Positions 1 through 64,000 of a stretch of DNA of 64,000 nucleotides are shown in pieces. The stretch comes from Ginglymostoma cirratum (lineage: Eukaryota): contig JAHRHZ010000271.1 in NCBI GenBank assembly GCA_024137785.1, positions 8,113,150-8,177,149 on the forward strand, in the 5' to 3' direction. The notes under the pieces are model-generated. The model saw only the letters and a program-made list of their open reading frames with translations, was not told the origin of the DNA and made no database searches. The translations under genes and the position numbers were made by a program. Each line of letters opens with the position of its first letter. The stretch's first letter is position 1.

Positions 1-700
1 GTTGGAAACAGAACACAAGGGAATAACAGAATGGAATGCATGAGTTCAAAGGATGAATTCCTAACATGTTTTTGAGGGGCTGTAAAGGCATTCAGGACAA
101 TACTGTTTCCTACTGATGGAAGGAAGAACCTGCTAGTGACATCAAGTAGCTGTGGCAAGAGGCAGTGGAGAAGGTCAGCCACAGGAGCAGGCTGTCAGGC
201 TTCTGGATTCAGCACCAAAAGTGGTTTAATGACCTGGATAGGTAGAAAGTTGACTATTATGGTATATTCATGAATGTAGCAATGTGCACCTCACACTGAG
301 TCCCTCACTCGGCTTCTCAGGCCAACTCCAGCACAGTACGCTTTGCACAAACTTATCTTTCAACTGGATCATTTCCCTCAGTTTATGCACTTCTTCAAAT
401 CCCCCTCTCAAACCCAGCACTGACCTTCACTTTTCTTTACGCAACATCATGCCTTTCATATCATCCTCAACAAATACTGTCCATCAATTTGTTCAACACA
501 TACTATTACTCTCAGTTAGACCTCTCTCTTCTCCTTTCTTGCAGGAGAGAAGAACACAGAATGCAAAGGAGAGTCAGAAGCAGAGGTGGCTCCCCCAGCT
601 ATGAAGGTGCCAGAAATCTGTGGAGTTTCAGCAGGGATGGCTGTTGGAGAGGGGCGGGGCGGGATGGGAGCTCTTCAGCTATGTGTTGTGTTCTCCAAAC
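1..700 (+). mobile_element. Degenerate PIF/Harbinger Myb/SANT-like accessory ORF remnant
   Basis: Frameshifted translation gives TILFPTDGRK and EAVEKVS...WIQHQKWFNDL, resembling the trihelix Myb/SANT motif W.QC.K.FNDL. Confidence 0.55.
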
Positions 701-959
701 AGCCACATGGCATACAACACTTGATTAATTTAACTTGATAGTAGCAGTGAGTTAAACAGGATTAACTGTGTCGTGATCAGTTAATATATGTTTACCCTGT
801 AGGACTTGGTACAAAAGGGCAATGATAACTCGTCCTCAAAAGTCACCGCACCATCACAGGATACATGCGGTTATGCACCAGCTCAGATGGTTGCATTTCC
901 ATGAGATTGGTACAGAAGATAGGTTTTCATGTCATGATCCAATAGCATAATTGGGCAAG

Positions 960-1380
960 AGCATATGACCATAACAAAACAAAGCAGGAGTAGGCCATTG
1001 GCCCCTTGAGTCTGTTGTGCCATTCAATAAGATCATGGCTGATCCAACGTTCCTTATGTCAACTTTGCTGCCATTTCTCCATAACCCTTAATTCCCCTAC
1101 TGATCAAGAATCTATCTCAGCCTTAAATATACACAAGGACCCTGCTCCCACAGCTCTCTGTGGCAAGAAATTCCAAAGACACTCAACTCACTGAAAGAAA
1201 TTCCTCCTTATCTCAGTCTTAACATGGTGCCCCTTTGCTCTCTGATCCTAGATTCTCCCATGAGGGGAAACATCCTCTCAGCATTTACTCTGTGAAGCGC
1301 CTTAAGAGTCCTATATGATTCAATGAGGTCACCTCTCATTCTTTTAATTTCAGTGAGTAGAGACCCAACCTGTTTAGCCT
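960..1380 (-). mobile_element. CR1 LINE 3' end
   Basis: ORF 1208-1480(-) contains RMRGDLIESYRTLK...RVNAERMFPLMGESR (CR1 ORF2 C-terminus), followed by the CR1 3' UTR. Confidence 0.85.
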
Positions 1381-2435
1381 TTGCTGTTGAGACAATCACG
1401 ACATATTGGGGATCACATTTCTCTGAACTGCCAGATGGTGAAGACAGGAACAGCATTGGCAAGTTCAAGTTGAGGGTCATTCGACAACTCCAAGATCTAT
1501 TCAGCTAGATTCAAATACTGAACCTTTGGGTGTCTCTGCAGAATGTCTGGAGCAGCAGCACAGAATGTATGATGTACTGACAGGTGTCGCGTCTCACCAT
1601 GTACATGCTTTCAAGGAGAATAGAGGATTCTGCCTTGGGCATGAGTGATGTGATGGCAAAGGCATTTGAGATGATGTATTTTATAATATAGATTGGTCCC
1701 CTATATGAATACCTACTCAAAAGAAGAGTTCATTTGGATATAAAATGTTTAACTCTCTTTCTCTGTCCAGAGATACTGCTAGACCTGCTGAGTTTCTCCA
1801 ACACTGTTTGTTTCAGATTTCTAGCATCTACAATATTTTGCTTTTCATCAAATATTGCATGCTGGTCGTCACTGGTGGTTTACACATTATGAATGTCACC
1901 CTAAATATGGTGCGTGAAACTCTAGCTTTGAGCGTTCAATACTCCAATAATCTCTGGCAAAGTGCCCTTCAGTTCATTACAATCAAGAAGGTGTGAATGA
2001 ACTGTAAGAAGGATGATGGTGGAAGAGAATATGGAAGTTGGAAATTTGCTCAGAGCATTTTCATTTCTTATGCCTTGCCATATATCCCCATTGCCAGCTA
2101 GTATCCTGCATGCTGCCTTTTTCCCAACCTCCAAGTCTGCCCCTTGCATAGTTTTGGATGGAACAGTCTTGAGCGGGACCCTGATAGGCCCCAGAACCCT
2201 AGGAATGTTTGGTAAGAAGTCCTAGCTGTCAGAACAGGGATCTCAATAGCTTGCCTCTACCACTGCTGAATTCACAGGGATTGGGTGAAGTAGAAGCTTT
2301 AGGAAGAGGAAGTGTAAAGGTGCTTGAGGGTGTACTCGTTGATGTACAACACAGTCTTAGAATGTTGAGAATGAGTTTAATTTTTGAAGTGTACAAATCT
2401 TTTGTTTCCACACTTTCCTGTGTTGCCCATTTTTG

Positions 2436-2576
2436 AAAACACAAGCTTTCTGAGCATTGCTCCTTCTTCAGGTGTTAAAGCTTGTGTCATCAAATAAACC
2501 TGTTGAACTATAACCTGGTGATGAGTAACTTCTGATGTTTTCCACCCCAGTCCAACACCAGCACCTCCACATCATG
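2436..2576. mobile_element. Short PLE terminal-repeat insertion, HHR family C
   Basis: 11-bp TSD gcccatttttg at 2425-2435 and 2577-2587. Minus strand 2440-2474 reads CAC-CUGAAGA-AGGAGC-AAU-GCUCA-GAAA-GCUU-GUG. Related to 10608-10784. Confidence 0.7.
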
Positions 2577-2699
2577 GCCCATTTTTGCTTACATGTTTTT
2601 ATTTGTGGAGAATGGTAATACATTAATTAATGCCGAGCAACAACAGGTCTGTAAAGGGGATGCTTGGTTGCTTGCAGGGCTGTTTTGTGATGAGAAAAT

Positions 2700-4960
2700 A
2701 GGAGGACAGAACTCCTGAGGGGAGGGAGCAAATTTTGCAAGTGGCTTTCAGATGACTGGACTGGTGGAACCTAAGTGACCCTCACGCCAATGAGACCATC
2801 TTGGGTTGGGCTCTGTTCTGCAGCTAGTTCCTTGGCTACTTCATGCTTCTCCTAGTCATCCTCCTCCCTAGTGCTCTGTTTCCAGTTTATTCTGCAAGTT
2901 CAAACCTCACTGCTGTGCGTGTTGTGCAAAGTGCAGCACACCATAACCATTCTGGAGGGCTGAGGGAGTGACTGTTGAAGGACACCTCCAAATTTGTTTA
3001 GATGCCACTATTTAAGAAGGGTGGTAAGGGAAAGCCAGAGAACTATAGACCAGTGAGCCTGACATTGGTGGTGGGCAAGTTGTTGGAGGTTGTCCTGAGG
3101 GACAGGATTTACATGTATTTGGAAAGACAAGGACTGATGAGGGACAATCAACATGGCTTTGTGTGTGAGAAATTGTGTCTCAGGAACTTGATTGAGTTTT
3201 TCAAAGAAATAATGAAGAGGATTGATGAAGACAGAGCCATGGCTGTGATCTATGTGGACTTCAGTAAGGCATTCAACAAGGTTTCTCGTGGTAGACTGGT
3301 TAGCAAGGTTGGATCACATGGAATAGAGGGAGAGCTAGCTATTTGGATACAGAACTGGCTCAAAGGGAGAAGACAGAGGGTGGTGGTGGAGGGTTGCTTT
3401 TCAAACTGGAGGCCTGTGACCAGCGGTGTGCCACAAGGATCCGTGCTGGGTTCACTGCTTTTTGTTATTCATATAGATAATTTGGATGTGAACATGGGAG
3501 GTACAGTTAGTAAGTTTGCAGATGACACCAAAATTGGAGCTGTAGTGAACAGCGATTAAAGGTTACCTCTGAGTACTACGGGATCTTGATCAGATGGGCC
3601 AGTGGGCCAAGGAGGAGTGGCAGATGGATTTTAATTTAGATAAATGTGAGGTGCTGCATTTTGGAAAGGCAAATCAGGGCAGGAGTTATACACTTAATGG
3701 TAAGGTCTTGGGGAGTGTTGCTGAACAAAAAGACCTTAAAGTGCAGGTTCATATTTCCTTGAAAGTGGAGTCGCAGGTGGATAGGGTAGTGAAGAAGGTG
3801 TTTCGTAAGCTTGCCTTTATTGGTCAGTGCGTTGAGTATAGGAGTTGGGAGGTCATGTTGTGGTTGTACAGGACATTGGTTTGGACACTTTTGGACTCCA
3901 ATGTGCAATTCTGGTCTCCTTATGGGAAAGATGTTGTGAAACTTTGAAAGAGTTCAGAAAAAATTTACAAGGATGCTGCCAGGGTTTGGACAGTTTGAGC
4001 TATAGGAACAAGCTGAATAGGCTGGGGCTATTTCCCTTGGAGAGTCAGAAACTGAGGGGTGACTTTATAGAGGTTTATAAAATCATGGGGGACATGGATA
4101 GGTAAACAACCGAGGTCTTTTCCCTGGGGTGGGGGAGTCCAAAACTAGAGAGTATGGGTTTAAGGTGAGAGGAGAAAGATATAAAAGGGAGCTAAGGGGC
4201 ACCGTTTTCATGCAGAGGGTGGTACATGTGTGAAATGAGCTGCCAGAGGAAATGGTAGAGGTGGAACAATTACAACATTTAAAAGGCATCTGGATGGGTA
4301 TAAGAATAGGAATGATTTAGAGGGATATATGGAACAAATGCTGGCAAATGGGACTAGATTAATTTAGGATATCTGGTCGGCATGGATAAGTTGGACCAAA
4401 GGGTCTATTTCCGTGCGGGACATCTGTGACTCTATCATGTGAAGCATGTGTTGATTTGCTCAATGACCTATGATGTTGTTAAATCTTGCATTATGTTGTT
4501 TCTTGGCTTTATGTGTTTAGTCACTCACTGGTGTCAACAGTCACTGTTTAATTTAGTATCAATTGTTTCTAACTAGCCAGGTACAGTTACAGCACCCTGA
4601 AGATTGCCAGTGAATTTTTTGTACATTTGTATAAATATCTCTTTTGTGGTTGCACACCAGCTGCACCTTTGATGATAATGAATATCCCTGGGTGAGCCTC
4701 AATTGCCACGTGCGTGCTGGCAATGATGACCAACATCTGTAGGAAGACAGCTTAGATCCACCTGCTCACTGGCATCAGTGTTGACAAAGTTGACTGTAAG
4801 GAACAAAAGGCAGAGAGATTTAGAGCGCTGTAAGGTTTGGTAAGCCACTGCTAAAGGATAGCCATTAAGTCAACTTGAAGCTGGTCTTATTTCTGAAGGA
4901 TGCAAGTATATTCTACCACCTGACAGAAGGCCCTAAGCCTCCTGAGGCACTGATGTTCTG
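2700..4960 (-). mobile_element. Degenerate Harbinger (HARBI1-like DDE) transposase, split by a CR1 insertion
   Basis: Minus-strand motifs: GGVLQ...SRMVMVCCTLHN near 2910-2990; LLTPV...VIEQ near 4440-4545; IASTHVAI and QLVCNHK near 4640-4735. These correspond to the HARBI1-family IDCTH, QLVCD, IE and CCxLHN motifs. Confidence 0.75.
2995..4435 (+). mobile_element. 5'-truncated CR1 LINE (RT domain and 3' UTR), pseudogenised
   Basis: ORF 3002-3559 contains NYRPVSLT, YVDFSKAF, SGVPQGSVLG and KFADDTK; downstream LRGDFIEVYKIM; tail ends in gactct. Confidence 0.95.
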
Positions 4961-5009
4961 ACTTATTAAGGAAGACACCCGTCTGTCAGCAGATGGTGCG
5001 CCAGTTATT

Positions 5010-5344
5010 AGATTCCTAGAATCCCTACTGTGTTGAAGCAGGCTATTTGGCCATCAGGTTCATATCAACCCTCCAAAGTCCAAGTCAGCTAGACCCACCC
5101 TAACCCCTGTAACCCTGCACTTCCCATAGCTAACCCACAATTCCTGGGCAATTTAGCATGGCCAATCCACCTAACCTGCAGATCTTTGGACAGTGGGAGT
5201 AAACCGGAGCACCCAGAGGAAACCCACACTGACACTGGGAGAATGTGCAAACTCCACACAGACAGTCACCCGAGGCTGGATTCGAACCGAGGTCCCCGTC
5301 ACTGTGAGGTAGCAATGCTAACCACTGAGCCACCATGCTGCCCC
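5010..5344 (-). mobile_element. HE1-type V-SINE (tRNA-derived, elasmobranch)
   Basis: Minus strand: A box TGGCTCAGTGG, B box GGTTCGAATCC, V-domain tgtgtggagtttgcacattctccc and a CR1-like tail. Confidence 0.85.
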
Positions 5345-8300
5345 ATTGTCTGTTGCGAGTCTAGATCTCTGATATCCACTGACCTGTGGAATAAACGTTT
5401 ATGAGTTGCAGGTTTTCCAGCTTCTGCAACAACTGGTGCAGTTGGTGCTGCTGGTTTTCCAGCCTTTCATGTGAGATCCAAAACAAAGCAACATAAGTGG
5501 CACCTGTGATGATCTAAAAGACCACCACCAAAGTGCACTCAGATATATAAATATCCAAAATGGTGCAAGTAACCTCAGGCCAAGTCCTGTGAACCAAATC
5601 TTTTACATAAACAGACAAGAAAGCAACTAGGAGGTTTCATTAAACATTAATATTTCACTTCATGCCTTCAGCCCCCTCAATTGCTGCTGTGTTCTTGCCT
5701 TGATTTCATTGGTGATTTATAGGAAGTTCAGAAAGCTCATACGCCTACAGTTAAATTTCACAAGCCATGTAAATATCAGAAATAACATATTAAAATTGAC
5801 AACTTGCTTCTCACTTGCACAAACCCTAATGAGCTGCAGTTAAATGTAGAAGCAGTGGGCTGAAACCTATGTGCTTTCAATTTGCTCGCCCTTGACCACA
5901 ACACCATGCTCACTCTTGACGACTCCCCCACACCCACCCATGTGCACGCGCACACATGCTGCTCTAAGTTGAGATTCTTCCTGATGCACCAAGCCAAACT
6001 AACATTCGATGTGTTAATTAGAAAATCTCCCTCATTTTTTCTTTCTCTCTCATACTTTGTCTTGAGCCTTCTTGCTCTTACACTATCTCTCCTTCTGTCA
6101 CACTGTCTCATTCTTGCTCCCACTGTCTCTCACTCCACTTATAACAGTGAAGCTAAAGCTAGATGTAATTGAGGTTTATGTAATGGCTTCTCAATTATGC
6201 AAATGTTTAACTAAATGATTGAGTCTTCTGTGAAGCAATAGTACTGTCCCAATGCCTGGGCTAGAAGTCCCTATCTGGGCTCAGTCCCACCCTATTATGT
6301 GCTGTGTCTTAAATGTCCAATCAAGATAATTTTAAAAATATTATATCGAAATAGTAAGGGTCTTGTGGTAATATCCATACCTCTGGACCAGAAGGTTTGG
6401 GTTCAAAACAAACCTCAGATGATTGCCGTGAAAGTGTGTCACGCACACAGGAGCAGGTTTTTTGTAAAAAAAAAAATTATTCTAGCCAGTTGCACTCTGG
6501 ACTTTAATGAGCACAAGACCTGCTTTCAGCCATTACCAGTGATATTGAACCTAAGAGAATATTTAGTGCAACACTGAAATGTGTAATTTATATCATTCAT
6601 TCTATCATAATGGTTCATTCCAATCTGACCTTTCTCATCAACTCTAATTTTATTGAGCTGCAAAAAATAGCTGTCAGGAAGCACTTGCATGGGTCAACAG
6701 TAACCCTAGAAATTTGTGGTCTGCTCTTATATGGAGGTCACCTCCAGTGCTCGCTGTATTTTTTAATCATTTGTGGTTCATGGGTTTGCTTCGCATACAG
6801 CGGCTGCAAAATCACATCGCATTTTATAGAGTAATTGTCTCTTTCTTTTTCAAATGTTTGACTTTTCTAGGTATTGGGAGATGTAGTCATTAGTTCTGAT
6901 GGTCAGTATTAACCTCTTGCAATGTGCAAGCTGCTTGGTAGCTGATTGGTTTAGAATTGTTGCAGTGTTAAGCTTAGAGTGTTGAGGAGGTGGCAGGTAA
7001 TCGTGTAAAGCAGATACTACATCCTGTTAATCCAAGTAGAAAACCAAGCACATGGTGAAGTGGCAACAGCTGATTGCAAAGAACATACTGTACGAATATT
7101 AGTTGTTCCCAGTGACGTTGGTTTAAAGCAAGAATACAAAGCTTAATTAACTCATTAAGTATTTCATACAAGTTCAAATGGGTATAATTACTATCTGAAA
7201 TGTTAATAAAGCTATGACTCTTGTTGATTTCCTTTACCACCTTTTGTCTTCCTAATCCCCCATTGTACTGCATTTCTGACAATGTTGTTCCTACAGTGCA
7301 AAATGTACTGAAAGGTGTGCATTTTCACAAATTTTGCCTTGAAGCAGTTTTTTGGATTTTTATTCATACTTATCCAATGAATATAAATCAAATGTTAAAG
7401 CCTGAACTGGTTCCAAAGCTAATTGCCCCCCTTGCTGTAGAAAATGCTATTTCTCTTTGCTTTGTTGTTGCACTGGACCTTGACACCAAATTTTATTTAT
7501 TTGACGTTACAGTTTTAATGTATATGCACCTTCAAGTGAGTTTTCTGTCTCTAACACTCATCAATTGACCAGAAGAGTTGAATAATATCAATGCTGTTCA
7601 AATAATATTAATTGTACTTGTCAATTTGGGCCTCCTTTCCTTTCCCCTTTCCTGTTTCAAAAGGTTTAAGCTGAGGAAAGACCTCCTTAACGTTGGAAAT
7701 GATAACTGCTGTATACGGTAATGGTTCTGAAATGGTTAATTTTGGATACTGATTTCAGCTCCTTTCTTTCTGATGATGTCATTCAATCTTAAGTATGGAA
7801 AATGGGAGAATAGCTGTATCTCAGAGGACAGATTTGTCATCTATGGATCACATGTCTTTGTAAAAATGTCTGTTTCACTAATGTAATTGTCTTTATTGTA
7901 TTATAGCAATTAGGTACAAGAACCACTTCTTAAGACTCAAGTGGTTGTTCCTCTACCACTGAACCAAATAATAAGGAAAGAGGAATAATGGCAGTATCCT
8001 TTGACCAACAAGTATCACACAAACTGAATCAGAAAGATGGCGCACAGCTTTATTACAAATGCCGACAAACATAAAATCATATTGGAACATTTTGTTATTT
8101 GCAAGGTGTTGGCTTTCAGCCAAGTTTGTATTTTTCACAATTAATGTACTTCATGTTCTTCTGTTGAAGAAGACAGACAAGGAGAATTCTTTTTGGCAGT
8201 TTTTTAAAATTAAAAAGTGATGTTAATAATGTTACTTGATCTGTAAGGGCTTAGGAGTTCACAGGACCTTTTATGGTGAGAAAAGGAAAGTGAAATTATC

Positions 8301-8984
8301 TAACTTAGATCCCTTACCTTATTTATACAGGAAAATTTGTGGCCTACTGTCAATGCCAACACAAAGACATAAGTAGAGACAGAAATTTCGTTGTTGCCTG
8401 TTTATTTAAAATTTGAATATTCTTAGATAGCACAACATAGCCCGTGGGCATTAGTCCATTGGAGGCATTACCTCCTAATGTATGCACACATTAGAAAGTA
8501 GGTCTACAAATGTAAAATCTAACCACCTCATGAAACTCTATCATTTATACTTCCTTTTAGAAGTAATGTGTTCACTGAATACAAATTGGATCTTTGAGAA
8601 TTCCTTGTGTGTTCATGAGGGCAATAGTTTGGTTCTAAAAAAACACTATTTCCATTTCAGATATCCAATATTAGAACCGAACACTCCAGTTACAATATGC
8701 ACATGATAATGTACTTTTACCCCATTCCCAATAAAAGCAGCCAGTCTGAATTGAATTCCTCTTTAGTATTCATAGCTGCCTTCCTTTAATGTGTTTCTGA
8801 CAGCAGGACTGATGTGGACTGGGATCTGCAATGAGACCATACAGTTAATGTTGAGGAAAATATTCTAACAATCTGGGCTGGTCCCACAGATAAAAGCGTT
8901 TTTCCCAATCTCTAATATTCTGTTCCTCTATTCAGGATCTGTGGACCCTGTAGGTCCATATAGACTTGCCAGAGAGCCAGAAAA

Positions 8985-10210
8985 ATTTTTCTTGTAAAAA
9001 TATGTACTTTATTTATATTTTAAAAAAGCTATCTTTAAGTACATACAAAGGGTATTAAAACTGTTCTGTACAGTCCTTGCAAAAAAAATAAGCAACACAT
9101 AGGAATTTGACATTCTCTAGAGCTCCCCACAGTTCCAAAACAAAGGCATTTTCTCCTCCTGCAGGAAACTATTTCCATTCATTTTTGAGGCACCAAGAGG
9201 GTCTGACTATTGAGTGGATTGTTGTTATGCTTTGGCAGAAAGGCCTCAGATGGTAGTCTTTCCTCATTACGCTTTTTCGGCAGCTGCCCCAAGCTTTAGT
9301 GCATCCCTCAGCACATAGCCCTGGACCTTGGAAAGTGCCAGTCTGCAACATTCTGATGAGGTCAACTCCTTGCTCTAGAAGACCAACAAGTTTCAGGCAC
9401 ACCAAAGAGTATCTTTCACAATGTTGATGGTCTTTTAGGTGTGTCAATGTTTGTCTCAGTGTGTGTCCCAGGGAGCAGACTTAGAGCACAGAGTCCTGTG
9501 TCATGGAGCTGTAAGGAACAAACCTTGACAAAAATAACTGCATCACTTTCCAGAACTTCTGAGTAAAGATATATTCCAGGAGATGCATGACCATCTCTAC
9601 CCAACCTAACTCCCCACTGCCCCGCAGTCACTTTGAGGGCAGCATGTGGTGGCACAGACTGACTGGGTGTACATGAAGGATCTCACAAGTAGTGTCCTCC
9701 TCACCATCAGCCAAGTGATGCCATTGCACTTGTTGGAAAGCTCTGGTGATGAGGCATTCTGCCAAATGACTTTGACAGCCTGCTCAGGGAAATCACCCGA
9801 TAAGATCCACCCAATCCTTTTCCTGCAGGGTCTCAGGCGTTACCTGCTGACCACTTCCTGATGGACTTGTGTAAAAGGTGCTTTTCTTTGCAAATTTCTT
9901 CACAAAGGACAGGTAATATGGAACGGTCCAACTACTTGGAGTGTTACATGGCACGAGGCCAGTCCCATCCTTCGCAACACCAGGGACAGGTAGAACCTCA
10001 GTATGTAGTGACACTTTGGTGTTTGCGTACTGAGGGTGTATGCACAGCTTGATGCAGCCACACACAAAGGTGGCCGTCTGGATGAGGGTGCTTGGAATTG
10101 TCGCCACTCTCGGGTTCACATCCTCTATTGGTTGAGACAGCGAGTGAACCACCAGGAAGAAAAGAGAATGGTAAAAAGAGGCAGGCCAACTACTATGATG
10201 ACAGCAGGGC
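8985..10210 (-). mobile_element. L1-clade Tx1-like LINE, 3' part
   Basis: ORF 9793-10284(-) has ATFVCGCIKLCIHPQYANTK...SSWTVPYYLSFVKKF, typical of the fish/shark Tx1 ORF2 C-terminal region; polyA signal and A-rich end near 8985-9015 on the minus strand. Confidence 0.75.
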
Positions 10211-10607
10211 ACTTTCAATTTGTTTTTTCTGCAGTGAGCAAATGCCATTGTAATGCTGGCTGACATAAATCTTCCATGTTGCAATGATGTAAATTCTTTG
10301 TAGCACTATAAACAATATTGAGAAATTCAGGTGGGTCTGCATAGGCCTGTAAAATATTCCAGAATGTCATATTCCTTTGAGGATTTATCACAGAATTGGA
10401 TTGGAGTCTTGTCTGTTTATGGGAAGCTTTTAAAATAAAAATAGACTCATGTTTTAACCTGTTAAACATTTAAATATGGTCCAGCTGCTGATAATACTGA
10501 TTTTTAAAAAGCTGTTTGAATTGGATGTGGTCTGTGAACTGATTAGGTATGTCTGTTAAGAGGTTCTTAACCACGTTAAGAACTATAGAGGTGGCATGCA
10601 CAAGAAT

Positions 10608-10784
10608 CATATGACACCAGGTTATAGTCCAACAGGTTTATTTGAAAACACAGCTTTCGGAGCCTCACCCCTTCTTCAGGTGTTAGTCTCTTGTATTTTC
10701 AAATAAACCTGTTGGACTATAACTTGGTGTCGTGTGATTTCTGACCTTGTACACACCAGTCCAACACTTGCACTTCCATATCAG
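10608..10784. mobile_element. Palindromic PLE terminal-repeat mini-element, HHR family C
   Basis: Inverted arms gacaccaggttatagtccaacaggtttatttgaaaa / ttttcaaataaacctgttggactataacttggtgtc; 10-bp TSD gcacaagaat at 10598-10607 and 10785-10794; CUGAAGA...GAAAGC motif on the minus strand between the arms. Confidence 0.75.
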
Positions 10785-11229
10785 GCACAAGAATGTTGTG
10801 GATTTATCTTATCTTCCTGATCTGATCACTACATCTCTTTGAAATCATCTTCAGATTGCTGCTGTAATTATTTGTTTTCTTAAAAGCATTAGGAAAGAAG
10901 TGTGGTCACATAGCACCTTCCTACTGTGAGTATCATATAGTATTAAAACTTAGTTGAGGGGTCTGTGATTATTAATCCATTTGAAAACAGGTCCTAGAAA
11001 TGAAGTTTGGAAATAATTGTCACAACACACTGTTAGTGATCAACACTGTTTTATTTAAATCAAACTGCAATGAACGTAAAATAGTTTCATGGTTGGATGA
11101 CACATGGTTGCTCAATCCATGTTCTGCAAACAACTAGCATTGCAGTTAACTTGCAATGCTCTCTTGTCATTTCTGATGTGAATGAATGTCCAAATTCCTT
11201 GTCATTACAGCTATAGAATGACTTGTGAT

Positions 11230-13650
11230 TTGCACATTTTTCTCCTGAAATGTTTCAAGGATGGGATCTTTGAATGGTCGGAGTGACGTGGAAATCTGAG
11301 AGAATCGTGTTAAGAAGTCCAACAAGGCTGTTCTCGACATTGGAAGCAACAAGTTGCATTTTCCAGCAGAGTTTAGGTTATGACATGAGATTCTTGTAAG
11401 AATCTTGCAAGAATCGTGCCTATTTATCTATTAACAGGGATTATTGCTTGTTATCACCTCATTAAGATGCAGTTTCCTAACTAGCCAACCGCTGCAGGGA
11501 AATGCCAAGAATTCTTGATGTAGAAATCGGAGTAGGTACCTGAAAACTTCAGCTCACCCCTTGCTTGTCCAGCCTTCCATTTTGGACCCTCAGCACCAAA
11601 TCTACAGGACATGCTCCAGGGCATTGACCACATGCACTGCATAGCCAGACATGCTGGCAGCTGAAAACTGTCAGCCTCTCAAAATACCTCATGACTCATC
11701 TCCGAAGCATTTCATGTATACTTCTGCACTTTAAAGCAGTACCTTGATGCACCCCAGCAACTAACATTTAACAACTGCTACATGGACACTTTCCACAGGT
11801 GGGCAGGGCACCCAGTTCATCTGTTGAACCAGACTCCATCTCAGAGCTACTCACTTCTCTCTTTGAACCCAGACACCTGGTGCTTATCTGCATGTTCACT
11901 GCATCCCTACATCGGCTTACCATGCCTTTAGCTTGTCATGCCTTTAGCACCTTGGCACCTCGGCACCTCGGTCAAAGCCTAGACGCACACAGTACCAAGA
12001 TTCAACTTGGTGTTTAGCACAGAAATAGAACCAAGCAGCTTGTTATACTAGTCATTAGTGCAGGTCACACAGGGCCTTGGCGTTCAGTAGGCTGAGAGAT
12101 GAGTCCTCATACAGTCCAGGGATCTGGGTAGTCTATCATCTGTTTGGCTCACTAATGGTCAGGGGCTCCATTGGATTGTGGTCCAGGTAGTCAGGGGAAT
12201 CCCATAGCAACAGTCAGGGAGCTATGACAATGGTTTGGGGTCTGATCAGTCACTACCTGGAAATTTCAGTTGGTCCTAACATTGGGGTTGGGAAGTTGCA
12301 GTGGAATGGGTGCTCTGTGATAGAAGCGGGCACATTCAATGTTGGAGGCAGAAGCATAGTTTGAGGAGGGCACAAGTATGATGATGAGATGAAACTCAGG
12401 TATAATGACAGGATCCCATAGAGAATGGATGGACATGGAAGGCTGTGGGAGGGGCTTGTTAAATGCAGTAACCACCCCCACATGTCTCCACAGAGGGCAC
12501 ATTCAGCATTATGGTGGGTATCATTAAATTACCCTGCGGGGGCTCAGGACAAAGAGGAACATTGGAGATGAAGTACAGTGTGGTGGGTTGCCACATAGAC
12601 TGGATCAATGGAAATAGGCTGACTGGATACAATATGGTAAAACAGGACATGGAGTCTCTGGAGCAATTGGGCAAGAACTGACCAAAACAAATGTGGTGTG
12701 AGGGCATCCACCACAAGTTGAGTTCCCTGCCATCACTTTCCAATTGTTTTGGGGCAACCTGCAATTGGAAAATGCCTAGGACTCCACCCAGCCAAAAGTT
12801 TGTGTGTTTCACTTCTGCTCAATGGGAGCCATTGAAGGGGCGAAAGCATCAATCATATACTTGCAGACTGCAGCTTCATATCTTCAATTATAACGTGCAT
12901 GTGAAATATATGCAGCGTACAAATATTTGGGGTGCAGTACTGGACACAAGCTATGTTCACTATATCATTGGTCCTTATGTATTGCACAAAGACATCTCAA
13001 TGACGTAGAATTTACCACAACAACTTTGAAAGAGATGGATGTGGGCCATAGCTGACACAGTTCAAAGGATATTGCAGGACACTGAACTGAATCCTTTTCA
13101 CAGCTGCCCTGTATTATGATATGTGCTATTGAATCCAAAGATAGCATTCATAGTTGATGTGAAGATGGATGGGAACGGTTTGTCACACATGGTGTATTCT
13201 CCACTGCTGTGTGTTTGTCCCTCAGCTGATGGAGCTCCTTTATCAAGCATGCACCTATCTCAAAGAGCCGTGTTAATTCAATATGTATCCTCCTTGTCAG
13301 GGCACTGCAGGTCTCGCTGTGTAGTGGACTGTGTGCAGTTGTCATCTGTACAGTATACCAGCAGTCACTCTTCTCCAAGGTTAGAACCTGTTCCCAACAC
13401 AGGTCATTGCCAGCAAGGGTGATGGACCCAGCTTCAGGCGGGATGCTCATTGTAATGGCTACCCAGCTAAGAAGGTGGATGCAGATGGAGGAGGAGAGGC
13501 AACAGCAGCAGCAAGCTGCCATGGAGGGTAAAACGCCTGCGGGTAAAGAGACCCCTCAGGAGCTTCAGCGGCACAGGAGTGTTAGAATATCTTATCCTCA
13601 AAACTATTTACTGGGGATGAGCAAAGCAACAATATGTTTTTGAACCAACA
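11230..13650. mobile_element. Old Harbinger-like DNA transposon remnant (probably resumes ~16800-17400 after the CR1)
   Basis: ORF 13407-13643 (QQQQQ...RISYPQNYLLGMSKATIC) resembles the Harbinger transposase N-terminus. Boundaries uncertain. Confidence 0.4.
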
Positions 13651-14581
13651 AAGGATTCGATGATGTGTAATGAGGCAAGTTTTTAAAAAATGATCTCCGA
13701 ATAAAAGATCCTCGAGGGACAATGTCCATGTCATCGTAGAATTTAGCATTCGGTTTGAGAGTGAGAAACTTGAATCAGAAACATCTGTACTGAACTTAAA
13801 TGAAGGTAATCAGATGTGTAGCGTTAAGGTTCGAGTGGACAGGGGAAGAGGTCTCGCAGAAAAGACAATCCATGAACAATGGCAGAAATTAAAGAAATTC
13901 ATTACACACAGTAAAGATCCTAGTAATAAAGAAGGATTACAGGAAGGGGATAAACTAACCATAGTTAAGTTATCAATGTATGTTTTCTTTCAATTTGATA
14001 CAATGTGGCAAAGATTAACATTGAATGAGGGGAATGGGGAACACTTTTAAAAGCCAACAAAACATGATTTAAAAAAGCCAAATAGGGAGAAAATAATCTG
14101 AAGGCAAATTAGCAAGGGACAAATATAGACAGTAACAGCTATTTTAAAAAAAAAGAAGAAAGATGCAAGAGTGAACATAGGCCCCTTGGAAGCTGAGGAA
14201 ATGACAAAGGGGAGCCGGGAAATGGAGTTTAACAAATACTTGCATCAGTCATCATGGTAGAGAGCAATTATAGCATTCCAAAAATACTAATTTATCAAGC
14301 TTCGGGGAGTGGGAAACGAACAAAATAAAAGCATCCGCTTCACTCACTCAAAAATTACTCTGTAGATAAATGGGCAAAAGGCCAATAAGTCCCCTCGACC
14401 TGCTAGATTGTATCCTGGGATTTTAAAGGAACTAGTTGCAAAGATGTTGGATGCACTGACAGTAATCTTCCAAGAATCCCGAGATTCTGGAAAAATCCCG
14501 CAGGGTTGGAAACTTGCCAATGTGACACGTTTATTCAAAAAAAAAATTACGGAGGGAGACAAAAAATGGTAACAATAGGCC

Positions 14582-14834
14582 CGGGGTTAAAATTGTATCA
14601 GAGATAATAGGTACTGCAGATGCTGGAGAATCCGAGCTAATAAGGTGTGGAGCTAGATGAACACAACAGGCCAAGCAGCATCGTAGGAGCAGGAAAGCTT
14701 GACGTTTCGGGCCNNNNNNNNNNNNNNNNNNNNNNNNNNNNNNNNNNNNNNNNNNNNNNNNNNNNNNNNNNNNNNNNNNNNNNNNNNNNNNNNNNNNNNN
14801 NNNNNNNNNNNNNAGCTCCACACCTTGTTATCTC
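14582..14834. mobile_element. PLE (Neptune-type) inverted terminal-repeat insertion spanning an assembly gap
   Basis: Left arm is close to 17790-17902; the right of the gap is its reverse complement (agctccacaccttgttatctc); 13-bp TSD gtaacaataggcc at 14569-14581 and 14835-14847. Confidence 0.8.
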
Positions 14835-15308
14835 GTAACAATAGGCCAGTTAGTTTAATGTCTGTCACTGGGAAATTGTTACTCTATAATGGACGTACTA
14901 GCAGAGAATTTAGAAACATATAGCTTTATGAAGTGGAAATCATTCCTAACAAATTTATTTCAGTCCTTTGAGAAGGTAAGTAACAGAATAGATAAAGGGG
15001 AACCAGTATATGTAATGCTTTTGGTTTTCCAGAAGGCATTTCATAAGGTACCACACATTAGACTGCTTAATAAGACAAGAACTGATGATATTTGGGGAGA
15101 TATATTCACATAGATGGAGGATTGGCTAACAATTAGACAGTTAGAATAAAGAGGGTGTTTATAATCACACCCTGTAACTATTGGAGTCCACTGGGATCAA
15201 TGCTGGGTCAACAATTATTAATGATATACATGAATGACACAGATGATGGAAGTGAATGTACTATGTTTACAAATTTTCAGATGACACAACGAGATGGGAA
15301 GGCAAGTA

Positions 15309-15654
15309 CACTCAGTCCGTATTATCCATTGATTTGCTACCTGTGTATGTGTATTTGTGAAATCAGCCCCAGACCCCACCTCAAATTTATTCCAAGGCTT
15401 TAAGCCACACTAAAAAGATTGGATGCACCTCCAAATGAGTGAGAACGCTTACACATGTATTCCTCTATGCGCAGTATATTCTACGCAAATGCTTTTTGCA
15501 GCACCTGAGTGTGAACGTCTGCATCCTATTGTCTTATTCAGTTCCCCAAACAATCTGTTTCGGTAAACATTACATAGTCCTTCATGGTACATGAAGAGGG
15601 TTTTCTCCTTTTTAAGTCTGTGTCCCGTGGCCTTTGTAGATAATGAGGACTATG
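15309..15654. mobile_element. Tc1/mariner (Tigger-like) MITE
   Basis: TA flanks; imperfect TIRs cactcagtccgtattatc / gataatgaggactatg; interrupts colinear CR1 sequence. Confidence 0.6.
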
Positions 15655-15871
15655 TATATGAGATGACACACAGACTCTACAGAAGGATATAGTGAATGAA
15701 TAAAAGCTTGGCAGATGGAATATGTTGTGGGAAATATGAAGTTATATACTTCAGGAGGAATAGAAGAGCTGACTATTATTTAAATTGAGAAAGACTACAG
15801 AAAGCAGTAGAACAAAATGATTTCAGGGTCTTGTGCATGAACCACAGAATGTTAACATCCAAATAGAGAAG

Positions 15872-16100
15872 GTCAGTTAGCTCAGTTGGCTAAATGGCTG
15901 GTTTGCAATGCAGAGTGATACCAACAACATGGGTTTAATTCTTGCACTGGCTAAGGTTACCATGAAGGATTCTTCTTCTTCTCAACTTTTACCCTCATCT
16001 GAGGTGTGGTGAACCCCTGTTAAATCACCTCTAGTTATCTCTTTCTAATGGCAGAGCAGCCCTACGGTCTGGTCAGACTTTATGGCGGCTTTACCTTTAT
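15872..16100 (+). mobile_element. tRNA-derived SINE
   Basis: A-box-like tagctcagttgg, degenerate B box gggtttaattc, ends ctttaccttta; interrupts CR1. Confidence 0.65.
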
Positions 16101-16254
16101 ACAGGTGCTGGAGGCAGTCAAGGAATGTTGACTAGGCTGACACTGGGTATGGAGGAAATATCTTCTAAGGAGAGGTTGAGTAAGTTTGGCTTGTACTCAT
16201 TAGAGTTTAGAAGAAAGAAAAGAAACCTTTACTGAAATATATGATTCCAGGGGC

Positions 16255-16471
16255 TGAAATAACTCCACAGCAGTTGGTATCCCATCACCCTTTATTTGCA
16301 CGTACAAAGTGCTTGAAACTGGTCTGGCTTCCTCAAAGCCAGCTCCGAGTGAACAGAGCCTCTGATATTCCCATTTATATCTGTCAGCCAGAGCTTCCTG
16401 ATTGGGGCTGTTAACCCAGTCCAACCAGGGAACTCATATGCTATGAGGTCCACCTGGCTGACCTCATTACA
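16255..16471 (-). mobile_element. Solo LTR (Gypsy-like)
   Basis: Minus strand runs TGTAATG...TTATTTCA (TG...CA) with internal CCAAT, TATAAA and AATAAA in order; 217 bp; no clear TSD. Confidence 0.65.
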
Positions 16472-17789
16472 ATCAGGATAGGTGTGGAGAAGTTGTTTTC
16501 ACTTGTGGGAGAGTCTAGGACATAAGAGAGTAAGCATACATCCATTTAAGATAGATGATGACGAATGTTTTTCTCTCAAAGGATAGTGCATCTGTGGAAT
16601 TCTTTCCCACAAAGGACTGTTAGATCTGGGTAATTCAGTTTATTCAAGACTGAGAGATTTTTAGTCAGTAGTGGAATTGAAGGTTATGGGGAAAAGGCAG
16701 GAAAGTAGAACTGAGGATTTGAGATCAGCCCATGATCTCATTGAATGGCAGAGCAGTCTTGATGGCCTGAAAGGTCTATCTCTGTTTTGACATCTTCCGG
16801 AAATGCAGCCATTTGGTTTCTTTGTTGATTGTGAATAGAAGTTCATTTATGGTAATGTTTGAATGCTTCCCTGTGCATGATGATCCACTACTGAACAATG
16901 ATAGGATACTGTCTGCAGTGGGCATTGGGACTGCAGTTAGGGAGAGTAGTAATGTGGGATGTGGCTAAGCTGTATGGCCTTGTAGATAAATAGCAACTGA
17001 AGCAAAAAAAAAAAGAAGTTTTAGGTGTGAGGAAGTGTCAGCCATGTCAACAACATGTAGTAAGCTGTGTGAATTTGTGATTGCTGTGCCACTACTTTGA
17101 CAGTGAAGGGCATCTCTGCAGTGCCATATTTGGCTAAACGTTCAGCCAGTGTTTCAGGATGGTTCCATTGCCAGGAATGCCAGTCTGTTCTTGGATATCC
17201 AGGCAGTGGCAAGTTCTCGTGGCTACAGCAAAGGGGAAAATCAGGCAAACATCAGGCATGAGGCATGCCATAGGAGTGGGATATGTAGTTAATGAGATGA
17301 GTTTGGGATAATTCTGTAGGAAAACTCACTCGGCCTTGCTGAGAGAAGCCCTCTATATAACTCAATGAAATTGACACTTGCCAAAAACATGTGCAATTCA
17401 GCACCGAAGTTTTTAAATATTTTCAGAGCTCTCAACATGAGGATATTTTCTGATCTATGTGGATGCAGGTTGTTCTGGCAAATGCTTGGAGTCTAACTCT
17501 GTTCAGTCTCCCAAAATATTGCTGCTGGCATCCATGAAACTGTGAAAATTTTTTATTTACAGCTGGGTTTGTATCATCTTCACATATTGTCAGAGTTGCT
17601 TCTTCATTCCAGCTTGATCAACTTAATCATGTGATTCTGATATCATTATTACATCATTACGTATGCTTCTGATGTTAATTCCATTACTCCAAATCAGGAA
17701 ATTTTCTGAACTATGTGAACATGGCTGCCAAAATTGCTGCTCAGTTAATGCCATCATGACTAGGTGCCGCAGACTTTGACATTTAACTC

Positions 17790-18676
17790 AGAGATAAAAG
17801 GTACTGCAGATGCTGGAGAATCCGAGATAACAAGCATGGGACTGGATGAACACAGCAGGCCAAGCAGCATCATAGGAGCAGGAAAACTTGACGTTTCGGG
17901 CCTAAACCCTTCATCAGAAATGGGAGAGGGGAAGAGGGTTCTGAAATAAATAGGGAGAGAGGGGGAGGCGGATAGAGGATGGATAGAGGAGAGGATAGGT
18001 GGAGAGGAGGCAGACAAGTCGAAGAGGCGGGGATGGAGCCAGTAAAGGTGAGTGTAGGTAGGGGGGTAGGGAGGAGATAGGTCAGTCCAGGGAGGACGGA
18101 CAGGTCAAGGGGGCGGGATGATGTTAGTAGATAGGAGATGGGGGTGTGGCTTGAGGTGAGAGGTAAAACAGGTTAGGGAGGTGGAGATGAGCTGGGCTGG
18201 TTTTGGGATGCGGTTGGGGGAGGGGAGATTTTGAAGCTTGTGAAATCCACATTGATGCCATTGGGCTGCAGGGTTCCCAGGCTGAATAGGATTTGCTGTT
18301 CCTGCAGCCTTCGGGTGGCATCACTGTGGCATTGCAGGAGGCCCAGGATGGACATGTCATCTGAGGAATGGGAGGGGGAGTTGAAATGGTTTGCGACTGG
18401 GAGGTGCAGTTGTTTGTTGCGAACTGAGTGCAGGTGCTCTGCAAAGCGGTCCCCAAGCCTCCGCTTGGTTTCCCCGATGTAGAGGAAGCCACAACGGGTA
18501 CAGCGGATGCAGTATACCACATTGGCAGATGTGCAGGTGAACATCTGCCTGATGTGGAAGGTCTTCTTGGGCCCTGGGATTGGGGTGAGGGAGGAGGTGT
18601 GGGGGCAGGTGTAGCACTTCCTGCGGTTACAAGGAAAAGTGCCGGGTGTGGTGGGGCTGGAGGGGAGTGTGGAGCG
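17790..18676 (-). mobile_element. Young 5'-truncated Penelope-like element (Neptune clade): GIY-YIG endonuclease plus terminal repeat
   Basis: ORF 18173-18544(-) NVVYCIRCTRCGFLYIGETKRRLGDRFAEH, preceded by a Cys-rich linker (PGTFPCNRRKCYTC); CpGs retained; 12-bp TSD gacatttaactc at 17778-17789 and 18677-18688. Confidence 0.92.
17886..17921 (-). ncRNA. Minimal type I hammerhead ribozyme motif (family A)
   Basis: AUUU-CUGAUGA-A-GGG-UUUAGG-CCC-GAAA-C-GUC/AAGU: intact core, 3-bp stem II, palindromic ACGU stem III, 4-bp stem I including a GU pair. Confidence 0.75.
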
Positions 18677-20089
18677 GACATTTAACTCTGTGCTTTTAAG
18701 TTCAGAGACCCAGGAGATGTGCTCTTCAGCCCAATTATATCATATTCTTTTTCTCACTGACCTAGTGGTCTATCCATCTGGGAAAAGAAAAGTTAATTGA
18801 CACAAGTTGTTTTGTTTTCCTTTTTCCCAAAGCAAAGGGTCTGCCTTCTGTATTTTGCAGCAGGAAGACCCTGGTGACAACCCATCTGTTTGAAAACAGA
18901 AGTTTTTATTTTCCTCTCCTCTGATGAGTGAGAAGGAAAAAATGTAGCCTGTTCAGCTTGCCTAAACTAGAGCTTTCTACTCTTACAATGGCCCGTTTTT
19001 AAGTTGGAAAAGGTTTTGGGTAAAACAAGCCAAGAAAAGAGCAAGTAAGTGAGAATGTTTGGAAGGAGGCACTGCCACGGTGGAACATGAGAATGTACAA
19101 GACTAGAAGAGGCCACTTTGAACCATTTTAGCTGACAGTGTAATTTGACTACAATGCATTACCTATTATGTCAGCCTTTTGATTGACCAAATGCTTGTCC
19201 AATTCCCTATTTAAAATTACCAATGTTGTTTGATCATGAACCTAATTGGCCATCTTTGTATACAAAACTGTACAAAACAGCATCGTGGTTTGCTTAAACA
19301 AAGTCATTGTAGATCAATGTAGCATACTGGTGTTTCCATGTAGCATATTGGTGTTTCCCTTCATTATGCCAATTGATGAAAACCTGAACCTGTGTCCATC
19401 CAGGTTAATGGGTTCTCATTCTCAACATGCGATCATTGGAAAAAATTGAAATGAAGGCTGGGTACTTGCGCAGTTCCCTAGAGCAGGTTGCATTTACTGG
19501 GAAAAGGGTTGAGAAAGGAAGAAATAGAATCTCCACATTTGAACTGAAATTGAGTTTCAATTGTCCCAGATGATGTCTTGATTAAAATGCAAATGTACAA
19601 TCATAAAAACTCACATTTAAACTTTCTTTATGCAAAGACTGAAAGTGCTAGAATGACTGTTGGTCGGCACAACCGACCTCTTCAGGGCAGTATAAAGAAC
19701 CACCTATTAGAACCAGCTTCAGGCAGTCACACAATAAAATTATGTTTTAATAACAATACTTCTGCGAAAAAATAGATAATCCACATAACAGTGCCGTATT
19801 TACATGAGTACTGTCACAGGAACATGAAAACATCATTGTACCCCATCTGTGCCATCATGAAACTTCAGTATGAGCAGCAGGAATGCTTTGGACCTGTGCC
19901 TGTAAATTTCCATATCGTACAAAACTAACCTAACCTCACCTCTGACCCCATGTAAGGTCCAATGGAAAAATGGACTTAGGCAACACAGAGATCACCAGTT
20001 TAAACCCACATCATTCTTCACAAGAGAAATATTCTCAAAAGATTTACTTTCTTCCTGAGTGATTCACACTAGGGTTGATTCTCCAGGTG

Positions 20090-20320
20090 CTGCTCCCTCT
20101 AAAACATCGGCTGGGCGGCTACTTTTCGAGTGTGAACCTAATCAGTAAGAACAAACTGCCTATTTAGCAAAGGAGTGCATCACTGTGAACTCAAGCCTTT
20201 CCTTGCTCAAAATAGACATTTTTCAGCAGGGATCCTTGGAAAGAACTGACCATTTTATTTCTTCCTATGTTCTCCAAGCCAGGGAAACTAGGCCCAGCTC
20301 TCTTAATTTAGCCCAATAAT
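20090..20320 (-). mobile_element. Ancient AmnSINE2-like SINE remnant
   Basis: Diffuse similarity to 27600-27830 and to my recollection of the AmnSINE2 body. Highly diverged. Confidence 0.35.
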
Positions 20321-20844
20321 GCAGTGTGGCGTGGTTTGTCCAGTCGGTTGTAGAGAGTGTTAATGTTTTAAAATCCTCAGTCTGAAATTCTAGCCAGGTA
20401 AGATTTGAATTTCTTTTGTATGGATGAATAGTAGCACCCATCCTGAATGCAGCCTTGAAACATATTGTGAAGTAAAGGGCTGCAGGGAATCCTATTCTGC
20501 TTTTTTAAAAAAATTTACTGATGGATTAGATTGATAAGTTCAGTACAGAACTTCCTTTCAAAATTTTAAATTAAAATAGCCTCCCTTGCACCATTGAATC
20601 CATACAAACTTCAAACAGTGCAACTCTAGCAGTAAAGCTGGTTATTCTATCAAATCAATGTGCATAATGTAGTCATATTTAGGTGTGCACCTTGTTCATA
20701 AAAATAGACTTCCACACAATTATTTGTGCTGCCCCATCTATGGGTAATCAATATATTTTCAATTTTTGTCAAATGCTATGCACTTCTAGTACTTATCTGG
20801 GAATGCCTTCCTTTCCACTATTGATCTGACCTGTTTAAACACAT

Positions 20845-21000
20845 CAAAAATTCTGAAATTCCCTCCCTAATGATGTTGTGCATTCATCTACAGCACGTAG
20901 ACTGCAATGGTTCAAGAAGGCAGCTTACTACCACCTTCTCAAGAGCAATGTATGCTGGCCAAGCCAGCGATGCCCACATCTCGCAAGTGAATAAAAAAGA
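20845..21000 (+). mobile_element. CR1-like LINE 3' tail
   Basis: gactgcaatggttcaagaaggcagc...gcccacatc...aataaaaaa; same tail as 42800-42930 and 56275-56460. Confidence 0.7.
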
Positions 21001-21084
21001 AGTTAACATTTGATCAATAGAAGTTCTTGGATCAATCATCTGATTTTGAGGAATTCATTCTGTTGCAAACTTTCATAGCTCTAA

Positions 21085-21330
21085 TAAAAACCAAAAGAAC
21101 TGCGGATGCTGTAAATCAGAAACAAAAAACAGAAATTGCTGGAAAAGCACAGCAGGTCTGACAGTATCTGCGAAGAGAAATTAGAGTTAACGTTTCAGGT
21201 CTGGTGACCTTTCCTCAGAAATTCCTCCAGTTCTTAGGAAGGGTCACCAAACTCAAAACATTAACTCTGATTTCTCCTCACAAAAACTGTCAGACCTGCT
21301 GAGCTTTTCCAGCAATTTCTGTCTGTGTGT
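21085..21330. mobile_element. Palindromic PLE terminal-repeat mini-element with two opposed HHR motifs (family B)
   Basis: ~90-bp inverted arms (acagaaattgctggaaaagc...tcagaa / ttct...gcttttccagcaatttctgt). Minus 21186-21221 reads CUGAGGA-A-AGGUC-ACCA-GACCU-GAAAC-GUU/AAC with an intact core; the plus-strand copy is degenerate. Confidence 0.8.
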
Positions 21331-21627
21331 CATAACAATAAAGTTAGCAGCATTTGTTGAACGTTGGTACTTCAGAAGATTCCTTTGTGAGCCAAGATAA
21401 CTTGTAGAAGTTCAATTAGAAAAGCAAGCTGATTATTTAATTAGAACAATAATTGTTTGAATTTTTTTTGCTATTAGGTTGAATGGGCATCCAGTTTAGA
21501 GTTAGTCACAGTTACATCTTGGGTTTATTTTAAGATTAAACTTCCTTTTTGGATTACTTTCCTTTCCCATAACTGGTAATTATTAATGTCCTGCATCTGT
21601 CTCTGTTCAAAGAGGGAGTGCTGCTAG

Positions 21628-22244
21628 TTGAATATTTGACAGCTGCTAACTGTTGGAAAATGAAAAAGAATGACCTCAAGTTTAACCAATGATCTCTTGC
21701 TTTCGTCTCTGTTGGGAACTGCCTACTTCTCCTTTGAAACTTGCATGGGTTAGGTTAGTAACGTTATTTGGGAATTTGCAGGCACAATTCCAAAGCACCC
21801 CTGCTACTTATAGCCTAAAAATATTTTTCTTCCTATATGCATTAGTGCAATAGGCACTTTTGGTGCCTAGTGTCAGACTTAAAACATTAGAGGTCTGATA
21901 ATTTGAAGATAATTGATAGTAATTGTTTGGTCTCATTATTCACTATTAATCATTCTGATAAGTGCTTTGTTAAAATGAGGGTGAATAACAAATGAATGAC
22001 TTTATTTATAAGCAAAGAAGAAAAACTTAGGTTTTTCAGGTTGGGCACGAATTGATTTAGATATCATAACATGGCAGTAAAAAAAAAAATAAATCAACTT
22101 TATAGCAATGAGAAGACATTTGCTTTAAGGTATGATTTTTATTAAAGGTCATTAAGGTTTAGACAATAGTTTACTCAAGTCATTGCTAAATTAGAGTATC
22201 TGTTAACATGTCAAATGGAAGAGTATCAATTTTCTCAAGTGTTT
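21628..22244 (+). repeat. Local direct duplication, copy 1
   Basis: Colinear, high-identity match to 23843-24455. Confidence 0.92.
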
Positions 22245-23599
22245 CAATGAAGTGTATTAAATTAATTTCCAATATGTTTTTAATATTCACAAAATAAGCT
22301 AGAAATACCAGTTTTTGGTCAAAAGTGTAACATGTCACAAGACTGTAACATTTCTGTTCCTTCAGTGTGTAGAGCACAGTATTTATGCAAGCAATTCAAA
22401 TATTGCAGGAACAGAATATTTTTCCAAGGAGGGAAGTACACTCACCACAAAATTGCAACACTGGCTCCTGTAATTTTCCATGGCTGCACTTCCTTTAGTT
22501 GTTGACTTTGTTTGATACCTTTCAAGATATTTACTGACTACTCCTACAGATCTGGCCATCTCAGCTAAAGCAAGACTTCATTGCAGCTGTTGTCTCTCCA
22601 GCCTATTACCTCTCACTCGGGCAAAATTTTAATTCCCAACTCCTGTAAAACTATCAGGGTGTGGGTCAAGAACCAACTGGCAGCAGAATTCAGAAGGAAA
22701 TTTTTAAGCAAGTAGCCAATTAAGTGGCTGTTCAGAACTGTGGGTGTGCTCCCAAGACTGGGGGCCAAGCAAAAATAAAAAAGCCTCCAGCAATGAATGA
22801 TTTGAAATATCTGTACTATACCATCACTGATTTACAATGAAGCTGTGAAGAATTTTCACAGTTTAAGAATTAAGGATGTCCACAATTGGAAGGGGGAAGC
22901 CTCTCCATAGGCAGAGTCGAGGCCACAACTTTAGCCCTCTAGTACCAGCAGCTATGGGAGTAGGACGGGGGTCATTGAATTGATGGCCCATCATTGAATG
23001 CATCCATTCACTGGCTGGACTTCAGCCTCAATGGGACACTATTCACTGCTCTCAACAGCCAATTAGGCCAATTAAATCAGTTACCGATTTCTGGCAGGGG
23101 TGTGGCTGTTATCCTCATTCCCACAACACCCCCACTAATACAGCCTCCCCCAAAATAACCTATAAGCAAGACGATAGCATCAGATCGATTAAACTGGCCG
23201 TTAGTAGGAAATACTGGCACACTCCCCTCCAAGCGTTTCTTGCACATCTCCTGAAATGGCTTTCATTCCTGGGAACTGGAGGGCTGGTACTTCCTTCAGG
23301 AATGTGCCTTGTGTTAGCAGATTAAGAAAATGATTGCAGATATGTTCACATCTACTGTTTACTTTTTAAAAAATTAAAAGCCAGGTGATAGGAAAGAGAT
23401 GTAACAGTCAAAATTTTTTGAGTGTGAGGAGATGGAGAACAAGAGAAGCAAAGGTGGAAATATTTGTGTGACTCCAGTATAAAATGTTCCGCTAAGCTTT
23501 GGCATTTGTAGAAGATTTAAAGCGGAGGGAGTTCTGATATCTACAAAATCAACCTCACATGCACCCCCCAACTCCCCTAAAAAAACCCTGATTAGTGAG

Positions 23600-24575
23600 G
23601 TAGGACATGTCACTGGACTATATTCCAGAGCTCTAGGCTAATGTTCTGGAGACATTGCTTTAAGTGTCAATGTTGTAAATGGTGAAATTTGAATTAAATA
23701 AAATCTTAAATTTAAAGCTGGTCTAATGGTGACCATCAACAGTAAACAGGGGAAAGAAAACCCATTTGGTTCTTTCATGTCCTTTACAGAAAGAAATCTG
23801 CCAGCCTTGCCTGGTCTGGCCTTTATATGACTGCAGATCTATTTGAATATTTGACAGCAGCTAACTGCTGGAAGATGAAGAAGAATGGCCTCGAGTTTAA
23901 CCAATGATCTTTTACTTTGTCTCTGTTGGGCAGTGCCTACTTCTCCTTTGGAACTTGCATGGCTTACGTTAGTAACACTATTTGGGAATTTGCAGGCACA
24001 AATCAAAGCACCCCTGCTACTTATAGCCTGAGAATACTTTGGTTCCTATATGCATTATTGCAATATGGGCTTTTGGTGCCGAGTATCAGACTTAAAACAT
24101 TAGAGGTCTGATAATTTGAAGATAATTGTTTGGTCTCATTATTCACTATTAATCATTCTGATAAGTGCTTTGTTAAAATGAGGGTGAATAACAAATGAGT
24201 GACTTTATTTATAAGCAAAGAAGAAAAACTTAGGTTTTTCAGGTTGGGCACAAATTGATTTAGATGTCATTACATGGCAGCAAAAAAAAATCAAATTTAT
24301 AGCAATGAGAAGACATTTGCTTTAAGGTATGATTTTTATTAAAGTCCATCAAGGTATATAAGAAGGTTTACTCAAATAATTGCTAAGTTAGAGTATTTAT
24401 TTGAGTTAACAGCTCTTAATTGGAGTAAAAAACATTAAATTTTCTCCAAGTGTTTACTTCTAACTGTTTTCTGAAATTGCCTAGCAAGTCATTTAAATCA
24501 TGGACAACAATGGATGAGCAACAAATGCTGGCCTTGTCAAGAATGCCCTCATCCCATAGAAGAATAAAAGAAAAT
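23600..24575 (+). mobile_element. tRNA-derived SINE split by the duplicated segment
   Basis: 5' part 23600-23840 matches the 52990-53353 family up to ctggtctggcc...gact.caga; the 3' part (taactg...aaatgctggcc...catccca) resumes at ~24455. Confidence 0.7.
23843..24455 (+). repeat. Local direct duplication, copy 2 (inside a SINE)
   Basis: Colinear match to 21628-22244 with substitutions and a ~10-bp indel. Confidence 0.92.
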
Positions 24576-24939
24576 TGGAGGACGTGGTCCTTCATCTTTA
24601 GTGTCTTGCTGTGCACAAAATGCTGCTATGTTTGGCAAAGAACCATTTAAGGTGCTTCAAGATAACTTGCTGAATATTGAGGAAGGGTGAGTCAGCTCAC
24701 CTCTTCTCAACCTTCTAAGTTGATCACAGCGAAGAATTATAACATAAACTTTTGTTTCTCTGTCTACAGGCTGTCAGACTTTGAGTTTCTCCAATATTTA
24801 CTCTCTTCACTTATGAAGATATATTTGCTTTTCAGTATGAGGCTGAAATTCTTTCCACTTTAAAAAGTTGTTAACTAATTTCTAACAGTAAGGAGATGAT
24901 TGTAAGGCTAACTTAAGTAAAAGAGAAAGCAATTTTATT

Positions 24940-25310
24940 ATTTCTTTTACTTGTTTTGTGGGATGTGGATGTTATTGCCAGTCCCTAATTGCCTTGGAAA
25001 GGCAGTGATGGATCTGCCTTCTTGAACCACTGCAATCCACCTGCTGTGTGTTGACCCATTATGCCCTAAGGGAGGGAATTCCAGGATTTTGACCCAGTAA
25101 TAGTGAAGGAACTACAATATGTTTTCAAGTCAGGATGGTGAGTAGCTTGGAGGGGAACTTGCAGTTGGTGGTATTCCCATGTATCTGCTAGAAGTGATTG
25201 TGGGTTTAGAAGGTGCTGTCTGAAGATCTTTGAATTTCTGCAGTGGACTTGTAGGTAGTACACACTGCTGCTACTGAATGTTAGTGGTGGAGGGAGTGGA
25301 TGCTTGTGGA
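24940..25310 (-). mobile_element. CR1-like LINE 3' end
   Basis: Reverse complement of the tail seen at 42800-42930; matches 53825-54140. Confidence 0.75.
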
Positions 25311-26899
25311 AAATTTACTAATCCTGACAAAAAAAAAATGAAACATCAAACATTCACCCAGGTATAAAGTTAAAAACCAATATTGTCCAGCACAAAATGA
25401 AGGTGGAAGGAATATACAGTTTAAAACCCTTAGGGTGTCTTTGAGGTATACGGTATTAATATGGACCAAGGTTGTTTAGTTGGTGGCTTGACGATCAGCA
25501 GTAGCAAAAATTGCAGTTGTACTTTGACTTCTGTATTCTGATGTTTCATTTTAACCTGCCCTGTGACTAGTGCTTTTCCATTTTGAGAGTTTTCTCTAGC
25601 TTCAGTTCTACTGTCACAATCTCTCTACTGTCACAAGTAGCTCCTTGAAATTCATGCTGCATGCCTTGTGTATTTCATCTGCAGAACTTGTTTCGTTTAG
25701 GTTTGCTAATTGCAGGTGGGGCTCTATCTCCAAAAATGTGAAAATTTCCAGTGGTGTATTTCAAGATGGGAGATTCAGCACCTGTTTTCACACCTGACTG
25801 AGTTGACTGGTTTTGGTGCTTCGTTGGTTAAAAAGTCAATTTTGATTCAGACTGATTTAATTTAATGTACATTGATTTCATGAAACTTAGTTAAATTTGT
25901 GTGGTTAAATAATTGCTATGGCCATTTTTAGCCAGCGATTTTGACCCTTAATTGAATTTGATTTCAGTTCATGAAAACTCTGGACAATGGAATTGAAAAA
26001 TCAGTAATCTTTTCTTTATTAATGTCAAGACAATGTGGAGATGATTATGAATTGTAGGCTTAAATATCTGCCTTTCGTCAAGCTTCGGCAATCTGGATAG
26101 TTTTAATTCACACAAAGCTATAGGTTGACGCTCGATTCTGAAGGTCATTGATTGACATAACCTGTCGGAAATGTAATGATCATTTTATCCTTGGATTAGT
26201 GCTTTTGTTTAATTAATTTACAATTTATTGAATTGTATTAAAAATTCATTGAACTAAAAACCTGGATCGTAAAATCGAATGCAGTAAAAATTTTGCAGTC
26301 TTATAAAACATTACATGTTCGGCTTGCCTTGAAGCTCGCAGACCGGCTCTGCCAAGCTCTGATTTAAAGAAAAAATATCCCTTCAGCTGTTAATGTTGCA
26401 GTTATGTCACTGGAATCCCTGTGGCCACATTATGTACACTAAATTGCCCGATTGTGGCTGCCCTGAGCCTGTATATTTAAAATTGCGCTTCTGCTCTTAG
26501 GGCCCGTGAACCTGTGTAGTCAAACTGTGCAGCTGTCACGTGTCTTCTGAAGGCTGTAGCTCAACTAATGCCCAGGCACAGATTAATCCTCGGCTCTAAT
26601 TCACCGCCTGTATCGCTGAAACTCATCAGGATAGGCCAAGTGGGAATTATGGTTTAGCTATTAACAAAACCATTAAGGGGATTTCCGTGAGATGAGGTTT
26701 GCTTATTTTTAAAACATTTTTTCAGTTTGACATTTTTCTATCCCAGTCCAGTTCTGTTAATGCACTATTCTTGAGGTTTACAGTATGTGTGGTGCCTACA
26801 AGGGTTTGAGGGTGTTGAGCTGTGAAGGTTCGCAGTGACCTTTTTAATTGTATGCATGAGGCTTTCTGTAATGCTTGGGCCATTTTCTTCTCTCTGCAG

Positions 26900-26962
26900 T
26901 GCATGAAGATTTGAAGCTCAGTAACGGTGCAGATAATTCAAGGTCTTTCCGTTGTATCGAAG
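26900..26962 (+). other. PACSIN1: 5' UTR part of the same PACSIN1 exon
   Basis: Polypyrimidine acceptor cattttcttctctctgcag| ends at 26899, 63 nt upstream of the ATG. Confidence 0.75.
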
Positions 26963-27022
26963 ATGTCAGGCTCATACGACGAATCCAGTGGATTAGAGGA
27001 AACGACTGACAGTTTCTGGGAG
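26963..27022 (+). CDS. PACSIN1: First coding exon (CDS part) of PACSIN1/syndapin I, an F-BAR/SH3 protein
   Basis: ATG at 26963 reads MSGSYDESSGLEETTDSFWE, then a phase-0 GT donor (gag|gtactg, 27023). This matches the PACSIN1 N-terminus (MSxSYDE...EETTDSFWE|VGNYKRT) better than PACSIN2 ([20 protein letters not shown]). The next exon (VGNYKRT...) was not found in the window. Confidence 0.9.
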
Positions 27023-27599
27023 GTACTGCAACTTTCTTGCTACACTTTGGAAGATGAGAATATTGCAAGATAATTACTTAAGCCACGTCTGATTTATTTT
27101 AAAATAAGATTTGTAATAGTTTTCTCGTTATAAATTGCAGTCTGATAAAGGGTTAATGGGTTTTTATGGTTTAACGTACGTGGTTGAATGCTGTTATTCA
27201 CCAGGAATTGGGATGTGTTACAACAGTATGTGTGCACTGCAGAAAACGTGCTGCAGCTTTGCTTAAATGATTAATGAAACCACGAATGATATTGCGTTGC
27301 TATTTCAGCTGAATATCGACATTATTCGGTATTTAACTATGTATGTGTATGGTCTGAGTATAATATATGCGTACTTAAAGACCACTTCAGACTGGAAGTC
27401 GTGGCTTAAACGGTTAATTATGTTTTAAATTATTCATTAAGAAAACGTGCTTGGTAAATGCTTGCATGCAATAGATTTTATCAGAACGTATTAAAAAATA
27501 CATTAGAAGGATGAATAAATTTGGAATGTGGTGCCTTCCTAAAAAGCACAACTGCTTGCTTTATTCCCCTCTTCAAGGTGCTGACCTTTTGCAGAGAGG

Positions 27600-27830
27600 T
27601 CCTCTGCGGTTTGCAACCCTCCAGAGTCTTACTCAAGTGGCTATTCTTTGTGAGACTAGAGACTGAGCATCAATAAGCCACTTAATCTGTACCGAGACAA
27701 TCTTTGCTGAGACAAATTCTCTCTGTCCTTGCTCTATTTACCCAGTGTCATTGGGTAACCATCAGGAGGAAGGGAGAACCCTGCTGGTGTGCTTTATTCT
27801 CTTCCCTCTTCCAACCAGCGTAAAAATATT
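27600..27830 (-). mobile_element. Ancient AmnSINE2-like SINE remnant
   Basis: Minus strand cagggttctcccttcctcctgatggttacccaatgacactg...ctagtctcacaaagaatagccacttgagt resembles the AmnSINE2 body as I recall it; not verified by alignment. Confidence 0.5.
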
Positions 27831-28727
27831 AAGGGCTGTTTTAGTACTTCGAATGACATACTGGTTAGATGTTGAGCGAATGAACTTTTATATCTATTAA
27901 TACTGTGATAGACTTATCAATAGGATGAAAATGCTATCTAAGGAGTTTGGTGTGTTATTAATGCAGGTACTTTCTATTCCTTCATATTTCCCAGATTTCC
28001 ACAATCCATATTCTATTCCAAGGTAGTGTTGCTTTATTGACAGATTTCCACCATACTTGTTTATAAATCAGTCATTTCTTGAATGACCCATCCTTGTAGA
28101 TAATGTTAGATCTTCTTTTCATCCCTGTGGGAGACTACTCACCCTGTGCTTTCCCTGCTGCTACTGTCATGGTTTGAGAGGCAGGGGTTATACACTTCAG
28201 GTGCTATTTCCTTTTTTACTCAGTTCAACTACAAGTTTTCAGCCTCCTGTTCAAATGTTTTAACATAACTGTAGGCGGGACTAGGCAACAGATTTTTTTT
28301 TTTCAAAAGATATTAAGAGGACTAAAGCATTCAGAATCCAAGAACGGTTCCAGTCACTTTTTAAAACTGGCTTGTGTAATTAGGAGTAATTCAATCAATT
28401 TGGCCTTTACTATTCAATATTAGCTGGGGAAAATGAAAGCAATTTATTTAAGTCAAAAATAAATTACTTGTAATTTCAGTTCCTATGAATGGATTATTCT
28501 TTGTTCCTATCACCTACCAGTATTGAGAATTCTAATACTTGACATTTATGGGATTAAATTGGTCTATCATTATAAATGGAATATTTGGCTGTGTAACCCA
28601 TTCTAAATAGATCAATATAATTATCTGATTTGAACAACATTGGAAAATAAAGTTCTGTGGTAATTTCAAAACGTCTTAATGCAATTAATAAATGGTCCTT
28701 CAGTACCAAACTTTTAAAATCTATTCC

Positions 28728-28826
28728 GAAACAAAAACAGAAATTGCTGGAAAAGCTCAGCAGGCCTGGCAGCATCTATGGAGTGAAAGCAGTTAACATT
28801 TTGGGTCTGGTGACCTTTCCTCAGAT
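28728..28826 (-). repeat. PLE terminal-repeat fragment (family B, degenerate HHR)
   Basis: Matches the left arm of 21085-21330. Confidence 0.75.
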
Positions 28827-29609
28827 CCTTCAGTTGATATCACTTGTATTGAAGAACAAGCTATATTTAGAATGTCCCGCTGAAGTGAAGGACTCCTGTT
28901 GTTCCTCTTTGTAGGATATAGTGACATTTTACTTGCAATTTGAGAGAATGAAGGCACACTTGACACCTCCATATCAAAATATGAAAACAGTTTGAAATGA
29001 TCAACACGGGATTACAAGTATACATTTCTAAATCACAGAGCAGTGCTCCTTGCTCTAGTGTAATACAGAGCAGTTGGCTTTAACAACATATTAAGTTCAT
29101 TTTCTTAAAATTACCAGGATTTGTTATATCTCCAAGCAGTGCATCTAACGTTTGTGTGCAGGTAATCTTCCCGTCTTAAAATATTCTGATTCATCATTCA
29201 TATTAAATGGAAGATTGACAGCAGCTTCCAAAGGGCCATGAAGGAAATGAAGAAGTATAATTTAGCAGTTATACTCAGTTATACGTGAGGCTTGGGACAT
29301 AAAGAGATAAACATGGGGAAATCTTTTCAGATAAATGTAGGTCGTGAATCTAGTGTTCTATTCTGTACTTGGTAATGAGTTTTGCCCTTCTGCAAATTGA
29401 TCTTAACGAATGAAAGTAGCAATATATGAATCACTAGGTTTAGCACCAAGCTTGATACTGTGTCAACAGTGCATTAACTTGCATCAGCATGAGCTGTTAT
29501 GACATTCTAGGCAAATGTTTTCTTCACGTAACCCATTTACTAGAATTTTGAGAGTCATTTATCTGCTGGAAGTGGTAACCAAATTGCACAAAAACTCGTT
29601 TGTTTTACC

Positions 29610-29950
29610 TTGTTTAGAAAGTTGAGGGGTGATCTGATTACCATGGTTAAAATGATAGGATTCAGTATGGTAGATGATGTGAGGCTATATCCTGTGGTAT
29701 GGGAATCCAGAACAAGAAGAAATTAAGACTGGAACATTGCTTCTAACTTTGTATTTCTCAGTCTTTCACGCTTAGGGTATAATCTGGAAATCTCCACGAC
29801 ATGGCTATTGTTTTTGGGTCTCTTAAAACTTACAAGACCAAAATTTGAGAAACTCTCTAACAGGTATGGTTCTTGAGGAATGTGAATCAAAGGTGGTAAC
29901 GGGAGTTGACGTGTTGGTCAACAATGATTGGATAGAAGGTTGCACCTCCT
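29610..29950 (+). mobile_element. Old CR1 3' fragment
   Basis: agaaagttgaggggtgatctgatt...ggaatccagaacaag (LRGDLI motif). Confidence 0.6.
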
Positions 29951-30579
29951 TAATCCATATAAATCCATCTAAATATTTTTGACACTTGAACCACAAAATG
30001 GTTTCATTTGAATTTTACTTGATGTAACATATATAACTTCATCAATTGGTACAAATTTGGGTATTTCTGTGGCTCCAGTAATTTAATTGTGGCAATTATG
30101 ATAGAATCATTGAGAAACTTGGAAGAATTTTGTTGGAATTATGAATGCAAGAGCAAAGATGTTAGTAACAACAAGAGAATTATAGATAAATTGCCTGGAT
30201 GATGTTTTAAGGGGAGAAAAGGTAATTAGAAATGCATTTGAACTTTAAGTAGGAATGATCAGTAGGGGGATAAATGAAAAGAGTAAGTGACCATTTTTCC
30301 AGTCTTCATGTATTGACTCTGTTTTGCCATTGAAGGTCCAAAACCCTTTTTCACTCCTGAGTAAAGGTAACACATGAAAAGTGTCTGTGGTTTCTTCTCA
30401 CTTCTTGGCGAGTACACCCTCATTGGAAACTAGTCACAATTTGACATGTTGCCAAATGTTATAGGGGACTGAACAAAGTAAGCTATGGTAAGATCTGTGA
30501 CAGAATCGCACAAATCGGCAAGGCTTATCTCAATGTCAGGATCATTTTGCAATATCTTTAATACTTTTGACAAACAGAA

Positions 30580-31412
30580 TGAGTCCATGCTGGTCCACTC
30601 TTCCTTCACTCCCAACACCTACTCACGGCACCTTCCCCTGCAACCACCAAAGGTGTAACACCTGCCCATTTACCTCCTCCCTCCCCAAAATCCAAGGACC
30701 CAAACTTACCTTCCAGGTGATGCAACATTTCCCCTGCACTTGCCAGAATTTAGTCTATTGCATTTGCTGTTGATAATGTGGTCTCCTCTATATTGGGGAA
30801 ATGAAGTGCAGACTGAGATGCTCTGCAAAGCAGTCACCATGTTTTGCCTGCCAACAAGACCCTGAGCTTCCAGTTGCCTGCCACTTTAATACACCACCTT
30901 GTTCCCTGACTAGTATCTCTGTCTCTGGCTTGCTGAAGTGTTCCGTTGAAGCTCAACGCAGGTTGGAAGAACAACATCTTATTTTCGGCTTGGGGACCCT
31001 GCAGCCCTCCGGACTCAATATAGAGTTCAATAATTTTAGGGCCTAAACTCTCCCATGTCCTACCCTGCTAACCCACACATGAGGCCTTGTTATCACATGA
31101 TCTGCCATTACACACTACCTATTATTAGTCACTAGCAGCCTCCATTACCAGCTATTCACCCTCCTAACCAGATTGTTGTCAATTCCTTTTGCCTATCCAA
31201 CTGCTCTTCTCTCCCTTTGGGCTCTATCCCCACCTATTGTTTACACCTTACCCCCTCCCCCTCCCTATCTTCTGCATATAAAATGACATTTTCCAAGCTA
31301 CCATCAGTTCTGCGGAAGGGTCACTGGACTGGAAATGTTAACTGATTTTTTTTTTTTCCTTAACAGATGCTGCCAGACCCGCTGAGCTTTTCCTGCAACT
31401 TCTGTTTTTGTG
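30580..31412 (+). mobile_element. Penelope-like element (Neptune clade), degraded GIY-YIG plus family-B terminal repeat
   Basis: GTFPCNHQRCNTC, NLVYCICC*xCGLLYIGE, PVACHFN, LGTLQPSGLNIEF; ends in ctgcggaagggtcactggactggaaatgttaac...gctgagcttttcc. Confidence 0.9.
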
Positions 31413-31419
31413 GTGTGAG

Positions 31420-32330
31420 AAGGGATATCTGGAGTGTGTGCCAGGTTCCTTGTCTCCCTGCCTTCAGTCCTGACGACCGGTGGTTGGGTGATGGAGTACA
31501 GGTGGTGTACACCTCCCCAATGGGTGCTGGCCCTGGCTGTCCATAACAGCTGACAACATGTTACGTTGCATAACATGTTGTCCATGAAGGTTGCATGGCT
31601 TGCTGCAGCTCCTTGGCAATAAGGACCATTGCATCCTACATGCCTGTCTACTGCTCTGTTCATGTGGACACCACAGAGATCTCTGCTGCCTGGGAGTCGG
31701 TAGGTGCCAAGTCTCCAGAAATCCTCTGAGCCTGGCTGCGGACCTGCCAGTGATGATGTCACGAATGTCTGTGTGAGTAAGCTGAGCAGAGGCCATACGG
31801 ATTAATGGTGTGGGAGGATGAGGAGAAAAGGGAGCCAGAGAGGGAAGATGTTGCGGGTAATAATGAGTGTGGTACACCATGAGTCTTGGTAGGAGGTGGG
31901 TGCCATAGCAGAGAGAATAGGGTGGCAGTTACTCTGGTGCAACAGAGAAATTCATTGACTTTCATACAGCACTAACGGCCTTTCCTCTGCACGTGGACCA
32001 AGCAGCCAGGGTCAAGTGTCTGCCAGTCCTCTGGGAAGAGGACACCTCTGCTTTGTTCCACACACTTGGCCAAGACCTCCAGGTCCCTGCAGGACCATCT
32101 TCACCTTCTCTGACATCTTGTGGAAAAGTCCATAAGTGAGCAGAGCAGTTTTGGAATGCCAGTACTCTCCTGGATGTGCAGAAATCTTTTAGCGGTGGAC
32201 TCCTGCTGATGGTGGATTGTTCTGGAAATGTGTGTGGTAAACAGGGGTTGGAATCAAACATGAGATGCCATAGGGGTAGGGTTGGTAGTTTAATGAGGTG
32301 TATTTGATAAAATGCACCAAGAAACCTGCT
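31420..32330 (-). mobile_element. Harbinger Myb/SANT accessory ORF remnant
   Basis: Minus strand 31945-32100 resembles 60-240 (vlfp...aw..v...kvnef); degenerate. Confidence 0.45.
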
Positions 32331-33249
32331 TAGTGAGAATCTCTGCAAAAAAAACTTGATGCCCTTGCACTTAGTCAAAAACACACAAGATTAAGCTCAT
32401 TGTTAATCTTAATGTGAGAAGCTGTAAAGGTGAGTCATTTAGAAAATGGAAGCAATTCACACTGGAACAGTAGGGAATGATTGTTGCACAGTGTCTATAA
32501 GGCTCAATGGGCTAATAGTTTAGGGAGTCCTCAGCATCTACTGGTGCTTACCCTAACTTTTGGAATACTATGTGCTGATGGTAAAACAAAGCCGTCTATT
32601 CCCCAGCCCTACTCGCTCTGTTTTTCCAGCACTTTTACAAACCTCAGCCCTTCCCTTGTGCCGTGTTCCAGTTGAACTAGTACAGGTGCTCCTCACATTT
32701 TAGGAAAGGAGCAGATGGTTTGCAGTTTTCTTCTTAAAGGTAATGAAAACATAAGCTACTCTTCAAGGAAATCCCATTCAAAAGTCCAGGAAACCCTCAT
32801 GGGAGGACAGAGAAAATAATTAGCTACATAATTTGGTGAGAAGAGATACAATATAGGAGTGGTGGTGCTGTTGCATGCACAAGTTCAAAACACCAGGAAA
32901 AGCACTGACATGTTGGAAACCCGACACAATCCTGCTCACTTTGGAATTTATTTGATCTCTATTTGGAGGTCTTCTAATATTTAAATATGTAAAGAAGAAA
33001 TCAAAAGCATGTTTAACCTACTATTCCAATTTTAACTGCCAGAAGATTGGTTTCTTAAGATGCCTGAAAGACCTCTGCGTCAACAATGCTCAGTACAATA
33101 GAGATTGTGATGGCTATTTGAAATTGGCAGTTTGGAAAGTCTTAAAGTACTGAAGTAGGACTTGTGCTTCCTTGCCAAAGTGAAAGTCTTTTGCCCACAG
33201 GACTTGTTTTGAGAGTATACTTTAACTGCTTTAAAGGTGATTTTTAAAA

Positions 33250-34250
33250 TTGTAGAGCTTAATCCTGCTTTCCTAGCCTTGTAGTCAACGGTTATCTGCA
33301 CTTCCTTGCTGTTGGCTTTCGTTGCAGTATCTGAGCAAATTATGCAGTTTTATCTTGAACTTCATAACCGAAGGAGCAGAAGCAGCTGTGCTTCCCTTTG
33401 CCTTGTCTGCACACTGGCTTGTATGGTAGAAAGAACAGATGCAGAGCTTCAGCTTGAAGGAAGTGTGCCAAAACAAGATATACAATCTTGACTGAGCTCC
33501 AGTGCCTCCGGAAGCTCAGACTTTCTTAGCAGGTTGGATGCTGTCATCTGTAGCTTCCTGGAACAAGATTTTCTTCCAAGTAGACCAGGAGACTTCCATT
33601 GCCAGTGGCTGTCAAGGTCACAATGGCTTGAATTTCTTCATCTCCATATCCAATTCCTTCCAGAGATCTGTTGGTGGCATGTTTGCAGAGGGAATGTGAA
33701 ATCCTGCATGAGTCAGCTCCGATGTTTACCAGAAGTGCTGAAATGGAAAGTCGGATCAAGACATCTCTTTTATATTTTTTTGTAACGTCTGGATTCCCAC
33801 AGTTTGGAGAGTCATGAACAGCACTCGAAAGCATCGCCAGATTGGCCTGGAGCAGTTGTCAGTTAAATGAAATTTTACTGCATCAGTATTCGGCTGCTTT
33901 GTGACCATCGGAAGATTTTAATGTGTCTGGGCAGAATATCTGGAACCACAAAGACGCACGTTGCAGTCACAACTCTTCACACCTCCAAACAGAGTCAGCA
34001 GGTGGGTTCTTGGATACAAGGGCAGCCTCCCCAGGAACTGGTTAATAACATCTGTAAGGAGCCCTACCACAGATACAGCTAGAGTTATGTAAGCGTAACA
34101 CCACACGTGGAGCAAACCGTTAGGTTGCTGAAGGTGGTACTCGGGTCCTTAGTCACTTGAGTTGTGCTTCAGTTTGTACCAGCAAGGGTATCTAGAATGG
34201 TAGAGGTCTGCTTTGACTTGCACAACATGACACTAAAACAAATATTAAAA
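33250..34250 (+). mobile_element. Degenerate Harbinger transposase
   Basis: LPLPVAVKVT, LNFF, SGFPQ, IRLLCDHRK and a terminal HN motif occur in order. Confidence 0.7.
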
Positions 34251-34257
34251 AGAACGG

Positions 34258-34749
34258 ATAGTAGGAACTNNNNNNNNNNNNNNNNNNNNNNNNNNNNNNN
34301 NNNNNNNNNNNNNNNNNNNNNNNNNNNNNNNNNNNNNNNNNNNNNNNNNNNNNNNNNNNNNNNNNNNNNNNNNNNNNNNNNNNNNNNNNNNNNNNNNNNN
34401 NNNNNNNNNNNNNNNNNNNNNNNNNNNNNNNNNNNNNNNNNNNNNNNNNNNNNNNNNNNNNNNNNNNNNNNNNNNNNNNNNNNNNNNNNNNNNNNNNNNN
34501 NNNNNNNNNNNNNNNNNNNNNNNNNNNNNNNNNNNNNNNNNNNNNNNNNNNNNNNNNNNNNNNNNNNNNNNNNNNNNNNNNNNNNNNNNNNNNNNNNNNN
34601 NNNNNNNNNNNNNNNNNNNNNNNNNNNNNNNNNNNNNNNNNNNNNNNNNNNNNNNNNNNNNNNNNNNNNAGGCCCGAAACATCAGCTTTCCTGCTCCTCT
34701 GATGCTGCTTGGCCTGCTGTGTTCATCCGGCTCTACACCTTGTTATCTT
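34258..34749. mobile_element. PLE family-A terminal-repeat insertion spanning the 400-N gap
   Basis: Left of the gap gatagtaggaact resembles the repeat start; right of the gap aggcccgaaacatcagctttcctgctcc...caccttgttatct is the reverse-orientation arm containing the GAAAC half of the HHR. Confidence 0.7.
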
Positions 34750-36239
34750 GTATTAAATAGAAGGCCTTGCCTTGGCAGTTTAGCAATTCATGGAGTCTTT
34801 TGCCACACTTGACAAGAATTTACAAGTGAGCCACGAGAGGGGAAAATGGACAAAGGGCACATGGAAATGGGGACCAGGGTTTTCAAAGCCCAATTGGGAT
34901 TAATGTGGAGGCAGCTGGATGTGAATATCCAAGCCACTGGAAGACCTGTTACTTAACTGGCACCATCCTGTTCCCTGACCATTTGCCTTGGGAAAACATG
35001 GCCAGGTCAGCAGAATGCCTGCCCAAAATCAGAGGGTTCCCAATTTTTAGAATATTTGAAAAGGCCTTTAGGGCTAATTGTCAGGCATTGACTGGAAATT
35101 TCCAGTTGAGACATCCAGGATTAGGCAAGCTGCCTGTACATGGCCTCCTAACAGACCAGGGCCCAGCACCCACAAGCTGGCTACAAGGCCCTCTTGCCTT
35201 CTGGCTGTTACAGTGGTTGCAGGCTGCCCAGTGTTTGGGAACTATCTTCACAATGCACCCTAGCAGCTAAAGATAGGTTCACTTGCTTCTGTTAAGTGGC
35301 ACTGCAGGATTCTGCACCTTTTAAAAAGTTGCAGTTAGACTCCAGCTTCAGGCCCATTTATTGCTCATCCCATGGCAGATCGTGGGTAGGCCATTGGCAA
35401 GGGCAGCATACATTTGGTTGCCTGTCATATCAAAGTCTCCATGTAGGTGGTAAATGCTATTCATGAAGATGGACATCAGCGCGGAGGCTTGAGGTGTCAT
35501 GCACTCACTCTAGAGAACCTCCTCCAAACTTTCTCCATAATGTGCAGTGTCTCTGGATACTCTCCTGGAATTGTTCATGTTTTTCTGTTGCAACTCCAGA
35601 TGCCCCTCGTAGTGGATGACCCTGACCCGGAGTCTGAGAGTCTGTACCAGCAGAACCAAGCTTGGTACCCTTTGGCACTGACTTTCCTCCGTTCCTTCCT
35701 GCTTCTAAATCCTGCCTCTGCTCTCTTGTGATGTCTGTCTCACTATTTGACAACCTAGCTATCCTCCGTTGAAAGTTTCATGCAAGTGTGTATATCTGCA
35801 CAGGTGCCTTATGCACATCTGTCATGTCACACTGCTTTGTCAGAGTGCGTTATTTTTAACCATATGAATTTTACATACAAAATATTTAAGGGAGGCCATG
35901 ATATCTTGACAGTAGACAAGATGCAAGCAAATCTTCCAACGCTACTGTTATTCATTGCTTTTACAATTAGAGTTAACATTTACAAGATTCGTTATGTGCC
36001 AGTCTTGCAGCCCGAAGGGTTTTACCCAGTTTCTAGCCACTGTGTGATAAGGCTGAAAGGCTTTACGTAGTGGTTTTTCCTGTTTGTGTCCGTAGCTCCA
36101 AGTTTTAATGCATCTCTCTGCACATAGTCCTGGACTTCATAATCAAGTGCACCAGACTGTCATATTTTGGAGGTCTCTTTGATCTGGGGGGCCAGCAAGT
36201 TTTGGGTTGTCAAAAAAGCAGCTTTCCCCTAGTTGGTGG

Positions 36240-37385
36240 TCTAATAGATGTTATCTACCTGGACTTGAAGAGGGCCTTTGACAAGGTGCCACACAGGAGG
36301 CTGCTGAGTAAGATAAGGGCCCATGGTGTTAGAGGCAAGGTACCAGCATGGATAGAAGATTAGCAGTCTGGCAGAAGGCAGAGAGTGGGGTTGAAAGGGT
36401 CTTTCTCAAGACGGTAGCCAGTGACAAGTGGTGTTTCACAACTTTTCACTTCATACATTAATCTTCTAGATGAAGGAACTAAGGGCATTCTGGCTAAGTT
36501 TGCAGACGATACAAAGATAGGTAGAGGGGCAGGTAGTATTAAGGATGCAGGGAGGCTGCAGAAGGATTTGAACAGGTCAGGAGAGTGAGCAAAGAAGTGG
36601 CAGAGTACAACGTGGGAAAGTGTGAGGTCATGCACTTTGGTAAGAAGAATAGAAACATAGACTATTTTCTAGATGGGGAGAATACTCAGAAGTCTGAAGT
36701 GCAAAGAGACTTGGGAGTTCTAGTCCAAGATTCTCAAGATAAACTTGCAGGTTGAGTCAGTGGTCAGGAAGGCAAATGCAATGTTGGCATTTATTTTGAG
36801 AGGACTTGAATATAAAAGCAGGGATGTACTTCTGAGGCTCTATAAGGCTGTGGTCAGGCCGCATTTGGAGTATTGTGTGCTGTTTTGGGCCCCATATCTC
36901 AGGAAAGATGTACTGACCCTGGAGCGGATTCAGAGGAGGCACATGAGAATGGTCCCAGGAATGAAAAGTTTAACATTTGAGGACTCTGGGTCTATGGAGA
37001 TTAGAAGGATGAGGGGGGGATCTAATTGAAACTTTCAGAATACTGAATGGCCTGGATAGAGTGGATGTTGGGAAGATGTTTGGTAGGAGAGACTAGGACC
37101 CAAGGGCACAGCCTTAGAGTAAAAGGAAGACCTTTTAGATTGGAGATAAGGAGAAACGTCTTCAGGCAGAGAGTGGTGAATCTATGGAATTCATTGCCAC
37201 ACAAGGCTGTGAAGGCCAGATCATTTGAGTGTATTTGAGACTGAGATAGATAAGTTCTTGATTTATGAAGGGTTACAGGAAGAAAGCAGGAGAATGCGGT
37301 TGAGAACTTATCAGCCATGATTGACTGGCGGAACAGACCTGATGGGCTGCATGGGCTAACTTCTGCTCCTATGTATTATAGTCTA
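36240..37385 (+). mobile_element. 5'-truncated CR1 LINE
   Basis: KFADDTK; ORF 36745-37029 LYKAVVRPHLEYCVLFWAPY; RVVNLWNSLP; CR1 3' UTR. Confidence 0.93.
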
Positions 37386-37389
37386 CTTG

Positions 37390-38200
37390 TGTTCATCTGT
37401 CTGCGTTCCTAGAAACAGCCCGTAGAGCACAGTCCTGTTCAGGATGAAGCTAGGCAAAAACCCCTGCTTCTGTTACCAGACATTCATTGCAAAGACACTT
37501 TTACAAAGGAGGTGGAGATGCACTTGTTCCCTAGCAACTGCTTTGAGGGCCATGCACGGATGGGCTGAGACTTTGGGCAGGAATGTTCTGATGTGGAGGA
37601 TCTTTACCATTCCTAACCAGATTATATGTTGGTGCTTGTATGATGTTGTTGATGAAGCTTTCTCCAAAATGACCTCTGCTCAGGGAACCATTGACAAGAT
37701 GCATCACCTTTTTGCTCAGGGCCTCAAGTAACTTGTGTACAGACTGTTGGATATGTGATTTTTTTTTTTTTTTTTTTTTTTTCTGCATTATTGTCTCCAC
37801 AAATGCCAGATGTTACAGTTCTGTACAGTATAACTGCTTGGTACATTCTATAGCAATGTGTCCAGGCCCATTGCTCACAACACCTAAGATGGATAGATAG
37901 AATCTTGGCCCATAATGACACTTCATGGATATGTGCACATCTTAATACAGCCATACCCAAGTGGCCGTGAAGCTGAGGAATACACATCTTGAGTATGCTT
38001 TTCCCCCTCCTTGTCCAGAGGTTATGGAGATAATATTTTCCTTTTGGGCTGTCAGAATCCAATACTTGGCAGCATTCCCACATCGCATTTCCACCTTTGT
38101 ATCTGCCCTCAGTGACAGATCTCCAATGGCAATGATCTATTCAGTGGTTCCTTTTGAAGAGGTCCTTCAACTGACACATGAAGGCCGTTGATGTACCCAC
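37390..38200 (-). mobile_element. Old Tx1-like LINE C-terminal remnant
   Basis: ORF 37473-37667(-) ASS...KHQHIIWL...IRTFL...HLLCKSVFAMNVW resembles the L1/Tx1 zinc-binding region; parallels 9540-9740. Confidence 0.6.
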
Positions 38201-38324
38201 ACTTTGATTAGGAAGCCCAAAAGTAGAATAGTAGTACTGGGGCTCAGTCTTTTGGGGGGGGGGAAAAAAATCACCTCCAGGCAGCTCCAAAGCTTAACTT
38301 GCCCCTAACCTACTACCAGCTCCC

Positions 38325-38470
38325 ATCTGCCATCCTTGCCTAGTGTGGCCTACATGTGATTCCTGACCTACAGCAATGTCGTCGACTTTCAAGTGCCCTC
38401 TGGGCAACTAAGGATGGGTAATAAATGCTGCCTAGCAAATGATGCCGCCTCCTGTGAATAAACTTTTAAA
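38325..38470 (+). mobile_element. SINE 3' half (family of 52990-53353)
   Basis: ctgccatccttgcc...gccctctgggcaact...aataaatgctg. Confidence 0.7.
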
Positions 38471-39429
38471 AAAATTTATCCTATCCATGAAACCTGCTGT
38501 GAATGATTCAGCATGCTAAAAATTTGACTGTCTTAACAGCGGTGAACTTTCTTTCATGTTTTAAAGGTGTAAATTAAACTGTTGTTTAGTTGTTCCTTCT
38601 CAAAATAGATTTATACAAGTGGTTTTGTTTTTTCTTGTTGATAATCTAATGTGAAGGACCTGAATACGTGACCGGAATTAAGAACTGAATGATCAAAGTG
38701 GAAATTGTGATTTGAACATATCAAGATTGGATTCTAAACATTTTAAGGATGGTGAAAGCACAAGGGAGAAAAGAACTTTCCACAGATTGAATAGGAGACT
38801 TTATGTACTACATCTTTAGAATGTCAGCGAGGGTTGCAAGGAAAAGAAATGAGGGTGCACTGATACCTCTGCAAAGGGCAAAAGTGAGGTAAGGTTAGGG
38901 TATCTAATGTAGTATCAAAAAAAATTAGGAATGTCATACTTGATCTGTGGCAAATCTATCCCAATTGCCATCATGTTAATGCCTCACAATACATTGAATC
39001 GTGTCCTTTCTGTGAAGATGGGGCATTTTATTGATAAGGGCAGTGCAGTAGTCAATCTGACCATCTCCCCTTATGTACATCATATTTTCTTTCACTTGAG
39101 CAGCAACCTTTCAACAATTACTGCCTTGTACCAGTGTTTGAACTTTTGAAGGTTGCTTACCTTAGTCACAAATACACAAAGCCAGCTTGTGCATGCCATT
39201 TTTAAATGGTCATGAACTGGGTACCTCAAGGTTCTTATGTGGTGCTATCTTCGTTCCAAGTGTATAATTTTACCAAAACCTCCTTCAGATTAATGGGTAT
39301 TCATGGCATGAAAATATATTACAAGTATGAACCCATCACAAGCATAATTTTCAACATACTGTGAACATGCTCTTAATTTTATCTCTGCATCTCAACCTAA
39401 TGAAATTGACATTCCACATCCATCTAATT

Positions 39430-40620
39430 AAATCACTGTACACACTTTCTGTTGTGGAGTCTGTACAATTCCCCCAATGTGCAAGATATCTGTGCTTCAT
39501 GAAGGACAGCATTGCCGAAATCTGAATCTGCAGGTATTGGACATGGATCACGTTTCCAGTGGCTGTGAAGGTGACCGTGGCAACAAAGTTTAATGTGTGT
39601 GGCTTGTTCTCGGCTGGAACTGGAGACATCTGCAGTGTCTTGCAGTTTGCCATCTACTGTTTAGATGTGAGAGATGATTGAGGCTTTACGCAAAGGGAGC
39701 GAGCTACATTTTACTTTCTTTTATCAGAGCTAACTTAGAGCAAGAATAAGATTTGAAGACTTTCTCCAAGTGGAGGTAGGAGCATTGCATTCTAGCTGCT
39801 GCATTGTCATCTTAACTGAAAGAGGTTCCACTCCTTCAATGTCTGACTGTTATGTGATGATAGCCAGGAAATAATCCAGTAAACCATTGGTGCTGTCAGC
39901 AGTCATGATGTCTTTATTCTGCAGCAGCCTGCTGTTTTCAGTTGCATTTGAACCATAACACAAACCGAAGAATGGTTGGTGGTGAAAAAGGCTATGGTGC
40001 TAACCCAGTGGCAGTAGCATAACAGAAGGCTGCTGACTGTTGTGCAGGACAAACTTAACCCTGGGTCTAGAAAGCTAAACTGTGAACTACATCATCTGGC
40101 ATGGACTGTGGTCTTGGCTAACTTGCTGATGGGCAGCACCAAGGGAACTAGCTGACTGAAGTGGGTGGAAGTACCAAAATGCAATCTTCCTGAGAGAGAA
40201 CAGCAAATCTGTGCTCAAAGAGGCTTGTGCTCCTGGAAGGTAGCACTTCAATCCTAGCAACGTATTAGAAGTCAAATTTTTAGATTGCTGTGACACTTTG
40301 TAAGCTCTTTTGCATGCTTTGGTCCACAGCTATCCACAGCGATGTCTGAGCTTGCAAGCAATGTAAGCTTAAAAGTTGTAAGCTGACTTTGTAGTTTGAT
40401 CAGTGCGGTGAGTTTCTACTGCAGCATAGAAATAGTGTTTGGCTGCTGGTTGTGCTGCAGCAGAACTTGCGACATTAAATACTGCATTGTGGTGAGGACT
40501 CAGTTCACCGTTCATCACCGGCTGTGTGCTGGAAAGGATGGACTCATGCCAAGCACAAATCCCTGTGCCAAATTGGTTATAGGCCACTGCATGCTCTTTG
40601 ATATTGCCCACAAACTTTGT
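39430..40620 (+). mobile_element. Degenerate Harbinger transposase
   Basis: FPVAVKVTVA...AGTGDIC near 39550-39640; C-terminal KLVIGHCML near 40570-40600. Confidence 0.65.
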
Positions 40621-42179
40621 GACTGTATTCCCAATACACCAAAACACTCTTGTTCTGCTTTGTCTCTCTTTTTCCACTCCCCGCCATCAAAGTTGTTTTT
40701 TTTTTTTGTTTATTCCATCAAAACGCAATGCCTACCTCTATCTAGTTAGCACTTGCTACCTCTGAGTGCCACCTTGTCCTTCAGCAGACAGGCAAGTAGG
40801 TCATCAAGTGCCACGCAGTCTGTTTTAGATGAAGTGCTGTTCTGTTTGAATAGCTATTCAGTTTGTGGGCTGCGTGATGTGGCTGTAAAGCTTGCAGCAG
40901 CTCAGAGTGAGGTGAACCCTACAGATGTTAGGTATGAGTCTGGATAGAGTTTGGCAGCAAGTGTTAGAAATGTGATGAATTGAACAGTGGTCGACGCTAG
41001 TGATGTAGTTCATAGGATTTAGGTTTTGAAGGCAATGCCTTCATTGGCATTGACCATTCATGTGAAATCATGTAATTTCTTGCAGCGCTAGCTCTGGGCT
41101 CTCTGCTTAGCTTATAGTTTTAGCCTCCACAACTAGCAGTTGCCACTGCCCTTTGAGGGTGTGTGGGGATGCCCTGTTGGATTTCTGTAGATGTAGGATA
41201 GTTTGCACCTTTTGTTTTCTGCTAAGGACTCCAGTGCAGCACCCAGAAATCTTTTGGAGCCTATTCCATCCCTTGTTCAGTCATTCTTCTTCCCATTTAT
41301 CCCAGGTCAGATTTAAATCCTGCCCACAGAGTACCTCCCTTTTTAAGAAGTGTAGGTTAGGTTTGACCAGTTTTTAATGTAGTGTTCACGACTCTTGGTT
41401 ATCCTTGCCAGTCCTGACATCTCATACAACCATTCAACAGTGCAGTTGAAACTGGCTGTATGCATCAATTGTGCAGAAAAGCGAGCAGCACTAAGTTGGC
41501 ATGTCCTCACAGCAATATCTTCACCCTTTTTCAGGATCTATCCAATTTAGCCTCACACATACTTCAATATGATATTTTTTGATCCAGTTGAAAAAACATA
41601 AAACTTGAAAGAGTGAGGCTCTGTTTTGGTTTTCTCTTGTGACTGTAATTTAGGAGAGCTGTCTTTCAGACCAGGCAAAAGCCTGGCAGTCACACTCAGT
41701 GAATCATATATTAACACATCCCAGACAACAGCAACATCACTGTCCCTAGCTATATCCCACAGGTTGAAAAGACCAAACAGAGGTGCCAGCACAGTGGTAC
41801 ACAATCGAGAGGGAGCTGCCCTAGAAGTCCTTAAATTTGATTTGGACACCGTAAAGCCTCATGACATCAGGTCAGACATGTGCAAGGAAACCTCCTGCTG
41901 ATTGTGAACAGCTCCCCTTGGTTGATAAGTCATTACTCCTCTGTGTTGAACAGCGCTCAGGGCGGGGAGCACAGAGTGTGGCAAGGGAACAGAATGTAAT
42001 CGTGGCTGGGGGATTTCCATATCCACCACCAAGAGTAGCTCAGCAGCAGCACCACTATTAACTGAGCTGAGCTGAGCAATTCCTAAAGGACTGCTACACT
42101 GCATCTGCAACTGATGGTGGAAAAGAAACATACTCTGCCTTGTCCTTGCCAATCTGCCAGGTGCACTTGCATCTGTCCA

Positions 42180-42931
42180 TAACTGTATTGGTATCAGTGA
42201 CTATGACACATGAGTCTTGCCACAAACAGTCAGGAATGCTGGTGGACAACTGAACAACTTACTGGAGGTGGAAGCTCCACAAACCTCCCATTCGCAATGA
42301 GGAAGTGCAGCACTTAAGAAAAAGCTGAAGCATTTGCAAACTTCGTCAGTAGAAGAGTGGATGATCCATCCCAGCCTCCTGCAGAGATCCCCAGCATCGC
42401 AATTGCCAGTCTTCAGCCAATTTAGTTCACTCAATGTGGTATCAATCAACAGTTGGAAGCAATTGATACTGAAAAGCAACAAGCCCTGACAACGTTTCTG
42501 CAACAGTACTGAAGACTTGTGCTCCAGAACCTGCCATACCCAGAGTCAACCTGTTCCAGTACAGCTACAACACTAGCATCTACCTGACAATGTGGGAAAT
42601 TGCCTAGCTATGCCATGTACGCAAAAAGCAGGACAAATCCATCCTGGCTAACTATCACCCCACTAGTCTACTCCCGATCATCAGTAAAGTGATAGAAATT
42701 GTCATTAATAGTGGTATTGAGCAGCTTAGCAATTATTGATCGCTGATGACTTAGAAATATAAAAATATAGAAATATTCAAAAAAACTTAGAAATATATCA
42801 CTGTTCCTTCAGTGTTGCTGGGGCAAAATCCTTCCCAACTGGCATTGTCGGTGCACCCACAGAAATGGATTGCAGTGGTTCAAGAACGCAGCTAGGAATG
42901 GATAATAATGCTGCTCAATCAGTGACACCCA
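42180..42931 (+). mobile_element. CR1-like LINE, internally deleted
   Basis: KKQDKSILANYHPTSLLPIISKV (NYRPISL motif) joined to the 3' tail. Confidence 0.8.
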
Positions 42932-42933
42932 TA

Positions 42934-43138
42934 CAGTCAGTTCTGCTATAACATGTGTATTGGCTTTAAAGTGATTGAAGAAATTAGACCACTATTTGTA
43001 GAATGCAAACTTTCCTTGCCTGTCTTGGCTATAACGCGATTCCGGCCCCATTAATTTAAATGGTGTGGCTATTGCGAGATTTCCTTATTACACGAGATCG
43101 CACAAGAAGGAGCTATCACATTATATCAGAACCAACTG
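42934..43138. mobile_element. Tc1/mariner (Tigger-like) MITE
   Basis: TA TSD; TIRs CAGTCAGTTCTGCTATAA and (reverse complement) CAGTTGGTTCTGATATAA; inserted in the LINE tail. Confidence 0.8.
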
Positions 43139-45095
43139 TATCCGGTGAATGAATTTTTTTAAAATTGCAAAAGCCTATTAGTGTTTACTTGCTGTTGTCT
43201 GCCAAATTCTGGTCAAACATGAAAATTGTTCATTTTGATAACCTTGGGGAAATGGTGTCTATTTCTGTCATGCTACAGTATTTTATATTGAGTATTTCAT
43301 CAAACTTACTGTGGTTTGCCTCCAATAATTCAGTAGGTAAATCACTCCACCAGGCAGATTAAGTTTAGAGGAATTAGCTCTGTACTGAGATTTGTTTATT
43401 TATGCAGATGCCATGTAATTTCATTTAAGCAGAAATTACCTTGGTTATTGATTTCTGATATGGTTTTGTGAAATATATAGTACTGCAGTGCAGATCTCTG
43501 CTGCTTGAATAGATACGTTCAAGCGCGTCCTCTAGAAATATTTTAATTTGAGTGTGGCTTGTGTTTTGATCCCTTCAGCCCAGTTACTTAGATGTACGAG
43601 TCTTATTGCAGATAGCTTTTTCTTCAACATTGCTGTTGAAACAAAAACAAATTCTGCAGCTTTTCCAATTAATATTTGCATGTCTCGAGTTGTTCAGAAA
43701 GCTTAGACAGAAAGGAGAAATGGACACCTAGGATTGCTGCATTTGCTCAGAACCTTTTGAAGTAATCTATTGGGGGAAGCTTAAGTGATTGCACAAAGCA
43801 TAAACTAACATGAATAGAAATCATGTCAACAGGCTCATGTACAGCTACTTTTCAGCTAATTGTTCAATAAACTGCTGCCTTTGATTGAGAGAATGGCCTT
43901 CTTGTTGCTCCTGGACTCCAGAAGCAATGATCATCATCGTAAAAATCTCATAACAGTCTGACATCTTTTTCAAGTCTGAGATGAAGTAACAAAGCCTAAC
44001 ATAACAGTCTATTTATCCATAAACCTTAATTCACTGTTCTCTAAATATTTCCCGACTCGCGCTTGATCCAGATGACTCACCTCATCCCAAAAACCCAAAT
44101 TCAGCAATACTTCCTTGGCAGGCCAGAAACGTAGGCTTAGATTTTCCAAAGGCCAGTGAATCATTTTTCTAGGGTAGATGGGAGTTAGACATGGGGACCC
44201 TGCGGAATCCTCCTCCTAGCAGACTCCCAGGGAATTGTCCAGGAATTTGAAGATTCTGCGGCAATTCTCTACCCTTGGAACCGTTTGAATGTCTCCATTT
44301 TAAAATTGAAAATTCAGAGGGTCCCAATGAAATTAAGTAAATATTTGCTCAGGAGAAGTTAGACCATTTTAAATGCGTAGTCTAACTCCTGAGAAACTAT
44401 TTAATGACCCCATGTTTAGCCACACACCCCCCAACTACTCTTCACCCTAGACCACTTGTTCACCCTCAAGATCTGGATCTGACACCCCTATGACCCAACA
44501 GCCCTCACCCCCCACTCTGGACACACTTTTCCCCCTTCACTCTTCTTACCCAGACTCACTTTCCCCTGTCCCCCTACCCACCTGGCACCCTACCTCCTGG
44601 AATGCTATACTGTACTCAAACCCTACACCAAACCCAGCTGGTACTATACTTACCTGGCACCTTTGTCTCTGTACACTCCTTACATCCTAACCTCATACTT
44701 CCTTTATGTACTTGCCATTTGATAGCAGCTGTCATGATAACTCTCCTGGCATTTCATACATTTCAGAAGTTCTTCCCCTTATCTGGCAATTAACACTATT
44801 ACTATTCCGGTCTATAAAAGAATGACTCAAGTCCCCATTATTATTACTCTATAGTTTTCTGTTCTTTCCACACCAATTGGTCTTCTACATCTTTTTCATT
44901 ATTTAGTAGCTTATAGAATAGGAGTTTTAATGGCACCTTTATAGATATTTTAGAAGTATGCTTAACTCTAAACTCAAAGGTTATGCTCTTCCAGATGTTA
45001 ATGCTTCCTTCAAACACAGTTGCCCAGGACAGGGGAAGTGTTCTCAAGCTGTATAAGGGCATAACAGAGTGAAAGGGTTAATATTCAAGAAAGCC

Positions 45096-46234
45096 TGTTA
45101 AAGTTGGTTGGCTTGCCAAGCTGGTTTGTTGTTCCATGTTTCATTACCATGCTGGGTAACATCCTTAGTGCATACTCCGATGAAGCGTCGGTGTGTTTTC
45201 CCACCTGGTTTTTAAGCTGTGGAGTCCATTAAGCTGGATTGCCTCACTTCCGGTTTTCCGTCGTAATTGAATGTATATGGGGTTGAGTTCTGTGTTTATT
45301 AATGGCTTTCTTAATGGAGTGTCAGGCTTCTCGGAATTCCCATGGCTGTCTCTGCTTAGCTTGTCCCAGGATTTTGGTGTTGTCCCAGTCAACTTGGTGG
45401 TTCTCCTTATCCATGTGGATTGAGGGGAGTGAGTATTGGTCGTGTCTTTTTGTAGCCAGTTGGTGTTCGTGTACCCTTGTTGTCAGTTTCCTTCCTGCTT
45501 GTCCAATGTAACGTTTCTCTCAGTCTCTGCAGGGGATCTTGTAGATGACATTGGTCCTGTCCATGGCAGAGGAGTGGGTCTTTAGTTCAGTGAGCAATTG
45601 TCGTAGGGTTGATGTGGGCTTGTGTGCCACTCTGCCCACCACAAGACTCCTACAACCACTGGGCATCAGAGTGGCACACTGGCCCACATCAACCCTACAA
45701 CAACCGCTCACCCGAACTAAAGACCCACTCCCTCGCCACGGACAGGACTAGTGACATCTACAAGATCCCCTGCAGAGACTGAGAGAAACATTACGTCGGA
45801 CAAGCAGGAAGCGAAACTGACAACAAGGGTACACGAACACCAACTGGCTACAAAAAGACACGACCAATACTCTCGCTCCTCTCAATCCACGTGGATAAGG
45901 AGAACCACCAGTTCAACTGGGACAAGCTAAGCAGAGACAGCCATGGGAATTCCTAGAAGCCTGGCGCGCCACAAAAAAAACATTAATAAACACATAGAAC
46001 TCGACTCCATATGCACTCCACTACGAAGGAAAATCGGAAGTGAGGCAATCCATCTCAACAGACCCCAGAGTTTTAAAAACCAGGCGGGAAAACACACCAA
46101 CGCTTCATCGGACGGTGCACTGAAGATGTTACCAAGCACGGTAACGAAATGTCTGCTGAACAACAAACCAGCTCAGCGAGCCAACCAACCTCCACACCCA
46201 CAACCCGAGCTACAAATCTACTCCAAAACCTTAG
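45096..46234. mobile_element. Penelope/Poseidon-clade PLE as a large inverted duplication of the GIY-YIG end and terminal repeat
   Basis: Left arm (minus, ~45100-45625) and right arm (plus, ~45630-46232) both encode IYKIPCRD.EK.Y.GQ.GR.LTTRVHEH; degenerate TSD atattcaagaaagcc / acattcaggtaagcc. Confidence 0.9.
46117..46156 (+). ncRNA. Minimal hammerhead ribozyme motif (family D)
   Basis: GCA-CUGAAGA-U-GUUACC-AAGCAC-GGUAAC-GAAA-U-GUC/UGC: intact core, 6-bp stem II, 3-bp stem I. Confidence 0.75.
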
Positions 46235-47399
46235 ACATTCAGGTAAGCCATTTGCATTACCCAACGTGTTGATGTCAAATGGACCTAGTGGGAGAGCAGC
46301 TTTGGAACTTGTAGGAGTTAAACCTACTTCTAATTCTCCTTCTAGTGTCTATCACAATGCCTACGATGTCTCTCCAATTTGAATTTGGTAATTCGAAGTT
46401 CCTAACAACCAACAAACAAATTAGGTTTAAGACCAGGGCCTGTTCATGTTAGACTAGCAAGTGTTTTTTTTTTTCCCCTACCACACCAGGCTAACTGGGC
46501 CTTGTACCTTAGAATAAGATAGTTGTAGCACACCTACCCTCTGGAGAGTGGTGCTGATGACAGCATACAATGCCGTGGTCAGCCTGAGGACTGATTTGTA
46601 TTCTCATATACAGCGAAATAAATGTTTCCCAAACCTGAAAACCCTGTCAAGCCTCTCTCTTAAGTTCGTTTCTCATCATTTAGTTAAGAGCCTTAGATTT
46701 TTAAAAACTCTGCTTAGTGATTAACTGGTGAGTTTCCTCTGTTGTCATGATGTCATAGTTTTATGGGGAGGTTAACTTAAATAATTGATTTAGCTGTTAC
46801 TATTTATGTCTCCCAGATCTTATCTCACCGAAAAATTAGGAATCTTTTAACATTACTTTTTTGTGTATAGATTTAATTTTATTGTCCAAATCCGATTCTA
46901 AAATATTTGTAATTGCAATAAATGATACAATATATGCAACACTTTAATGGTTATGTATCTGATCAAATTGACAGCATTAGGAATTTGTTAATTAATTGTT
47001 CTGGCTAATTTTATGGGCCTTTTTGTTTTGTTTTAAACTTCATGTTTACCTGTGGACTTCACCCATGGCTGCCTGTGTAGTAACGTCTCTATACTTTTTG
47101 TTCTCTCCCAGCTGGTGTCATATTGAAGGTCACCACTCTGTCACCACTTTGCCAGCTACCTACAGACTCATCTCCAACCGACTGCTTTGCCCCCGCACCA
47201 CATTCCAGCAGACTTCGTGACTGGTGACACCCCCTAGACTGCTCTGCGCAGGCCTTGACCCTCCCCACCCCCTAATTGAAACTCTTACCCTTTTTTTTAC
47301 TGGCGTACTTCCTTGCACTGGTAAGATCCTTCCTGCATTCCCTCATAATAAGATTGTTTACGTAGCTGTGCAATGTAAAATCCAAAACCTTAACGTACA

Positions 47400-47870
47400 T
47401 GAAAACCTATGAAGTAGTGTTGCAGATGGTCATCTGTTTCGAAAGCGGAACAGATGAAGCCCGACCATCATAACAGAAGTCAGCCATCTGTTCGTACAGT
47501 TCAAAGACTGAATAGACGATTGCACTGTCAATCAATAAAAAGAACAAAGCACAGGATCCAGTTGCTACAATATAATCTCAGTCTCAATCTCGATTTCAAT
47601 ATGAAAGTGCACGACATGCACTGGAAAATGTACTTCACTGCATCTGAATACTCTCCCAATGCAGGTTAACTTAAAGGCCTCTTTTTCGAAACAAAACCCA
47701 CTAAATAACTACTGTCTTAAATCTCATTTAGGTTATAATTTCATATGCCACGTGAAGTTGTCAATATATTTTGTACTTAACTGCCACAGGTTTTCAGTTC
47801 AATAGTAGGATTCCGATTATGGTTCACAATGCATGTGAGGTGCCATTAGCCATCTGTACTATGAAAATAG
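47400..47870. promoter_or_regulatory. Candidate neuronal enhancer (bHLH E-box cluster)
   Basis: CAGATG/CATCTG at 47423, 47431, 47451, 47485, 47641 and 47851, plus CATATG (47742) and CACGTG (47749); retained CpGs. Confidence 0.45.
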
Positions 47871-48299
47871 GCCCCTTACCATGAAAATAATCAAAATACT
47901 CTCCCTTGCAATGGAATCAACAAGCATGGGGTTGCCGAGTGTGAGTTCATTACTTGCAGCATTATCACATCCCATGGAAACACAAAACTCCAGGCCTAAA
48001 ATTTTCTTTCAGAGCCAACTCTCGAGTCTTTTAGATTATCTCCTACAATTAATCTTTTATCCTGATTCATGTCTCCTTGACTCAAACCTCTCTTCTTTCG
48101 TTGGAAACGTATGTTTCTTAACTCCTCCTCAGATTAGAATTGAAACACTTCCTCTAGTCTTCCCTAGAATCTCTACTCCATTTCTCCCACTTTTTCAATT
48201 TTTCACTTTTCTGCACCTGTACTCTGATAGACTCAAGGGTTTTTCTCTGTGTGGATTAATAGCTAACTTCTTGAACTCAAACAATATATAATTCATGGT

Positions 48300-48600
48300 C
48301 TAGTGTAGTGGAACAATCGGCATGCAAATTCAGTGGTGCATAACATATATCTTGCAATGTTAAAATCTCTTGGCCTTGCCTTCCTTATCTCTAAATCTCT
48401 ACCAGCCTTCAACTTTTCTCTTCTCTTCCCTCCTTCCATAAACTACCCCTACCTCATATGATTCTAATCTCTTCCTCTTTCCCTCTACCTCTGAAAGCCA
48501 TGGTTTCTTCGAACTAGGTCTCTGACCTCCTATCACTAAGTTTCTTTACACCAATGCTTGTTCTCTTTTGAAGGTATACAAAGCTCACCTCTTTCTTCAA
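48300..48600 (+). mobile_element. Old L2-like LINE 3' remnant
   Basis: Pyrimidine-rich tail ggccttgccttccttatctct...aaagctcacctcttt resembles L2 3' ends. Confidence 0.4.
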
Positions 48601-49839
48601 TAATCCTTTTTTTTTTGTCCCCATGATTTATGAATGCCACATTTGTTGCCCACCCTTAATAGCCCTTGACCTGAGAGGCTTGTTAAGCCATTTTAGAAGC
48701 CGCTTCAGAGTCAACCACAATGTGGATCTGGAGTTACATGAGGATGAGGCTGGTAAGGGTGACAGATTTCCTTCCGTCCAGAACATTAGTGAACCAGGTG
48801 AACAATTGATGATAGTTGTCATTGTCATTTTCATGTTACATTATATTCCAGATTTAATTAATTGAATTGTAAATTTCACCAGCTGGCATAGTGCACACTC
48901 AACATAAATGGGCTGGCAGGCGAAATCATCCTCTCAAACTTCCACAATGCCCTGGAAAATTTTGTCACAGGAGTAACCAATGGGAAAAATGTTTCCCCCC
49001 AATTGGAACTGTCTGAATCCCTGAAGAACTGCTCCTCCATTCATGAGTGGTTCTCTCTCGCATTTACTGCTGATTGGTTCACTGACCCTGCCAGCAGCAA
49101 ACGTGAGACGGACGCAGGCTGATTTTGGAACAGCATACAAAGCTGAGCTGTATGTTGTTATAAAGATTTGCATTTGTTATCATATTTCCAAAGCACCTCC
49201 TACACTGTGAATTGCTTCGGTGCAGTGCCTGCAGGAGAGAAACATGGAGTGGTACAAGCAGGGACCTCAGCAGTTAACAGAAAGCAAGTTTAGGGTATTG
49301 GCTTTTTTGCACGTAGCAATGAGTGTCTGTTATTTTTTTGAAAAAAGCTTGCTAAATTATGTCTTCTCTGTTTAGATTTAAATATTATGATGTCTGTGTA
49401 TGCATGCTTTCTGTATTGTGTGGCCTTAAGTTTAGTGGACCCTGATGATTAAGAATATTGATGAATTATTCTAATTCTGTTTTGTGTGCATTCAATATCT
49501 CAACACGAATAAGTCAACACAAATACAGAAGGTAACTATCTGACAGCACCACCGAATAAAACAGTTGGTGACAATGTAAAAGGAGCTCTCAAAAATCTCA
49601 AGAAGAGCATACTAGCCTAATACCCCTAGGTTGCTAGTCCAGTGACATTACCACTACTCCATCATTTCTCCTGTCAGTATGTCACAGCATTCATTTGTAT
49701 TTTAGTCATGCCTTCATGTAGCACTCGGAAAATTTTCTATATTAACGTTACCCTATAAGGAATTGTGTAAATATGTTAGCAATCAATAAACCTACAATTA
49801 ATAAATCTTAAAACTAAATATGAATTTTAAAAATATTAT

Positions 49840-50180
49840 TAATTTACGTCATTGGGCTGCACAGCCTGAACTTCAGCCAGTCAATTCATGCTGTTATATG
49901 CATTCTGAGTCTCTGCATGTATGACGGCCTTATTACAGTTTGTATTACAATAGTGCCACTCCATTGAAGCAGCGGACCGGAGGCTGATTTTTCTCTCGCG
50001 CTCGCTCCCTCTCTCTCCTCTTGCATCTGCTGTGCCTGCCTCCAGTTACCATTTACTGCAGCTACCATCTTATTGAGTCATTGACAGCACGTTGGATTTA
50101 AATTCATTTAGAAGAAGGGAGGGAAACAGTTGTATGCGAGTGCATGCAAAAAAAATCTAGAGCTGCTTTGCAGAGAGCAC
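49840..50180 (+). promoter_or_regulatory. Candidate internal promoter or enhancer
   Basis: CRE-like TTACGTCA (49844-49851) overlapping ATTGG, CpG cluster gcggaccgg...tcgcgctcgc, CT tract, AP-1 TGAGTCA (50074-50080). Confidence 0.4.
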
Positions 50181-50189
50181 CCTAGCTAA

Positions 50190-50302
50190 CTGGAGGAACA
50201 CAGCAGGCCAGGCAGCATCAGATAATCTCTGCTGCCTGGCCTGCTGTGTTCCTCCAGCTCCACACTGTATTATCTTGGACTCCAGCATCAGCAGTTCTTA
50301 CT
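50190..50302. repeat. PLE family-A-related mini palindrome
   Basis: Perfect 28-bp inverted repeat (50190-50217 / 50230-50257) with a 12-nt loop; sequence related to 17800-17880. Confidence 0.85.
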
Positions 50303-50626
50303 ACCCCATCTAACTGCATCAGTTTTGGACATTTAAAATTCAGGAACAAATTTTACCAGCAGGTCGTGGCAAAACAATGTCGATATTTTGAAGGTAAACA
50401 TAGCCTGATTTATGTTAGTTATATTGTGTGATGTATTGACCAGATGCATGCTTTCACAGCTTAATGATGCTGTGGTGGTCTGGGAAAGAAGGGGCATACT
50501 GAGCAGGTGGCTTTGCAAGCAGAGTGCTCGTGTCTAAAGAGATATATTTCAGTTGATTATATACCCACTTTCGTAGCTTCTGTAGGTGAAGTATCATTTA
50601 TTTGCTGTTCTCATTTAAGCAGTTCC

Positions 50627-50945
50627 AGTGGAGGCCTAGTAGTATTCTCATTGGACTGTTAATCCAGACACCTAGGTCTCAGGACCTCAGTTCGACTCCT
50701 GTCATGGCAGATGATGGCATTTGAATTCAATAAAAATCTGGAATTAAAAGTCTAATGATTGACAACAGATTCATGGTCTGTTGTCAGAAAAACCCATCTG
50801 GTTCACTAATGTCTTTGGGGAAGGAAACTGCCATCCTCACCTGGTCTGGCCTACATGTGACACCAGACCCACTGCAATGTGGTTGACTCTTAACTGCCCT
50901 CTGGGCAATAAATGCTGGCTTAGCCAGCGAATCCCTAATTCCGTA
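50627..50945 (+). mobile_element. tRNA-derived SINE
   Basis: Same family as 52990-53353; B box agttcgactcc. Confidence 0.8.
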
Positions 50946-51619
50946 AAGCACAGTACATCATTTTGTGAATGTTTCAGCCATTGCAGCCATGGCTATTTAC
51001 ACATGATGAGGTGCACATTCTACAAACTATTTCCGTATTAACATGAAGTAGATCTGAAAGCTGCTGTTCTTCAGATCTTTATCAAGAGCCTTGCTTCTTA
51101 TTCTGTTTCACTTAAATATTCAAGATTTTGCTGCTTAGTTGCTAATTTGTAAATATTTCAGCATCTTTGCCCCTGGAAGCATTACCCAATATTAATGTAA
51201 ATAAATGTTATATTTTGCCAAAGCTGCTTTAATAGTGGTAAAATTTCAGGATAAGTGGTCTTCCCCCCCCCCCCCCCCACCCCAAATTTTTGTAACGACT
51301 GGAACCATCACAAAGTTGAATGGAGTTCTACACATGTCCATATGTTAAAGAGACATAAATTAGCTAATGAATCAGAGCTGACAGACAACATTGCTTTTAT
51401 GCCCAGCAGAATTTAAAGCTTCAGCGTTGTCTCGACACATTATGGTTCCCTTAGTTTTGAAGTATAAACTATTGATGGCACTTTTTTAAGCTTACAGTAT
51501 TCTCATTGTCACAAAGAGCAGCTAGAACACCGTTCGTCTTATGAACTTTTTTTTTCAGCAACAATGATTGCTTCAGTAAAATCAAGGAGATTGTGCAATT
51601 TTTGTTCCTATTTTCTTCA

Positions 51620-51742
51620 ATGAAACAAAGAAACTGTGAATGCTGGAGGTCCGAAACACCAAATAATGTGCTGGTGAAATTCATCAGGTCTGGCAGCATC
51701 TTAAAAGTTAACATTTTAAGTCTACTGGCCCCTCATCAGAAC
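51620..51742 (-). repeat. PLE terminal-repeat fragment (degenerate HHR)
   Basis: Family-B-like; CUGAUGA present on the minus strand but GAAA mutated. Confidence 0.6.
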
Positions 51743-52724
51743 ATTAGAAAAGAAAGTATATGGGTTTAAAAGGGTCAATACTTGATGGCACTTGCTGCAA
51801 ATGTGGTAATTTGAGGACTTTGAAGTGAAAAGGAGCTGTTATGAGACAGAGCTGAGGCTAGTGTGTTCTCAGCAGTTTCTGTAAGTAATATAGGTCATAT
51901 CCAAGTAATCTATAAATAGTAACAGCACTTCATATTATTTACTTAATGAGACTCTTCTAGTTAGACCAGAAAGGTTGCTATCCACACAATGCCATTTCAT
52001 GCTTGGAGAAACCCATACACTCAATACAAAGCCACAGTTGAGGTTTGCACAGTCAAAATCTGTTGCCATTTCTTTTAGCTGGACCCTAAACTTTACAAGT
52101 CAAATTATGGCTCAAAACTGGCTGGTCAGACATCTATTTTTAAGAGGCAATAATCTTGGGTCCCAAAGCTTGTCCACTGACATTGTCAATATCTTAGCAT
52201 TTAGATTCCACCCCATAATCCTAAAATAAAAGTTAATTCTCTCCTTTGAGAGAGCTGCCTTTGATGTTTGCTCAATACCCCTTCTCTCAAAAGGAGGTAA
52301 AATTGCAGGTTAAGTCATCTTGTCCTGCTTTCACTTTATGATCTAGTAGCATTAGCCACGACTATGACAGTAGGTTAACTAGGTGCTCTCTCATTATGCA
52401 AGATGTAGAACAAGAGTAGCAGTTAACAGATGTGTAGTTAAGGGAATTACTTTTGTTTGGCTGCATAAAATCTTTAAAACAGCATCAGCTGTTGTACTTG
52501 CTTCACTCTGTTGTTTTCCCACTGGAGGGTCAAAAGTGCATGAGAGTCAAGGTTTCATTGTCAGTTCGTTGTGGCACAGCTGTCATGTGGATTGGAATGG
52601 TACATGATGTGGATGTGCCACACTCTCATTGAGTTATGTAAAATACTGGACAAAATAAAATCATTCCAGAAAAATTTGGCTGTCAGCTATTGCTGGAATA
52701 AAATATTGGTTAGGCCTTAGCTAG

Positions 52725-53765
52725 AGTATTTTGTGCAGGTCTAGAATTCATATCATAGGAGGGATGTGATTGCATGGAAGATGCAAAAAGGAAATTTATC
52801 AGGGTGTTGCCTGGGCTGGACTGTTTTAGTTATGAAAGGAGATTGGATAGATTGGGATTATTTTCCTTGATGCAGAGGAGACTGAGGGAGGACATGTTTT
52901 GAGACGTATATAAAATTGAGGAGCATCGATAGAGTGGACATAAAGTAATGCTTCCCTAATAAGGCAAAGAACTGTGAATGTTCCCCATTGGGGAGGCACT
53001 GGCCTAGTGGTATTATTGCTGGGCTGTTAATCCAGAAACCCACGTAATGTTCTGTGGATCTGGGTTCGAATCCTGCCACGGCAGATGGTGGAATTTGAAT
53101 TCAATAAATATCTGGAATTAAGAGTCTAATGACGACCGTGAATCCATTGTCAATTGTCGGAAAAACCCATCTGGTTCACTAATGTCCTTTTTAGGGTAGG
53201 AACCTGCCATCCTTACCTGGTCTGGCCTCGTGTGACTCCAGACCCACAGCAGTGCGGTTGACTCTTAACTGCCCTCTGGGCAATTAGGGATGGGCAATAA
53301 ATGCTGCCGAGACAGCGACGTTCTCTTCCCATTAACGAATAAAGGAAAAAAAATGTTGGAAATCTGAAACAAAAACAGAAATTGCTGGAGAAACATAGTA
53401 TGTCGGGAAGCGTCTCTGGAAGAAAATAGAGTTAACTTTGAGTCAAGAGACCCTTCTTCAGAACTTTACTGAATGGTTGATCGATCACTGAGGGGCATGG
53501 AGGGGCAGGAGATTTTGAGGGTATGTGAGGAAACGTTTTCTTACCCAAAGGATAGTGGGACTCCAGAGTTCACTGCTTGTAAGGGTGGTAGAGACAAAAA
53601 CCCTCTTAGTGTTTAAGTATATAGATTTGCACTTGCAATGCCCAGGCAAACAAGGTTATGGACTAAGCGCTGGAAAATGGGATTAGAATAGTTAAGTGCT
53701 TGTTTTTGATGAGTGTAGAGTCAATGAGCTGAAGTCCCTCTTCCTGTGCTGTAGACCTCTATGAC
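52725..53765 (+). mobile_element. CR1 3' fragment with a nested PLE repeat and SINE
   Basis: RRLREDMF-like segment and CR1 3' UTR; interrupted at ~52960-53465. Confidence 0.75.
52990..53353 (+). mobile_element. Young tRNA-derived SINE with CR1-like tail
   Basis: A box TGGCCTAGTGG, B box GGTTCGAATCC, tail gggcaattagggatgggcaataaatgctg shared with the local CR1-like LINE 3' ends, A-rich end. Confidence 0.88.
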
Positions 53766-53824
53766 ATGATCCTCAATGCTTTGAAAATGCTGCAAAGAAT
53801 CAACTATTCAAATCCACACTTTGG

Positions 53825-54140
53825 ATTTTTCTTTTATTCATTAATGGGAATGTGGGGGTCGCTGGCTGGGCCAGCATTTATTGCCCATCCCTAGTTATCC
53901 ATCGGAAGGTGGTGGTGAGCTACCTCCTTGACCTGCTGAGGTCCATTTTGATATGGGTAAACCCACAATGCTGTGGAAGTGGGTTCTAGGATTTTAACCC
54001 AGTGACAGTGAAGGAATGGTGATATGTTTTCAAGTCAGGATGGTGATTGGCTTGGAGGAGAACTTGCAGGCAATGGTGCTTCCATGTATTTACTGCCTTT
54101 GTCCTTCTAGATGGAAGTGGTTGTGGGATGGGAAGGAACT
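53825..54140 (-). mobile_element. CR1-like LINE 3' end
   Basis: Reverse complement of the shared tail; matches 24940-25310. Confidence 0.75.
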
Positions 54141-55437
54141 AAAGTTTAAGTATGGTCCTAAAATGTGGCCTGAGGAAAATTGAAGTAGTACTTCTGTGGC
54201 AAGTTGGAATGGAGTATTCCAAAAGAAATTTGAATCTGTGGTTGGCTGGTTTCTGGAGAGCATTAGAAGCAGCGGAAAAGAAAAAGATGCTGATGCAGGG
54301 GGTTATTTGAGACCATTTAGGCTTCACTTACAACAGTTATGACATGGTTTCATCACAGTAACATTATCTGGTCCCTGAAAATATTCAGTAGCTTGAGCCG
54401 AGTACTAACCAGTTGGACAAGAGGGGAAAAAAAACTTAACCAGCTTTCTTTTAAAAAAAAAATCAAACCTTTAAGCCATTGTAATTAATTTTTATTTTTC
54501 TTGGAGTCATCAATTAGATTACTGCATTGTCAATGCTTCATAGATACTCTTTCATAGTGCATTACCAAGGACCTTATTGAATTGCAAGCTGTATACTCAC
54601 TCAATGATTGAAGTAATTTGCTTCTAATTTAATGGCTTGTAAAAATGATCTGGCTTCCAGATCAATTATGCATTCTACCAAGATAAACTGCTGCCCCCTT
54701 GAAAAGACTGATGAATTTGTGTAGTTTCTTTTCCAGTTATGCACTGATCAACTAATGACCAAAAAGGCTTAAATGATTCTTGTATTTCAAAAAGATGATT
54801 AAACTCAATAAAGATGTAAAAAGTTGTGCTCTTTCAAATGCTGTCATCTAGTTAATGGTTCAGTTTTTTATAGTGTTATTCTCAGTTACGGATTGTTAAC
54901 ATTTAAAAAGATATTCAAGTAACTTGTTTTGAACAGTACCACAAGATTTAACTTTAACAGAAAAAAATTTATACTATGTAGACAAACTACATGAGGTCTA
55001 TTATCTTCATTCAGGTATACTCCTTACTTTCCTACAATTCTCTTGTATGATAAACATTAATAAAAATTTTAGAAATAAGATTTGAAAATAGAAGCGGATG
55101 AGTGCTGGTTACTTCTGTGAAGGTTCTTTTTCTTACAAAAAGGACCAGAGAGACCTTCCAGAATGGTGACTTAAATCCAGCATTTGTTAGGAAACTGCAG
55201 GCTCCTGTGATTTTAATGGAAATTGGTTTATATTTTTGGGTTTATAACAGGTAGTGTAAACGTCTAATGTTATTAGTTTTGTTTTCATTTCAGAAGATTC
55301 TAGGATTAAGCAAGTTTTTTTTGTTTTGTTTACAAAGGAGTTAGAAAACACCAACAATGAGGGCAGAAGCAAGTTTATTTTCTCTCCCAGAAGGGGTGCA
55401 GGGTAATTTTGGGAACTGGGCAATTCCGCAAAAGAGA

Positions 55438-55800
55438 TGTGATGGTGTAATGGTATTATTGCTAGACTATTAACCCAGAGACCCAGTAATATTCTGGGGA
55501 CTGCCGTGGCATATGGTAGGGTACGAAATCAATCTTTCTAAAAAAAAAGGAATTAAGAGTCTAATGCTGACTATGAAACCAGTATGGCTTGTAAGAAACC
55601 ATCTGGTTCACTAATGTCCTTTTTTGTTTGCCTTTTTGAAAGGAAGGAAATCTGCTGTTCTTACCTGGTCTGGCCTGTGTCCAACTTTAGATCCACAGCA
55701 ATGTGGCTGACTCTTAACTGCCCTCTTCGCAATTGGGGATAGGCATTGAATGCTTGTTCAGTGGCCAACTCCCACATCCTACGAATAAATAAATAAAAAG
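55438..55800 (+). mobile_element. tRNA-derived SINE
   Basis: Same family as 52990-53353; B box deleted. Confidence 0.78.
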
Positions 55801-56274
55801 TTTGTGATGCTTCCAAGCCAGGAAGAATTTGGTTAGGAATCTGCAGGATTTAGAATTGAGAAAGCGTAGGCTGTCAGATTCCTGGAAAGTTCTTGTTGGC
55901 AGAATTGGAATGGACTCGAGGAATTGTCCCCACAGTCCATGACACAGAAATTTCAGGAGTCAGCAAAGTAGAAAGTTTTAAAGTTGACATGGGGTGATAA
56001 TTTCTCAGGATCTGAGTCTCTGTAATGGATAGTGTCAGGAAACATGTTGAAACTGTTTCACTGTGTGTTTTGAAATCGTTCTGTCTTCCATGCTTTGGCT
56101 TGGTTTTTTACCTGATTCTTCAATTGTGTAATAAATGTTTCTTATGTTAAAGAAAATTTGCAGCCTTGTGTGTATGTGTATCAATGATGACAATCGTGTT
56201 AATAAAATAAACAAAATGTAAACGTGTGATCTATTGAACTCCATCATTCACCTTCCTAAACTTGAAAATTTGTC

Positions 56275-56460
56275 TCCGTTCCTTCAGTGTTGCTGGGTCA
56301 AAATCCTGGAATTCTCTGCCTAAAACAGCAATGTGGGTCTGCCTATAGCATGTGGAATGCAGCAATTCAAGAAGGCAGCTCACCTCATCTTAAGGGCAGC
56401 TAGGAATGGGCAATAAATGTGGACCATCCAGTGACACCAAAGTCCCACAAGTGAATAAAA
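56275..56460 (+). mobile_element. CR1-like LINE 3' tail
   Basis: ccttcagtgttgctgggtcaaaatcctggaa...gggcaataaatg. Confidence 0.75.
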
Positions 56461-59189
56461 CAAAACCAGTTTCATTCTGCCTTGTCCGGTCGTACTTTCG
56501 GCTGGGACCATAGCACTTGTAAAGCACAGCATTAAATTATTTTGCTCCTGTGGGGACTGCTGAAAAGGATGCTATAATGCTCTGGAGATTTCTCCTCTGC
56601 TCCAGATGCATTCAGAGGTAGATCTTTCGACTTACCATCTCTTGACTTTGGTTGCTCTTGTTTTGTTTACTTTTCAAAATTACAAGCTTATTCCGCCGAA
56701 GACTCTTTATTTTGCAACAAGACTCTGAGGTAATTGATTCTCCCACTAGCTTCAAACTGGGCAACCCCATAACTCTAGTTTCGTCACAAGATTCAAGCAG
56801 AGATAGAGTCTCCCCTCTTTATTTCATGCAGTCAATGGTAACATTAATTCTTTGCTCTGCTTACAGTGCAAGTTTATCTGTTATTTACTTTAGCTAACCT
56901 CTGAGTGAGCTGCAAACCAGATGAAGCCCATAAGCACCCAAATAAATAGAAACCAGAGAATCTCCCTTAATCTCCACCCATAACCTGTTCTGGGTTGTCC
57001 TCAACCTAAACCTTTCAAGTTAATTGTCTGTGATTTTATTTCTTTTTGCTCTGATAATGGGTTTTTACAATCATCCAAGCTTGGCTGCAGGCTTTAAAAC
57101 TAATTTTACAATGACTTGCAAAACAAAAACAGCTCTGAGTTTCTTTGCAAACATTGCAAACATCATACCTATAGCTCTTTAACTGACCAAACTTCCTGTT
57201 TTGTAGCTTTTCTTTTACTCCAAATGTTTTAACCTTCAGACCTGAGAGTTATCTTATTAAAATTTTAAATTATAGTCTAAAACACGTAAAACATGAACTT
57301 AATATTCACACCGATAGTTAAGGATGGGAAAGTTTTTCCTGGCATTCAAATGTATCATTTTGTGAAACTACATGAGAAGCCAAATTAAAATGCATGTGTT
57401 GCAAGGTTAAAAAGAGTGAAGCACAAGACACGACGAATTGGGATGCAAGAATTAATTGTTGTTCAAGTTTTAAAAGCCACAAGATAAGGGAAAGAAAGGA
57501 AGAGTGAGGGGTGTGAAGGAACCTCAGTTTTGAGGATCCGGGAAGGAAAGTTGAAGGTTGGAGTTGCAATAATTATTCAGATTCAAAACCATGCATACAC
57601 GGGGAGATGCAAAAATGTATACCATGATGTGCTTGCAGTTTATAAGGATAAAGGTTGCTACAGATGAGATTAATATATTGTAGGAGGTGGAGCAAGTATA
57701 ATGGAGCCTAGAAACGCAAGGTGTCAAATATTAAACACGTCCTTACAAAAGGAATAATACACTTCAAATGATCTGTCAATTAGAGTAACTGATTTGAAGA
57801 TTCCAATGTACTTAAATATTGGGCTTGGCTTTTAAGGACTTGAGTACTAGAAAAGTAAGAGGCAGTGGATTGAACTTTGATTTCTTATCATTGTGATCTT
57901 AAAAGAATGGCTATTAATGTATGATCCTGACTGGGATACAGCTCCAATTGCGAATGGGATGTCTGGCTTATGATTTTTCTTTTTTTTTTCACACTACTAC
58001 CTGCCAGCTTGGATTCTGAGGACAGTTCTGGCACCCTCTTTTGTTTCCCTCCTGGAAATGAAGCAGCTGCACAGACAGGGATTTGAAGCTGGAATGGTGG
58101 GTCAGATTTCTGATGAGTCAAGTTGACTCAGGAGCCCTTAAAAATGGAGCCCAAGACTTGATTCTGGAATTCTAGACTCCATTCCCAGACTTTCCAGTTT
58201 TCACTCCAGTCAGTTAAGGGGTGCAGGCTTTTGGGTTGTAAACCTGCACCTCTCAGCCTGACTATTTGCATTGCAAGATAGACAAGGCCTACTCCTTCGT
58301 GGTTTTCATGGAGTTGGGCTAGGTTTTTAAAGGATTGTTATTCATAGCACATCAGGAACATGTATTTCAGCATGAGTGATCTTTTCAAAATAGAAGCACA
58401 ATAGGTCACCTGCTTGCCCTCCATGCCAACACGCCTCCAATCACTGTCCCCCCCACTCCCATGGCTTCTCATGTCCCAGTGCCAAATAAATGGAACTTTT
58501 TTAGTGATTTTTAACACAGTGAAAAATGTTGAATGGATCCTATATTTAAAACCTGCTTTTACTGTCACTATAGGATTCATTGCTTTTACACTGTGTATGG
58601 TGAGTGGCTAGATAGTGAAGAGCCACGCATTGGCACGGAGACGTGAAGTGCCATAGCGGATGTTTGAGAGGCATGAGGTGGCATGAATGGGCCATGGGGA
58701 ATACGTGGGGGACTTAGGAGGTATGAGGGGTGAGGACTGCAGGGTCTTACTTCAGAGTCTTTGTACAGCTTGGATGAAGTCCCACAGATCAAGCTTGCCT
58801 TTCAAACTGTCTGCCTCCATACACTGAGAACAGCCCAATTGTAGCTGATACCTATCCCCTGGAAATGAAGATCACCACCCCAGAGTCAGGGTATCCAAGG
58901 TGGGTATTTAAAATTGGGAATTTTTCCAACTCCCACTAGCTGCCTCAAATGAAAATCAGGCCCTTTGATTCAGTGTGGCTTTGTACAAAAGATGCTCGCT
59001 GCACTGACTAGTAGGTAGAATCTATCCATGATATTCTTTTTGATATGCCTATTCAAACAGTTGCTGGTTTATGTGCCTGCTGATTTTTAACCCCAACCCC
59101 CACGTTCCTAATGTTTCAGTTCCCCAAAATGATGCATGTGCAATGTTTATTGCAAGTCAGTGGGATATGTGAAACATAACATTCTATTT

Positions 59190-59330
59190 CTGTTCTGAAG
59201 AAGGGTCACTGGACCCAAAATGTTAACTCTCCTCTCCTACCAGAGGTGCTGTCAAACCTACGGAATTTTTCCAGCAATTTCTGTTTGTGTTTCAGATTTC
59301 TAGCATCCACATTTTTCTTTTTTTTTTGTT
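59190..59330 (+). repeat. PLE family-B terminal repeat; HHR with core G12 mutated
   Basis: GUU-CUGAAGA-A-GGGUC-ACUG-GACCC-aAAAU-GUU/AAC. Confidence 0.75.
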
Positions 59331-59502
59331 TAATGTTTAACTCACTGCCACATCTCTTCCAGGTATGCCCACCTTGAGGAAGTTCTGTTCCTCTTTCCAA
59401 CAGGATTTCTATTCTCATCTTTTATTTTTTTGTTTGTCGTCATTACAAAGTTTGTTGCTATCGCTGTTTGACAAAGTATTGGCCAAAACTCGTTTCCACT
59501 AC

Positions 59503-59635
59503 CTGTTCTGAAGGGTCACTGGACCCAAAATATTAACTCTGCTTTCTCTCCACAGATGCTGCGAGATCTGAGTTTTTCCAGCAATTTCAGTTTTTGTTTT
59601 GGATTTCCAACATCCACTGTTCTTTATTCATTTTT
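59503..59635 (+). repeat. PLE family-B terminal repeat, degenerate HHR
   Basis: Near-copy of 59190-59330 with a 3-nt core deletion. Confidence 0.75.
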
Positions 59636-60664
59636 TGAAAATATTTGGCTGCATACTTTTTTTTTGTCAAGGATCATTTTGCTCTGTAACTGTAGACGGA
59701 ATTATTGATGGTTACTGGTTATAACCAGTTGGGAGAAATTTGAGGTGAAGAATTCAAAGCATTACAGAGGATGCTAGCCATCAACTTAAGAGCATTGGCT
59801 TTAAATATGAATTTACTCATTGCTTTCTCTTAGAATTCACCTAGTAGTGCTCTGCACACTGCATGCAGTAGATCTGTTCTCAAAGGAGCATACAGAGTCA
59901 GAAAAGCCCATTTGAATAATAGTTATTTGAGGAAGGCTCTGAAAAGTGGCTGGCATTTGTGAGACTAGATTGAGTGCCTCAGATGATAAGAGCAAAGCTG
60001 GAGAGACAATGAAGAAAACAGATATCCCAGATGTCATCAAATGACATTTCATTGTATAATAGCGACTTGTCAAATGGCTATGTATGCTTTGTAATTGCAC
60101 TTGATCAGGGCTACTGAGTATGAGATAAGATGACAAGATCTCAGGAAGAGGCTTGTAGTAAACATTTCCATTGAAGAGTCTGTCTGAAGGACACAACGTT
60201 AAGGAAAAGGCTTAGTTTGCCTATTCAAAGGACCCTATGTCTAAAAGAATTCAGACTAGCCATGTAAAGTACTTCCTCAATGGAATGTAGTAATATTCGT
60301 GACTTTGTGTGTGGTGATGCCTGAAACAGATACAATCTTCCCTATATTTTAACTAATCCCATGGTGTAAATAATTTGAATCCCTTGGTTACATCCATTTA
60401 GCATACCATTAGGGCCAGAAAGAATAACTTGTCTGAGGAAAGATGGAAATAATTTAATCTAGTGTAAAACTGACCATGAGCTAATTGTGTTTTGCATAAT
60501 CATGTAAGAATACGAATTTATTTTACCCAATAAATGTTATGAGCTGAATTGCATGGCAAAAGTGCCCGAAGTGTTTTGTTTAGTTTCTTTTCTTTCTTTC
60601 TCTCCCGAGTAAATGCCCCCATGATTTGGAAAAGTCTCTGATACGCATACTGAACCCTAACAGT

Positions 60665-61410
60665 GTGAAAATTATTACTGTCACAAGTACCAAGGTACAG
60701 TGAAAAGTGTTGTCTTACACGCTTTCCAGGCCAGTCATACGATACAAGTGCATCAGGGTGACAGAAGAGAGTTACAGCTGCCAAGAAGGTGCAGAAAGAT
60801 ATCAGCATTAACATTAAGGAGGCCTGTTCAAAAGTCTGGTAACAGGGAAGAAGCTGTTCTTGAATCAGTTTGTCCATGTGTAGAAACTTCTACCTAATGG
60901 AAGAGAGTATAACTGCAATAGGAGGGGTCTTTGATAATGTTGGTTGTTTTCCCGATGCAGCGGGAAGTATAGATGAAGTCGATGGATGGAAGGCTGATTT
61001 GTGTGTTGGACTGGGCTGTGTTCACAACTCTGTAGTTTCTTTTGGTTTTGGGAAGAGCAGTAGCCACACCCTGCTGTGATGCAGCTAAATAGGATGCTTT
61101 CTGTGGTGCATTTATAAAAAAAATTGTAATAGTCTTTATGGACGTGCTGAATTTCCTTTGTCTCCTGAAGAAGTAGAGGTCTTGCTGTGCTTTCTTGACC
61201 ATAGTGTCAACATGGGTGGACCAGGACAGATTGGTGATTGTCATTCCCAGGAACATGACAGTCTTGACTGTCCTCCACTACAACATCATTGGTGCAGACA
61301 GGTGCATGGCTTCCAGTCTGCTTCCGGAAATCTATGGCCAGCTCCTTTCTTGTGCTGACGCTGAAGGAGAGATTGTTGGCTTTACACCATGCTGTTAAAT
61401 GCTCTATCTC
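60665..61410 (-). mobile_element. Rex1/Babar-clade LINE 3' part
   Basis: ORF 60894-61256(-) FLGMTITNLSWSTHVDTMVKKAQQDLYFFRRQRKF is typical of the Rex-Babar C-terminus. Confidence 0.8.
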
Positions 61411-61805
61411 CTTCCTGTAATATATAATAAATACCTCTGAAATTATAGAAAAGTTTGAAATAATTTACCTTAATTGCCTTTCTGCTGTGTTGGTCCCACT
61501 TGCCCAACTGTTCTTTCAGTGGGACAATAAGGTAAAAGCTAAGGCCAGTCAGCCCATTGATCTTGATCCTTTGTTGTATTTCATTTTGCCTGACCAGTCG
61601 TTCAATCTTTAATCCCCTAATGCCTCTGATGTCAGTATCTTCTATGGTTGACCATTCCAAATTTTTATCACGTTTCAGTAAATAAAACACTTCATAAGAT
61701 CTGTTCTGAATTTTGCTCTTCAGTGATTTTATTTGCCTCTTAATTTTTCCGATCTGCTAGGACTGATTTTTGAAATAGAGATTTAAAAAGTTAATTATAA
61801 ATTTT

Positions 61806-63698
61806 AAGGTTTTGGAGTAGATTTGTAGCTCGGGTTGTGGGTGATGAGGTTGGTTGGCTCGCCGAGCTGGTTTGTTGTTCCGCAGATATTTCGTTACCCT
61901 GCTGGGTAATATCATCAGTGCAGCCTCCGGTGAAGCGTCGGTGTGTTTTCCCACCTGGTTTTTAAACTCTGGGGTCCGTTGAGATGGATTGCCTCACTTC
62001 CGGTTTTCCTTCATAGTGGAGTGTATGTGGAGTCGAGTTCTATGTTTATTAATGGCTTTCTTCGTGGAGTGCCAGGCTTTTAGGAATTCCCATGGCTGTC
62101 TCTGCTTAGCTTGTCCCAGTCGACTTGGTGGTTCTCCTTATCCATGTGGATTAAGAGGAGTGAGTATTGGTCGTGTCTTTTTGTAGCCAGTTGGTGTTCA
62201 TGTATCCTTTTGTTGTTAGTTTCCTTCCTGTTTGTCCAATGTAATGTTTCTCTCAGTCTCTGCAGGGGATCTTGTAGATGACATTGGCCCTGTCCATGGC
62301 AGGGGTTGGGTCTTTAGTTCAGGTGAGCAGTTGTCGTAGGGTTGATGTGGGCTTGTGTGCCACTCTGATGCCCAGCGGTCGTAGGAGTCTTGTGGTTAGT
62401 TCCGATGTGTTCCTGATGTATGGTAGTGTGTGTGTGTGTCAGGACTTGTGGTCTGCCTGATGTTGTTCGTGTAGGCATCTTCTGACCCAATTTTTTGGAT
62501 ATCCGTTATCCTTGAAAACCTGGAAGGGGTATTCTTCTTCCTCTTGGCGTAGTTCCGTGTTGCTGCAGTGTGTTGTTGCCCATTTAAACAGTGTTCGCAC
62601 GCAGCTTCGTTTGTGTGTGTTGGGATGGTTACTGTTGAAGTTCAGTACCTGGTCCGTGTGTGTGGTTTTTCTGTGTACTTTCGTTTGGAGTTCCACATTT
62701 GTCTTAAGCTGTACCATGAAGACCAAGAAAGGGAGCTGTTTGTTCTTCTCTCTGGTGAATTTTATTCTGGTCAGGGTGTTGTTTATAAGTTTGTGTGTGT
62801 CTCCTCTAGTTTGGTCCATCTTAATGATGACAAAGGTGTCATCCACGTAGTGTATCTATCGTCTTGGGTGGATTAGCGGAAGGGCCGTCCTTTCTAGTCT
62901 TTGCATCACTGCCTCTGCTATGAGTCCGGAGATGGGTGTCCCGTTGATTTGTTCGTATGTTTGGCCGTTGAAAGTGAAGTGGGCGGTGAGGCATAGGTCC
63001 AGTAGTTTGAGCACGTTGTCTGTGGAGATGGTTTCACTGGGGTCTTGCTCTTGTTCCAGTAGTGCTGTCATTGTTTCCCTTGCTAGTTGTATGTCTATTG
63101 ATGTGAATAGGGCAGTGACATCAAACGATATCATGGTCTCCTCGTCGTCTATCCTTATGTCTTTTGATGTAGTTGAGGAACTCTTGGCCTGAGTGGATTG
63201 AGTGGGGTGACTTGCTGACGAGGTGCCCGAGTGTCCTTTGTAGTTCCTTGGCTAATCTGTGTGATGGAATGCCTGGCAGGGAGACTGTGGGTCTAAGGGG
63301 TACTTCCGGCTTGTGCACTTTCAGGAGGCCATAGAATCGGGATGTGTTGGTTCCTTCAGTTTTCATTTTTAAGAAGTCTGCTTTGTTGATCACTCCTGTC
63401 TAAGTCTTTTTAGTGTGTAGAGGATTTTGTTGCCTAGTTGCGGTGTCAGGTCAGTTTGTACTGGCCGGTATGTGTTCTCATCGGCGAGCAGTGCCTGTGC
63501 CTTGGAGATGTAGTCCCTTTTATTCAGTATTACTGTCATGTGCCCTTTGTCTGTGGGTAGTATAGTGATGTTCTAGTCCTTCCAGGGCCTGTCTTTCCAA
63601 TGTGTTGAGAGTGTTGAGTTCGCTCCTTCTGGCTAGTGACGGGATTACTGTCTGCCTTATCGTTCGTTGTGTTTCTTCGTTGATGTTGTTGGTCCTGC
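61806..63698 (-). mobile_element. Penelope/Poseidon-clade PLE: RT, GIY-YIG and terminal repeat, frameshifted
   Basis: FYGLLKVHKPEVPLRPTVS, ISFDVTALFTSI, YEQINGTPISG, YVDDTF, VHRKTTHTD, IYKIPCRD; terminal repeat matches 46030-46232. Confidence 0.95.
61882..61921 (-). ncRNA. Minimal hammerhead ribozyme motif (family D), partly mutated
   Basis: GCA-CUGAUGA-U-AUUACCC-AGCA-GGGUAAC-GAAA-U-AUC/UGC; A-C mismatch at the base of stem II. Confidence 0.6.
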
Positions 63699-64000
63699 AA
63701 TTTAAAATTTTGTTCTTCCATCTACACAGTACAATCTTTAAGCAGCTAGACAGAAAACTTGTTCCAGTTATTTTCTGTCTTCTCCGACTAATTTATTCAT
63801 TTTGCAATACTTGCAATGTTGACTATTAAATTTTATGCCACCCTTGGAGTCCACGATTAATGAAGGCAAACATTCATTCGTTGCATGTTACAATAACAAT
63901 AAATGATATTTTGCAGATGAATACAATGAACATATATCACCAGTTTTATATTCTCTGTATGTCTTTAATGTTTTCCCTCAGGTACCTCCATTACAAATGA

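What the first reader, a model, noticed from the sequence alone, without database searches (positions are those of the whole stretch)
2436..61921. Four families of hammerhead-ribozyme-bearing Penelope repeats scattered through a neuronal gene locus
Seen: about 15 full or partial CUGANGA-stemII-GAAA-NUH motifs in 64 kb. Family A: 17886-17921, with halves at the edges of both gaps. Family B: 21186-21221, 21230-21265, 28792-28826, 31306-31342, 51707-51742, 53430-53465, 59192-59227, 59504-59537. Family C: 2440-2474, ~10650-10682. Family D: 46117-46156, 61882-61921, ~45130-45170. The best-preserved copy of each family has an extra nucleotide after A9 and a near-palindromic 4-nt stem III (ACGU, AGCU, AUGU), while stems I and II differ between families yet still pair. 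Established: PLE terminal repeats carry minimal type I hammerheads thought to cleave as dimers. Inference: several PLE lineages have seeded this shark genome with very many ribozyme motifs, at a density I am not aware has been documented for sharks.
Basis: partly seen in the sequence, partly recalled or inferred. Interest (0 to 1): 0.7.

Follow-up and report, generated by a model that had tools for sequence, protein, structure and literature searches.

The report
Shark Penelope hammerhead relics, four families
These motifs are copies of a tiny hammerhead RNA of an already described kind, carried at the ends of four Penelope-type jumping-gene families in a shark genome that holds over 110,000 intact-looking copies; most in this window are mutated and likely inert, and the short copies mostly start at the motif's front edge rather than where it would cut.

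Summary
All 16 listed motifs are present. They are minimal type I hammerheads in the 3' pseudo-LTRs of four Penelope-like element (PLE) families: three with a Neptune-type zinc linker, one Poseidon-type, each tied here to RT or GIY-YIG coding sequence. Helices I and II covary between families. Only 5 of 16 keep an intact core; AUGU is CpG decay of ACGU. The assembly has 112,939 intact-core motifs (reversed control 215), 60,717 from one young family. That exceeds published minimal-hammerhead counts (coelacanth about 4,000, Xenopus about 9,000), and six searches found no shark count. The window's density (about 240/Mb) is ordinary for this genome (185/Mb, CI 143-231). The 'neuronal gene' was not identified. 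About 40% of unselected copies of families A-C begin at the 5' edge of helix I and about 6% near the cut site; two-armed inserts pair a long with a short tail (33 of 39). This likely records an RNA starting at the ribozyme and copied uncut from two internal sites. Cleavage is untested. This scan already reported the same stubs in this and other shark genomes. Known kind, new host lineage.

The parts
17788..18700 (-). Family A, young 5'-truncated PLE: Zn-linker plus GIY-YIG, 3' pLTR, intact hammerhead (core 17917-17890), long tail
   Evidence: GIY-YIG E=1.6e-5; 98% to reference
14597..14713 (-). Family A copy, hammerhead 3' half plus tail, at the edge of an N run; an opposite-strand tail end lies on the far side, so likely a collapsed two-armed insert
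34670..34754 (+). Family A copy, hammerhead 3' half plus short tail, at the edge of an N run
50190..50299 (.). Family A two-armed remnant of tails only, no hammerhead
21085..21328 (.). Family B two-armed insert: minus arm from -2 to +132 (intact core, 21218-21189), plus arm from -5 to +95 (two core changes)
28730..28825 (-). Family B stub starting at helix I, G12>A
30501..31411 (+). Family B long copy: broken Zn-linker/GIY-YIG, 3' pLTR, hammerhead at 31310 with A6>C
51650..51743 (-). Family B degenerate stub, G12>A
53353..53465 (-). Family B stub starting at helix I, deletion in GAAA
59189..59325 (+). Family B stub starting at helix I, G12>A
59503..59636 (+). Family B stub, deletion in CUGANGA and G12>A
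1749..1845 (+).
2432..2574 (.). Family C two-armed insert: minus arm from -6 with intact core (2471-2443), plus arm from about +22 to +119
10605..10783 (.). Family C two-armed insert: minus arm from -8 with a damaged NUH, plus arm is tail
45103..46235 (.). Family D two-armed insert with GIY-YIG fragments: minus-arm hammerhead at 45169 (broken), plus-arm hammerhead at 46120 (intact core)
61803..63830 (-). Family D Poseidon-type PLE, broken RT and GIY-YIG, 3' pLTR with intact-core hammerhead at 61918-61885

Best explanation
The 16 motifs are minimal type I hammerheads inside the 3' pseudo-LTRs of four Penelope-like retrotransposon families, and their number reflects the copy number of these elements, with the dispersed copies likely inert passengers. 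In a full-length parent two hammerheads lie about 3.5 kb apart in one transcript (shown for family A) and would cleave only as a dimer or with the element's protein (from the literature, untested here). Inferred mechanism of the stubs: the element's RNA likely begins 3-6 nt before CUGA; the RT-endonuclease, probably a dimer, primes at two internal sites about 35-40 nt apart (the two tail ends) on uncut RNA and runs off the RNA's 5' end, giving 100-135-nt stubs; when both nicked strands are primed, a two-armed insert with one long and one short tail results.
For: PLE coding sequence upstream of each family: A, B (31), C (46), D (29, 30). Near-full A elements with two same-strand hammerheads 3,546 and 3,646 nt apart (L223, L230). 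Covariation: helix I pairs 1-3 and helix II pairs 2-4 take 3-4 different pair types across A, B, C, D; own strands pair 31 of 32, swapped strands 41 of 96; 15.2-16.2 flips C-G/G-C. Counts 60,717, 6,889, 310, 1,460 and generic 112,939 vs controls 0, 0, 0, 0, 215. Two 3' ends per family. 5' ends at -12..+2 in unselected copies: A 42 of 104, B 51 of 121, C 14 of 28; at the cut +-4: 5, 10, 1. 3' ends not enriched at the cut: 24 matches vs 29 and 43 at two control offsets. Long/short tail pairing in 33 of 39 two-armed rows against 21 of 45 long tails in solo stubs. Tandem micro-arrays restart at -3 to -5 with varying junction letters. PMC11167929: two RT start sites, both strands extended, uncut RNA is the main substrate.
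Against: No cleavage or cap mapping was done. The polyA run shows no pile-up of read starts at helix I or at the cut (table 6), though a fragmented library of many copies could not show one. The 5' edge is ragged (-3 to -6) with no clear cap-derived G. Family D rarely gives stubs (1 of 18 unselected, 3 of 15 selected). In D. virilis the start site lies 121 nt upstream of this point, with an intron ending at helix I (PMC2377424 passages; PMC4209133). Confidence refers to the whole statement; the PLE-hammerhead identity alone is about 0.97, the RNA-start step about 0.55.
Confidence: 0.75

Rival explanations
1. The stubs are self-propagating non-autonomous elements (SINE-like or retrozyme-like) that are transcribed and mobilised on their own, using the ribozyme.
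For: Families B and C are mostly stubs (34 of 39 and 29 of 36 intact-motif copies); rare tandem arrays of 35-78-nt units exist; animal retrozymes are proposed to derive from PLE pLTRs (bioRxiv 10.64898/2026.07.22.740005).
Against: Stubs carry the same hammerhead and tail as ORF-bearing copies; their flanks and inversion junctions differ copy by copy; they lack the upstream pLTR; ends do not match the cut site as a cleavage-ligation cycle would predict. No tree of stubs versus long copies was built.
Confidence: 0.1
2. The helix I boundary is not a transcription start but a structure-set end: 5'-to-3' decay or reverse transcription stops at the folded or protein-bound hammerhead.
For: Four unrelated upstream sequences give the same boundary, 3-6 nt before CUGA, equal to the length of helix I; the edge is ragged; no cap-G signal.
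Against: In A and B the boundary falls on pyrimidine-A initiator-like letters (CCATTTC, TCAGTTC; the initiator consensus is recalled); monomers fold no better than shuffles in 4 of 5 cases, so a strong exonuclease block is not evident.
Confidence: 0.3
3. Some dispersed copies are active, host-relevant ribozymes that cut this gene's pre-mRNA (domesticated, like the intronic amniote hammerheads).
For: 5 copies keep an intact core; family A sequence is abundant in polyA reads (55,471 of 12.9 million records).
Against: 11 of 16 cores are broken or incomplete, mostly by CpG decay; no two intact copies of one family lie on the same strand in the window; density equals the genome mean; single minimal hammerheads did not cleave in vitro (PMC4209133; PMC11167929); reads come from many copies.
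Confidence: 0.04
4. Two-armed inserts arise when the cDNA folds back on helix I and primes its own second strand.
For: Inversion joints in reads cluster at the helix I strands; 5-6 B inserts share a junction near +13.
Against: In 20 of 39 rows the second arm is longer than the arm it would have been copied from.
Confidence: 0.05

Closest known systems
Minimal hammerheads (min-HHR) in pLTRs of metazoan PLEs, Cervera and De la Pena 2014 (PMC4209133; results, discussion and part of methods read; supplement file 2 searched, file 1 not searchable)
   Same: Core, extra nucleotide after A9, G10.1-C11.1, palindromic 15.2-16.2, several covarying families per genome, mostly single dispersed copies, opposite-strand pairs 100-700 bp apart.
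   Different: No shark in the text read or in the searchable supplement; reported counts are about 4,000 (coelacanth) and 9,000 (Xenopus) against 112,939 here, by different descriptors. The helix I boundary of stubs is not described in the parts read.
Poseidon PLE of Anolis (PAc), Frangieh et al. 2024 (PMC11167929; main text read)
   Same: Hammerhead near the ORF start, two RT start sites giving the tail, both strands nicked and extended, uncut RNA used, no reads ending at the cut.
   Different: In vitro, one element; here genomic footprints in three Neptune-type and one Poseidon-type family. In family A the ORF opens about 130 nt after CUGA rather than in stem II.
EN+ PLE structure, Neptune and Penelope/Poseidon clades, Craig et al. 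2021 (PMC8557442; passages read)
   Same: 5' truncation, partial tandems, inverted 5'-truncated copy, 30-40-bp tail often at one end only, assembly gaps at such inserts, Zn-linker in Neptune/Nematis.
   Different: Copy numbers here (hundreds of thousands of relics by extrapolation) exceed the near 37,000 maximum quoted for Naiads.
Non-LTR retrozymes of animals (PMC7229834 passages; bioRxiv 10.64898/2026.07.22.740005 parts 1 and 3 plus passages)
   Same: Type I hammerheads at very high number (126,247 in axolotl); the preprint finds tandem forms in one chondrichthyan.
   Different: Those are tandem repeats, in axolotl with canonical hammerheads and circular RNAs; here copies are dispersed PLE ends with minimal hammerheads and tandems are a small minority.

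Membership tests
PLE minimal type I hammerhead | CUGANGA, GAAA and UH core in type I order | tested here: met
   All family consensuses; 5 of 16 window copies
PLE minimal type I hammerhead | Unpaired nucleotide after A9 and G10.1-C11.1 | tested here: met
   (the filter assumed one extra nucleotide; one search left it free and found it in 18 of 20)
PLE minimal type I hammerhead | Palindromic minimal helix III | tested here: met
   ACGU in A, B, D; AGCU in C
PLE minimal type I hammerhead | Covariation of helices I and II between families | tested here: met
   four independent families only, no R-scape statistic
PLE minimal type I hammerhead | Location in the pLTR of a PLE | tested here: met
PLE minimal type I hammerhead | Self-cleavage as dimer or with protein | not testable with these tools
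   No assay; polyA reads show no end pile-up
EN+ Penelope-like elements | One ORF with RT and C-terminal GIY-YIG | tested here: met
   L228 702 aa: RVT_1 E=2.3e-6 (below cut-off), GIY-YIG E=4.5e-5; B, C, D from broken copies
EN+ Penelope-like elements | pLTR tandems, inverted truncated copy, 30-40-nt tail | tested here: met
Neptune clade (A, B, C) versus Penelope/Poseidon (D) | CX2-5CxxC linker before the endonuclease | tested here: met
   Present in A, B, C translations, not seen in D
Neptune clade (A, B, C) versus Penelope/Poseidon (D) | Placement in an RT phylogeny with reference elements | not tested
   No named reference PLE proteins were on hand; Nematis not excluded
Non-LTR retrozymes | Tandem repeats with a hammerhead in each unit | tested here: not met
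   No such tandem in the window; 2 same-strand pairs under 500 nt among the first 100 A hits; 49 matches for short-spaced tandems
Non-LTR retrozymes | Circular RNA monomers | not tested
   No suitable data
Canonical type I hammerhead (Rfam families) | Match to an Rfam hammerhead model, with loop 1-loop 2 contacts | tested here: not met

The most novel reading that the evidence does not exclude
Carpet-shark genomes hold the densest hammerhead population yet counted in a vertebrate (over 110,000 intact cores, roughly half a million relics), and the relics record the PLE cycle in vivo: the RNA starts at the ribozyme, so cleavage would remove the cap with about 32 nt and act as an off or translation switch rather than make the template; a protein dimer primes both tail sites on one RNA; and three rare inserts with U-then-A-rich letters exactly at the cut are footprints of reverse transcriptase bridging a cleaved, tailed RNA.
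Probability: 0.3. Interest if true: 0.65.

Novelty: new member of a known kind. Interest (0 to 1): 0.35.

Why it matters
What the PLE hammerhead does is still open (PMC8557442 says it may only parasitise the element). A young family with 60,717 identical-core copies, near-complete ORFs and natural tandem arrays gives large statistics and ready constructs for testing where the RNA starts, whether it is cut, and how two-armed inserts form. For this locus itself the motifs are ordinary repeat debris.

Tried and rejected
Rfam scan: no hammerhead family, only chance miRNA-hairpin hits on palindromes. A recurring 457-bp minus/plus pair spacing suggested a MITE-like family; it is explained by 400-base N runs inside two-armed inserts. 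Fold-back priming was rejected. A 3' splice site at helix I was rejected because the boundary is ragged and family A has no AG there. Cut-site enrichment of 3' ends: none; these controls are imperfect for internal deletions because the tail is pyrimidine-rich. Family C counts beyond +55 were an artefact of a reference carrying a family A arm; corrected. Host gene: Pfam on 24 and 6 ORFs, three PDB sequence searches, one protein search and two ORF/exon scans found no host exon; no reads were laid on the unique parts of the window, so splicing evidence is missing. No listed sequencing holder was on record as RNA. Lunse et al. 2017 (PMC5785218) was not held and may list shark motifs; bioRxiv supplements were closed and would name the chondrichthyan and its counts.
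Full report
Observation. A structural filter finds 8 motifs with at most one core mismatch against 0.4 in 20 shuffles, and 5 with none against 0. Only 5 of 16 keep an unchanged core; five family B copies have G12>A, the product of CpG decay, and two family A copies are cut by N runs. The AUGU stem III of family D is also CpG decay: ACGU is commonest (15 of 22). Rfam has no match, as expected for motifs without helix III.

What carries them. Family A at 17788-18700 follows a GIY-YIG domain (E=1.6e-5). Loci elsewhere give a 702-aa open RT-to-endonuclease frame (L228) and two near-full elements with same-strand hammerheads 3,546 and 3,646 nt apart (L223, L230). Of 49,001 candidates, the 150 best RT matches scored were 98-100% identical, so the family is young. 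Family B at 30501-31411 follows a broken endonuclease of the same type. Family C had no ORF in the window; long copies found through its upstream region carry broken RT and endonuclease ending about 500 nt before the motif. Family D follows about 2 kb of broken RT and endonuclease at 61803-63830. A, B and C have the CX2-5CxxC linker that marks Neptune/Nematis in PMC8557442 (passages); D lacks it and is read as Penelope/Poseidon. No tree was built. The closest named proteins to family A come from Rhincodon (94%), Stegostoma (89%) and Chiloscyllium (79%), so a carpet-shark host is inferred.

Structure. Family consensuses from 208 intact motifs in the fetched DNA keep the core, one extra nucleotide after A9, G10.1-C11.1 and a palindromic helix III. 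Helix I pairs 1-3 and helix II pairs 2-4 change on both sides between A, B, C and D; own strands pair at 31 of 32 positions, strands swapped between families at 41 of 96. This is four independent lineages, not a formal covariation statistic. Monomers fold no better than shuffles in 4 of 5 cases.

Number. Exact patterns count 60,717 (A), 6,889 (B), 310 (C) and 1,460 (D), with reversed controls of 0. A family-free pattern counts 112,939 against 215 in 4.36 Gb that includes much N. In 76 evenly placed 10-kb stretches (26 wholly N; 463,832 called bases) there were 86 hammerhead-covering copies including decayed ones, 185 per Mb (bootstrap 143-231). That extrapolates to roughly 0.4-1.0 million relics, depending on how much of the N is real DNA. 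The window has 15-16 in 63.5 kb where about 12 are expected, and its 60 kb of flanks have 19, so the locus is ordinary. Published counts: about 4,000 and 9,000 minimal motifs in coelacanth and Xenopus (PMC4209133), 126,247 canonical motifs in axolotl (PMC7229834 passages). Descriptors differ, so the comparison is rough. Six literature searches and one supplement search (one file unsearched) gave no shark count; a 2026 preprint found tandem forms in one chondrichthyan, a whale shark preprint notes PLE expansion in introns (passages), and Lunse et al. 2017 could not be read.

Anatomy of copies. Each family has two 3' ends 35-40 nt apart, the PLE tail that PMC11167929 ties to two RT start sites (main text). 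5' ends pile up just before CUGA. Among copies picked for an intact motif, ends within 12 nt were A 21 of 51 (13 gap-adjacent dropped), B 34 of 39, C 29 of 36, D 3 of 15 (2 dropped); in B none fell between -8 and -154. Among copies not picked that way, ends at -12..+2 were A 42 of 104, B 51 of 121, C 14 of 28, D 1 of 18, and ends within 4 nt of the cut were 5, 10, 1 and 0 (decayed copies are trimmed by the aligner, which inflates the 'inside' class). Genome-wide, 32,038 young A copies keep the 8 letters upstream of CUGA, about half of 60,717. 3' ends are not enriched at the cut (24 matches vs 29 and 43 at control offsets). Two-armed inserts pair one long and one short tail in 33 of 39 rows (one insert counted from both arms), while 21 of 45 solo stubs have the long tail; in 20 rows the second arm is the longer, which excludes simple fold-back. 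Rare tandem arrays restart at -3 to -5 with varying junction letters, as if RT re-engaged after running off a fixed RNA end.

RNA. In a polyA run 55,471 of 12,895,792 records read lay on the family A copy at 90% likeness, equally on both strands, with no pile-up of read ends; a second run gave 470. These reads come from many copies and say nothing on this locus, on strand or on cleavage.

Mechanism. Shown: hammerhead architecture, PLE linkage, copy numbers, end distributions. From the literature: single motifs do not cleave, dimers cleave weakly (PMC4209133), and the Anolis motif needs the protein while uncut RNA is the main substrate (PMC11167929). Inferred: the RNA begins at helix I (0.55; a decay or RT stop at the folded motif, 0.3, is the main rival), a dimeric enzyme primes both tail sites, and the stubs are run-off by-products. 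In D. virilis the start lies further upstream with an intron ending at helix I (PMC2377424 passages), which weighs against a general rule. One lead points to cleavage in vivo: among 20 of the 24 copies with two pyrimidines after C17, three independent inserts have 6-8 U/A-rich letters exactly at the cut, repeated in both arms or units where there are two (L264, L265/L266, L271/L272). The class is tiny and its control imperfect.

Verdict. This is a known kind of element in a lineage where I found no published count. The scan's own notes already describe the same stubs and start-site reading in this and other shark genomes; these are not independent support.

Noticed in passing
L239 (G000:C87:27749700-27750600), L240, L241, L242: Pure hammerhead micro-arrays of family A: six units of 35 nt, five of 43-44 nt, three of 78 nt, with varying junction letters; natural dimer substrates and possible repeated template re-use by a telomerase-related RT.
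   Followed up: partly
L264, L265/L266, L271/L272: U/A-rich insertions of 6-8 letters exactly at the predicted cut site with the tail continuing; identical in both arms or units of one insert, so present in the template.
   Followed up: partly
L233 and L229; also the listing: Further hammerhead subfamilies with helix II GAGUC/GACUC and 16-17-nt stem-loops, and family C variants with GGAGU/ACUCC, beyond the four families named.
   Followed up: no
window 23679-23837, 38327-38435, 48704-48800, 50633-50909, 53001-53305, 55448-55754 and 24972-25184, 53826-54089, 56245-56465: Abundant short interspersed repeats without hammerheads, often next to family B stubs; SINE-like by recall, not tested.
   Followed up: no
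window 3002-4105, 14859-15403, 36109-37029: Fragments of LINE reverse transcriptases (RVT_1 E=1.3e-19 for 3002-3556), CR1-like by recall.
   Followed up: partly
window 21624-22199 and 23839-24396: Local duplication of about 570 bp at 89% identity, 2.2 kb apart.
   Followed up: no
window 9606-10305 and L235:7227-7707: A repeat with long open frames that mimics an exon; similar copy 80 kb away, unclassified.
   Followed up: no
G000, N runs of 10, 100 and 400 bases: Many short N runs abut family A copies (13 of 64 sampled), often in the middle of two-armed inserts, so counts from this assembly are lower bounds.
   Followed up: partly
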